The position numbers were made by a program, and so were the translations under genes. This document shows, one piece after another, positions 1-64,000 of a stretch of 64,000 nucleotides of DNA (positions are counted from its first letter, which is position 1; each line of letters starts with the position of its first letter). The notes beneath the pieces were generated by a model. The model made no database searches. It was given only the letters and a program-made list of their open reading frames with translations, and was not told the origin of the DNA. The DNA lies in assembly GCF_030028105.1 (NCBI RefSeq), contig NC_092375.1:54349130-54413129 (forward strand), in the 5' to 3' direction. The stretch comes from Mobula birostris (taxonomy: Eukaryota).

Positions 1-1496
1 AGTCATGACTATGGTCAGGCGGAGTGAGAATGTTTATCAGCAACAGGCAGAACACAGGCAGAAAATTATGCCAAGGCAAAGATAGAAGCTGTACAAAAAG
101 AATGGTACAAACAAATTGCAGTCAGAAAGGCTGCAGAAAAAGGTGACAGGAGAATACAGCTCAAACAAAACAGACAAGCAAAACAAAGAGCAGCAGAAAA
201 TGTCCAACTGCAGGAGATGTGGCAACTCTTCATTCCATGTCAAAGAGCTCTGTCCAGCAAAAGAAGAGAAATGCCACCAATGCAATAGAGATGGTCATTA
301 TAAAAGCCAGTGTCACTCCAAAACAGTTCTTCAGGAGGTCATAGAAGGCCATAATTCAGATGAACAAAGAGCTTTCATTGGGGTTTTAGATTCAAATAGA
401 CAGGGCTGGTGTACTATAGTTCAGTTGCAAAATGAGGCTGTGTCGTTCAAAATAAACACTGAAGCAGATGTCACAGCCGTCCCCACATGTCAGTTCATAA
501 AACTGGCGAGAAAAAACAGGCTTTACGCTAAACTTAACAAAGAAAATGCTCATGAGGCCAGGGAAACATAAGCTCAGTGTGAAAAGAATGTTCACTACTT
601 CCATCTGTAAAATGATTAGCAGTTAAAAGAGGATATCTATGTTGTTCAGAATCTCTTCTCACCACTACTGGGACAACATGCCATCAAGAAGCTAAACCTC
701 ATTACGAGGTTGGATTGGTTAAATAATGTTCAAGGCAGAACAAGTACCAGGAGTTATTCACAAGCCTGCGATTACTGAAAGAAGAGTACCTTATCCAACT
801 GGGGCCAGGAGTGACGCCCCACTCTCTTACCACAGCAAAGCATATAACCGTCCCATTGATGAACAAAGTTAAAGCTGAACCTGAGAGATTGGAGGCACTC
901 GATACCATAACTAGAGTGAATGGACCTACTGAGTAGTGTGCACGCATTGTCCCTGTTCAAAAGCCAGATGAAACAATTCTGCATTATTCACTGCAAGATT
1001 GAATAATGCCGTGAGGTGGGAAAAAATTATTCTGCCCTCTGAGCACACATTGGGTATGCTGGGTGGGGAAAAGTTCTTCAACAAACTAGATGCAAACTCA
1101 GGGGTTCTGTCAGATCTGTTTAGCTTCTGAGTCACAGTAGCCCATAACCTTTATCACACCATATGGGCTCTATGCCTTCAAGAGATTCCCTTTTGACATC
1201 TTATCAGCCCTTGAACCCTTTCAAAGTTTGGTTCATCCTCATCTGGAGGGACTGGAAGGAGTCGTCTGCCACATGGACGATATATTCTTCTTCAGAGGCA
1301 CAAGTGAGGAACATGACAAAAGAGTGGAAGCTGCCTTGGAGAAACTGAAACAGGCCAGAAACAGCCTGAACAAATAGAAATGTGAAAGTTCAAAGTTGAA
1401 GTTCTGAGGGCACAAACTGTCCTCAGATGGGGTCCATCCAGATTCAGACAAACTGGCAGGAGTTCAGAACAAGGAACAGCCTACAAATGTATTAGA

Positions 1497-1770
1497 CAAT
1501 AGACAATAGGTGCAGGAGCAGGCCATTCGGCCCTTCGAGCCAGCACCGCCATTCGCTGTGATCATGGCTGATCACCCACAATCAGTATCCAGTTCCTGCC
1601 TTATCCCCATAACCTTTGATTCCGCTATCTTTAAGAGCTCTATCCATCTCTTTTTTGAAAGCATCTAGAGACTTGCCCTCCACAGACTTCTGGGGCAGAG
1701 CATTCCATATATCCACCACTCTCTGGGTGAAAAAGTTTTTCCTCAACTCCATTCTAAATGGCCTACCCCT
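1497..1770 (-). mobile_element. CR1 LINE 3' tail inserted in Gypsy pol
   Basis: AGACAAT-type terminal repeats plus GTGCAGGAGcAGGCCATTCGGCCCTTCGAG, the same tail seen at 43560-43620 and 59530-59600. Confidence 0.8.
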
Positions 1771-2156
1771 AAACAGAGTTTAGGTGAGAAGGTGAGAGGT
1801 GAAACAGAGTTTATCGCTCTGCCTACAGTGGCGTTCTTTGATCTGAACAAAGCAACCAAGGTCTCAGCAGACACTTCCTCTTTTGGCCTGGGGGAGTGCT
1901 CATGTAATACTGCAGTGATGTATGGAAACCGGTGGCATATGCATCAAGAGCACTGACTCCTACTGAACAGCTTTATGCCCAGATCAAACAGGAGATACTG
2001 GCTTTTGTGTGGGCTTGTGAACACTTCAGTTGCCATTTGATAGGCAGTAAATTTCTACTTGAAACAGACCACAAGCCACTTGTCAGCCTCCTCAGCTCGA
2101 AACACTTGGATGACTTACCTCCATGTCTGCAAAGGTTCAGAATGAGGTTTATACAA

Positions 2157-2560
2157 GACACAAAAAATGCTGGAGGAACTCAGCATGCCAGACAGCATCA
2201 ATGGAAAAGAGTAAAGAGTCGACTTTTCAGGCTGAGACCCTTCATCAGGACTAGAAATGAAGAGAAGAAGTCAGAGTAAGAAGTTGGGGGGAGGAGAGGA
2301 AGTACAAGTTGGTAGGTATCAGGGGAGGGGGGGAGAAGTGGAGGTAAAGAGTTGGGAAGTTGATTGGTGAAAGAGGGGGACAGGAGGGAATCTGATAGGA
2401 GAGGACAGAAGCCCATGAAAGAAAGGGAAAGGGGAGGACCACCAGAGGGAGGTGATAGGCAGGTGAGGAAATAAGGTAGCAAGAGAAACAGGAATGGGGA
2501 ATGGTGAAAGGGAGGCAATTACCAGAAGTTCAAGAAATTAATATTCATGCCTTCAGGTTG
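2157..2560 (-). mobile_element. Penelope-like element 3' fragment
   Basis: ACAcAAAAAATGCTGGAGGAACTCAGC terminus and purine-rich body matching the GIY-YIG copy at 58071-58930. Confidence 0.75.
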
Positions 2561-3878
2561 GAAGCTACTGGCTTGAAAGCTACTCACCATTCTTGATGGT
2601 TTGCTGCTAAAGAGCTCCAGACTCCTCATTCCTGTTCTATGAACACGAGGACCATCAGTCAAATCCACCAAAGACATCAAGGCATCAATAAATGCCATCT
2701 AAGAACAAGGCAATCCATGTGATGGTCTAGTCTGACCACACAGCTGGATGATTATGTAAAACAATGTAAGGCATGCAGAAAACTGCACAAAAATCTTTCC
2801 GAACCGCTCTGCCCCAAGGATTTCCCAGACTTTACATGGCAAATTGCAGGCACAGACATTTTCAAGATGAAAAGAGACGTATCTTCTCACTGTGGATTAC
2901 TACTCATGGAATGTTAAGTTGTCCAGGCTATCCTCTAAGTTCTCAGAAGCAGTTATACAACACCTGAAAGCTATATTCACTTACCGGAGACATTTGTGTC
3001 AGACAACAGTCCATAATTCAGCTGCTTAGAATTCAAAGCCTTTGCTGGGGACTATGAGTTCAAACACCAGACAAGAAGTCCACAGTACCACAGGCAAATG
3101 GAGAGGCAGAAAGAGCAGTGCAAACGTTTAACAGTCTCCTACTGAAGGCAAAAGGTCTCAACAAAGCACTAGTAGCTTATTGCTCCACACCTCTTGTGAA
3201 AGGCTACATTCTATCAGAGCTGTCAATGGAGAAGCCTGCCCATTCTTCCTTCCCTTCTTTAACCTCATACACTGGACTTGCACAAAGTGAGAAATTAAGA
3301 GACAACACAGCATGGAGTCAACTCAACAAAGGTGGAACAGCTGTACGCCTGAGTGCCTTCAAAGTCCACAAAAGGTGGAGAAAGAACAGGGGTGGCTCGA
3401 TTGTTATGATGAAGACCATGTTCCTGAGGTGGACACCTGTTCAAGAATCTCCATCCACTCCAACGCTTTCAGGAACCTATACCAGATTGGGTCATTTATC
3501 TGTCCCACCACAGAGATATACTCCATAGCCTAGAGGCTTAGAGCAATTGACTAAATAGACAGAATAACCCTCTCACTTTGCTAGGGTGTTCAGGTAGTCT
3601 AGCCAGACCGCCATTGGGTTTTGTGTTTTTTTAAAGTTCTAATGTTGAAAATATTTCACAGAATGAGACTGTTCTTAAAAAAAGGAATTAGTGGAAAAAA
3701 GGAGGAAAACAAAGATCGAGAGAGAGCATTAAAAAAACAAAGAGACAGTTATAATGTTGACAATTCTTTTTTATGTTTATGTATGGGTAAAGTGAACTGA
3801 ATCACACAATTTCAGTGACTATAATTTCAATGCAGTTCTCTAGATAGGAAGTACATTCCCAGTTTTGCTTTTTCTTTC

Positions 3879-4116
3879 AAAAAGGGGAGATGCGGTGGCA
3901 GTTAATAGTGTTATTCCTATGACACTCAGTTAGCCACCCCCACATGGGTGGAGTTCACATCGTGTACGAACAGGGATCAGGGAAGTTCAGTTACGTATCC
4001 TGCATGCTGATGTCCTGGTGTGTTCTGCAGTGTCCCTCAATAATGAACACAACATAAGCAATGCATGAAGTAATGTTCTATTAGATCTCTTAAACCAAGT
4101 AGACTGTTGCTGCACA
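3879..4116 (+). repeat. Polypurine tract and probable 3' LTR of the first Gypsy element
   Basis: AAAAAGGGGAGA (3879-3890) directly followed by TG at 3891; a plausible CA end at 4115-4116. The partner LTR is not in the window, so the right boundary is inferred. Confidence 0.55.
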
Positions 4117-4119
4117 TGT

Positions 4120-5290
4120 GGTCCTCTGGGCTATTACATTTATTACAATAAATGAGAGGCTTCCACATCACTCCACCCCCCCCCCCCCCCACAAGTTCAG
4201 TAACTTGAAGAACCCAACTCTGTGGTCCTTACCCACAGTGGCCTTACATCAAGCCTCAGTGTGTTTCACAGCACATACTCCTGCAGCCTGGAGTGTGTCA
4301 GTCAGCAGCATTCTTCTACTGACACCTCGACGTGCTGGGAAACCTTTAGGTTTCAGGCAGACCAAACAATGACTTTCGCCGAGCTGATGATTTTCCAGCA
4401 GCCCTTGATGCCTGTCACTGTGTGCCCCTGTGAACATCATGTAGATCAGAGAGTCTGCTTTTGTGCAGCTGCTCAGAACAAAGTGTAATACAGGCCCCTG
4501 CATCTTTCACACCTCTCTATATACTCTTCATAAACCCAAAGTTCACAAAGAAGTGAGCAACACCCACAACAGTCATCCTGCAGGCAGTATACAGTGACAG
4601 CAATGCTCCCGGCATGCAGGATGGTTCTGACTAGGAGGGCCCCTCTCACTGCCATCCAGGCAAGGTCTGGGTGCCTGTTGGTGAGGTGTGGTGATGAGGC
4701 ATTCTGCCATTTGGTTTGTACAGTCTGCTGAGTGAACCACTCCAATGAGTCCATTGAGACCTTCTCCTGTAGTATCTGCAGGATGTTCTGAGCTGAGCAC
4801 TACCTGATGGACTTGTGGTCAAAGATGTTGGTCCAGAAGAACTTTTCCATGAACGACAGATAGTGCGGCAGTGTCCAACTGACTGGGATGTTGCATGGCA
4901 ATGTGGCCAGACCCATCCTTCACAACACCAGGGACAGATTGTATCTCAGCATGTAGTGGTACATAGTGCCACATACTTAGGTTCCAGACATGGCCTGATG
5001 CAGCCACACATGAAGGTGGTCATCAGAGCGAGGGAAACATTAGGTCCATTTTTGCCCCTGTTATCCAGGGATTTCTGCATCATAACCCACCTGACTCGCT
5101 CCATTTCGAATTCCCAACTGAACTTGAAGACAGTTAGGGAGATTTTCAAAGGTCGACCACACCTACACCAAGTACAGCATCCCTGAGAGGATTTCATACC
5201 TGATGACCAGGTTCTTCGTAGTTATTGAGAGGGAGCGTCCTCCCATCATCCCAGTTTCTATTGTGCCTTCCCAATCTGCTCCAGCCAATT
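4120..5290 (-). mobile_element. Older, 5'-truncated Tx1-like (L1 clade) LINE fragment
   Basis: Translated pieces (WQNASSPHLTNRHPDLAWMAVRGAL; GKNGPNVSLALMTTFMCGCIRPCLEPKY) align by eye with the C-terminus of ORF 52009-54282. Confidence 0.85.
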
Positions 5291-8200
5291 CTTGTTGGCT
5301 CCTCCAAACCAGAATTCTTCCCAGCACCTTCAAATAATCAAACCTAACAGAGAAAGGGACACTGGATTGGTTGGGCCATTTGCATTAAGTACAGAAATGG
5401 TTCCATATACTCTATCACTCCCATGGCTCTGTCATGTTGAATCAGAGAACCAAGCCTCAGAATTATTTGGTTCGAATGGCAAAATATGTGAGGGATGAGT
5501 AATCAAATATCCAAGGTTCAGAGCAAAACTAATGTTAATTTATTATCATCCGGGGAACTGAATGAGAATGAGAATGGTGGATCTTCTGCAACTGGGGGAT
5601 CAGGTCGTTACAAAAGAAACATCTGGAAGGGCAGAATTTTCCCCTATTGACTGGATAACCTAAGATGCTGTTATCTGGATATTTTAGTGTTTCCTGAATT
5701 TCATCCCGATTACCTTATTTAAAGTAAATCAATGAGTTGAATATCTATGCAGTTCTCTCAGTCACTTGCCATAACTTTGGAAGGAGATCAACAAAATGGA
5801 TAAGCTAGGGCCATATTTTCTGACGTTACAATGGATACTATTGCACATGCCTTTATAGGCATTTTTGTTTGGTAGTATTCAGGATTCACCAGCCACATTG
5901 GAAAATGTATCTTATGTTACTTCCGGTGCAGAGTAGACAAATGATATCAGAAGCAATTGATGAAAATTTGGAATTTATGCTCTTTCTCCTCTGATTCCTG
6001 TAACACCTATTTATTCTTCCACCTTTTTTCTGCACCTCCTTATCTTCACATGTTATGCAAATAGGGAATTTATGTTAGGGAACTTATGCTGGTAGATCAA
6101 CCTCTGATCTGAAAAGAAGTAATAAGAAATTATCCAAAGACATGAACTTTGAATCAAAAAGGGTTTTATTTATAAAAGGCAAATGAACAAATAGTACAGT
6201 ATATAGATTAGTAAATATATTTCAACACAGCTCCTGAAACTTAATTAACAGGAAGCAGGTAAAGAGATGCTCTGCTAGCCATTTAAAATTCTGATATAAA
6301 AAGTGACTAACTGTTGTTCATGAGTCAGTAATTAGCAGATCAAGAGAGAAGCTGTGTTGTGTCATATATGTAAAATTATCATGAATTTGTTTGCCATGCA
6401 CATACTACAGAAAAGAGCAAAATACACATTAGTTTTTGAAAGAAATCTGAATTTTTTAAAAATACATAAGTGGAAATAAGCAAATTTCTTTTTCAGCATT
6501 GTAAAATTCAAAGTTGCCAAAAATCAGTTTTGTCAGAATTTGGGTAATTAATGTGTGAGTCTTTTTTTCTGGACATAAATATTCAGTGTGATAAGGTCAA
6601 GGTACATATTAATGCACTGAAATTCTTCAGGTGGAATTTTAAGATACCTTATTGCTGGCTGCAGAATAATCCATGTGAATTTTACAATTTCAGTATAAAG
6701 CCATGAGCTTCATATGAATGGTGGGTGCCAATGCATATGTGTGTACTCTGCTGGCTGCAAGACCAGGCTAGTGAATGCAGGCTTGGCTATAGGATTATTT
6801 GTCCTCCACAGGTGATGTTGCCCTCTGCTACTCCTTTATAAGAGGTAACGTTTGGAAACTCTGCCAAAACAAACATTCCTTGGTTTCCAGAGTTATGGCT
6901 GGGACCTACACTATCTCATTCCCAAGTTGAATCATAGCCCATTTATGGCACTTAATCTGAAATATAACAGGAATGTGTAGATGGCACTTACTGAATAAGT
7001 GATTAAAGCAAAATTGAACATGTTGGCATAACTGACCTCATTACATGCTTCTAAAAATTTCTAAGGATAGAAATTCAACTGCACCATTTTCTTGCTGCTA
7101 TAACAGTGCCAGCAATTTCATCAAAGTTTCATGAAGTTGTTAAATACAAAACATAATTCATTTTTACCAGTTCCAAAATAGCTCTGGTGCAGTTTCTCAT
7201 GTAATGCAACATCCTGCTCTATTTCAAAGCAGCAGTTGATAGAGTTAACATTTCCGCCTTATTTGCACCATTTCTCACAGATCTCACCTCAGGTAGTATC
7301 TCTTTGAGGGTCAGAGAACAATACCACCAACAGTTTCAGTTATAGGGGAGATAGGGTCATGAATGAGTGCATGACACAATAATCAAATGTACTTCAGAGT
7401 ACTCTATGGACAAGGTAGAATCACAGGCGTTAGAAGAATCATGTACATAGGAAACAGGTTTCCTTGTGCAAAGGGAACATAGGGGTGGAAATTGCCAAGG
7501 AGACACAAATGCCTACTGAACAAAATGGAAAATTCTTATTAAAACCAATTCTTATTTAACCAATTTCCCCCAGGATCAATAAAGTATGACTATGACAATG
7601 ACTATGACTATCAAAAATGTAAGATTGCTAATATCCTTACAGAACCAATCTGGATTTCTACAAGGCTCATTGAGATGGGAAATGTCACATGTAGAAGTCT
7701 CGGCAGAGATGTGCGGAAAGATCCTAAGGCAAAGTGTTTGAAAGTGAAGTTGCCCTGTTTTTGAGAGAGGTTACTACCTGTGTCTATTTGGAAATGTAAA
7801 TGCTTGCACAACCTTTATGGTCAAAGTCAGGGAAATCCTATTCTCTTACCCATTTCTGATCTGATATAATGGAGTTGTGTCTTTTACTGTAGGACTTCCA
7901 CTAACATCTCTGGCCACTTAATTTTGAAGGAAATTTTGTTGAAACTACCTGTCAAACCCTATAAGTGGTGCACTTTGACTAAAATTGCAGGAGACATGTG
8001 TCTGACCATCAAAGTTGCACTGATCTTGAGACTCCAGTATTAATAGAATTTGTGTTTTCTGTGACTAAACACAACCTGTTGTGGTTCATATCAATATGGT
8101 TAAAAATGACAAGTGAAACAAATTTTGAGCATTCCACTAGGTTTGAGGTTATTTGAGCAAGCTGGATGCCTAAAAAAAGTGCTGGTTTACAACAAAATCT

Positions 8201-8341
8201 CACATCGTCTTGTACTCACAGCATGAATTCACACAGAAATATGCACAAAGCCAACGTATACACTTGAAAATAATTTTCACCTGCACAATGTCATTTATTT
8301 TCAAATTTCACAGATGGACTTCCATGTCTATATATTCACAT

Positions 8342-8433
8342 TTACAAACCTGGCACTTTCCCCATTTTTTCATAGATGTCATCATTCATACTTTTTCTGA
8401 TTTCATCTGATTGTTCAGCCTTGTTTCTTTTAC
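8342..8433 (-). CDS. Tentative terminal coding exon (cytoplasmic tail) of the IgV receptor gene
   Basis: caagcag|GT acceptor, phase 1 matching the TM-exon donor; reads (G)KRNKAEQSDEIRKSMNDDIYEKMGKVPGL*; stop at 8342-8344; AATAAA on the minus strand at 8294-8299. The polypyrimidine tract is weak and the exon lies 25 kb from the TM exon. Confidence 0.5.
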
Positions 8434-8929
8434 CTGCTTGGACAACATTGTACCACCAAATTACTATTTTCAAACAAAATGGACAAAACCATATATACAT
8501 TTACACAATGAACTTAGATTATAAAGTGCAAAGTACAAATTCTTCTGGAGGAGATTCAATACCTTGACTGGTGAACAATTATAAGTGATTGTGAGTGTCA
8601 TGCTTTCACACACTTAGTTACAGAGATGAATTGAGGATCACTGAAAACTAGTTTCAATTTAACAAGTATTAAAACTATCCTACAAGTGAAACAGAAGGGC
8701 TATAGATTAAAATAGTAATTTTGAATTATATCTCAATTTTAAGAATACAATATTTGTAATCTCTCCAAATGGAAAATCGTGTGTAATGGGAAGCCTACAT
8801 AATAAAGAAACAATTGCTTTTTGCCCTCCCACAGGATATAAATAGGCCACAATGCTAGCAATTGGCTATGAGTGTACTGTGTACAAACACATGTGGCTCC
8901 AATAGAATCAATGTGGGAAGATAATCAAA

Positions 8930-10666
8930 AGATAAATCTCCAAGCTCATTATATCAGTACATATAGCATTCATAATAAGGTGGATGAACTGACGTCACAA
9001 ATAGAAATAACTGGATATGATTTGATAGCTGTTACACGCCAGCTTCTAAGGTCCAGGGTTGAATATTGCAGAGTATTTGGTAAAATTACGATCTAAGATT
9101 AGCTTTATTTGTGACATGTATACTGAAATGTTAAAGCATACAATGAAATACGTCAATGACCAAGAGAACCTGAGGATTGTGCTGGGGGCAGCCCGCAAGT
9201 GTTGGCACCAGGTGTAGCGTGCCACTGCTCACTCACCCTAACAGTATATCTTTCTGGAATGTGAGAGGAAACTGGGGCACCTGGAAGAAAACTGCACCGT
9301 CATGGGAAGAATGTACAAACTACTTACAGACAACATTGGGAATTGAACACTAATTGTGATCACTGGTGCTGTAAAGTGATTGCACTAACAGTTATACCAT
9401 CATGTCACCCCCACAATGGAAACAGAAAAAGTAATAGAGGTGCTGTTGTTCTTTTAGTAAAGGATCAGATCAGATGAGTAATGTACACTTTGTAAAATCA
9501 CCTTGTCCCAATGATCAAAATGTAGAGTTTGTTTGGATAAAGATAAGAAATAATGAAGGACAGAAGTTGCTGCTGGTTAGATTCTCTACCTGGCACTTTC
9601 ATGGTATGATTGCTATTTAAACCACATGTCTGCCCATGCCTGAATTTTGCGGAAGTCATCAAGGGAAAAAGTCATTAAAGATGCCGTCATATGCATTGAA
9701 ACAGGATTAACTAATAATCCAAAAATAAACTATTGATATTTAAATAGGTAAAATAACATTTTGTAGTTTAACCGTGAAACTCTTTTGTCAGAAACTAGTG
9801 TATTATATTTTCATAAAGCAAACAGCAATGCACAATTGACAAGAAGGCTAAAATGGAATTAGAAAATAAATGTAAAGGGTAAAATGGTACACAAGAAGTG
9901 GGACCATCCTGAAATACATAATACTTCAATGAGAGATAAAGGCAATTAGAATGATGCGAATTTGGCCAACCAAAGAATTCAAACTCAGTGTCAAATTGAA
10001 AGGAAAGGCACATAATGTGCGTGCTTAGTTCGTGGTAGGTCTGAACACAGAGAGACCTTTAGAAACCAGCAAAGAATGACTGACAAGTAATAAAGAAAGA
10101 TAATGTGAATTGTGAAAGTAAACTAGCAGGGAAAAAAATTAAAAATAAAAGACTTAGAACTTTTTGTTTGTTATGTACAGCAATATGGAAAGTGTTATTA
10201 GTAGGTCAGCAAATCACTCAAATACTGGTATTGTGAATAGTGAGAAGGATAGTCTCAGGCAACAGAAAATATTGATCAGCTGGTATATTGGGCAGAGCAA
10301 CACAGATGAAATTCAATCCAGTTAAATGCCAAGCGATGCATTTTAGGAAGTTAAATATGGATAGAGTGTACACAGTAAACAAGAGGGCCGTAGGCGGTAT
10401 CGATGATCAGAAGGACCGAGCAGTGCAAGTCCATGCAACTCTAAAGGTGGCAGAACTGGGAGACAGGCTGAAGAAGAAGACATTTGGAGTGCTTATCTTC
10501 AGCAGTCATAGCATGGGATACAAGAGCAGGGATATTACGTTACAGCTTTATAAGACATTGGTGAGGCTATCTCCAGAATATTGAGTGCAGTTTCAGTTAT
10601 CACAGTATAGAAAGTACGTGATAACTCTGGAAAAACTGCAGTGCAGATTCACCAGGATGTTGCCTA
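8930..10666 (+). mobile_element. Highly decayed CR1 LINE fragments
   Basis: Endonuclease start (IHNKVDELTSQIEITGYDLIAVT) and RT C-terminal motifs (QMKFNPVKCQAMHF; LQLYKTLVRL.PEY). Confidence 0.8.
9095..9410 (-). mobile_element. V-domain (HE1-like) tRNA-derived SINE
   Basis: Reverse-complement B box (GGGAATTGAAC, ~9338-9348) and V-domain-like core resembling 32070-32327. Confidence 0.65.
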
Positions 10667-11536
10667 GGTAATGCCCTGGTAAAGGTTTTATTGATAATCT
10701 TGCAGGATATTTCATGTAATGGTTTTTCTATAGAAGCAGTGTGTTCCACCGGCAGTGTTTGGGTTACAGTTAAAGATAAGGGATGCTTCGGAATGTGTGT
10801 TTCATCCAATCGGAGGGTGGGACTGGAAGAAGATTCTTGTGAACGTTGGGGAAGCAGCTTTTGTGACAGACTCTGGTGCAGGTCGAGGTCTTTCTCAGTG
10901 GGAGGTGGAAAGAGAAGGAGCTCGAGAGAACTGGCTGTGGGATTTGATCCGGCGGGAACATGCAGTCTGATGGAGCCCAAGAGGGGAACTTCTACTGGGG
11001 AGCAGTGAATATGAGTTGGTGCAGTGAGTACACATCAGACACAGTGGATTTTGGAAGATTTGAGCTCCACCTGTGCACATTTGACTGTTCAGTTATAACG
11101 GACCTTTTTTTGTTTTTTCTTTCTTTTCTTTAATAATTCTTCGACTAAGTTAACATTCATAAATATACTCTCTATATAATTGTACGCAGTATACGATCTG
11201 TTATTTCTTGCATGGGGCACTAAATCACGCAGTATTCGTACAAACTGGGGTTTGGGGTGGGCAGTGCATCCCAACCTTATGGGTTAGCTGGGACCAAAAT
11301 CATACACACCCTATCACAAACAAGACAAAATCTGCAGCTGCTGGAAATCCGAGCAACACACACACAAAATGCTGGAGGAACTCAGTAGGCCAGGCAGCAT
11401 TTTGTGTGTGTTGCTTGTATACACCCTAGACACGCAGAGCCTAAAAAAGGTAGGTTTCTTGCCAAGGAGTCAAGTGGCTGTTAGCAAGGGGCTAACAATT
11501 CACATTTCCAGAGACGCCCTGTAAAAAGGGGTTTCA
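10667..11536 (+). repeat. 5' LTR
   Basis: Starts GTAATGCCCTGG, ends GGGGTTTCA; colinear with 18537-19294; contains a 107-bp Penelope-derived insert. Confidence 0.85.
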
Positions 11537-14500
11537 TTGTGGGGGCTACTTTCCAGTATTGAATTTGTGGAATGCTGTCTGATTGCCCTAAGAATTGATT
11601 AAGTGGGTTTGTGTTTTAGCCTGTGTTAAATTATTGTCCAGGAAAATGATTAAGATACGTGGTTATGGCATGACAGGGATTAAGTGTTGGTGTGATTCAA
11701 AGAGATTACCCATAACTAATCAACACACATAGAATGCTGGAAGAACTCAGTGAGCCAGGCAGCACCTGTGGAAAAAAGTACAGTCGACGTTTCCTGCCAA
11801 GACCCTCTGGCTGGACTCATCTTCCACCTATCTCAGTCCTGCCGAAGGTCTTGGCCCAAAATGTTGATTGTTCTTTATTCCATAGATGCTGCCTGGCCTG
11901 CTGAGTTTCTCTAGCATTTTGAGTGTGTCGCTTGGATTTGCAGCATCTACAAATTTTCTCTTGTTTGTGATTTGCTAACTCGTAACTAATGCTTGTGTTC
12001 TGAGCTAGGTGGATATCTGCAGCCCAGATAAATTGTTGTTTAGGGTTTTAAGTACTTTTGGAGCATTAGGGAAAGTCATGGTCATTGACCAAACAGCGGG
12101 GAAAGATGTGGTGTTAGTTCAGACTAGCACTGATGTGGCATCAATGGATCTGGCTGTTACCCTTAAGAATATCCAGCAAGGCGGGGCCTTGGGCTTTCAG
12201 AGAGAGGAGAGTGTAGGCAAGGGTGCCAAACTGGAAGACAAGTTTCCCGTAGAGGGCAGAGACTATAAAGACAAGTTGCTCTTGTTTCTGCAGAGTGAGG
12301 GGAAGAAGTTGTCTGATGTTGAAGGCCAAATGAGCCCTCCAGTGAGAGGATAAAATTTGAGTTGGTGTGGCCCCTTACATTCCTGGCGGATAAACGGCAA
12401 AGAGCACCGGCAGAGAGTCAAAGTTATCAATAGCTGAGAAAGTTCTCAGGAGTGAAACCCACCCCTGAGGGGGAGGAGGAATATGAGACGGGTGGAGCAG
12501 ACCTCTCGGATGCTGGATGAGCGACAGTGCTCTGATAATGTGAAAAGACAGCAGCTGGTAGAGAGTCTAAAAGGTCCGGCTGCTGAAGTACCTAGGTCCT
12601 CGAAGGCAGAGAAAACCCTTTGCTACCTCCAAGGGCTACATGCAAGTGTTAGAAAATGTTTCTGTCATGACAGGAAATCCAATGGAGCTTACGACGGAAT
12701 TTAGGAGCGTGTTTCAGGAGAAAAGGGAGAAATTTACTGCCTACATTTTCTGGCTAGAGAGACAGCTGCTTTGCTTGTGGCGTAAAGCGGCCATCCAGCT
12801 GGCTGAGGTGAATCAATTCAGAATGGATGAAGTGGCGAAGGGCGCACAGTCACATGACATGATTGCTTTAAGCATCCTACTGTTTCATAAGACCTGCCCC
12901 CGCCATTTGTTGAGCTGATTAGAGAAGTAAGAGAGGAGGAAAATGCAATTGAGAGGCGGGAGGCCTCCTTCAGTGGGGCACAGTCCTTGGTAGTAACCTC
13001 TGTTGCTGAAGCAACCCCCAATGCCACACAGGCAGGAGTTTTGCAGGATTTCATTAAAGATTTGAGAGCTGAGGTATCCTGCTTGATGTCGACAGGTGCT
13101 GTCATCAAGCATGACAAAGCCGATAGGGAGCCGGACCCACCGATGGGATGTATGAAGCACAGGCCTGCTGTTGACCGGGGTCCCTTGAAAAGGGGAGTGA
13201 CTGGTATTGTCTGTTACTACTATGGTGCGGAGGGACACTTCAAGCGGGAATGTGAAGGACGGGAAAACCTTCAGAAAGTGAGCCCATAGTTATTGAAACA
13301 GAAGGAGAAGTCGGGAAAATTCGGAGAGACCTAGTGAGGGAACGGCCTGGCGTCTCAGGGGGAACACATTCCAATTAATGTATCAAGGAAAACACTAAAG
13401 TGCAAAATCCTATTCCTGAAGCTCCAGTGTATCCCTAAAGATTGAGGGTATTTAGGCGAGAGCCATACTTGACCCAGGGTCTCAGCTTACTCCGCTGTAC
13501 AGGTACTTCTACAACCAGTATTTGATGCATTTACCATTGACTCCACTCAGTGCCCTAGAGCTCTGGGGCCTTAGCACTGATGCCTACCCGTATGATGGTT
13601 ACTTGTCATTGAAGCTGGAGTTTTCGGAGGCAGGTATGTAGTAGCTGAGGTCCTTGATATGTTAGTGTTTGTCTGTCCGGACCCAGACGAGGAGGGTGAA
13701 GCTTCAGTTCTTGTGGGAACAAATACTCTTATAGTGAGAAGCCAGCAAGGAGAGATTGAGAGAGAGTATTCTGAAAAACTTGTCCATTCACACGGTGCTC
13801 AGAGCTGGTTTTGAGGAAGTGAAAGCCTATCCTAAGCTGGATGGTGAACAGAAATGAGGAACTGTGTGGTATACCCAGTCCAAACCCGTCACGTTATGGC
13901 CTGGGGAAGTAGCTGGAGTGACCGGAAATCCCAAGTTTCCTGGAATGTCTGATGCCGAGGCCCTCCTGTTGGATGCTGCAGAAGACCACAAAGAGGAACC
14001 ACACTTACTGGCTGGGGTATTAGTGAGGCCTGAACTGCAGAAGCCGTCGATTGTACAGGGAAACAAGATGATAGTGATGTTCAGGAACACCTTGCAGAGG
14101 GAGGTTACCCTCAGGTGGAGAATGCTGATGGCACTTTTTTTTTTCCCGGTGACTGTAATGTCTAGTTTTCCTGTGAGAAAAGCAGGAGAGAGACCATCTC
14201 CTGGAATAGGAAAGTTGACAGCCAAGTCATTCAACCTTGGTGACTCCCCGGTGCCTGGAGCTTGGAAAAGACGACGGATGGACAAGGTGTTAAAGTTTGA
14301 AGATGTTTTTTTCTACTGATGAGTTTGATGTGGGTTGTTCCAAGAGTACTCGCCCCACCATCAAAGTGACAAAGGACACCCCTTTCAGAGGAAGGTCTCG
14401 GCGAGTGGCGCATACCCAGAGGTGGAGGACATTCTGCAGCAACTGCAGGAGCTGGGATTACCACTGAGTCCAGGAGTCCCTGTGTGTCATCCATAGTGGT

Positions 14501-17500
14501 GCTGAGTAAGAAGAATGGGAAGGTACAAATGTGTGTTGAATATTGGACACTGCACTGAAGCACAGTCCCCAACCAGAACACAGTTGCAAGGATTGAGGCC
14601 ACACTGGCCTGACTGGGTGGAGTGAAATGGTTCAGCGTGCTGGGTATTATCAGATATCCATGAGTGAGACTGGCAAGAGAAGGCGGCATCCATATGTTCA
14701 CTCTTTCGGTTTGAAAGGATGCAGGCCAATCAAGAGCACCAACTACTTCCCAGCATGTCATGGATAGAACTGTAGGGGACACAAAGTTGCTTGAGATGCT
14801 GGTTTTCCCGGATGATCTCATGGTGTTCAGGTCCACCTTAGAAGAGCACGAGGTGAGGCTCCTGAAGGTGCTAGGCCACCTGAAAGCTAAAGGGTTAAAA
14901 CTGTCATTGGACAAGTGCCAGTTCTGAAAGACATCTGTCGACTATGTTGGGCCCATAGCCATGGTGTGTCAAAGATAGAGGCGGTGACCACATGTTCTTG
15001 GCCTGTGACCATGAGTGCTCTTTGCTCGTTCCTTGGATTCTGTGGGTACTATCGCAGGTTCATGAAGGACTACTCCAAAGTGAGTCACCCTTTGATTCAG
15101 CTTCTGTGCGGTTCTTGGGGAAGAAAGGGAGGAGGATGAAAGGAGAAGATGGTGAGGTTTACCATAGCCTTTTGGAGCAAGATGGGATGCAAAATGCAAA
15201 GAGGCCTTTCAGTTGCAGAAGGAGCTACTAATGAAAGCACCTGTGTTGGCTTTTGCGAACCCCCAATTGTCTTAAGTTTTGCATACAGACACCAACAGAG
15301 AGGTCTTAGGTGACGTTCTCTATCAGGATCAGGGCACAGGGTTGAGACCCGTTGCTCTTGTCAGCTGGAGTCTGTCACCCTCTGAGCGAAACTACCCCAA
15401 GCACAAATTGGAGTTTCTGACATTGAAATGGGTTGTGGTGGATAAGTTGAATGATTATCTATATGGTGTCAAGTTTGAGCTGAGGACTGACAACAATCTA
15501 TTGGCTTCTCTCCTGACCTTGATGAAATTGGATGCCACGGGCCGTTATTTGCTGACGGGGTAGTCTGCTTATGATTTCAGCCGGGGAGCCAGTACATTGA
15601 TGCGGATGCATTGTCCCGACATGCGCATGAAGGGTTGGAAATGGACGGAGAGTGGGAGAGCGTTCCTGCCTCTGGAGTTAAAACAATGTGCCAATTTTCA
15701 GCCACGGAGAAGTCAGAGGCAAGGGCAGGGCAGAATCAAGCTGCGGATCATTTGGGAGCTTCTGATTGCACCGTTTCACAAGTCTACAACCTGGCTGCTC
15801 TGAACATGAAGCAGTTGCCCGCATTGAGTCCTGGGGAAGTGGCTGCTGCTCAGTGAGATGACCCTTGTATAGGTACCATCTGGTCAGCCATTGCCAACCG
15901 ATGATATGGCCCAAGTTGAAAAGACAAAACTCCCTGGCACACCTCTGCTGCTGAGAGAATGGAACAAACTGGAGTTGAGGAACCGGTGTCACGTCTTCTC
16001 CAGACAGACCTTGGCATTCCCAGTTGATTTTGTCTGAAAGGCATCAGAGGATTGTGTTGAAGTCACTTCATGATGATTCAGGTCATTTCTAATTTGATGG
16101 ATCCTATGGATTGGTCTGAGATTGGTTCCACTGGCCCCGAATGAACCCTGAGGTCGAGGAGTGCTGTAGGTCGTGCACTCGATGTATTTGGAGGAAGATG
16201 CTGCCTATGAGGGCCTCTCCTTTATCCCATTTACAGAGCACGGGCCACCTCATCTGGTATGTATGGATTTTCTCTCCCTAGAGCCTGATTCCAGTGACGG
16301 TGAATGCCTGGGTTATTACTGATCACTACACCAGATTTGCTCAAGCCTTCCCTACAAAGGGTCAGAGTGTGTCCACCATGGCCGAGGTGTTATGGGAGAA
16401 GTATTTTGTTCATTATGGCCTTCCCAGATGGATACATGGCAATCAGGGAAGAGATTTTGAGAGTTGGCTCATACATGAGTTACTGAGCATGCCTGGAGTC
16501 GAGAAGTTGAGGGCTATGCTTCATCACCTGCAAGGTGATCCCCAGCCCGAGAGACTCAAACAGACATTGCTAGACATGCTCAAAACTCTAGAGATCAGCA
16601 AGAAGAACAAATGGAGTCAGCATATTGGGCATCTGCTCCACTGCTACAACTGTACACAGAATGAAGTTACTGGATACTCGCCATATTATTTGATGTTTGG
16701 GCACAGAGCAAGATTGCCTGTTGACCTTTGTTTTGAAACTGCTGTGGAAGATTTGCCACAGAAGACCTACCTTAAGTATGTGGCTGACATGAGGAGGAAA
16801 TTGCAAAAGGCTTATGAACTAGCAGAGGTCTTTGCTACCAAGCAGGATCAAGGAAATAAGAGGAGACATGAACAAAAGATTAGGTTCTCCTAACTGATGC
16901 CTGGAGACAGGGTTTTCATAATGGATTTGGGGCTAACAGGGAAGCATAAGTTGGCTGACCAGTAGGTGGCTATACCTTATGTGGTGGAGAGTCAGATGCC
17001 AAATGTGCCAGTTTTCTGGGTGAAGCCAGAAGACAGGAATGGACCTGTCAAAATTCTCCACCGGAACCACCTTCTACCTCTAGGACAAGAGAAACTTTTT
17101 GACCCAGAGCCTGACATGGACCCTACGCCTAGTAGGAGGACTCGGCACCAACTTAGGAGAACAGAAAGGCAATCGGTGGAGAGACCTGAAGGGGGCTTAA
17201 CAACTGAATGATGTACAGACTCAGAAGATGAGGAAATAGGGATGTGTTATATGTTACTTTATGCAAACTCCCCAATAATCGATAAAGAGATTCCCGAACC
17301 TCCCCACACTGATGTCGATGTAGCTGGGGGACTAGGCGGTGGACAGGCAGGCTTGCAGTTGGACAATGAAGGGAAACTAGGCCCCAAAATAATTGGTGAT
17401 GAAGCTGAGATCAGTCGAGTGACCGGGGGACCTGAGTTGCCAGATGGCATGAGTACTGGACAGGGGGAGGCCTCTCGAAGTAGACAGGAAGGATTCCAAG

Positions 17501-17649
17501 CGGTGTCTGAGACAGAACAAGTAGATGATGTGATAAGGAGTCAGGAAACCCTCAGATAGGCTGGCATATGTTGTGCCAGGGGAACAGAGTGTTATGCCTA
17601 TCCCCCGAGTGAGATATGTCACTAACATTGACAAATGGATTGGCAGTCC

Positions 17650-18480
17650 TGACTTAGAAACATAGAAACATAGAAAACCTATAGCACAGTACAGGCCCTT
17701 CAGCCCACAATGCTGTGGCAAACATGTACTTACTTTAGAAATTACCTAGTGTTACCCATAACCCTCTATTTTTCTAAGCTCCATGTACCTATCCAGGAGC
17801 CTCTTAAAAGACCCTCTCGTATCTGCCTCCACCACCATTGCCGGCAGCTCATTCCACGCACTCACAACTCTGCATAAAAAACTTACCCCTGACATCTCCT
17901 CTGTACCTATTTCCAAGCACCTTAAAACTGTGTCCTCTTGTGCCAGCCATAAGTGGTGTGCCACATGGATCAGTGTTGGGTACACTGTTGTTAGTCAGAT
18001 ATATATTTTATGGTCGTATATTAATGATATGGATGAAAAAGTACATGACATAATTAATAAGTTTGTAGATGACACCAACATTTGTGGTGTAGTGGATAAG
18101 GAAGAAGGTTGTCTGTCACAATGGGATTTGGACAATTGGGAAAATGGGCAGAGGAAATGGCAGGTAAAGTTTAATACACACAGGTGTAAAATGATGTATT
18201 TTGGTAAGTTAAACTAGGACAGGGCTTACACAGTGAATGGCAGGGTCCTGGGGAGTGTTACTGAACAGAGAGACCTAGGGGTACACATACATAGTTTCCT
18301 GAACATACAACACATTAGGACAGGTTGTGAAAAAGGAGTATGGCATACCTGCCTCTTGAATACATGAGTTAGGATGTCACATTGCAGTTAATTGCATAAA
18401 ATATTAATTAGAATGTATTAGGATTATTATGTGCATGCAAAAATGTTGTAATTAAGCTGGAGATGGGGCACTCACAAAAT
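17650..18480. mobile_element. CR1 fragments inserted before the 3' LTR
   Basis: Minus-strand CR1 tail (AGAAACAT repeats; WNELPAMVVEADT) followed by a plus-strand RT piece (KFVDDTNICGVVD). Confidence 0.8.
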
Positions 18481-18536
18481 TCCTTTGAAAACTGTATTAA
18501 TAAGGAGTGGTTGATAAACTTTTGGTGGGAGGGGAG

Positions 18537-19294
18537 TGTAATGCCCTGGTAAAAGTTTTACTGCTAATGTTGCAGGGAATTTCATGTAATAGTTTTTTTT
18601 GTAGAAGCAGTGTGTTCTACTGGCAGTATTTGGGTTACCGTTAAAGATAAGGGATGCTTCGGAATGTATGTGTCATCGACTCAGGAGGGTGGAACTGGGA
18701 GAAGACTCCAGAGAACGCCGGGGGAGCAGCTTTTGTGACCAGACACTGGTGCAGGTCGACATCTTTTTTGGTGGGAGATAGAGAGAGAATATGCTAGAGA
18801 GAACTGGCTGTAGGATTTGATCAGGTGGGAACATACGGTCCAATGGAGCCCAAGAGGGGAACTTCTACTGGGGAGCAGTGAATTTGAGTTGGTGCAGTGA
18901 GTACACATCAGACACAATGGTTTTTGGAAGATTTGAGCTCCAACTGTGCACATTTGACTGTTTAGTTATAATGGGTCCTTTTTAAAATTTTTTTTCTTTC
19001 TTTTCTTGAATAACTCTATGGTTAAGTTAACAATCATAAATATACTCTCCTTATGCAGCATACAATCTGTTATTTCTTGCTGACGGGCGATTGCATGGGG
19101 CATTAAATCACACAGTATTCACACAAACAGCATGTGGGTAGGCGAGACATCCCAACCTTGTGGGCTTGACCGGACCAAAGTCGTAGACACCCTAGACATG
19201 TGGAGCTTGAGGAAGGTGGGTTTCTTGCCATGGAGTCAAGTGGCTGTTAACGAAGGGCTAATGGGCCTCTTTTCCAGAGACACCCAGTAAAAAG
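18537..19294 (+). repeat. 3' LTR (right end truncated by CR1)
   Basis: TGTAATGCCCTGG directly after the PPT; colinear with the 5' LTR. Confidence 0.85.
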
Positions 19295-19602
19295 AATGGG
19301 ATGTCTCTGTTAGGTGGAGAGATTTGGTAGGCTGGGTTTACTTCACCTGAAATGGGGAATGGGGGGACCTCATCAAAATGTACAAAATTATGAGGAACTA
19401 AATCGGGTAGACAGTGGTAAACCTTGCCACACAACATTGCATTTATAACCAGAGAGCACAGACTTAGGTGAAAACTAACAGGTTTATGTGGAGTATAAGG
19501 AAGAATTTTTTTCTCCCAGAGGGTGATTGGAGCTTGGAATGCAGTGTCTGAGAGGGTGCTAATCTCACAGTATTTAAGAAGTATCTAGAAGACCACTTAA
19601 AT

Positions 19603-22508
19603 CAATGGCTCCCAAACATTTTCGGGTTACCGCCCCCTTTTTGCCTATTACATAAAATCTGTAAAGAATTTTGATTTATGATGCACAGTGAAAGAAAATA
19701 GGATGAACTGCAAATTCAAAGCTGTGGCAAATAATTGCAAAAATTATCAAATCTACTTAAAGCTACAAATAAAATTATTTCTTTATTCAATTGCAGTAAA
19801 AACTATTTTCAACAATTTTAGAGTGTGCATTAGTAGTCCAACTATTAACTACTTCATTGCTTTTCAATGGGCTTGGCGCAGTGATATCAGCTTCTCAACA
19901 TCAGGTTAAATATCACTCAGAAGGAGTCTCAGATCCCCATATTCAGTAGTTTGCATTCCATTTCATTGCTTTGAAAGAAGTTGGGCAACTGCGTTGAAGT
20001 TGTGCTCCACTCAATGTGACGTTGGAAAGGCAATAAAGAACGCCTTACCCTTTTTCCACTGTGGAGGATTGTGTTCAGAGTTACAGAGTTCAAAGATACA
20101 AAGTTTCGAAGGACATTTATTATCAAAATATGTATTTAGTATACAACCCTGAGACTTGTCCTCCTGCAGAAAGCCAGGGGAAAAAAAACCCATGAAATCT
20201 ATTTAAAGAAAATATCAAACATCCAATTCATGAACAAAGAACAAATCATGCAAACAGCAAAAAAGGAGGCAAATAACATGCAGAATATTAAGCACAATCT
20301 GCATAGTCCCCAAAATGGTCCAGGAGTGAGAGACACTGAGTCAGTTCAATTTAGCGCTGTGTTAAACTTGGTTCCACACCAAAGCACTTAGATCGAATTG
20401 TGCAAATAACAAAAAAAGAACAAAATAACATAAACTCATGGAACATGAACTGCAAAGTCCTCCAAAACAAGTCCACAATCACGGATTGCATTCAGTGCTG
20501 AGGACATTAAACATCAAACCGCAAAGTTCCCTAAAAAAGCCCCACAGCCACAAGCCATGCCACTGAGGCTTTCAAGCATACACCTTCCTCCAGCAGCATT
20601 GAGAGGGAGACTAGTCAAATGCAGGCAGGTGGTGCTGAACACCAACTCATCTTCGACTCTCATCATTGTTGATTTCTATCTTGCTTGACCTTTTAATTGG
20701 CAAGGAGTAATAGAGCTGGCCATGGATTTGCATTTCGCCATTGAGAAATGATGGCTATATACTCTGCTCCCAACCTCGCCAAATTCCCCAGGAAATAGTG
20801 AAGGTGTCAGATTGCTCAGTCGGCCCAAAAACACATAAAAAAAATTGAAACTACAGACCACAATTGATCGCAGTTCAGAAAAGAAGCATATTTAAAAGAC
20901 GAAGATGTAGAAGTAGTTTCATGAGCTAATTGCAGCATTTCACCATTCGTCACATGGGTTGCTGGCACCTTCTTCTTTCTCCAAGCAGAAGTCTTGACAT
21001 GATTATTTTTGAACCTTTGCTTCAGCTCAAAGTCATTCTGTAGTGAGATCAGTTCTTCCTTTATCCTTCCTGTTAATTCCTCATTACATGTGCTCAGGAT
21101 GGCATTTGTCACCCAATCAGGAATTTGGATTGAGAGAAAATCCTGAAGTCTCTCTAACATGTCTTTATACAGTTCACCAAGTGGATACAGTATACTTGAA
21201 GATCATCTTCTGGTATTCTTTCTTTCTCTTCCAACAGAGAGGGGCTTGGAAATTGGAAAAGGTCCACTTAAATAGGGTTAACTGTACTCAGAACCTCTTA
21301 CTGCTGGCAGAATCAGTTCTTCTCCAATTGTATGGGGTTTTCCAGATTTAGCAATGAACAATAAAATGTTATATGGAGCACATGAACCATTAGTGGTTTG
21401 TTGTGATGTTCTGACAAGCATGTTTTGAAGTGCTTTCCTTTTCTGAAATTTTTCATGAAGTGACTGAAAATAAGCCAAGTTCTTGTTTGCTTTATCAGAG
21501 TGTATTCTCTTCAAATGGTAAAAGAACCTAGCTGGTTTCATTGTCTCGTCTGAAGAAACTTTTTCACACAACAGACACATTGGCCGCTGCTGGTTGCTTT
21601 GCGCTGGTATAAATCTATGTTTTCAGACACTCCACACCATACTGTCTACACTTCTTTATTGTTTGATCCAGTTCTGCCATTTTTGTTATGGATTAATGAT
21701 CATGGTCAATCACCTGTTGCAGGGGTGGCCAACCTTTTACATTCCATGCATCAATTTTTTCACTCACAAGTTCAGATGCACCATACAACTCTTGTACCCC
21801 CATTCAACTCTTGTAAAAATATGTTAATATAGAATTCGTGCGTGAAAAAAATCGCATCTGAACGCATGCGTGAAAAAATTGACGCATGGAATGTAAAAGG
21901 TTGGCCACCTCTGACCTATTGTTTAAATCCAACATCAAGTGTTAGGATCAATAAAGTGGAAAGTTATGACTGCACATAGCCCAGGCAAACCCTGACTCTC
22001 TGCCTGAAGGTACATAAAGTGAGGCAGCAATATTTTGGTTGGCTGTGAGCTAGGGCAGATTCTGAACTTTACCTGATTGAATGCCATATCTTATTTCACA
22101 GAGATTGTGTCATTGCGCGAATACAGAATGGGAATCGTATTACATACGATAGTAAGTAGAGAATGGCAATGATAGATGGGCCGGGCCCAGAAATAACATG
22201 ATTTCTTCAGTCTAGATTTCTCATGATATGCCAAATATTGAAGTGTCACATTATTTTTCAACGACTAGAACACACTTTGAGCAAAGTACAAGAGAATGGT
22301 GGGTTAGCAAGAGCTAAGGTGATTATTGTAATCAATTATGAGGCAGTGAGGTTCAAGTGCTTATAGTAGGTAATTCCTTGCTTAAATTAAGCCTGTAGTC
22401 TCTCAGCTACCCCCCTTGCTACCAAGCGCCCCTTCACTGCCCCCTTTATCTTCATTGTCCCCTTAGAAACTCCCAATGCCCCTGGGGGAAGGCGATATGG
22501 AACCATTG
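19603..22508 (-). mobile_element. Decayed hAT transposon of the Buster group
   Basis: TIRs CAATGGcTCC (19603) / GGAACCATTG (to 22508); 8-bp TSD ACTTAAAT (19595-19602) / ATTTAAAT (22509-22516) with central TA; transposase remnants CLLCEKV..MKPARF..HL..IAKSGKPHTIGEELILPA and EELISLQND; ATG at 21678-21680. Confidence 0.85.
21720..21913. mobile_element. Palindromic hAT MITE nested in the Buster element
   Basis: Long TIR CAGgGGTGGCCAACCTTTTACATTCCATGC at both ends; 8-bp TSD ACCTGTTG / ACCTATTG. Confidence 0.9.
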
Positions 22509-23069
22509 ATTTAAATCATCAACATGTAGAAATTCATGGACTAAGTGCTGGTAATTGGAATAGTAGAGCTGAATACTTATTAGTTGGCATAGACAGAGTG
22601 GACCAATTCAGTCCTCAGGTCTGAAAAGGAAAGGCTACAGTATCAGCAGATACTTTGTATTCTTCCAAAATTCCCAAGTTTTCCTAAATTTATTAATTCA
22701 AGGCATATAATCTCACTACGATGAGCAGCATGTACAGTGCACCCTTAATTACTCTAAAATAAAGAGGGATTTAACAGTCTACTATATTGGTCCATCTGGG
22801 AAAGACTTGGTAAGGATGGCAGATTTAATTTCATCAAGGACATCAATGAACCAGAAGCATTTTTACTTCAGTCTGGTAGTTTCACAACCACCACTTCTGA
22901 TACTATTTTCAAGAAAATTTGGTTAATTACTTGCATTTTAATTCTACACCTGTATTATGGATTCAATAGCAAGCCTTTAAATCTTGCTCCTTGGCCAGTA
23001 ATTTAATTGCTAAAAGCACTAGCTAATTCTGGAAATATCCCAACTGATTGGAAATGACACAATGTAGCA

Positions 23070-23278
23070 GCCAGCTGGTGGTGTAGTGGCATCAGCGCTG
23101 GACTTCAAGGCAGATGATCCTGAGTTCAAACCCAGCCGGGTCCCAACTTGGGCAGCAGCAGTATCTGTGTGGAAGGCAGGCCTGGCAATCTACTTTCATG
23201 GCAATCTTGCCATGAAGGACATATGGTCCATGAGGTCATATTGAGTCGGACTCAACTTAACAAATGAACAACAACAAA
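23070..23278 (+). mobile_element. tRNA-derived SINE with RTE-type tail
   Basis: A box TGGTGTAGTGG, B box GAGTTCAAACC; 3' end GAGTCGGACTCAAC..GAACAACAACAA resembles RTE/BovB tails. Confidence 0.7.
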
Positions 23279-23574
23279 ACTCCTACTATGAAACTATGAA
23301 TAGGGAACTATGGCCAATTATCTTCACATCCATCATTGGGAAGATGTTGCAATCCATTTAGACTTTGTGAATGCAATAAGCAGTGTAGATAAATTGGAAC
23401 AAATAGATGTAAAATGATTTTTTTTGGCACTTATATAGTTACTGCATTTGTTTCCAAGAATATATATACAAAGCTTATTGGTTGTGTTATTTTAAAGGAA
23501 GTCCATTAATTTTTTTTTTGAAAGTGCAGATTCTAATAATTTGACATGGCACTGACAACAGCTCAACAAAGAGC

Positions 23575-26425
23575 AAACATGGACAATGATTAAGAGGATG
23601 GGAGGAGATGGGAGGAGATGGGAATATCCAGTAATGATATCTGAGGAGGAAACAGCAGTCTCCAGTAGGGATAAGGCTGAGATCATGGCTAAGTCATTTG
23701 TACAGATATACAGTTCAGAAAATTTGTCAGAAGAGGGAAGGAGAAGGGAAAGAACAATGAGTCAACACCCAGGTGTTTTAAACAGGAGGGAAGAAACTGA
23801 TGATATAATTGATGATCCATTTACGTTGGCAGAAATGGCGAGGGCAATAAAGAGATCGAGATCAATCTTCCCAGGGAAAGATCTGATATGCTATGTTATG
23901 CTAAAAAATCTAGGAGAAGGAGCATTTTTATAACAGAGTGTGGGAGGAGGGAAGATTACCAAGTGCATGGAAAGAAGCAGTAATAATTCCAATAGGGAAA
24001 CCTGGCAAGGATCAGTCAAAACCCACTAGCTACAGACCAATATCATTAACATCAAATATATGCAAGATAATGGAAAGGATGATAACAGAAAGGTTATCGT
24101 ATGAGCTTGAGAAGAGGGGAATGCTGGCAAGTTATCAGAGTGGTTTTAGGAAGGGAAGGAATTCCATGGACTCAGTGAAAACATTAGAGACTGAAATAAG
24201 AAAGGCCCAGGCAAATAAAGAGTCAGTAGTTGCAGTGTTTGTTGACATAGAAAAAGCCTATGATATGATGTGGAAGGAAGGATTGTTAATTGAACTGCAC
24301 AAGATGGGGGTTGGTGGGAGAGTATTTAATTGGATAAACGGTTTTTTGTTTGGTAGAAAAATTCAAGTTCGGATTGGATCAGAATTATCAAAACAGCACA
24401 GTGGAAAATGGCACACCTCAAGGTAGTGTGATTAGCCCGTTACTTTTCATCATTATGATCAATGATGTCTTCACAAAGGTACCAGTGGATATAGGTAGGA
24501 CTCTGTTTGTGGATGATGCGGCCTTGGGGAAAAGAGGCAGAAACATGGAGCGTATAATCAGGAAACTACAAGGAGCAATTGATGAAGTGGTGGAGTGGGG
24601 TTATGATTGGGGATGTAGATTTTCAGTAGAAAAAACTCAAGCTGTATTTTTCACCAGGAAAAAATTGAGGTTGGGAAGAAGTTAAGCATGTATGAGATTG
24701 AATTAGAAAGGGTTGAACTATTTAAATTTCTGGGAGTTATATTTGATTCACGATTAACATGGGTAGACCATATCAGGAAAGTTGAGGAGAAATGTAAAAA
24801 AAGTACTAACTGTGATGAGATGTTTGACTGGTAGGGAATGGGGAGCAAGTTGTTCAGTGTTGAAGAGAATGTATGTGGCTTTAGTGAGATCTGTGTTGGA
24901 CTATGGAAATATAGTATATGGATCAGCAGCTAGGTCTCTTACAAGGAAACTGGATGTGATTCAGGCTCTGGCTTTGAGAGTGTGCGATGGGGCTTTAAAA
25001 ACATCACCAGTATCAGCCCTACAGGTAGAAGTGGGAGTAATGCCTTTGGAACTAAGAAGGATGCAATTGATGGCAAACTACTGGGCTAATTTGCAGGGGC
25101 ACAATGATTCTCACCCTGCAAAAGGAGTGTTGCAGGAGTGCTGGGAAAATGGGAGGTTTCAGGGGGATAACTTTAGTCGGGTAGGGAATGATATTGCTAA
25201 AGAATGTGGAGTGTTTGATCTAAGGAAAAGTCCTTCAGCAGTTTATATGGTTGTAGCTCCATGGAAGATTGTATGGCCTGACATAGACTGGCATTTGTTA
25301 GAGGTAAAAAGGAAAGGAAAATATAAAACTGATTTGGTAAGTGCATTTAACTGTCATGTGAGGGAAAGGTATAGTGATTATACTCAGATTTATACGGATG
25401 GTACTAAGGAACCTGAAACAGGAGTGACAGGGTTTGGGGTGGCTATACCAGCAAAAGAAATTGGAATCAACAGAAGAATATCTAATAAGTTAGGGGTGTT
25501 TACAGTGGAGATTCTGGCAGTGTTGCTTGCATTGTGATGGGTGGAGAAAGCTAGACAAGTCAAAATGTTGATATGCTCAGATTCATCCTCAGTTCTAGCA
25601 AGTTTAAGGTTTTTACACAAACAGTTGGCAAGATGTACTTTATGAAGTCCTTCAGTCAGTCACAAGAATTGCAAATCAGGGAGGTCAGGTAAAATTTTTA
25701 TGGGTTCCAGCACATGTGGGGGTGAAGGGGAATGAGAGGGTGGATGAGTTGGCAAAGAGGGCGTTGAAGAAAGAAAATATAGAAATGCACATTAGTATCA
25801 GTAAAGCAGAGGTTAACTGTGTAATCTGGGAAAAAAATCAACCAAATGTGGTAAGGAAGATGGGACAGGGAGGGGAAAGGGAGGCATTTATATCAAATAC
25901 AAAAGAGTATTGCAGGTACTAGGGTAGGTAGTGGAAACAGAAGAGAGGAAACTGTGTGGACTAGGTTAAGGCTGGGGCATTGTGCAGTAAACAAAACATT
26001 GAAAATGACAGGGAAACAGCAGACAGGATTGTATGAGGAATGTCAGGTAGAGGAGTCAGTAGAACATGTAGTTCTGAGTTGCAGGAAGTATGGGATAGAG
26101 AGAGATGATGGGAATTAATCTAAGGGAATTGGGGGTGCAGGAATTCACATTAAAAGGGTGAGAGAGCACAGGTCAGGGTATTTTTAGCTTTCTTAAGGGA
26201 TACAGGGTTTTTTTTTTATATAGGATATGATGGATAAGCAGGAATAGGGTACTAGGATGGCCAAAGATGGGAGGATAAGGTGTAGGCTAGGATATGTGTG
26301 GGTGTGTGATTGGGTGAAGGTATTTAGAATGTAAGTCTATTGCACATTCCAGAGCAGAAGGTGGTGGTAATGCACCATTAAGCTGGGTGCCAACCGCCGT
26401 AAAACAAGACGAAGAAGAGAAGACG
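23575..26425 (+). mobile_element. 5'-truncated I-group (Nimb-like) LINE with RT and RNase H
   Basis: RT: WKEAVIIPIGKPGKD..YRPISLTS, VFVDIEKAYD, GTPQGSVISP, LFVDDAAL. RNase H: IYTDGTK..EILAV..ICSDS..WVPAHVGVKGNERVDELAK. C-terminal RLGH/HV zinc motif. 3' end GGTGGTGGTAATGCACC followed by a GAA-repeat tail. Several frameshifts. Confidence 0.88.
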
Positions 26426-27166
26426 ACAGACAGACAGACAGACGGACTCACTCTTTGGCAGTGAAAGAGATGGCAGGGCATGTGTTGCCTCCTGGATGCT
26501 GCAGTTTAGAAAGTCCTTGGATTATTGGAACCTCCTCAGGGGCAGGAGTGACCTTTACAAGAGAGATAGGCTGCACCTTAACTGCAGGGGAATCAATATC
26601 CTGACTGGGAGATTTACTAGTGCTCTTTGGAGGGGATTAAATTACTTTGACAGTAGTGGGGGGGTGGCATGAGGGGGAGTGGTGGAAAGCAGAGCACCAG
26701 ATCAGAAAGTAGAAGAATTGTGAGAAAGGTAGACGTCATGAAGAGGCAGGAGCAGAGTAATAGACACAATTAGACAGATGCATTGCCATGTTTTGTTGCT
26801 GGAAATATGAGTAAGGATGTTGAATCTAGAGCATGGATCAGCACATGGAACTGATGTTGTGGCTGTAACAGAGACTTGGTTGAGAGAGGGAGATTAGTGG
26901 ATGCTTAATGCTCCAGGGTTTCAATGTTTTAGAAAAGATGGATGTGAGAGTAACAAGTGGGGCATGTGGGGAGTGAATGGCAGGGAAACAATGCTATTAA
27001 TCAGGGGCAATGGCACAGCTGCATTCAAAGCAGCATGATGGTAGCCTCTTCCACATGGTCTAATGGAAGAGAAAGGAAGCGTATGTAAGGTTTCGGAAGC
27101 TAAATTCCAAATAGAACCACCGAGGATTATAACAAAGCCAGAACAGGTAACTAAGAAAACCAAGAG

Positions 27167-28852
27167 TGTCATAATGGGGGGGGGGGGGGGGCAATGGGGA
27201 ACAGACCCAAATGCAAGACAGACACTGAAGTACTAGGAACAGGACAGGACAAAACTAAATGTCAGGATAGGACACAGACTAGGAGTAGGGACAGGAACAC
27301 AGACTAAACTAGGGGAGCAGGACCAGGACGAGGGACTGGGAACAAGGAGCCTGGGCATGGGCTCCGAGCCAGAGACTGGACAAAGACCCAGAACCTGGGT
27401 TTTGACTTGGGCTCAGACCCCAAAACCAGGCAAAGGTGTGGCAAAGCCCAGGTTCCTGGGGAGCGGGCAAAGGCGTGGCGAGGCCCGGGTTCCTGGGGAG
27501 CGGGCAAAGGCGTGGCGAGGCCCGGGTTCCTGGGGAGCGGGCAAAGGCGTGGCGAGGCCCGGGTTCCTGGGGAGCGGGCAAAGGCGTGGCGAGGCCCGGG
27601 TTCCTGGGGAGCGGGCAAAGGCGTGGCGAGGCCCGGGTTCCTGGGGAGCGGGCAAAGGCGTGGCGAGGCCCGGGTTCCTGGGGAGCGGGCAAAGGCGTGG
27701 CACGGCCCAGGTTCCTGGGGAGCGGGCAAAGGCGTGGCACGGCCCGGGTTCCTGGGGTGCAGGCAAAGGCGTGGCACGGCCCGGGTTCCTGGGGAGCGGG
27801 CAAAGGCATGGCACGGCCCGGGTTCCTGGGGAGCGGGCAAAGGCATGGCACGGCCCGGGTTCCTGGGGAGCGGACAAAGGCATGGCACGGCCCGGGTTCC
27901 TGGGGAGCGGGCAAAGGCATGGCACGGCCCGGGTTCCTGGGGAGCGGGCAAAGGCATGGCACGGCCCGGGTTCCTGGGGAGCGGGCAAAGGCATGGCACG
28001 GCCCGGGTTCCTGGGGAGCGGGCAAAGGCATGGCACGGCCCAGGTTCCTGGGGAGCAGGCAAAGGCATGGCACGGCCCAGGTTCCTGGGGAGCGGGCAAA
28101 GGCATGGCACAGCCCGGGTTCCTGGGGAGCGGGCAAAGGCATGGCACAGCCCGGGTTCCTGGGGAGCGGGCAAAGGCATGGCACAGCCCGGGTTCCTGGG
28201 GAGCAGGCAAAGGCATGGCACGGCCCGGGTTCCTGGGGAGCAGGCAAAGGCATGGCACGGCCCAGGGTCCTGGGGAGCAGGCAAAGGCATGGCACGGCCC
28301 AGGGTCCTGGGGAGCAGGCAAAGGCATGGCACGGCCCAGGGTCCTGGGGAGCAGGCAAAGGCATGGCACGGCCCAGGGTCCTGGGGAGCAGGCAAAGGCA
28401 TGGCAAAGGCACAATAGGGCAAGGGTACTTCAATGCAACTCCTGGGCAGGACACAGGACTCCAGTCCACAGAGGCAAGGACATGGAGGGACAGACCCAAT
28501 CACAGGGTAACAGCAATCAGGCTGGCTTACCTGACAGAGGCAAGGGACAGGAAGGGAGCTAGGCTCAAGACAGCCAGGCTCAAGGCAGCCAGTAACCTCA
28601 GCAGGCTACAGAACAGCCAACTCCATATCCTGATAACTGCATTAGCCTTCCACCAGTCAGTTGCTCTTAGGGGAAAACTGACAAGACAACCCAGCCACCA
28701 CACCTGATCCCAGGGCCACTTATATTCCCAGCCCCAAGATGAACATCAGGTGCTTATGGTTAAGTCCAACTGAAACAAGGGATAGCCGGAAGACCTGGAG
28801 TCCACGGACTGGACTGTGAACCGGAATGCGGACTTTGGACCGGACCATGACA
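27167..28852 (-). mobile_element. Solo LTR (Gypsy-type) carrying a minisatellite
   Basis: TGTCAT...ATGACA termini; exact 5-bp TSD AAGAG (27162-27166 and 28853-28857); TATAAG near 28706-28711 on the minus strand; TGCATTTGGGTC near the distal end. Orientation is inferred from these motifs. Confidence 0.85.
27429..28405. repeat. 37-bp GC-rich minisatellite, about 26 copies
   Basis: Unit AGGCCCGGGTTCCTGGGGAGCGGGCAAAGGCGTGGCG (28/37 GC); translation period of 37 aa equals 3 units. Confidence 0.97.
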
Positions 28853-31761
28853 AAGAGAGGCTATGAAAGGTCCAAGGTAAGTTGGATTAAAGACAGTCCC
28901 ACATCATTCTATACATCAAGAGCAAGAGGCTAAATAGGATGTGGGTAGGATCACACAAGGATAAAGGAGGGAACATGTGCTTGGAGATGGAGGAAGTGGG
29001 TGAGGTCCTAAAAGAGTACTTTGCATCAGTATTTATCAAGGAGAAGGATGTGGACGATAGAGTGAGCTGTATGGAGTGTGCTAATTTGCTAAGGCATTTC
29101 AAGATAAAGGAGGTGGTATCACACATAAACGTTGCTGGTGAACGCAGCAGGCCAGGCAGCATCTCTAGGAAGAGGATGCTGCCTGGCCTGCAGCGTTCAC
29201 CAGCAATTTTTATGTGTGTTGCTCGAAATTCCAGCATCTGCAGATTTCCTCGTGTTTGCATTTTTAAAGGAGGTAGTGTTGGGTCTCTTAATAGCATTAA
29301 CCATATAATCATATAACAATTACAGCATGGAAACAGGCCATCTCGGCCCTTCTAGTCCATGCTGAATGCTTACTCTCACGTAGTCCCACCGAATATAACC
29401 ATATAACAATTACAGCAGGGAAATAGCATTAATGCAGATAACTCCCCAGGGCCTATTGGAATATACCCCTGGTTATTGAAAGAGCGAGAGAAGAGACCTC
29501 TGGGGCTTTTACCAATACTTTTGTTCTGACTAACCACAGGCGAGGCCCTGGAGGACTGGCAAGTCACTAATGTTGTTCCATTATTTAAGGGAAATGGGGT
29601 TAATCCTGGAAACTATAGACTTATGAGTCTCACGGCAGTGGTAAGGAAGTTACTGAAATGATTCTTCAGGGTAGTATCTATGAGTAATTGGAAAACCATG
29701 ACTGAATTAGACATAATCAGCATGGCTTTGTTAAGGGCAAGTCAGTGGCTGATGTGATTTATTCTGGCTAGAGTTCTGTGACTAGTGGTGTTCTGCAGGG
29801 ATCTCTACTGGGACCTTGGCTAAACATAGATAGGTGGATTAGTAAGTTTGCAGATAATACAAAGATTGATTATGTTGTGAATAACACAGAAGACTGGCAA
29901 AGGATACAGCAGAATATACATCAGTGCAGACATAAACAAAGAAATCGCAGATGGAGTTTAACCCTGACCAATATGAAGCATTACTCCTTGTGAAATCATA
30001 TGTAAAGAGACAGTACTCTATTAATGGCAACACCTTGCAGTACTGATGTACAAAGAGATCTTGTGGTCCAGGTCCATAAATCTCTGAAAATGGTTGCACT
30101 GGTTACTTGCGTGTAAAAATGGCATATGGCATGCTTGTCTTTATTAGTTGAGTAACTGAATTCAACAGTTAGGAAGTTATGTTGCAGCTTTATAAAACTC
30201 TAGTTAGACCATAGCTGAAGCATATCATTCAATTCTGGTTGCCACTTTACAAGAAGGATGTTGAGGCTTTGAAGATGATGCAGGTGAGGTCAGCTAGGAT
30301 TTTGTGGTACTATAAGGAGAGGAGGTTGGGTAGATAGGTCCTTTTCTCTGGAGTGGCAGAGGATAAAGGGAGATCTGTTTAAATTTTATAAGCTTGAGAG
30401 GCATAGATAAAGAGCTGGTATATTTTTCTCAGGGTTGAAATCTTTAATACCAGGGGTCACTCATTTAAGGTGAGAAAGGGTAAATTCAAAGGAGATGGGT
30501 GGGGTAAGTTGTTTTAACAATGGTGTGTACCTGGGATGTATTGTGTGAGGTAATGGTGGTGGTGGTGAAGGCAAATACAATAGCGATGTTCAAGATGCTC
30601 TTGGGTAGGCAGATGAATGTGGAGGAAATAGAAGGATATGGACATTGTGTAGGCAGAGGGGATTTGTTTAATTAGACATGTTAAACCTTTAAGAGCTTGG
30701 AGCTTCAGGGACAATGAGTCTGACTGTGTTTGTGTAGTTTATAAAGGTGTTCCTGAAATGCTATGTTTCTTGAAGTAAATATATTGTTTACATTATATTA
30801 GGTTAGTAGGAGTGCCAAGAATGTACATAATTTAAGCTGTATTTATTCAAAGGAAATGGTTTTATCTTTAGCACTGATACTGGTTCACATACCAGTGTTG
30901 CCTAAATTTTCTTTATGACATTTACTTGTTCAGAAATTGATAGAATGAGTTATTTCATACTCTCTGTATGAATCATTCACAGAATTGACTTTTGTATTGC
31001 ACGCCATCCTTTGTAGTCCATTCCTGTGTATAGATGTGGGGTCATTGCTAGACCTTCATATCTGCACAGCAATGTAAAGAATATCACGTTAAAATAAACG
31101 TTGAACGGCCTTGTGGTTTTTCCGCCCAAGCGATGTCTGTGGTTGAAATCTATGATGTGCTCTATATTTTCCAATATTACACAACAACCAATCATATTAT
31201 CAATAAACTGAAGTGACTATTACTACTAATTCATTACTGATGTACTTGCTAATAATATAAAATTTTGCAGAATCAAAATTAGAAACTTTTGCTTCAGTTT
31301 TCAAAGTCACTAGCATCTCCAGTTGTCTTTAATGGTTATTGGGATATGTTAAAATTTTGCTGGATTCTCAATGAAGTGATATTGGGTAGACACAACCAAC
31401 AATGACATTCTCACACATCTACTAAAGTGGAAATGAAAAAAGACAATGCAGGAAACAGTAAGTAGGTCAGGCCGCACTTGGAAAAGAAAAACAGTATTAC
31501 TATTACAGGTTAAAGACACTTCATTAAAACCTGAAGAGTTGATTGTTATCATCATTTTTTTGCTTTCATTTCTAGCATTAGCATTTATTTGATCCTTGAT
31601 TTTAAAGACAGCACTGTTCAGTCATCCCAATGCAATCACACCTGTCCATCATCAAAATGATTTTGCTAACAGTTAAACAGTTATAACAGTTAAATATAAT
31701 TTAAACATAATTTATTTCAATCTAATGCATTTATTGTTTTAATGTCACTTCTTCCACCTTA

Positions 31762-32011
31762 TTTACTGTTCTCCTAACATAGGAGGAAAATTTGTGGAAA
31801 AGTCCCCGGGAGATAACATCTCGATGTTTAAAAGAAAAAAATATGCTTCTATTTAGCACTTTTATCATATAATTGTTATTAAGACCCAAAAATTGACACA
31901 GAGAAAGCAGAGAATGCTAAGTAGAAGCATATTTGTTTCTTTTAAACATTGAGATGTTATCTCCTGGGGACTTTTCCAAAAATTTTCCACCCATGTTAGG
32001 AGAATAGTAAA
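31762..32011. repeat. Foldback palindrome (MITE-like)
   Basis: ~100-bp arms: TTTACTGTTCTCCTAACAT..GGAAAAGTCCCCgGGAGATAACATCTC.. and its near-exact reverse complement, with a ~50-bp spacer. Confidence 0.9.
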
Positions 32012-32069
32012 AAAAAATCTCATGACCCAATTATTCACGTTTAGACCATATCAGGAAACCGCCTTTCAT

Positions 32070-32327
32070 GGCAGCACAGTAGTGTTGAGGTTACTGTAAT
32101 GCTATTGCACCACCAGCAACGTGGGTTCAATTCCCACCGCTGTCTGTAAGGAGTTTCAACATTCTCCCTGTGACCATGTGGGTTTCCTCTGAGTGCTCCA
32201 GTTTCCTCCCACATTCCAAAGACCTACAGGTTAGAAGGTTAATTGGTCACGTGGGTGTAATTGGGTGGTTTGGCCTGTTGGGCTGGAAGGGCCTGTTTAC
32301 TGTGCTGTTTCTCTAAGTAAATAAAAA
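32070..32327 (+). mobile_element. V-domain (HE1-like) SINE
   Basis: B box GGTTCAATTCC (32124-32134); V-domain GGTTTCCTCtGaGTGCTCCaGTTTCCTCCCACATTCCAAAGAC; A-rich tail. Confidence 0.85.
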
Positions 32328-32639
32328 TTTTCGTTGGTACATCATCAAACTAATTATAACCGACTGCTTGGGAATAAAGTGCAAAGTGTGGTCTTAGGGT
32401 TGAACTGGTTATATTAAGGCAGAAATTATATTACTAATTTGCAGATCATTTATTTAACTTAACTCAAAATTTGAACATCAGAGTGTAGTTGTTATTAATT
32501 CTTACAAGATAATGGAACTGGGCTTTTCTCCTCGACTATTTATCATCTGTTAGATGCACTGCCTTGCCAGTTCACTTCAAGGGTCACTGAAGTAAAACTA
32601 AATTCATAATATTTGGAAACCGTGTACCAAACTCATATA

Positions 32640-33600
32640 GTAAACTTAGAATAAATTATGTTGAAATTGATAAGGTATCTGAAACAAAATATTTAGGAGT
32701 GGTAATAGATAATAAATTAATCTGGAAACCACATATAAATTATGCCAAAGCAAAAATGTCAGAATCTAATGCAATACTGTACAAAGTGCAAGATTTCTTA
32801 AATCAGGAATCTTTGTATACATTATACTGTTCACTTATAGTCCCATACATGACTTATTGTGTAGAGGTATGGGGAAATACATAAAAAATAAATACAAAAA
32901 AAATAAATACAAACTCAATTTTTCTACTCCAAAAGAAAGTCTTATGAATTGTAAATAAGACAAGGTATTATGAGCCAACTAATCCACTACTTATTCAAAT
33001 AAACACTTTAACATTCAGAGATTTTGTAGATTTTAAAATAATACAAATTATGTATAAAAAAATGGACAGCTACCACAATGTATCCAAAGGTTGTTTAAAA
33101 TGAGAGAAAGTCAACATGATTTGAGAGGAACATGTATATTTCAAAAACAAAGGATAAGAACAAATGTAAAAAATCATTGTTTTTCAGTCAGAGGGGTGAA
33201 TCTATGGAACAGTTTCAGTGAGAATTTAAAAACATGCACCACACTTAACAAGTTTAAAAAATTATTTTAAAATAATTAAATGAACAAATATAAAATACAT
33301 GATTTAAAATGAATGGGAGTAATGTAAATAAATGATACTTGGAATTGGATTTTGTGTTAAAAGATTATGAATATTTTTGTTTTGATGTGATAATTGACGC
33401 CAATTAAGTTGTTGTATAAGTAAGAGGGGTAGGCGTAAAAAGCTGTAGCTTCAGCCTACACCCGAAACCTTTCGGTCTGTTTTAAAGAATATCTATGTTT
33501 TTTTGTTGTAATTTTGTCCTGTGAAATCATTGTTGAAAATGATGCTTTTTGTTATATTTGTACTGACTGAAATAAAATTCATTCATCCATTCATTCATTC
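32640..33600 (+). mobile_element. AT-rich L2/Crack-like LINE 3' fragment
   Basis: KYLGVVIDNKLIWKPHI..LYCSLIVPYMTYCVEVWGNT; ends in AATAAA and a (TTCA)n-like tail. Confidence 0.75.
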
Positions 33601-33879
33601 AAGGGCCAGTTAAGGGCCTACCCTGGAATTCTTACAGACCAGATATGAATAACAGGTTAATTTCAATGAAGGACATTAGTGAACTTGATGAACGTTTATA
33701 GAAATCTACCACCAGAATGTGTTTCACTGATATCAATTTTTTTGCATTTCTGTTTTATTTTTTAAATTTGGATGTAATTGATCCTTTATTATCTATGTAT
33801 TGCTGAATCTCTAGTTTGTATTTAGTATAGAATCAATCTTTCTCTTAATAACAGAGCAACGTAGCTTTTCTTATTTTAC

Positions 33880-33999
33880 CTTGCCTGCTTGACCTTGTCT
33901 TACAACACTTGACAACAGCCCATGCTAAAATGATGATCAGCAGTCCTATTGCCATTCCAGCAAGTATGCCGATGAAAGTACAATTTGCCGAAGTGCGAC
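33880..33999 (-). CDS. Stalk/transmembrane exon of the IgV receptor gene
   Basis: ttctttcatag|GT acceptor and CAAG|gtaaaa donor; 120 nt, phase 1-1; reads RTSANCTFIGILAGMAIGLLIIILAWAVVKCCKTRSSRQ (hydrophobic span followed by a basic stop-transfer segment). Confidence 0.88.
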
Positions 34000-34280
34000 C
34001 TATGAAAGAAGATAATTGATGAAAGATTTTGATTAAAATACATTGTATCAATAAAAAGCTCATTCAAGAGATTAAGTACAGCGCTGGCAATCTGACACTC
34101 TCAATTTTGGTTGCATTGGATTGACAGACTTTCTGGACTATTGGAAGTTAGATCAAAATCAGAAACACTGATGCATGTTGTGAAATTTATTGTTTGTGGC
34201 AGCAGTACCATGCAAGACATTAAAAAGTTACAATAAGTTGCAATAAAAAGTAAAACAAATAACTAGTTCAAAAGGGGAAT

Positions 34281-35081
34281 GTTGTTGTTCGTCCTTCGTA
34301 GTCGAAGATGACCATGGCTTCAAAGTCAATTGGGAGATTGGTGGCTGTGGGTCCGGAGGTGACTGATGAGGCCAATCCGGGCCCTGAAGGCTCGCCCACA
34401 TGTGAGACACAAGTGGGTGGGTGCTGTCGTGGCAGTGGAACTGCTCGGGCCTTGCGCACAGCACACTTTCGTTGCGCCTCGCTGATGCGCCTGACTTCAG
34501 CTGCACGGGCTGTTGTGGTGATCTTGCTGCGCCAAGCTGGACGGTCGAGGGCAGGCGTCTCCCACGTGTTGATGTCAACACCCAGGCCTTTGAGGGACGC
34601 TTTCAGGCAGTCTTTGTAACGTTTCATCTGCCCCCCGACTGAGCGCTTGCCCTGACACAGTTCTCCGTACAGCAGCTGCTTAGGCAATCGGCTGTCTGGC
34701 ATTCTGACCACATGTCCAGCCCACCTGGCTTGGGCTTTCAGCAGGAGGGTGTAGATGCTGCAGAGCCCAGCTCGTTCCAGGATTTCTGTGTCGGGGACTT
34801 TGTCCTGCCACCCGATGTGGAGGAGTCTGCGGAGACAGCTCAGGTGAAAGTGGTTGAGCTGTTTGGCGTGTCTGCTGTAGACAGTCCAGGTCTCGCTGGC
34901 GTAAAGGAGGTGGTAAGGACCACTGCACAGTAGACCTTCAGCTTGATGGTAAGGCTGAGTCCTCTCCGCTCCCAGACATTCTCACGGAGTCTCCCAAAGG
35001 TGGTGCTGGCTTTGGCAATCCTGTTGTTGACCTCAGCGTCTATGTTCACTGCGCGAGAGAGTATGCTGCCCAGGTAGGTGA
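34281..35081 (-). mobile_element. 5'-truncated RTE (BovB-like) LINE
   Basis: FTYLGSILS..RIAKAS.TFGRL..VW; RMPDSRLPKQLLYGEL..GKRSVGGQ.KRYKDCLK; GAACAACAAC tail; exact 11-bp TSD AAAAGGGGAAT (34270-34280, 35082-35092). Confidence 0.92.
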
Positions 35082-35399
35082 AAAAGGGGAATAACTTTGT
35101 GTTCATGAGTTTGTGGACTGTTCAGAGACCTGATTGACATTCCCATTGACACCCAATATACTTTATTCACATTGTTTAGCTGTTACATGGTAGTATAATA
35201 AATTTTCCAGTGAGTTTTTGAGTTTCTAGGGAGCATGGGAAACTGAGTGGTAGTTCAAAGGGAGCACAGGAGATAGGATACTGGTAGATTTAAAGGAATC
35301 ATGGGAAATGGGTCCCTGGGTAAATTTAAAGGAAGTGTGGGAAACAGCAGGTTATTGGAGTTCTACTCTAACACAATAGCATGGAGCATCGCACAGGTG

Positions 35400-38330
35400 T
35401 GGTAGAATACCCACAATATCTCTCCAAATTCCTCTCCCAGTTGAAGATGAAGAGAGATTTTACAGAGCTAGGTAGAAAGCAGGACCTCCTGGGCAGTAAT
35501 CTCTGAATTGCTGCCTGTGTCATGCACCAGTGAGGGTAATAATAGGACGATTTGGCAGATGAATGTGTGGCTGAGGAATTAGTGCAGAGGCAGAGGTTCA
35601 GATTTCTGGGTCATTGGGAAGGTATAAGCTGTCAAAAGGGATGGGTTACACCTGAACCTGAGGGGGATCAATGTCCTTCCAGGAGGATTTAAACTAATTT
35701 GACAGGGGATAGGAACCAGGGTAATAGGGCTGAGGATGGGGTGGTTGGTTTACTAACAGAGGCGGTATGTAGTGAGACTGCTCGGTAGGACAGGCTGATG
35801 ATAGGGCAAAATTGCAATAGATGGAATGAGTTGCAATGTAAAAATGTGACAAAATCAAGAAGGGTGTTGAATACAGGACTGAAGGTGTTATATTTGAATG
35901 CATGCTGTATACAGAATAAGGTAGATGAACTTCCAGCACAGTTTTAGATTGAAGTGTATGACATTGTGGGCATTACTGAATTGTGGCTGAAAGAAGATTA
36001 TAGCTGGGAGCTTAAAGTCCAAGAATACACAATGTATTGAAAGGATAGACAGGTAGGCAGAGGGGGTGGTGTGGCTCAGATGATTAAAAAAATAGAAATC
36101 AAATCGTTAGGAAGAAGTGACATAGGATCAGAAAGTGTAGAATCATTGTGAGTAGAGTTAAGAATCTGCAAAGGTAAACAGAACCTGATGGAAGTTATAC
36201 ACAGACAACCAAACAGTAGCAAATATGTGGTCTACAAGTTACAATGGGAGATAGAAAATGCATGTCAAAAGGGCAATGTTACAATAGTCATGGGGGATTT
36301 CAATATGCAGGTAAATTGAAGATATCAGGTCGATGCTGGATCCTAAGAGGGGTGACTTGTCGAATGCCTACAAGGCGGCTTTTCAGAGCAGCTCATGGTT
36401 CATCCCACTAGGGGACCAGCTGTTCTGGATTGGGCATTGTGCTATGAACCAGAATTCATTAGAGTGCTTAAGGTAAAGGAACCCTTAGGAGACAGTGATC
36501 ATAATATGATAGAATTCACCCTGCAATTTAAGAAGGAGAAGCAAAAGTCAGATGTATCAGAATTAAAGTGGAGTAAAGGGAATTACAAAGGCATGTGAGA
36601 GGAGCTGGCCAAAATTGATTGGAAGGGAACACTAACAGGGATGATGGCAGAGCAGCAATGGCTGGAATTTCTAGGAGCAATTCAAAAGGCACAAGATGGA
36701 TACATCCCAAAGAAAGAAGTATTCTGTAGGCACAATGATGCATCCATGGCCGACAAGAGAAGTCAAAGCTATCATAAAAGCCAAAGAGAGAGCATGACAT
36801 AGAGCAAAAATTAGTCAGAAGTTTGAGGATTGGGAAACCTTTAAAAACAACAGAAGGCAGCTAAGAAAGTCATAAAGAAGGTAGAGATGAAATACAATGG
36901 CAAGCTAGCCAACAAAATTAAAGGGGAAGCCAAAGGCTTCTTCAGATACAGTAGATAAAGTGTAAAAGAGAGGTGAGAGTAGTTATCAACTTCTGGAAAA
37001 TTATGCTGGAGAGGTAGTAAAGGAGGAGAAGGAAATTAAAGATAAACTGAATAAGTATTTTGCATCAGTCTTCTCTTTTGAAGACACAAGCAGTATGCTG
37101 GAAGTGCGAGAGTGTCGGGGAGGCAGAGGTGAGTGAAGTTGCCATTACTAGGAAGAAGGTGCTTGGGAAACTGGAAGTTCTGAAATTTGGTAAGTCTTTT
37201 GGACCAGATGGTCTACATCCCAGGGTTCAGAAGACGAGGCTAAAGAGAACATGAAGGCATTAGTAATAATCTTTCAAGAATCTCTAAATTCTGGCATGGT
37301 TCCAGAGGACTGGAAAATTACAATTGTCATTCCACTCTTCAAGAAGGGAGAGAGGCAGAAGAAAGGAAATTATAGTCCAGTTAGTCTGATCTCAGTGGCT
37401 GGAAAGTTATTGGAGTCTATTGTTAAGGATGTGGTTTCAGGGTATATGAAAGCACATACTAAAATAGGCTGAAGTCAGCATGGTTTCCTAAGAGAAAATA
37501 TTGCCTGAAAAATCCATCTAAATTCTTTGAAGAAATAACAAGCAGGATAGACAAAGGATGTTGTGGACCTGGATTTTCAGAAGCCCTTTGACAAAATGCA
37601 ACACAAGAGGATGCTTAACAAGTTAAAAACCTCTGGCATTATAGGAAAGATACTAGCATGAACAGAACATTGGCTGATGGGCAGGAGGCAAAGTTTGAGA
37701 ATAAAGGGAACCTTTTCTGGATGGCTGATAGTGACTAGAGGTATTCCACAGTGTTGGGACCACTTCTTTTCGCATTATATGTCCATGGTTTGGGTGATGG
37801 AATTGATGGCTTGGTGGCCAAGTTTGTGGACAATAGAAAGATAGGTGGAGGGACAGTTAGAATTGAGGAAGCAGAGAGACTACAGAAGGACTTAGATTAG
37901 GAGAATGGGCAAAGAAGTGGCAGATGGAGTGTACTGCCGTGCACTTTGGCATCTGAGGTGCAAAGGGACTTGGGAGTTTTCATGCAAGATTCCCTAAAGA
38001 TTAGGAAGATCAAACCTGCAGATTGAGTCAGTGGTGAGGAAGGCATATGGAATGTTAGCATTCACTTTAAGAGGACTAGAATATAAAAGTGAGGATGTAA
38101 TGTTGAGGTTTTATAAAGGACTGTTGAGGCTTGACTTGGAGTATTGTGAGCAGTTTTGGGCCCATTATCTAAGAAAAGATGTGCTGACATTGGAGAGGGT
38201 TTAAAGAAAGTTCACAAAATGATTCTGGGCTTATCATATGAGGAGTGCTTGATGGCTCTGGGCCTTTACTCAGTAGAGTTCTGTAGAATGAATGAGGATC
38301 TCGTTGAAACCTATCATTCTTACCTTTGGT
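35400..38330 (+). mobile_element. Near full-length but decayed CR1 (ORF1 end plus ORF2)
   Basis: Esterase-like ORF1 end; endonuclease (VMGDFNM; PTRGPAVLDW; LGDSDHNMIEF); RT (MVPEDWKI..PLFKKG..GNYSPVSL). Confidence 0.85.
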
Positions 38331-38789
38331 CCCATTGTTCTTGAGATGCTGGCTTAGGTTGAACTTTGCTTCTGTGCTCCATTCTTTATCTTCTGTCTTC
38401 ATTCCCCCAAAACCAACACCTCCTTTGAGAAGTTAATGAGAAACATGGATAGGCATCATATTATTCATGTAGATTTTCAGGAATTGCATTTTAAGGTGAC
38501 TGTGTGAAAATTCAAAGGAGGTGTGCTCATTGTCACATTCTTAAGTGAGACAGTGAGCAGCCGGACGTTGTGGTCCACTTCAATACCAATGACATAGGTA
38601 GGAAGGGTGATGAGGTCCTGTAAAGTGATTCAGGGAGTTATGTGCTGAGTGAAATGGTAGGACTTCAAGAGTTGTGATCTCAGGATTGCTATCCATGCCA
38701 TGTGCTAGTGAGGTCAGAAATAGGATGATCACTGGAGATGATGCAGGAGGGAGGGCTTCAGATTTTTGAATCATCGGGCACTCTTCCAG

Positions 38790-39600
38790 GGAAGGTGGGA
38801 AAAATGGTAGATGGAATTTAAATTAGACAAGTGTGAGGTAATTTGGGAAGAAAAATCAGGGTAGGACCAGGGTACCACAGTGGGTGGTAGGGCACTGAGG
38901 AGTGCGGTAGAACAAAGGGGTCTGGGAATACTGATCCATAATTCTTTGAAAATAGGGTAGATAGGGTCATAAAGAAATTTCTTGGCATGTTGACTTTCAT
39001 AAATCAGATTGTTGAGTACAGGAGATGGGATGTTATGTTGAAGTTGTATAAGACATTGGTGAGGCCCAGTTTGGAGTATTGTGTGCAGTATTGGTCACCT
39101 ACCTACAGGAAAGATCGAAAGAGTGCAGAGAAAATTTAGAAAGCTGTTGCCAGGACTTGAGGACCTCAGTTATAAGGAAAGGTTGAATAGGTTAGAACTT
39201 TATTCCCTAGGGTGTAAAAGAATGAGAAGAGATTTGATACAGATATGCAAAATTTTGAGGGGTATAGATAGGGTAACTGAAAGCAGATTGGGTGTGCTTG
39301 GGTGCAGCTGGGTGAGACTAGAATTTGAGGTAATGGGTTAAAGGTGAAAGGTGAAATGTTTAAAGAGAACATGAGGGGGAGCTCCTACACTCAGAGGGTA
39401 GTGACAGTGTGGAATAAGCTGCCAGTGGAATTGGTGGACGTGAGTTTGATTTCAACATTTAAGAGTACTTTGGATAGGTACTTGGATGGGAGGGGTATCG
39501 AGGGCAATGATCTAGGCTGATACGACTCAGCAAAGTAATAGTTCGGCATGGACTAGATATGCCAAAGAGTCTATTTCTGTGCTGGAGTGCTCTATGAATC
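38790..39600 (+). mobile_element. CR1 3' fragment
   Basis: LYKTLVRPSLEYCVQYWSP; ERVQRKF; WNKLP motif. Confidence 0.8.
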
Positions 39601-41589
39601 TATGAGCAGGGAAGTTTATCGTTATCCAGGGTGGCGGGTTGCTGGAAAATGCTGCCCAGAGTGATGGTAGAGGCAGAGAAAAGAGGGACATGGATCATGA
39701 GCAGAAAAGAAGAGATTAGTTTAATTCAGTAACTTTAGCTTAATTAGTTTAGCGCAACATTGTGTGAAAGCCCTTTTTCTGTGTTCTAATTAGGACGTGG
39801 TTGTATGTTGAGCATGATTAGTTATTATCCCGCATCTTTGCTACCTGCTCCAGAACAGTGGAGAAACTCTGCATGACGGGGTGGGAAACACTAATGAGAA
39901 AACTTGCAAAGCCCTGCAAGATATGGTTAGGAAGATGAGTCAGGTTTGGAGCTTGGTGTGACTCATCGGTGGGCTACACTACCTGTTTCCCAGGGACTAA
40001 TCCTATCAGATGTGACAGTTGATGCACACAGGCCAACCGCGAAGGAAGTCATTCAAGCAGGCCAGGCATGTTTTGGATTATACTTTACGTTATTTGGAAT
40101 TTCATAAAAGAGAAGTACAAGGCATGTTTTACCCATGGATCAGCACTTTTTATTATTCATGTGCGACACACACAAAAGTACTGACTGCACTGGTCAGTGC
40201 AAGTGACGTGCTACTCTGCAGTAGCACCCAGTGCTGAGTCAGGGGGGCTCCAGGTCAGCCTGAGAATAGGGATCATATCTGACACAAACCCTTTCAGTTG
40301 TAGTGCTGGTCCTGGAATGCACCTGAACATTACTGTATGCTGGAACAAATCTAAAGTAAAATACTATGAGTGTCACCTCGGCCAATTAATTCCACTGAGA
40401 CCCCCCAAAAAATAGTCTTGAAAAAAGCAACTTGAAAAGGAAATACAAATGAAATGCAAGCTAAGGTGTGTTGAGGAAAGATTATTTAAAATAATGATTT
40501 CAGAATGGAATAATTATTGAGACTTATAGACGAATCAATGTGCACAAGCTTGATGTTCAAAAGCATAGGGTAATGTACAGAAGGCATGCTCTAAATATTG
40601 ATGTCGCTGCTCCCAGGAGGGTCTACTTTTAACCTGCATGAGTACAGAAGAAATAAAATGAATATTCTATGTGACATCAGGAGTTTCCTCTGCTGCTCCT
40701 TAAAATCATGGCAGATCACATATATCATCCCATATTCTGCCCACTTCCCATCTTGCCTGATTCTATTACCGTCCAGAAATTCTTCAGTCTCAAGTTTTAA
40801 CTAGATATATGTTCTGGGCTTCCACAGCCTTTGAAGAGGGTATTGCAAAGATTTATAACTTCTCATACCCAAGTTGCTAACCTCTTATCACAGCATAGAT
40901 ATGTACAGCACAGAAATAGCCCTCTGGTTTTCATGTCAATGCTGATATTTTTCCATGTCAACACATTTGCGCACAATAGCCTTGAATCTTTTGATGCCTT
41001 GCATATTTAATTACCTGCCTAAATATCACTTAAATGTAGTGATTATATCTGATTCCACCACTTTCCCTGGCAGCACCTTCCAAATCTGCATGCTGTAACA
41101 AAAAAGACGCCCTCCTCAAATCCCCTTTAACACCCCTTCCCCTCACCTGAAAGCTATGTCCTCTTATTATTGTCTACTACTGTGGGGAAGATACCTTAAC
41201 TATCTATCCTATCCATGTCTCTTGTAAATGTATTCCTTTATCAGATCATCTCCACAGCATCATTTCTGCAAGAAAAATGGGTCCAGTCTATCAAATAGTT
41301 CCACATAACCAAAGCCCTCTTGACCTAGGCAGCTTCCTAGTGAATTTCTTTCATGCTCTCTCCAAAGCAACCACATCCTTCTTATACTGTAGCAACCAGA
41401 ACTGCACATGGTGCTGCAGTGCAGTCTAACAGCGTTTAGTCAAGTTGCACAAATTCTGAGACTATGCTCCTTAGTTCTAGACTTCCTGGTCCAAGGAAAC
41501 AGCCTCTCAGAATTTATCCTTATCCTGCCCCCAGGTCAATGAGGACACCTTTCATTCTTCTAAACTCCGGGACAGCGGTCCTTCCTACT

Positions 41590-42230
41590 CACCGTGTCCT
41601 TGTTGGGCAAACCATAAATACAAGAGATTCTGCAGATGCCAAGAATCTTAAGCAACACACAAAAATGTTGGTTGAACCCAGAAAGTCAGGCAGCAGATAT
41701 GACAGAATGAATAGTCAGCGTTTCAGGATGCGAACGGAAATGAGCATGCACCAGAATAAGAAGGTGGGGGAGATGAAGGATTATGGGCTGTCAGGTGATA
41801 GGTGAGACCAGGTGAGGGGAAAAGTGGGTGCGTGGTTGAGAGGGGTGAGAAGCTGGAAGGTGATTGGTGGAAGAGGTAACGGGCTAAAGAGGAAGGAATT
41901 TAATAGGAGAGAACAGTGGACCATCGAAGAGGGAGATCAGATGTTGTGATGGGCAGGTAGGATGGGAGAAGAGGAGAAAGGGTAACTAAATGGGGAATCA
42001 GAATGAGGAAAGGGAAGGAGAGAAGTGGGAAGGGTGGAGAAATTACAGGAAATTAGAGAAATCAATGTTCATGCCATCAGTTTGGAGGCTACCCAGGCAG
42101 AATATGAGGTGTTGTCCCTCTTACCTGAGAGTAGCTTCATTGTGGCAGCAGAGAAGGCCATGGACAGACATGATTGATCAGAAGTGGGAAGTCCAATTGA
42201 ATGGGCAGCCAATGGGAGATCCTGTCTCTT
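41590..42230 (-). mobile_element. Penelope-like 3' fragment
   Basis: Decayed terminus and GIY-YIG C-terminal remnant matching 58071-58560. Confidence 0.7.
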
Positions 42231-42900
42231 CCACTTATCCCCTCCCAACTTCTTAATTCATTCCCCCTCCCCCCCCAGCCACCTATCTTCCCCTCACCTA
42301 TCACCTGACATCTTGTACCCCTTCCCCTTATTGAAGAAACTGTTCATCCCAGTGAGCAATCTAGCTTTATTTTGATTCCAAAGCAGGTATATCCTCTCTT
42401 ATCAATGGAGACCTAAACTCCCAGCAAAACAGATGCAGCTTGTACAATTGTAGCAAGGCTTTTGCAATTTTATATTCAATTTCCCTTGCAACAAATACCA
42501 GCTTACCATGTGCCTTCTGCACAGCAGGGACTCTCTCTGCTGCTCATGTGCCATCATGTCCAGATCCCTTTATGCACCAACACCTGCTAATTTCTCACTG
42601 GTCAAAACATTGCTTGTCTATTTTTCACGCTGAAGTGAACAACTTCACATTGTTTATTTAGCTGTCATCTTCTTGCCTCTTTGCTTAAGTGTTGGTACCT
42701 TTGCATACTTCTTACAACTGTCCCCCCACACCCCCCCCCCCAGCAAATCAAAGCGTTACAACACAGGTAATCTGACATTTCAAATGTGCAGCTCTGATGT
42801 CAGATTCAACTAGTTTTCTTGATCTTGTGTGCTCCCCAATACCCCTTCAGTTTGTCACGAATCTTTACCACCACCTTTAACCTAGCGCCACTATCATAAG

Positions 42901-45230
42901 ACCAAGACCATAAGACAAAGGAGCAGAAGTTGGCCATTCGGCCCATCGAGTCTGCTCCACCATTTTATCATGAACTGATCTATTCTCCCATTTAGTCCCA
43001 CTCCCCCACCTTCTCACCATAACCTTTGATGCCCTGGCTACTCAGATACCTATCAATCTCTGCCTTAAATACACCCAATGACTTGGCCTCCACTGCCGCC
43101 CGTGGCAAAAAATTCCATAGATTCACCACCCTCTGGCTAAAAAAATTTCTTCGCAATTCTGTTCTGAATGGGCACCCTTCAATCCTTAAGTCATGCCCTC
43201 TCGTACTAGACTCCCCCATCACGGGAAACAACTTTGCCACATCCACTCTGTCCATGCCTTTCAACATTCGAAATGTTTCGATGAGGCCTCCCCTCATTCT
43301 TCTAAACTCCAAGGAATACAGTCCAAGAGCGGACAAACGTTCCTCATATGTTAACCCTCTCATTCCCAGAATCATTCTAGTGAATCTTCTCTGTACCCTC
43401 TCCAGTGTTAGCACATCTTTTCTTAAATCCTCCAAAAAACAGAGTCCATCTCTGCAATCATGCTGCTGCTGTTAGTGGCTAAAGGGATCAGCGGGTATGG
43501 AGGGAAGGCTGGTACAGGGTTCTGAGATGGATTATCAACCATGATCATACTGAATGGCGGTGCAGGCTCGAAGGGCCGAATGGCCTACTCCTGCACCTAT
43601 TTTCTATGTTTCTATGTTTCTATAAGGAGACGAAAACTGCCCACAATACTCCAAGTGAGGTCTCACCAGCGCCTTATAGAGCCTCAATATCACATCCCTG
43701 CTCCTATACTCTATTCCTCTAGAAATGAATGCCAAGATTGCATTCACCTTCTTCACCACCGACTCAACCTGGAGGTTAACCTTAAGGGTATCCTGTATGA
43801 GGACTCCCAAGTCCCGTTGCATCTCAGAACTTTGAATTCTCTCCCCATTTAAAAAATAGTCTGCCCGTTTATTTCTTCTGCCAAAGTGCATAACCATACA
43901 CTTTCCAACATTGTATTTCATTTGCCACTTCTTTGCCCGATCTTCCAATCTATCCAAGTCTCTCTGCAGACTATCTGTTTCCTCAGCACTACCGGTCCCT
44001 CCACCTATCTTCGTATCATCAGCAAACTTAGCCACAAAGCCATCTATTCCGTAATCCAAATTGTTGATGTACAATGTAAAAAGAAGCGGCCCCAACACAG
44101 ACCCCTGTGGACCACCACTGGTAACCAGCAGGCAACCAGAATAGGATCCCTTTATTCCCACTCTCTGTTTCCTGCCAATCAGCCAATGTTCTATCCACAT
44201 ATGTAACTTTCCCGTAATTCCATGGGCTCTTATCTTATTAAGTAGCCTCATGTGTGGCACCTTGTCAAAGGCCTTCTGAAAATCCAAATATACAACATCT
44301 ACTGCACCTCCCTTGTCTAGCCTACTGGTAATTTCCTCAAGAAATTGTAATAGGTTTGTCTGGCAGGATTTTCCTTTAAGGAATCCATGGTGAGTTCTGC
44401 CTATCTTGTCATATGCCTCCAGGTACTCTGTAACCTCATCCTTGACAATCGGCTCCAACAACTTCCCAACCACCGATGTCAAGCTAACAGGTCTATAATT
44501 TCCTTTTTGCTTCCTTGCCCCCTTCTTAAATAGCGGAGTGAGATTTGCAATCTTCCGGTCCTCCAGAACCATGCCAGAATCTATTGACTTTTGAAAGATC
44601 ATTGCTAATGCCTCTGCAATCTCCACAGCTACTTCCTTCAGAACATGAGTGTGCATTCCATCTGGTTCGGGAGATTTATCTACCCTTAGACTATTCAGCT
44701 TCCTGAGTAGTTTCTCTGTCCTAATTGTGACCGCGCACACTTCCCTTCCCTGCCACCCTTGAGTGTCCAGTATACTGCTGATGTCTTCCTCAGTGAAGAT
44801 TGATGCAACATACTCGTTCAGTTCCCCTGCCATCTCCTTATGTCCCATTACAATTTCTCCAGCATCATTTTCTATCAGTCCTATACCTACTCTCACCTGT
44901 CTTTTACTCTTTATATACTTGAAAAAGCTTTTAGTATCCTCTTTGATATTATTTGCTAGCTTCCTTTCATAGTTAATCTTTTCCCTCTTAATGACCTTCT
45001 TAGTTTCCTTCTGTAAGCTTTTAAAAACTTCCCAATCCTCTGTCTTCCCACTAATTTTTGCCTCCTTGTATGCCCTCTCCTTTGCTTTAACTTTGGCTTT
45101 GACTTCTCTTGTCAGCCACGGTTGCATTCTTTTCCCATTCGAAAATTTCTTCTTTTTTGGAATATACCTGTCTTGCACCTTCCTCACTTCTCGCATAAAC
45201 TCCAGCCACTGCTGCTCTGCGTCCTTCCCG
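42901..45230 (-). mobile_element. Young 5'-truncated CR1 with an open RT frame
   Basis: ORF 43604-45196 (530 aa: NYRPVSLTSVVGK, VVYLDFQKAFDKV, PQGSVLGP, FADDTK) continues in 42992-43435; split by a plus-strand CR1 tail insert at about 43428-43623. Confidence 0.92.
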
Positions 45231-45566
45231 CCAGTTCATCGTTCCGCTTTTCCTAGCTTCCACCTTAACACAGATTGCTCTATCCTTTGTACTGTCCTCC
45301 CCACTCCCCCCCCCCCCCATCTGTTCTCTGGACCCTAATACTTGTGTATTATTCCCTTCTCCAATGAAAGGCCACCAATCTGAAACATTAAACTGCGTTT
45401 CTATCTCCACAAATACTAATTGACTAGCTGGGCATTTCCAGCGTCATCTGCTTTAGTATTTTGTTTTTCCCCCAATAGCTTTATTTTATTAAAATAATGA
45501 AACAGTTATGTTTATTAATCATCTAAAGAGTCTAACAGCACACATCGACTGTCGGGACAAACTCAC

Positions 45567-45911
45567 TGAACACGTTCACTTCGGTCTTCTGGGTGAACTC
45601 TTCTCCATTCTGACCCGTGACAGTGCAGTAATATGTCCCAGAATCGTTTATCTGCATATTTCTGAGGGAGAGTGAGCCGTTCGGGTACAAAAAAGCCCGG
45701 TGTGAGTAGTTGAAGAGATAAGTACTCGAACTGCCTGCATCTGATATCAACTTGCCGACGTGGCGCGAAGTTATCCCATTGAAATACTTCCATTCCACTG
45801 TCTGTATCTGTTCAGAAATGCCAGTGACTGGTACTGGCAGGAATATACTCCCAGTGACTGTTCCATTTAAAACGTTAGAGCTCGTTTCGATGATTGCCAC
45901 TTGCATTACAA
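45567..45911 (-). CDS. IgV-domain exon (CD2/SLAM/CEACAM-like V-set) of a single-pass receptor
   Basis: tatttacag|TT acceptor and TTCA|gtgagt donor; 345 nt, phase 1-1; motifs VLNGTVTGSIFLP, VEWKY, RAFLYPNGSLSLRNMQINDSGTYYCTV, TEVNV. Confidence 0.93.
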
Positions 45912-46012
45912 CTGTAAATAAACGGGCACAGGAATAAAAAAAACTGATTAATATCCCAACCGAGTATGGAAAAAAAAAGACAACGGTGACCAGTGTATCG
46001 GCCATGGGTTAC

Positions 46013-46067
46013 CTTGTAGCCAACAACTGCAGAACGTCATCATCGTGGACTTTCCGGACCACTCCAT
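46013..46067 (-). CDS. Signal-peptide exon of the IgV receptor gene
   Basis: acgATGG Kozak context; MEWSGKSTMMTFCSCWLQ + G|gtaacc donor (phase 1); a 101-nt intron joins it in frame to the IgV exon. Confidence 0.8.
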
Positions 46068-46443
46068 CGTTGAGCCTCAGTACCCTCAATTCGTCGCGTC
46101 AATACAGCTGGTTCAGTCCCGTAGCATCAGCAAGTGATTCACGCCTCTGCTCAGGTAAAAGAAAGAGCGAATCATGAAACTTAAATGTCAGTCTGCAAGG
46201 AAAATATTAAAGACTTAGTCAGCGATTGCATGGAAGGCAATCAGATTGCAATATCGGTCCCACGGGGAAGCAAGCCTGGATAATAGTCAGCGTAGTGGTG
46301 GTGGATTTAGATTTAATTCAATGAGTGGAATACAATTGCATCGGAGCGTCGGGACTCGGCAGAAATGCAGCCGAATCTCTAAATTCGGCCCTCCACATCT
46401 GGGGTTAAAAAATTGGGGTGGCGAATTCTGAAAGAACTTCACA

Positions 46444-46548
46444 AACAAGAGTTCTGATGAAGGGTCTCGACCCGAAATGTCGACTGTTTACTCTTTTCCA
46501 TAGGTGTTGCCTGGCCTACTAAGTTCCTCCAGCATTTTGTTTGTGTTG
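46444..46548 (+). mobile_element. 105-bp Penelope-terminus insertion
   Basis: Exact 17-bp TSD TCTGAAAGAACTTCACA (46427-46443, 46549-46565); ends ..AGTTCCTCCAGCATTTTGTtTGTGTTG. Confidence 0.85.
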
Positions 46549-49269
46549 TCTGAAAGAACTTCACATTTTTTTACGGTGTCGCAATAGAAATTGCGATCGG
46601 CGATTTCCTTAAAACAACTTGAATTCGAATAATAAAAACTCAATTCTAGGAGTTTAGGCTTATTGAAAATCAATACGAGTTGTTATAGAAGAAAAACAGG
46701 AAAGCATAAGAAACATTCAGCAGAACAGGCAGCATCTGCAAAGAAAGAAAATTATTGGTTAGGTGAAGCACCATGGATATTTGAAACTGGAGAAGAGTAC
46801 GCCTTTCGAATTACCTGCGGCTTATTTGCCTTAGATCCACTGTGAGATCCAATGTGCGGTAAATATTTCATGCATATCACCATCAACAATGAAAATCATT
46901 CTTAAGAATGTATTTACAGTGATTAGCTGCAATTTCTGTTTCTTAGACAGAAGGCAAAAAGATAAAACCTGACGTGATTCTGAAGGTGGAAGAATCCGAC
47001 AATTAGAAAATGTCGGAAATGATCCGAAAATGATCAGAAATTAATTTAAGAGTTTGTATTTGGCACATTTGTTAACTGGACCGTCGGGAATTTAAAAAGT
47101 TCTGGGTCAATTTGAGAAGCAGCAATTTAAGAAGTAACTGGGCACCAGCTGGAAACTGGAATTGAAAAGTAAAAACATTGCGCAGATAGCGGAAAGCAAA
47201 AATAAATGAGGGAATACTTAACATGTTGGAGAAACAGATCCAAAATTTCAGCTTAATAACTTGGTCTCAGAACCATTCTGACGGAAGGTCATCGAAGTTT
47301 TTTGTTTCTCTCTCCACAGTCACTGCCTGACCTATTGAGTATTTCCAGTATTTACTAAAGAACACCACAGTCCCAGTTGAAGATGAGTCCAGTTGGATTC
47401 AACGTAACTTCTGTATTAATTTCGTATATTTGACTGACAGCTTCCCCGTCTCATAATTGTTAGGTAACTCTAGAAGTGCGAATCCATTCGATGGGAAAAC
47501 AGGATGAGGGTGTGAAAATAGCGGACTGGCTGATAAATAACTAAAATTACTAATTTATCCAGTTTCTTGAATGGCCGATGCCTTAGAATTAATTCACAAT
47601 ATGTTCTATACGCTTACCATAATCTTTGCATCTGAATTCGCAAACGTCGGATTAATCAGCTCTATTGCATGACACGAGAGTAAACGAATTACCGAACAAA
47701 CCCTAATGTGGCCGCAGATATACAAGAAAGGAGCAGCGTGCAGAGTTCTGATGAGCAATTCCCACTATGAAAAGACAAAGGTAATTGTGAACTAGAGTCT
47801 GTTCATTTGCCGCTTCCGAAGAAGAAATACACATAAGAACGCTACAGAAGTTCAATCGTTCGAACTTATTTCAGTAATTTGAACATGATTAACCCATTTG
47901 ATTCAGTTAAAGATGCAATAGCATAGTAATAATGACTATCGATGAAAAGGGAAAACAGGTTCAATTGCCTAACGATATATTCTATCATTCAGGCAACTTT
48001 GGCAACTTTAATGCAATTACAAAGTCTGGGTATTTGACATTTCCGAGTGAGAAATGTGTAATTTTTCTGCATTATAAAATGAAAATCATAATTTGAATAA
48101 CGCAAACCAATGTATGTCAAGGGAATTATATTTCAAATATTTAACATCAACACATGCATATTGCAAAGCTCACCCTTTCTCAGTGTATTGTTCGCTTTAA
48201 TCGCTGATATTAAGCTGTCAATCTGGAATACAAATATTAGCTACGATCAGGTTATCACGGTTATGGAATAAGGAAGAGTCCTCGTACCAAGGATTCGAAG
48301 CCGGCAGATAACTATAATTGTCGATCAAGCAATTACAGATTTTCTGACCAATTGTTCCAAGGTGTATGTTAGAAACTGTGAACGAATTGAAAAAGTCTCA
48401 CGCACCGTGTTATCAGTTGAACTGCACTAGACCCTTTTCACCTTCTGAACATCGGAAGTTATCTCGGCAAGAGGTCGCAACACAACTCTCAGTGTTATCA
48501 GATTCATCTGTAATAAACGCTTATCGAGGATAACTTATAAAAAAGGAGTTTTAAAGGGTGAGAACGGAAAACACACAAGCCAGGATCCAGAGGTAACAGG
48601 AGAGGTCAAGATCTGTAAGAGACACTTTGAGCAGTTCCCTCGTTTATCTATATAATCAAGTGAGTTTCTTTGGATGAGCTTTCCCTTTCTGGGGCACTCT
48701 GAGAAACTCGTAGCATGTTGGTGGAGAATAGTGGGATACTTAAAAAAGTTTGGTATCTTTAGACGGACATTTTAAAGATTTCAACATAAGTGATCCCTGT
48801 CATGGATTCCCGACAGGGGTCATTTAGAGTCATAGAGAACTACAGTATGAAAAAGAACAGGCTCTTCAGCCCAACTGGTACATGCCAAACTATTATTCTG
48901 CCTAGTCCCATCTACCTGCATCAGGATCATAACCCTCCCATCATGCACAATCCAAACTTCTCTGAAATGCTGAAATTAAACCTTTATCCACCAATTTCAC
49001 TTTCATTCCACACTCACATCGCCTTCTGAGTGAAAAAGTCCCCTCTCATGCTCGAAAGGTTCAATAGGTACATTTAATGTCAGAGAAATATACATTCTGA
49101 AATTATTTTGCTTTGCAAACATCCATGATAACAGAGGAGTGCCCCAAGGAATGAACGACAGTTAAACGTTAGAACCCCAAAGCCCCCCAGCTCTCCCTCC
49201 CACGTGTAAGCAGCGGCAAAGTGACACACCACCTCCCCCACCAGTCCCTTTAAGCATTCTACTTTTCAC

Positions 49270-50800
49270 CCTTAACCCATAACCTCTAGTTATAATTTCA
49301 CCCTACTTTAGTAGAAAAAGCCTGCTTGCATTTATCCTATCTATACTCCACATAATTCTGTATACCTGTATCAAATCTCCCCTCATACTCCTTTGCTCCA
49401 GGCGATAAAATCCTAATGTATTCAACCTTTTCCTATAACTCAGATTGTCAAGTCACAGTGACATCCTTGTAAGTTTTTTCGGTGCTCTTTCAATCTTATT
49501 GATATCTTTCCTGTAGGTAGGTGACCAGAAATGCACACAACAGTCCAAATTAAACCTCAGCAATGTTTTAGAACATAGAACGGTACAGCACAGGAATGGA
49601 CTATTTGGCGCTCAATGTTCTGCCAAACAGGCTAAAAATCAAATAAAAAATATCCAAACACTAATCCCTCCTACCTACACAATATCTATGTCCCTCCATC
49701 TTCCTTATATCCATGTGCCCATCCAAACACCTCTTAAAAGTCTCTGATGTATTTGCTTCTGCACCATGCCAGCCAGCTCATACCAGGCATCCTCAACTCT
49801 CTGAGTAAATAACTTACCCATTACATCCCCCTTGAACCTACCCACTTTCACCTTCAATGCATTCCCTCTGGTTTTAGACATTTCAACCCTGGGAAACAGA
49901 TATTCCCTGCCTACTTTATCTGTGCCACTCATAATCTAATAAACCTCTATCAGATCTCCCCCTAGCCTCCGCGCTCCAGAGGAAACAACCCAAGTGTTTC
50001 AGCTTTTCCTGATAGCACATGCCCTCTAAACCAGGCAGCATCCTGGTAAACTTCTTCTGCATCCACTCCAAAGCCTCAACATCCTTTCTACAGTGGAGCA
50101 ACCAGAAGTGTATGCAATATTTCAGATGTAGCCTAACGAGAGTTTTATATAGTTACAACATAACTTCTTGACTTTTGAACTCAGTGCCTCAATTAATAAA
50201 AACAACCATTCCACAAGTCTTCTTAAGCACTTTAGTGACCTATGTAACCACTTTCAAGGAGCTATGAACTTGGATCCCAAGATCTCTCTGTTCAGCAACA
50301 CTATTAAGGACCTTGCCGTTGATAGTGTACTGTTTCCCTGCATTTGCCATACAAAGGTGCAACACCTCACATTTATCTGAGTTAAGCTCCATCTGCCATT
50401 TCTCTATCCATATCTACAACTGATCTGTATCATGCCATATTCTTGCCAATCTACAACTAATACTATCTACAACTCCACCAATCTTGGTATCATCTGCAAA
50501 CTTACTAACCCACCCATCTACGTTTTCATCTAGGTAATTTATATACATCACAAACAGCAGAGTTCCCAGCACAGATCCCTCTAATTACTGACCTTCAGAT
50601 TGGGTAAGTCCCTTCAATCACTACCCTCTGTCTACTATGCACAAGCCAGTTCTGAATCCAACCAGCCAATTTGCAACAGGCCCCGTGCATCTTAATCTTC
50701 TGGATTAGCCTCCTATGTTGGACTTTATCAAACACGTTGTTAAAGGGCATCTAAATAACATATATGACCTTTCCTTCATCAACATTCCTGGTAAACTCTT
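49270..50800 (-). mobile_element. Stacked decayed CR1 3' fragments
   Basis: HCRKDVEALEWMQKKFTRMLPGL; KLFTQRVEDAWYEL; reverse-complement FADDTK region near 50480-50510. Confidence 0.8.
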
Positions 50801-50999
50801 CAAAAAACTCTAAGATTGGTTAGATATGATCAACTATGCACAAAGCAACGTTGAGTATCCCTAATTAGTCAGAATCAGAAGCAGGTTTATTATCACCAGT
50901 ATATGTACAACATGAAATGTGTTGTCTTGGCAGCAGTACATTGCAATACATAATAAAAATAAACTATAAGAATTAAATATATTTAAAAAAGTAGTGCAA

Positions 51000-51790
51000 A
51001 AAGAGAGGAAAAAATAATACATAGTGTTCATGGATTCATTGTCAATTCAGAAATTTGACAGGGGAGGGAAGAAGCTGTTCCTGAAATGTTGGGCATGATG
51101 GAGCCGGTTGAGTTTACAACTCTCTGCAGCTTTATCTGATCCTGTGCAGTGGCCCCACCACATCAGATGGTGATGAAACCAGTTGGTATGCTTTCCACGG
51201 TAGCAGCTGTCATGCATTCTTTGTAATTGCATCAATATATTTGGCCCAGGATAGATCTTCAGAGATGCTGAAACTGTTTATCCTGCTGATCCCTCACTGG
51301 TGGTCCTTCCCCCTCCTGAAGTCCACACTCAATTCCTTGGTCTTACCGATGTTGAGTGCAAGTTTGTTGTTGCAGAACCACTCAACCAACTGATCTATCT
51401 CGCTCCTGTATGCCTTCTCGTCACCATCTGAAGTTCTGCTAACAATAGATGGTGTTTCAGCTGTGCCTATCCACACAATTGTGAGTGTAGAGAAAGTAGA
51501 GCAGTGGACTAAGCGCACATCACAGAGTGTGCCGGTGTTGATTACTAGTGAGGAGGAGATGTAAATTCCAATCCGCACAGACTGTGGTCTCCCGATGAGG
51601 AAGTCGTGGATCCAGTTGCAAAGGGAGGAGCAGAGGCCCAGGGTTTGGAGCTTGTTGATTAGAACTGAGGGTACAATCATGTTGAACGCTGAGCTGTGAT
51701 TAGTAAATAGCAACCTGAAGTAGGTATTGCTATTGTCCAGGTGATCCAAGGCCAAATGGAGAACTGGTAAGATTGCATCCACTTTAGACT
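51000..51790 (-). mobile_element. Rex1/Babar-like LINE, downstream half (host of the Tx1 insertion)
   Basis: SKVDAILPVLHLALDHLDNSNTYFRLLF..SSAFNMIVPSVLINKL; continues the piece at 55931-56170. Confidence 0.85.
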
Positions 51791-54700
51791 TATTTTTTTT
51801 TATTTCAAAATATACTTTATTCAAAAATAAATATATACAATAAACCATTCAATAACTTTTCATCCTTTACATACGTTTCCATTATACTCAGTACATATCC
51901 GTATTTATAGCCACCCACGTTGCACTCCAGTAGTTCAGCTTACCATATCATTGTTGAGGGGTATACTCCCCGCCCACCGACCCCTCCCACTCCCACGGGT
52001 GGAGAAACCTATACTGTGGTCCTTCCCCACCGGGCCCTTGCGGTAGCTGCACCAAGTTTCAGTGCGTCCCTCAGCACGTACTCCTGCAACCGAGAATGTG
52101 CCAGTCGGCAGCATTCTCCCACGGACATCTCCATGTGCTGGTAGATCATCAAGTTTCGGGCCGACCAAAGAGCGTCTTTCACCGAGTTGATGATCTGCCA
52201 GCAGCACCAGATGTTGGTCTCCGTGTGCGTCCCCGGGAACAGCCCGTAGATCAGAGAGTCCTCTGTTACGCAGCTGCTGGGGATAAAACGTGACACTAGT
52301 CCGTCCATCCTCCTCCACACCCTCTTTGCGAACTGGCAGTGTGCAAAGAGGTGGGTCACAGACTCCTCCTCACTGCAGTCCTCCCGTGGGCAGTGGGGTG
52401 CGGAGACGACATTCCGGGCGTACAGGAGGGCTCTGACTGGGAGGGCCCCTCTCACCGCCAGCCAGGCGAGGTTTTGGTGCCTGTTGGTGAGATCTGGCGA
52501 TGAGGCATTTTGCCAGATGAACTGGACAGTCTGCTCAGGGAACCACCCCACTGTGTCCATCACGTCCTTCTCCTGCAGTGCCTGCAGGACACTACGTGCC
52601 GACCACTGCCTGATGGCCCTGTGGTCAAAGGCATTCTCCTGGAAGAACTTTGCTACGTAGGACAGGTATGCCGGCAACGACCAGCTGACTGGGGCGTTGC
52701 GCGGGAGTGGGGCCAGACCCATCCTTCGTAGCCAGGGCGACAGGTAGAACCTGGGCACATAGTGGTACTTGGTGCCCACATACCTGGGTTCTACACACAA
52801 CCTGATGCAGCCACATACGAAGCTGGCCATCAGGGTGAGGGCGACATTGGGGACGTTCTTGCCCCCGTTGTCCAGGGACTTGTGCATGACGGTCCGTCTC
52901 ACCCGCTCCATCTTGGATCCCCAGATGAATCTGAAGACAGCCCGGGTGATTTCCGAGCTGTAGGAGCGGGGAACGGGCCAGACTTGCGCCAAGTTCAGCA
53001 GCCCTGAGAGCACGTCACACCTGATGACCAGGTTCTTGCCCGTTATCGACAGGGAGCGCCCTCCCCACAGTCCCAGTTTCTGTTTCACCTTGGCAGTCCG
53101 CTCCCGCCAGTTCTTGTTGCACGCCTCAGCCCCTCCGAACCAGATCTCCAACACCTTCACGTGGTCAGACCTGATGGTGAAGGGGACGCTGGATCGGTCG
53201 GGCCAGTTGGCGAAGAGCATGGCTTCGCTCTTCGTGCGGTTGACCCTGGCCCCCGACGCTAGCTCGAACTGTTCGCAGGTGCCAATCAACCTGCGAACTG
53301 ACCTCGGATCAGAGCAGAAGACGGCGACGTCGTCCATGTACAGGGAGGTTTTCACTTGGGTCCCTCCACTGCCTGGCAGCGTCACCCCTCTTATGCCCTC
53401 ATCCCTCCTGATGGCTTCCGCAAAGGGTTCTATGCAGCAGACAAACAAGACAGGGGAGAGGGGACAGCCCTGCCTGACTCCAGACCTGATGGGGAAGCTG
53501 TCTGTTTCCCACCCGTTGACCTGGACTGCACTACGGATGTCTGTGTAGAGCAGTCTGATCCAATTCCGGATTCTCTCCCCAAATCCCATTTTGGAGAGCA
53601 CGTCCGCCATGTATATCCACGTGTGTGATATCCTGTTGAAGGCTTTCTCCTGGTCCAAGCTGACCAGGCAGGCGTCCACCCCCCTGTCCTGCACGTAGGC
53701 GATGGTGTCCCTCAGCAGCGCGAGGCTGTCTGAGACCTTCCTGCCCGGTACAGCACAGGTTTGGCCCGGGTGGATCACCTGTCCCAGAGCAGACTTGACC
53801 CTGTTGGCGATAGCCTTGGACAGGATCTTGTAGTCCACATTCAGGAGAGAGATGGGTCTCCAATTTCTAATGTCCTCCCTTTCCCCCTTCTGCTTGTAGA
53901 TGAGGGTGATGATGCCCTTCCTCATGGACTCAGACATACTGCCGGCCAGAAGCATAGCGTTGTACACTTCCAGCAGGTCTGGGCCCATCCAGTTCCACAG
54001 AGCCGAGTACAACTCAGCCGGTAAGCCGTCGCTTCCGGGAGTCTTACCCGACCCAAAGGAACGGATGGAGGCTGTCAGCTCGTCCAGGGTCAGTGGCTGA
54101 TCCAGACTCTCCCGCTTGCCGTCGTCTAAGACCTGCGTGATAGACGACAGGAAGTTGCGGGAGGCTGTGGCTTCTGTGGCCTTTTCGTCGTACAGACCGG
54201 CATAGAAGGACTTGCAGATCCTCAGTATTTCGGTCTGCGAGGACGCGACTGAGCCGTCCTCTTCCTTAAGGTTGTGGATCACAGAGCTCCCCCCTCTGCA
54301 CCTTTTGGAAGAAGAAGCGTGAGCACATCTCGACCTGCTCCACGGTTTGGACCCTTGATCGGAAGATGATCTTGGAGGATTCAGCGGCGAGGTGCTGGGC
54401 TTGCCGGCCCTTCACCTCTCGCAATTCCTCCCTGACATCCACCCGCTTTGACTGCAGAAGGAGAAGTTGCTGCAACTCTGTCTGGAGTTTACGCAGTTCC
54501 CTCTGCTCCTGCCTTGCCTTCTGAATACCCTTGCGGATGAAGAACCTCTTAATGTTCTCCTTGGTGGCTTTCCACCAGTGAACCGGGGAATCAAAGAAGG
54601 CTTTCAAGGTTCTCCAACCTGTGTACTCCCTCTCTAGTTCCTCCATGTTCTCTGGGGTCAGCAGCTTTACGTTCAGCTTCCAAGTCCCCCTGCCTGCCTT

Positions 54701-55635
54701 CTGGTCCTCCCGTAAGTGGCAGGTGGCTCTCAGAAGGCAGTGGTCAGAGAAGAACACCGGCGTGACGTCGGTGGACCTGACCCTGAGGGCCTCAGACAGG
54801 AAGAGGAAGTCGATCCGGGAGCGGGCTGAGCCGTCCGATCGTGTCCAGGTGGCTTGCGGCTGTGCTCCACCTGTGGGGGTACCAAAGACAGCTTGGCTGT
54901 CTTCACCATTTCCCTCAGGAGTCTAGAGGTACTGTCCAGCCTGCCGTCGGCACTGCCGGGTCCTCCAGCCGCATCAATGGTGCAGTTGAAGTCTCCGGCC
55001 AGAACGACCGGCTGGGTCGTCACCAGCAGCTGTGGGAGCTGCTCGAAGACGGCCAGCCGCCCGCTCCGCACGGGGGAGGCGTACATGTTGATCAGCCGGA
55101 GCGGAGTGCCCCGGTATTTGACGTCTGCTACCAGGAGGCGCCCCGCAACCACCTCTTTAACTTGGGTGATTGAGAAGTTGCCTCCCCGCAGCAGAATCCC
55201 CAGGCCGGAAGCGCGACAATCGTTGCCCCCCGACCACACAGACAAACCTTTTTTCCACCACCGTGACCACCTCCGGTAGTTACGGAGATATGGTAGTCCA
55301 CACTCCTGGAGGAAGGTCACATCGGCCTTTACAATGTCCAGGTACTGGAGCGTGCTGACGCATCGCCCAGTACTCTTCAAACTTCCCACATTCAAGCACG
55401 CCAATTTAAGGTCTGCCATCGTTGTAAGTCTTTTATTTTGGCTGCCCTCCGTCCTCACCCTTGCCATCCTGAGCCTTCATTCCCACCACTTTTGTGAAGT
55501 TTTCCACCTCCTGTGGGCTCAGGTACTGCTGGTAGTACTCCTCCGTGTGTGGCCGTTCTGGGTCTGGGCCCGGGAGGTTGTTGACTTCCTGGGCTGCTTC
55601 CACTTCCGGCTGCCCGCCGTGGCTCTGCTCCCGGA
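51791..55635 (-). mobile_element. Young Tx1-like LINE: ORF1 C-terminus plus nearly intact ORF2
   Basis: APE endonuclease (LACLNV, FLQEC, LAGDFN, SDH), RT (KTPGSDGLP, WRPISLLNVDYK, GVRQGCPLSP, YMDDV) and zf-RVT (CPREDC..ESVTHLFAHC). ORF2 ATG at 55417-55419; two frameshifts near 54880 and 54290; AATAAA plus poly(A) at the 3' end. Confidence 0.95.
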
Positions 55636-55930
55636 TTTTTTTTTCCAAAAATACTTTATTCAGAAATATTACAAAATAAAAATAATTACATACAGAAAAA
55701 GAAAACCATTCGTTGACTGTGAGTCCTTATTCAATACAGTTATTAACAATAAAATTTTGTGTTGACTTTGTTCATTTACAAATGAAAGATGTTTACAGCA
55801 AATCATGCGTTTACTCTCAACTTTTGGTCAAGTGTTAAGACTTATTAACAATCAAAATTTTCAACAATAAAGGCAGGCAATGGCTCTAATACTTTCCCAA
55901 ATTAACAATTCCACCCACTCCTTGGGCACC
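55636..55930 (-). mobile_element. Short LINE 3' UTR with poly(A), directly upstream of the Tx1 copy
   Basis: Minus strand ends AATAAAGTATTTTTGGAAAAAAAAA, the same design as the Tx1 end (AATAAAGTATATTTTGAAATAAAAAAAAA). Confidence 0.65.
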
Positions 55931-56170
55931 GTGATAGGAAAACTACAGCAGTTCCAAGTCCGTGCTTAAGCAGGAGTTGATTTTTGCCATGACCAACCTT
56001 TCAAAGCACTTCACAGTAGATGCGAGTGCCACTGAGCGATAGTCATTGAGGCAGCTCACCCTACTCTTCTTGGACACTGGTATGATTGTCGCCCTTTTGC
56101 AGCAGATGGACACCTTCAATTGCAGCAGGGAGAGATTGAAGGTGTCAGTGAGTAATGACATTTGCATCAT
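55931..56170 (-). mobile_element. Rex1/Babar-like LINE, upstream half
   Basis: FNLSLLQ..ATIIPVSKKSRVSCLNDYRSVALAS..KCFERLV. Confidence 0.85.
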
Positions 56171-56176
56171 CAATAG

Positions 56177-56940
56177 CAGGGGTCCCCAACCAAGTTTGCA
56201 CCGCGGACCGGTTTAATATTGACAATATTCTTGCGAACCGGCCGACTCGGGGGGGGTGGGTGTTCAAGTAGGGTTAAATTCACCTCAACATGTCTTTTAC
56301 AGCTAGGGTTGCCAACTTTCTCACTCCCAAATAAGGGACAAAAGTAGCACTCAAATCGTGGGACAGTTTATCCGGGGAAAAGACTACCATGACCATGAAG
56401 CCTTGCGCAGGCACCTGTGAGCGCATGCGTGATGCGCGTGCGCGTACGTGCCGATTCCCCCCCCCCCACAAATCGGTTTTCTCTTCATCTTCTCGACTAT
56501 ACTCTGCATACATTATTTCTACTTTATATATAGGGTGTGTATTTATCATATCATTCCTGCTTTTACTATATGTTAGTGTTATTTTAGATTTTATGTGTTA
56601 TGTGGTATGATTTGGTAGGTTATTTTTTGGGTCTGGACCAACGCTCGAAAATTGTTCCCATGTGAATTAATGGTAATTGCTTCTTCATCTTATGCCATTT
56701 CGGCACGAAAGGTTTCATAGGAACGCTCTACCTTAGCGGGGGAAATACGGGACAAGGGCGGTCCCGTATGGGATAAACCAATTTAGCCCAATATACAGGA
56801 TGTCCCGGCAAATACGGGACAGTTGGCAACCGTATGTTCAAGTTCAACAGTGCGTGACAGGGAATGAGGAAAGGTGCAGCTGACTCATATCGTTTCCTCA
56901 CGGCCCGGTAGCACATGCTTTGCGGCGAAGTACCAGAGGA
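56177..56940. mobile_element. Non-autonomous hAT-like element with an internal TIR pair
   Basis: Outer terminus CAGGGGTCCCCAACC (56177); inner TIRs TAGGGTTGCCAAC (56304-56316) / GTTGGCAACCGTA (56822-56834) with GGGACA subterminal motifs. Confidence 0.7.
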
Positions 56941-58066
56941 TTGGAGGGTTGCAAATGTTGTTCCCTCGTTCAAGAAAGGGAGTAGAGATAACTCAGGAAA
57001 TTATAGACCAGTGAGTCTGACTTCAGTGGTTGGAGAAGATCCTGAGAGCAGGATTTGAGCATTTGGAGAGACATGATCTGATTAGGGATAGTCAGCATGG
57101 CTTTGTCAAGAGCAGGTCATGCCTTAGGAGCCTGATTGACTTATGAGTCATTCCTGCCTGTGGCCATCAAACTTTACAACTCCACCCTTGGAGGATCAGA
57201 CATCCTGAGCCAATAGGCTGGTCCTGGACTTATTTCATAATTTACTGGCATAATTTACATATTACTATTTAACTGTTATGGATCTATTACTATTTATTAT
57301 TTATGGTGCAACTGTAACGAAAACCAATTTCCCCCGGGATCAATAAAGTATGACTATGACTATTGAATTCTTTGAGGAAGTAACAAAACACATTGATGAA
57401 GGTAGAGCAGTAGATGTAGTCTATATGCATTTCAGTAAGGCATTTGATAAGGTTCCCCATACAAGACTCGTTCAGAAAGTAAGGAGGCATGGGATCCAAG
57501 GAGACTTTGCTTTGTGGATCCAGAACTGGCTTGCCCACAGAAGGCAAAGGGTGGTTGTAGATGGTTTATTCTGTACATGGAGGTCAGTGACCAGTGGTGT
57601 TCTACAGGGATTTGTTCTGGGACCCCTCCTCTTTTTGATTTTTATAAATGACCTGGATGAAGAAGTAGAACGGTGGGTTAGTAACTTTGCTGATGACACA
57701 AAAGTTGGGGGTGTGGTGGATAGTCTGGAGGGTTGTCAGTGGTTACAGTGGGACATAGATAGGATGCAGAACGGGGCTGAGAAGTGGCAGATGGACTTCA
57801 ACCCAGATAAGTGTGAAGTGGTTCATTTTGGTAGGTCAAATTTGAAGATAGAATTTAATATAAATGGTAAAATTCTTGGCAGTGTGGAGGATTTGAGAGA
57901 CCGTGGGGTCGGTGTTGGTAGGACGCTCAAAGCTGCTGCGCAGGTTGACAGTCTTTTTAAGAAGGTGTATGGTGTGTTGGCATTCATCAACCATGGGACT
58001 GAGTTCAAGAGCTGTGAGGTAATGCTACAGCTATATAAGACCTTGGTCAGACCCCACTTGGAGTAC
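56940..58066 (+). mobile_element. CR1 RT fragment, left part (continues at 62072)
   Basis: VDVVYMHFSKAFDKVPH; GVLQGFVLGP; FADDTKVGG; ends LYKTLVRPHLEY. Interrupted by a LINE tail at about 57150-57360. Confidence 0.9.
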
Positions 58067-58415
58067 CATTCACAACATGCTGGAGGAACTCAGCAGGTCA
58101 GGCAGCATCCGTGGACGCAAACAGTCTACGTTTTGGGCCGAGACTCTTCGTAAGGACTGAAGAGGGAGGGGCAGGGGCCCTATAAAGAAGGTGGGGGAAG
58201 GGTGGGAAGGAGAAGGTAGGTTCCAGGTGAAAAACCAGTAAGGGGAAAGATAAAGGGGTGGGGGAAGGGAAGCAGGGAGGGGATAGGCAGGAAAGGTGAA
58301 GAAGGAATAGGGGAAAGCACAATGGCTAGTAGAAGCAGGCGAACCATGAGGGAGGGGATAGGCAGCTGGAGGAGGGGGCAGCATGAAACGGATGGGGGAA
58401 GGGAGGGGGAGGAAA

Positions 58416-58733
58416 TTACTGGAAGCTGGAGAATTCAATGTTCATGCCAAGGGGCTGGAGACTACCCAGATGGTATATGAGGTGTTGCTTCTCCAACCTG
58501 AGTTTGGCCTCATCATGGCAATAGAGGAGGCCATGTATGGACATATCTGAATGGGAATGTGAAGCAGAGTTGAAGTGGGTGGCAACCGGGAGATCCTGTC
58601 TGTTTTGGCGGATGGAGCGGAGGTGCTCGATGAAGCGGTCCCCCAATCTGCGTCGTGTTTCACCGATGTAGAGGAGGCCGCACCGGATGCAATAGATGAC
58701 CCCAACAGACTCACAAGTGGAGTGTTGCGTCAC
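58416..58733 (-). CDS. Penelope-like GIY-YIG endonuclease domain (no RT attached)
   Basis: GVIYCIRCGLLYIGETRRRLGDRFIEH..PVATHFN..EKQHLIYHLGSLQPLGMNIEF; element-derived, expression not implied. Confidence 0.8.
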   Translation of the reverse strand: MTQHSTCESVGVIYCIRCGLLYIGETRRRLGDRFIEHLRSIRQNRQDLPVATHFNSASHSHSDMSIHGLLYCHDEAKLRLEKQHLIYHLGSLQPLGMNIEFSSFQ

Positions 58734-59519
58734 CTGGAAGGACTGTTTGGGGCCCTGAATAGTGGTGAGAGAGGAGGTGTAGGGACAGGTGCAGCACTTA
58801 CGCTTGCAGGGATAAATGCCGGGTGGGAGATCCGTGGGGAGGGACGTGTGGACCAGGGAGTCATGGAGGGAGTGATCCCTGCGGAAAGCGGAGAGGGGTA
58901 GAGAGGGAAAGATGTGCTTAGTGGTGGCTTAGCTGTGGAGCGGTATCTGGTTTTGTCGGGTGACTTGTCAACGATAACATTCTCATCGTGCCTCTGGACC
59001 TGTGGAGTAGCATTAGGTTTGGCAGGTGTCTTGTTCAAGTCGATGTTCTCAGTTGCCGGTGTCACGTTGCTGTCAGTGACATGATCATCACTGAGAGGTA
59101 GCTCCGGTGGCTCTAATGAGTCCGTCTTGTTGGATGTGTTGAGGATTGTTTGAGTTTACCAGGGGATCAGCTATTCTGGATCAGGTGTTTTGCAATAAAC
59201 CAGAATTGATTAGAGACTTTAAGGTAAAAAAATCCTTAGGGGAAATTAATCCATGGAATTTGTTGCCATAGGCAGCTATGAAGGCAGTTTTATGTATATT
59301 TAACGCAGACATTGATAGATTCTTGATTGTTAGGGCATGATGAGATATGGGGTGAAGGCAGATTATTGAGGCTGAGAGGAAAACTGATGAAATGGTGCAG
59401 CAGACTCGATGGGAAAATGGCCTAATTCTGCTCCTATATCTAATGGTCTTATCATCTTTGTTACATCCTCAAAGAATTCCATCAGGCTCATAAGGCATGA
59501 CCTTCCCCTCAGAAAATCT

Positions 59520-60065
59520 TGTAAACACAGAAACATAGAAAATAGGTGCAGGAGTAGGCCATCCGGACCTTCGAGCCTGCACTGCCATTCAGTATGATCA
59601 TGGCTGATCATCCAACTCAGAACCCTGTACCTGCCTTCTCTCCATACCCCCTGATACCTTTAGCCACGAGGGCCATATCTAACTCCCTCTTAAATATAGC
59701 CAATGAACTGGCCTCAACTGTTTCCTGTGGCAGAGAATTCCACAGATTCACCATTCTCTGTGTGAAGAAATTTTTCCTCATCTCGGTCCTAAAAGGCTTC
59801 TCCTTTATCCTCAAACTGTGACCCCTCATTCTGGACTTCCCAACATCGGGAACAATCTTCCTGCATTTAGCCTGTCCAATCCCTTTAGGATTTTATATGT
59901 TTCAATAAGATCCCCCCTCAATCTTCTAAATTCCAACTAGTTTAAGCCTAGTTGATCCAGTCTTTCATCATATGAAAGTCCTGCCATCCCAGGAATCAAT
60001 CTGGTGAACCTTCTTTGTACTCCCTCTATGGCAAGGATGTCTTTCCTCAGATTAGGGGACCAAAA
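59520..60065 (-). mobile_element. CR1 3' fragment inside the composite
   Basis: RGHSLRIKEKPFRTEMRKNFFTQRMVNLWNSLP; AGAAACAT tail. Confidence 0.85.
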
Positions 60066-60599
60066 CTGCACACACGCACATGTGTATGGTGGAGTTTAAG
60101 AGGGTCTTAGATGAACACATAGATATGAAGGGAATGAAGGGATATGGATGATACACAGGAGAGCAGACTTTATATAAATTGGCATGAAGGCCAAATGTTC
60201 TATCAAAGTGTGGGACTGTTGTGCGTTCTACATTCAATTGCAATGTATTGTCAAGGCAATATTATACTGCAGGGCAATGAAGTGATAGTGCAGTAGAAGT
60301 CAATGAGGGTTACAGAAACACAACAAAGACTGGTTTTCTATGTGTGAACATTGTTGTGTCTGTGCGACAATAGAGAGAGAGTGAGAGAACAATGCTCATA
60401 CGTAGACACCAGATCACTGCAAATGCACAGACAACAGATTATATATAGCACTAAGGGAAGTCATTGCCCTAACAGAAATAGATCCATATGTTACACGTCC
60501 TCCCCATTTAGATTAATGCAACATAAAACTGTATATGTACAAAACATTCAATTTCCCTTTCATAACCTATATTCCAATTAAAATGTATTCACAATTACA

Positions 60600-61085
60600 G
60601 TCAGAATCAGAATCAGGTTTATTATCACAGCATGTGACGTGAAATTTGTTAACTTAGCAGCAGCAGTTAAATGCAATACATAATCTAGCATAGAAAAAAT
60701 AATAATAAATAATCAAGTAAATCAATTACATATATTGAATAGATTTTAAAAAATGTGCAAAAACAGAAATACTGTATGTTAAAAAAAAGTGAGGTAGTGT
60801 CCAAAGCTTCAATGTCCATCTAGGAATCGGATGGCAGAGGGGAAGAAGCTGATCCTGAATCGCTGAGTGTGTGCCTTCAGGCTTCTGTACCTCCTACCTG
60901 ATGGTAACAGTGAGAAAAGGGCATGCCCTGGGTGCTGGGCGTCCTTGATAATGGACGCTGCCTTTCTGAGACACTGCTCCTTGAAGATGTCCTGGGTACT
61001 TTGTAGGCTAGTACCCAAGATGGAGCTGACTAGATTTACAACCCTCTGCAGGTTCATTCGGTCCTGTGCTGTAGCCCCTCCATAC
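60600..61085 (-). mobile_element. Rex1-like 3' fragment inside the composite
   Basis: WYGGATAQDRMNLQRVV..HPGHALFSLLPSGRRYRSL; CAGAAT-repeat tail near 60600. Confidence 0.8.
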
Positions 61086-62071
61086 CAGAGGCACGATGAG
61101 AATGTTGTCGTTGACAAGTCACCTGTCAAACCAGATACCACTCCACAGCTAAGCCACCACTAAGCACATCTTTCCCTCTCTACGTCTCTGGCTTTTCCGC
61201 AGGGATCGTTCCCTCCGCGACTCCCTGGCCCACACGTCCCTCCCCACGGATCTCCCACCCGGCATTTATCCCTGCAAGCGTAAGTGCTGCACCTGTCCCC
61301 TACACCTCCTCTCTCACCACTATTCAGGGCCCCAAATAGTCCTTCCAGGCGAGGCAACACTTCACTTGTGAGTCTGTTGGGGTCATCTATTGCATCCGGT
61401 GCTCCTGGTGCGGCCTCCTCTACATTGCTGAGACCTGACACAGACTGGGGGACAGCTTCATCGAGCACCTCCGCTCCATCCGCCACAACAGACAGGATCT
61501 CCCGGTTACCGCCCACTATAACTCTGCTTCACATTCCCATTCCGATATGTCCACACATCCCTCCTCTACTGCCATGATGAGGCCATATCAGCTTGGAGGA
61601 GCAACACCTCATATACTGTCTGGGTAGTCTCCAGCCCCTGGGCATGAACATTGAATTCTCCAGCTTCCGGTAATTCCCTCCCACTCCCTTCCCCCATCCC
61701 AGTTTCACTCTGCCACCTCCCCTAGCTGCCTATCACCTCCCTCATGGTTCTGCCTCCTTCTATTACCCATTGTGTTTTCCCCTATTCCTTCTTCACCTTT
61801 CCTGCCTATCCCATCCCTGCTTCCCTTCCCCCACCCCTTGATCTTTCCCCTTACTGGTTTTTCACCTGGAACCTACCAGCCTTCTCCTTCCCATCCTCCC
61901 CCACCTACTTTATAGGGCCTCTGCTCTCTGCCCCCTCCCTCTTCAGTTCTGACGAAGGTTCTCGGCCCAAAACATTGACTGTTCGTTGACACAGATGCTG
62001 CCCGACCTGCTGAGTTCCTCCAGCGGGCTGTGTGTGTTGCTTTGACCCCAGCATCTGCAGAGTATTTTATG

Positions 62072-62620
62072 CCCACTTGGAGTACTGTGTTCAGTTCTGG
62101 TCACCTCACTGTAGGAAGGATGTGGATACTATAGAAAAAGTGCAGAGGAGATTTACAAGGATGTTCCCTGGATTGGAGGGTGTATCTTATGAGAAGATGT
62201 TGAGTGAACTTGGCCTTTTCTCCTTGAGTGACAGAGGATGAGAGGTGACTTGATAGAAGTGTATAAGATGATGAGAGGCATCGATCACGTGGATAGCCAG
62301 AGGTTTTTTCCCCAAGGCTGAAATAGCTAACACGAGGGGGCATAGTTTTAAGGTGCTTGGAAATCGGTACCAAGGGGATGTCAGGGGTGAGTTTTTCACA
62401 CAGAGAGTGGTAGGTGCATGGAATTCACTGCCGGCAATGGTGGTGGAGTCGAATACAATAGGGTCTTTTAAGAATGTCTTAGATAGATACATGGATCTTG
62501 GAAAAATAGAGGGCTATGCGCTAGGGAAATTCTGGGCAGTCTCCAGAGCAGGTGACATGGTTGGCACAACATCGTGGGCCAAAGGGCCTGTAATGTGCTG
62601 TAAATTTCTATGTTCTACGT
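62072..62620 (+). mobile_element. CR1 right part and 3' tail
   Basis: Resumes PHLEYCVQFWSPHCRKDVDTIEKVQRRFTR; FFTQRVVGAWNSLP; CTATGTT tail. Confidence 0.9.
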
Positions 62621-63330
62621 TCTACGTATGTCCTTGAAAACTCCCACTAATTGGTTTGCACAGATTTTCACTGGCCTGCAAGGTACACCACCAGGCTCTT
62701 ACGGCTTGCGAGCATTCATCCTCTTGAAAGATGTTCTGACGTCAGCCTCTGAGACAGAAATCACAGGGTCACCAGATGCCACAGGGATTCAGACAAATGT
62801 GGCTTCATTCTCCCCTTGAAAGCATGACCGAAAGGCATTGAGCTATACTTAGAGTAAAGCATCGCAGCCATTCATGATATTAGGCTTCGCTTTGCTGGAA
62901 ATAATGGCCTGCAAACATTGCCAGAGCTGCTGTGTGCCTGATTCCATCTCTAACCTCAATTGGAATTGTTTTCTGCTCTTTAAATAACCTTCCATAAGTA
63001 GGACCTCCTGCATTGTTCTAGATCACTGGTCTTGAATACCATAGTTTGGGCCTCAGTAGATTACGAATCTCCTGGTTCATCAATGGCTTTTGGTTTGGGT
63101 ATGTCTGGTATGTTCTCGATGACACATGCTCATCCACACAGGTCTTGATGAAGCTGATGACTACTCTGGCATATTCATTCAGACTTGAAGATGAATCCCT
63201 GAACATTGTCAAATCCACTAATTTAAAGCAGTCCCATAAGTGCTCCTCCAACTCTCTTGACCATAGCTTCTTGGTCCTCACGACTGGTGATGTGGTCGGT
63301 TCCTGTCTATCCAATATATCCTATATATGC
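62620..63330 (-). mobile_element. Rex1-like LINE fragment
   Basis: LWDCFKLVD..FRDSSSSLNEYA..FIKTCVD..YPNQKP; GPGGVP-like motif near 62690. Confidence 0.75.
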
Positions 63331-63399
63331 AGTCTCTTTGAGTACCTTCCAATAATGTACGCACTACTGACATCAGACTCACTGGCCGATAATTTCCTG

Positions 63400-64000
63400 A
63401 CATATTTTTAGAGCTGTTCTTAAACAATGCAACAACTCCTCCAACCCTCCATCACCTCATCTGTGTCTTAGAATATTTTACATTCCTCTTCTAGGGCCCC
63501 TGCAATTTCTGCACTGGTATCCCACAAGATCAGAGGGGACTCATTGTCTGGCCTTAGGGACTTAAGCATGCTAATTTACCCTAAGACAACGATCACCTCT
63601 TCCTCTGTAATCCATAAGATCCACTGTTGTTTTGTTTCAGTTCCATGGACTCTATGTCCATATCCCAAGTGAATACAGATGTGAAAAATCCATTTAAGAC
63701 CTCCCCTACATCTTCCTTCTCCATACAAAGAGTGCCATGCTGATCGTCAGTGAGACTAATGTTGTCCCTTATTATCCTTTACCTCTTCATAGATATATCT
63801 GTAGAAGCCCTTAGGATCATCACCTTGACTGTTAGGAGTAATCTTATGTCTTTGTTTAGCCCTCCTGATTTCTCTCTTGTGTTTTCTTGATTTCTTATAG
63901 TCCTCAAGTATTTCATTTGTTCCTTGCTGCTTATATCTGCTATGCACTTCCTTCTTTTTTCTTAACTAGGTTAACTCTCAAAACCCAAGGTTCCTTGCAC
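63400..64000 (-). mobile_element. Decayed CR1 fragment
   Basis: KREIRRAK..DPKGFYRYI motif; reverse-complement SPGPD region near 63545. Confidence 0.7.

Follow-up and report, generated by a model that had tools for sequence, protein, structure and literature searches.

Co-signalling receptors of sharks and rays have reportedly been catalogued only in recent years, with a survey of the CD28 family in 2024 and one of PD-1 in 2025. Members of the CD28 family carry the CDR3 motifs MYPPPY, EIP(PP), or PPP…GxG (Quiniou et al. 2024, PMC11599192), and tail motifs such as EYEDM in CD28X and YMNM in CD28 are proposed PI3K sites (PMC11599192). CD28-family synteny blocks include the cd28/ctla4/icos cassette, fsd1-stap2, and pudp-sts-anos1 (PMC11599192). 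Absent from the 2024 survey (PMC11599192) is the gene family described here, which surveys missed because its V domain is not CD28-like, although its layout and tail motif are. The representative that we analyzed lies in a 64,000-nucleotide stretch of Mobula birostris DNA (henceforth termed the window) as an intact gene of five coding exons. We estimate a probability of about 0.6 that its product, a glycoprotein with a single V domain and a conserved YxxM motif, acts as a cell-surface recognition or co-signalling receptor, a function that we infer.

The gene occupies positions 46067 to 8342 of the minus strand, and all introns are in phase 1 with GT-AG borders. Coding exon 1 (46013..46067) begins with an ATG at 46067-46065 in a strong start context (A at -3, G at +4), encodes most of the signal peptide (MEWSGKSTMMTFCSCWLQ), and ends in phase 1 at the donor G/GTAACC; over residues 1-18, the orthologue from Mobula hypostoma is 100% identical to it. 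Exon 2 (45567..45911) provides the V-set Ig domain in 115 codons and is 97% identical to the M. hypostoma protein. Exon 3 (38324..38422), located by tblastn with four orthologues and by its splice sites, comprises 99 nt between the borders AG / GTAAGA, in phase 1 on both sides. Its translation, RGVGFGGMKTEDKEWSTEAKFNLSQHLKNNGTK, yields a stalk of 33 aa (GVGFGGMKTEDKEWSTEAKFNLSQHLKNNGTK) that contains two sites for N-glycosylation (sequons). Exon 4 (33880..33999) encodes a membrane-proximal cysteine (codon 33982-33980, within the motif NCT), a transmembrane (TM) helix devoid of charged residues (FIGILAGMAIGLLIIILAWAVV), and the juxtamembrane segment KCCKTRSSRQ. The cytoplasmic tail (KRNKAEQSDEIRKSMNDDIYEKMGKVPGL) is encoded by exon 5 (8342..8433), which contains the YEKM motif at 8374-8363, terminates with a stop codon at 8344-8342, and is 80% identical to the Hemitrygon tail. 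Reading of the sequence further points to AATAAA at 8294..8299 (minus strand), 43-48 nt past the stop, as a candidate polyadenylation signal. Reading through the exon 4 donor (33848..33879, minus strand) would add QGKIRKATLLCY before a stop; this matches the way in which the truncated M. hypostoma gene model ends and may represent either a tail-less isoform or an annotation artefact.

Together, the five exons form a 711-nt coding sequence for 236 aa with seven sequons. The initial annotation had proposed four of these exons, at 46067-46013, 45911-45567, 33999-33880, and 8433-8342 on the minus strand. All four are real, with AG/GT borders in phase 1, and their splice indeed gives 612 nt, i.e., 203 aa plus stop, with the sequons NGT, NYS, NGS, NDS, and NCT. 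The fifth coding exon at 38422-38324 had been overlooked, and the protein consequently measures 236 rather than 203 aa. With 97% (V domain) to 100% identity to M. hypostoma and retention down to Callorhinchus, the exons are conserved far beyond chance.

Evidence at the transcript level came from a 620-nt contig in run X1, in which one piece (38322-38422) fits the borders of the stalk exon and then departs from the genome. The remaining 64 nt of this contig explain the depth of the TM-exon bin (3.89 x 64/164 = 1.52). Because high-copy intronic repeats dominated the read alignments across 33700-38600, this evidence relies on the matched pieces and the depth arithmetic. A spliced transcript joining the stalk exon to the TM exon is thus present in at least one run, as a single contig from a run presumed to be RNA. 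Of the sequence words in the exon 1-2 stretch, a fraction of 0.36 also occurs in run X1. Splice sites and the open frame predict the junctions 46013/45911, 45567/38422, and 33880/8433. Run X2 contains an unspliced contig across 33845-34203; as the contigs from runs X2 and X6 are both unspliced and 3-5% diverged (DNA, pre-mRNA, or a related species), they are uninformative on splicing. Because nearly every orthologue model contains the stalk exon and its borders match the spliced contig, we consider the 236-aa protein the main product.

Twelve cartilaginous fishes, ranging from devil ray to elephant shark (Mobula, Hemitrygon, Pristis, Narcine, two skates, four sharks plus Cetorhinus, and Callorhinchus), each contain one orthologue, with lengths of 217-249 aa and E-values of 1e-70 to 1e-111, the next match being at E 1e-4. 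The profile search returned nothing comparable beyond cartilaginous fishes, with no bony-vertebrate match better than E 1e-4. Within its own genome the gene is single copy and forms no paralogue cluster: the other matches are exons of 37% and 31% identity on other chromosomes, the closer of which (C6) presumably belongs to a HEPACAM-like gene. All orthologue entries are unnamed or carry automatic LOC names, one of them “VSTM5-like”. We found no paper naming these identifiers, and a literature search for SLAM/CD2 in cartilaginous fish returned nothing relevant. The gene is previously unstudied. The suggestion of an uncharacterised elasmobranch receptor is therefore borne out as regards the uncharacterised LOC entries and too narrow in its taxonomic range, which extends to all Chondrichthyes including the chimaera. 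Identities to the Hemitrygon sequence are 67% in Pristis, 52% in Heterodontus, and 42% in Carcharodon for this family, compared with 80, 66, and 67%, respectively, for VSTM5. By this measure the family diverges more rapidly than VSTM5 does in these three species, a behaviour typical of immune-type receptors.

The product is a 236-aa type I membrane glycoprotein composed of a signal peptide, a V-set domain, a stalk, a TM helix, and a 40-aa tail. The V domain scores 36.5 bits against the Pfam V-set family (PF07686, cut-off 26), and its AF2 model shows a nine-strand sandwich with a pLDDT of 84. A match to Receptor_2B4 (PF11465) is marginal, at 22.8 bits against a cut-off of 21 in a single protein, and in a whole-genome search with this profile only the VSTM5 exon passed E 0.01, exon 2 being not significant. 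The C strand retains its Trp and the F strand its YYC. In all 13 family sequences the B-strand Cys is replaced by Leu, and the F-strand Cys, retained in 12 of the 13, is therefore unpaired within the domain. Behind YYC, the window encodes TVTGQNGEEFTQ, corresponding to the family pattern T[VI]T.Q[NS]GEE; the FG loop GQNGEEFTQ is conserved, with QNGEE nearly invariant. Outside the V domain, the stalk region is predicted to be disordered in the full-length Hemitrygon model (pLDDT below 50), in which the TM helix is present. The membrane-proximal Cys occurs in 12/12 elasmobranch rows; in Callorhinchus it is shifted by five residues towards the N-terminus.

The tail ends in DDIYEKMGKVPGL and contains a single tyrosine within DDIYEKM, with Met at +3 and no Thr at -2; neither an ITIM nor an ITSM was found in it. 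All ten complete orthologue models share the motif [DE]D[IVT]Y[EV][KSN]MG[KRM]V[PL], of which YE[KSN]M is conserved across the family (YENM in Scyliorhinus); in condensed form, this conserved acidic tyrosine motif reads DD[IV]YExMG[KR]VP. A look-alike search with stalk, TM, and tail alone gave best scores of 0.75-0.76, equivalent to noise. As a short linear motif, YxxM may occur fortuitously, and it also serves as a sorting signal.

Structural comparison of the V domain with the AlphaFold database by Foldseek retrieved SLAMF6, SLAMF8, SLAMF5, VSTM5, CEACAM15, and CD48 as best matches, with a TM-score of 0.88 and an E-value of 1.3e-9 for SLAMF6. VIA-align, applied to solved V domains, placed the fold in a tie with nectin, JAML, CD166, TIGIT, SLAM, and CD2 (Z 13.7-15.7), and its structural alignments with CD2, CD58, and CD48 showed 24-26% identity. 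Since Foldseek favors SLAM, VSTM5, and CEACAM and VIA-align ties adhesion-type V domains, no family can be assigned by fold, and the V fold cannot separate immune co-receptors from plain adhesion molecules. Sequence searches of the PDB with the V domain and with the family profile were likewise uninformative for family assignment, because the generic I-set E-F strand motif, as found in contactin and Robo, dominated the matches. The proposal of a CD2/CEACAM-like V domain therefore stands for the sequence features and not for the fold ranking, in which the second aligner ties many V folds.

The protein lacks hallmarks of four described families. VSTM5 itself is encoded on another chromosome by an exon at C8:71.93 Mb that is 95% identical to Hemitrygon VSTM5, and orthology is contradicted by separate clades (95/87 support) and by the co-existence of both genes in the same species. 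Precomputed Pfam lists assign VSTM5_C (PF28389) to 11/11 VSTM5 proteins and to none of this family, and the hhalign alignment to VSTM5 does not extend beyond the V domain. Against the SLAM/CD2 family stand the absence of a C2-set exon from the introns, a 33-aa stalk predicted to be disordered, and a tail without an ITSM. Apart from the V exon itself, a six-frame scan for Ig motifs across the window and 100 kb on each side yielded only two V exons of a neighboring gene, both CD200-like, which confirmed that no Ig exon lies between V and TM. HEPACAM members have a V plus C2 ectodomain and a long cytoplasmic tail, whereas this protein has no C2 domain and a 40-aa tail, and the presumed HEPACAM-like exon lies on another chromosome. 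Of the CD28-family motifs MYPPPY, EIP(PP), and PPP…GxG, none is present behind YYC. This agrees with the initial annotation, which had noted the lack of MYPPPY and, at the same time, a CD28-like layout. The latter was recovered as well: a single V domain and a stalk Cys are combined with a TM helix and a short tail bearing a tyrosine motif (YxxM), and the core reading of that annotation is supported.

If the product is a recognition or co-signalling receptor, the V domain with its near-invariant QNGEE FG loop would bind a conserved ligand on another cell, and the stalk cysteine may link two chains. Upon phosphorylation, YxxM would dock PI3K p85-type SH2 proteins, as in CD28, ICOS, and CD28X, while the same motif in its unphosphorylated state, as YxxΦ, could mediate endocytosis through AP-2, as in CTLA-4. 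Shorter or tail-less isoforms could arise if the stalk exon is skipped or exon 4 is read through. A more specific version, which we put forward tentatively, is that of a co-stimulatory or checkpoint-type receptor of cartilaginous fishes with no surviving bony-vertebrate counterpart. Such a protein would unite a disulfide-less V domain of the CD2/SLAM/VSTM5 type with a PI3K-docking tail of the CD28X/CD28 type, and would represent an ancient, separate branch of lymphocyte co-signalling, maintained in single copy next to genes of the CD200 family from before chimaeras and sharks diverged.

The protein could instead be a plain adhesion or membrane-organising molecule resembling VSTM5, its closest relative by sequence, in which the tail tyrosine serves as a YxxΦ endocytosis or sorting signal only. 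Such a role fits the profile-profile match that links signal peptide and V domain to VSTM5 (probability 98%, 26% identity), the VSTM5 clusters, which share the most language-model features with the gene (206/256), and a V fold on a par with nectin-1, CD166, and JAML, all adhesion molecules. In being conserved and present as a single copy, the gene also departs from the pattern of expanding immune receptor families. We nevertheless regard a purely adhesive function as rather doubtful: stalk, TM, and tail do not align with VSTM5, the VSTM5_C domain is missing, and the entire stretch of 10 residues surrounding the tyrosine, with its Met at +3, is kept from ray to chimaera, which exceeds what YxxΦ needs.

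Improbable, in our view, is a diverged co-orthologue of a named bony-vertebrate gene, for which BTLA would be a candidate by position, CD28X or CD28H by tail, and CD7 as a further option. Human BTLA adjoins CD200, and CD200-like V exons lie 47-50 kb downstream of the gene in the ray, the next gene in Callorhinchus being CD200/nectin-like; exons resembling ATG3 and CCDC80 occur on the same chromosome, and the EYEDM tail motif and single-V layout of CD28X are similar. The ATG3 and CCDC80 markers, however, are located at 47.2-47.4 Mb, 7 Mb from the gene, and the protein has neither the canonical V disulfide nor any of the PPP, EIP, MYPPPY, ITIM, or ITSM motifs. BTLA, CD28, and CTLA-4 also fall outside the top 50 structural matches, and bony vertebrates yielded only the weak matches described above. 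Highly improbable is a stalk-less, four-exon protein of 203 aa as the main product in the ray. Skipping of the 99-nt exon leaves the frame unchanged, and the annotated isoform X2 of Scyliorhinus canicula (201 aa) has an identical layout, yet the main models of 11/12 species carry the stalk and the sole spliced contig joins it to the TM exon. The junction 45567/33999, initially taken as the main one, is thus interrupted by the stalk exon and corresponds to the stalk-skipping isoform instead.

Should a recognition or co-signalling receptor prove to be leukocyte-expressed and PI3K-coupled, the family would constitute a further, independent lineage of co-stimulation at the root of adaptive immunity in jawed vertebrates and also a marker for the CD200 region paralogon. 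As a general adhesion molecule, it would simply be an orphan IgSF gene with a correct annotation. The points of practical use to annotators are the five-exon structure and the truncation of the M. hypostoma model.

Among known systems, VSTM5 resembles the gene as a small type I protein of ~200 aa with a single 2B4-like V-set and no C2 domain, and is matched over signal peptide and V domain with a profile-profile probability of 98% (E 9e-14) and a Foldseek TM-score of 0.76 at 24-27% identity; it lacks, however, the stalk exon, the membrane-proximal Cys, and the YxxM tail, all three of which the gene has. With the CD2/SLAM family the gene shares an N-terminal V domain without the B-strand Cys, but whereas that family has a C2-set domain, an ITSM, and a gene cluster, the gene has none of these and keeps the F-strand Cys. 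CD28X and CD28H of the CD28 family show the same succession of one V domain, a stalk Cys, a TM helix, and an acidic Y-E-x-M tail, from which the gene differs in a V domain without disulfide or CDR3 proline motifs and in its five coding exons with a separate stalk exon. CD7, finally, resembles the gene in size (about 240 aa), single V domain, stalk exon, TM segment, and ~40-aa tail with YEDM, but combines them with a canonical disulfide-bonded V domain and a stalk of proline-rich repeats.

Splicing by script of the four exons first read on the minus strand (46067-46013, 45911-45567, 33999-33880 and 8433-8342) bore out the initial annotation in that they join in frame, into 612 nt encoding 203 aa plus stop, with phase 1 at every junction and all five proposed N-glycosylation sequons. 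Introns in this four-exon model all run from GT to AG, and the ATG is flanked by A at -3 and G at +4. Querying with the V exon matched four ray proteins of 217-249 aa, each longer than 203 aa, including one from Mobula hypostoma whose V domain is 97% identical. In all four, about 33 additional residues separate the V domain from the transmembrane (TM) segment, and aligning the proteins to the window by tblastn mapped this stretch to 38423-38322. Splice borders (AG/GAGGTG… and …ACCAAAG/GTAAGA) delimit a further minus-strand coding exon, the third of five, at 38422-38324 (99 nt, phase 1 at either border), extending the coding sequence to 711 nt, 236 aa and seven sequons.

The added exon encodes a stalk and no Ig domain. 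In the full-length AlphaFold model of the Hemitrygon orthologue, a confident V domain (pLDDT about 85) precedes residues 135-180, where pLDDT is <50 and secondary structure is absent; the TM helix comes next. Because the missed exon is a stalk and six-frame Ig-motif scans of the window and 264 kb around it gave no further Ig exon in the gene, the reading that a C2 exon is absent was correct, whereas the proposed 45567/33999 junction is not the principal one. It corresponds to an annotated isoform in Scyliorhinus canicula, where isoform X2 (201 aa) lacks exactly the stalk exon that isoform X1 (224 aa) contains. The gene was correctly discovered, with one exon absent from its model.

Splicing was assessed in coded sequencing runs, of which X1 and X2 are two small runs from one study whose RNA status was guessed. 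Among sampled words of 45400-46200, a share of 0.36 was present in X1 and 0.35 in X2, approximately the expectation from exon 2 alone; for the stalk exon the shares were 0.40 and 0.60. Contigs of four runs were aligned over 33700-38600. Letters 65-165 of a 620-nt X1 contig match exactly 38322-38422 with one mismatch, a span comprising the stalk exon plus two letters common to the next exon, and the contig does not cover the flanking intron bins. The X1 depth of 1.52 in the TM-exon bin equals 3.89 x 64/164, the 64 letters being those that precede the stalk piece, and this calculation also accounts for the remaining bins. We read this contig as a spliced transcript in which 38324 is joined to 33999; its other 455 letters would fit exon 2 (345), exon 1 (55) and 55 nt of 5' UTR. 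Contigs from X2 and a further run, X6, are unspliced, 3-5% diverged and uninformative on splicing, and junctions 46013/45911, 45567/38422 and 33880/8433 are based on orthologue gene models, not direct reads.

The description of the gene as extending across 38 kb of repeats is fair, since its introns contain a LINE-type reverse transcriptase ORF (43604-45196, minus strand, intron 2), a minisatellite and high-copy repeats. The 37-bp minisatellite (27429-28405; 26.4 copies, 97% match, consensus GGCAAAGGCATGGCACGGCCCGGGTTCCTGGGGAGCG) sits in the 25-kb intron that separates the TM exon from the tail exon and leaves every one of its six reading frames open. In intron 3 (35300-38300), very high-copy interspersed repeats reach summed contig depths of 1e4 to 5e5 in all four aligned runs, with many internal joints in the contigs. 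Upstream of the gene, a GC-rich block (0.53-0.59) holds a nearly full-length minus-strand LINE-type retroelement (51294-55467) with an Exo_endo_phos ORF (54730-55467, 245 aa) and an RVT_1 plus zf-RVT ORF (52009-54282, 757 aa), and an additional reverse transcriptase ORF lies on the plus strand at 57350-58153.

In an exhaustive phmmer search, only a few proteins aligned continuously over the entire V domain, the remainder being giant multi-Ig proteins with repeated matches to a generic E-F strand motif. Specific family members were named by cluster look-up and profile search, in which they scored E-values of 1e-111 to 1e-70 and the next matches, two teleost multi-Ig proteins, 1e-4. Single entries were found in Mobula hypostoma, Hemitrygon akajei, Pristis pectinata, Narcine bancroftii, Rhinoraja longicauda, Leucoraja erinacea, Heterodontus francisci, Scyliorhinus canicula, Mustelus asterias, Carcharodon carcharias, Cetorhinus maximus and Callorhinchus milii; the 4.0 Gb ray genome studied here has one copy, with the window at C7:54349130-54413129. 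Public annotation knows the gene only as LOC entries, all named "uncharacterized protein LOC…" or automatically "-like" (RAGE-like, PSG22-like, VSTM5-like), and these identifiers are named in no paper in the literature searched, where the gene is undescribed. The gene belongs to an unnamed orphan IgSF family that, as far as the searches reach, is confined to cartilaginous fishes. Several public models (P0001, P0004, P0155, P0156, P0160) appear erroneous or alternative at one terminus: the Mobula hypostoma and Pristis (X3/X1) models finish with read-through into an intron or with alternative acceptors, the Narcine X2 tail is unrelated, and the 370-aa Leucoraja model has about 150 unrelated residues fused at its N-terminus. 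In Mobula hypostoma, read-through of the exon 4 donor leaves the real tail missing.

In an alignment of 13 sequences, the B-strand cysteine position is Leu in all rows, the C-strand Trp is invariant, the F-strand Cys is present in 12 of 13 and the FG loop Q-[NS]-G-x-E is nearly invariant. The N-glycosylated stalk varies in length and leads to a Cys immediately ahead of the TM helix in every row (in the chimaera, five residues earlier), an uncharged helix and a basic, Cys-containing juxtamembrane stretch. The C-terminal block [DE]D[IVT]Y[EV][KSN]MG[KRM]V[PL] occurs in each of the 10 models whose tail is complete. The gene is intact, conserved and single-copy, with at least one spliced transcript; its product, a type I glycoprotein, has a single V domain followed by a flexible stalk, a membrane-proximal Cys and a tail carrying a conserved YxxM motif. 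The near-invariance of the FG loop suggests that the V domain would bind a conserved partner via its GFCC' face, and the membrane-proximal Cys may give covalent dimers. By analogy with proposals for CD28 and CD28X, the phosphorylated tyrosine motif might recruit p85-type SH2 proteins, while the unphosphorylated motif could direct sorting as a YxxΦ signal, like that of CTLA-4. Because the TM helix is uncharged, pairing with DAP12 or FcRγ-type adaptors seems disfavoured. Stalk skipping and exon 4 read-through could yield shorter or tail-less forms.

In Callorhinchus, the whole gene occupies 5.9 kb and the next gene encodes a 412-aa protein with V-set and C2-set_2 domains, whose V exon has nectin-3 and CD200 as top PDB matches. 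In our ray genome the best match to that exon is found 47 kb ahead of the window start, where two minus-strand CD200-like V-set exons (C7:54301713-54302036 and 54299097-54299408, same chromosome as the gene; 47-50 kb before the window, 2.6 kb apart) reflect a V-V arrangement or else a tandem duplication; the Atlas label of this locus is CD200 family protein. Three more CD200-like V exon pairs lie on this chromosome at 53.78, 64.83 and 68.98 Mb, and ATG3-like (Autophagy_act_C) and CCDC80-like (DUF4174) exons sit side by side at 47217073-47217545 and 47340199-47379195. In human 3q13.2, ATG3 and CCDC80 flank CD200, BTLA and CD200R. Together, these neighbours place the gene in an IgSF-rich region of the CD200 type that has been conserved since chimaeras and elasmobranchs split, the tie to the 3q13.2 markers being loose at 7 Mb distance.

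Likeness to VSTM5 appears in the automatic name of one orthologue, in structural matches at 24-27% identity and in language-model matches. Identity with it is rejected: the second-best match to the V domain in our genome is true VSTM5 on another contig (C8:71932207-71932473, at 71.93 Mb; 95% identical to Hemitrygon VSTM5), both genes co-exist within the same species, the VSTM5_C domain occurs in 11 of 11 VSTM5 hits and in no member of the studied family, profile-profile alignment (probability 98%, 26% identity) extends no further than the signal peptide and V domain, and the two form separate clades. This VSTM5 exon and a HEPACAM-like V exon (C6:188495768-188496094) are the sole other sequences in our genome resembling the V domain.

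Ranking by fold cannot settle the family, because VIA-align ties nectin-1, CD166, JAML, SLAMF6, CD2, TIGIT and CD48, all at Z 13.7-15.7. The V domain does fit SLAM/CD2, in lacking the B-strand Cys, marginally in its Receptor_2B4 score (22.8 bits versus a cut-off of 21) and in its best AlphaFold DB matches, SLAMF6/8/5; despite this, membership is rejected, as the gene has no C2 domain, ITSM or gene cluster. The CD28 family's nine members are defined by one V domain, motifs in CDR3 (MYPPPY, EIP, PPP…GxG) and motifs in the tail (Quiniou et al. 2024, PMC11599192). Our gene shares their common layout and a CD28X-like Y-E-x-M tail, but its V domain bears no family hallmark and lacks the canonical disulfide, and membership is likewise rejected. 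It is one more single-V type I IgSF receptor, not a new kind of system.
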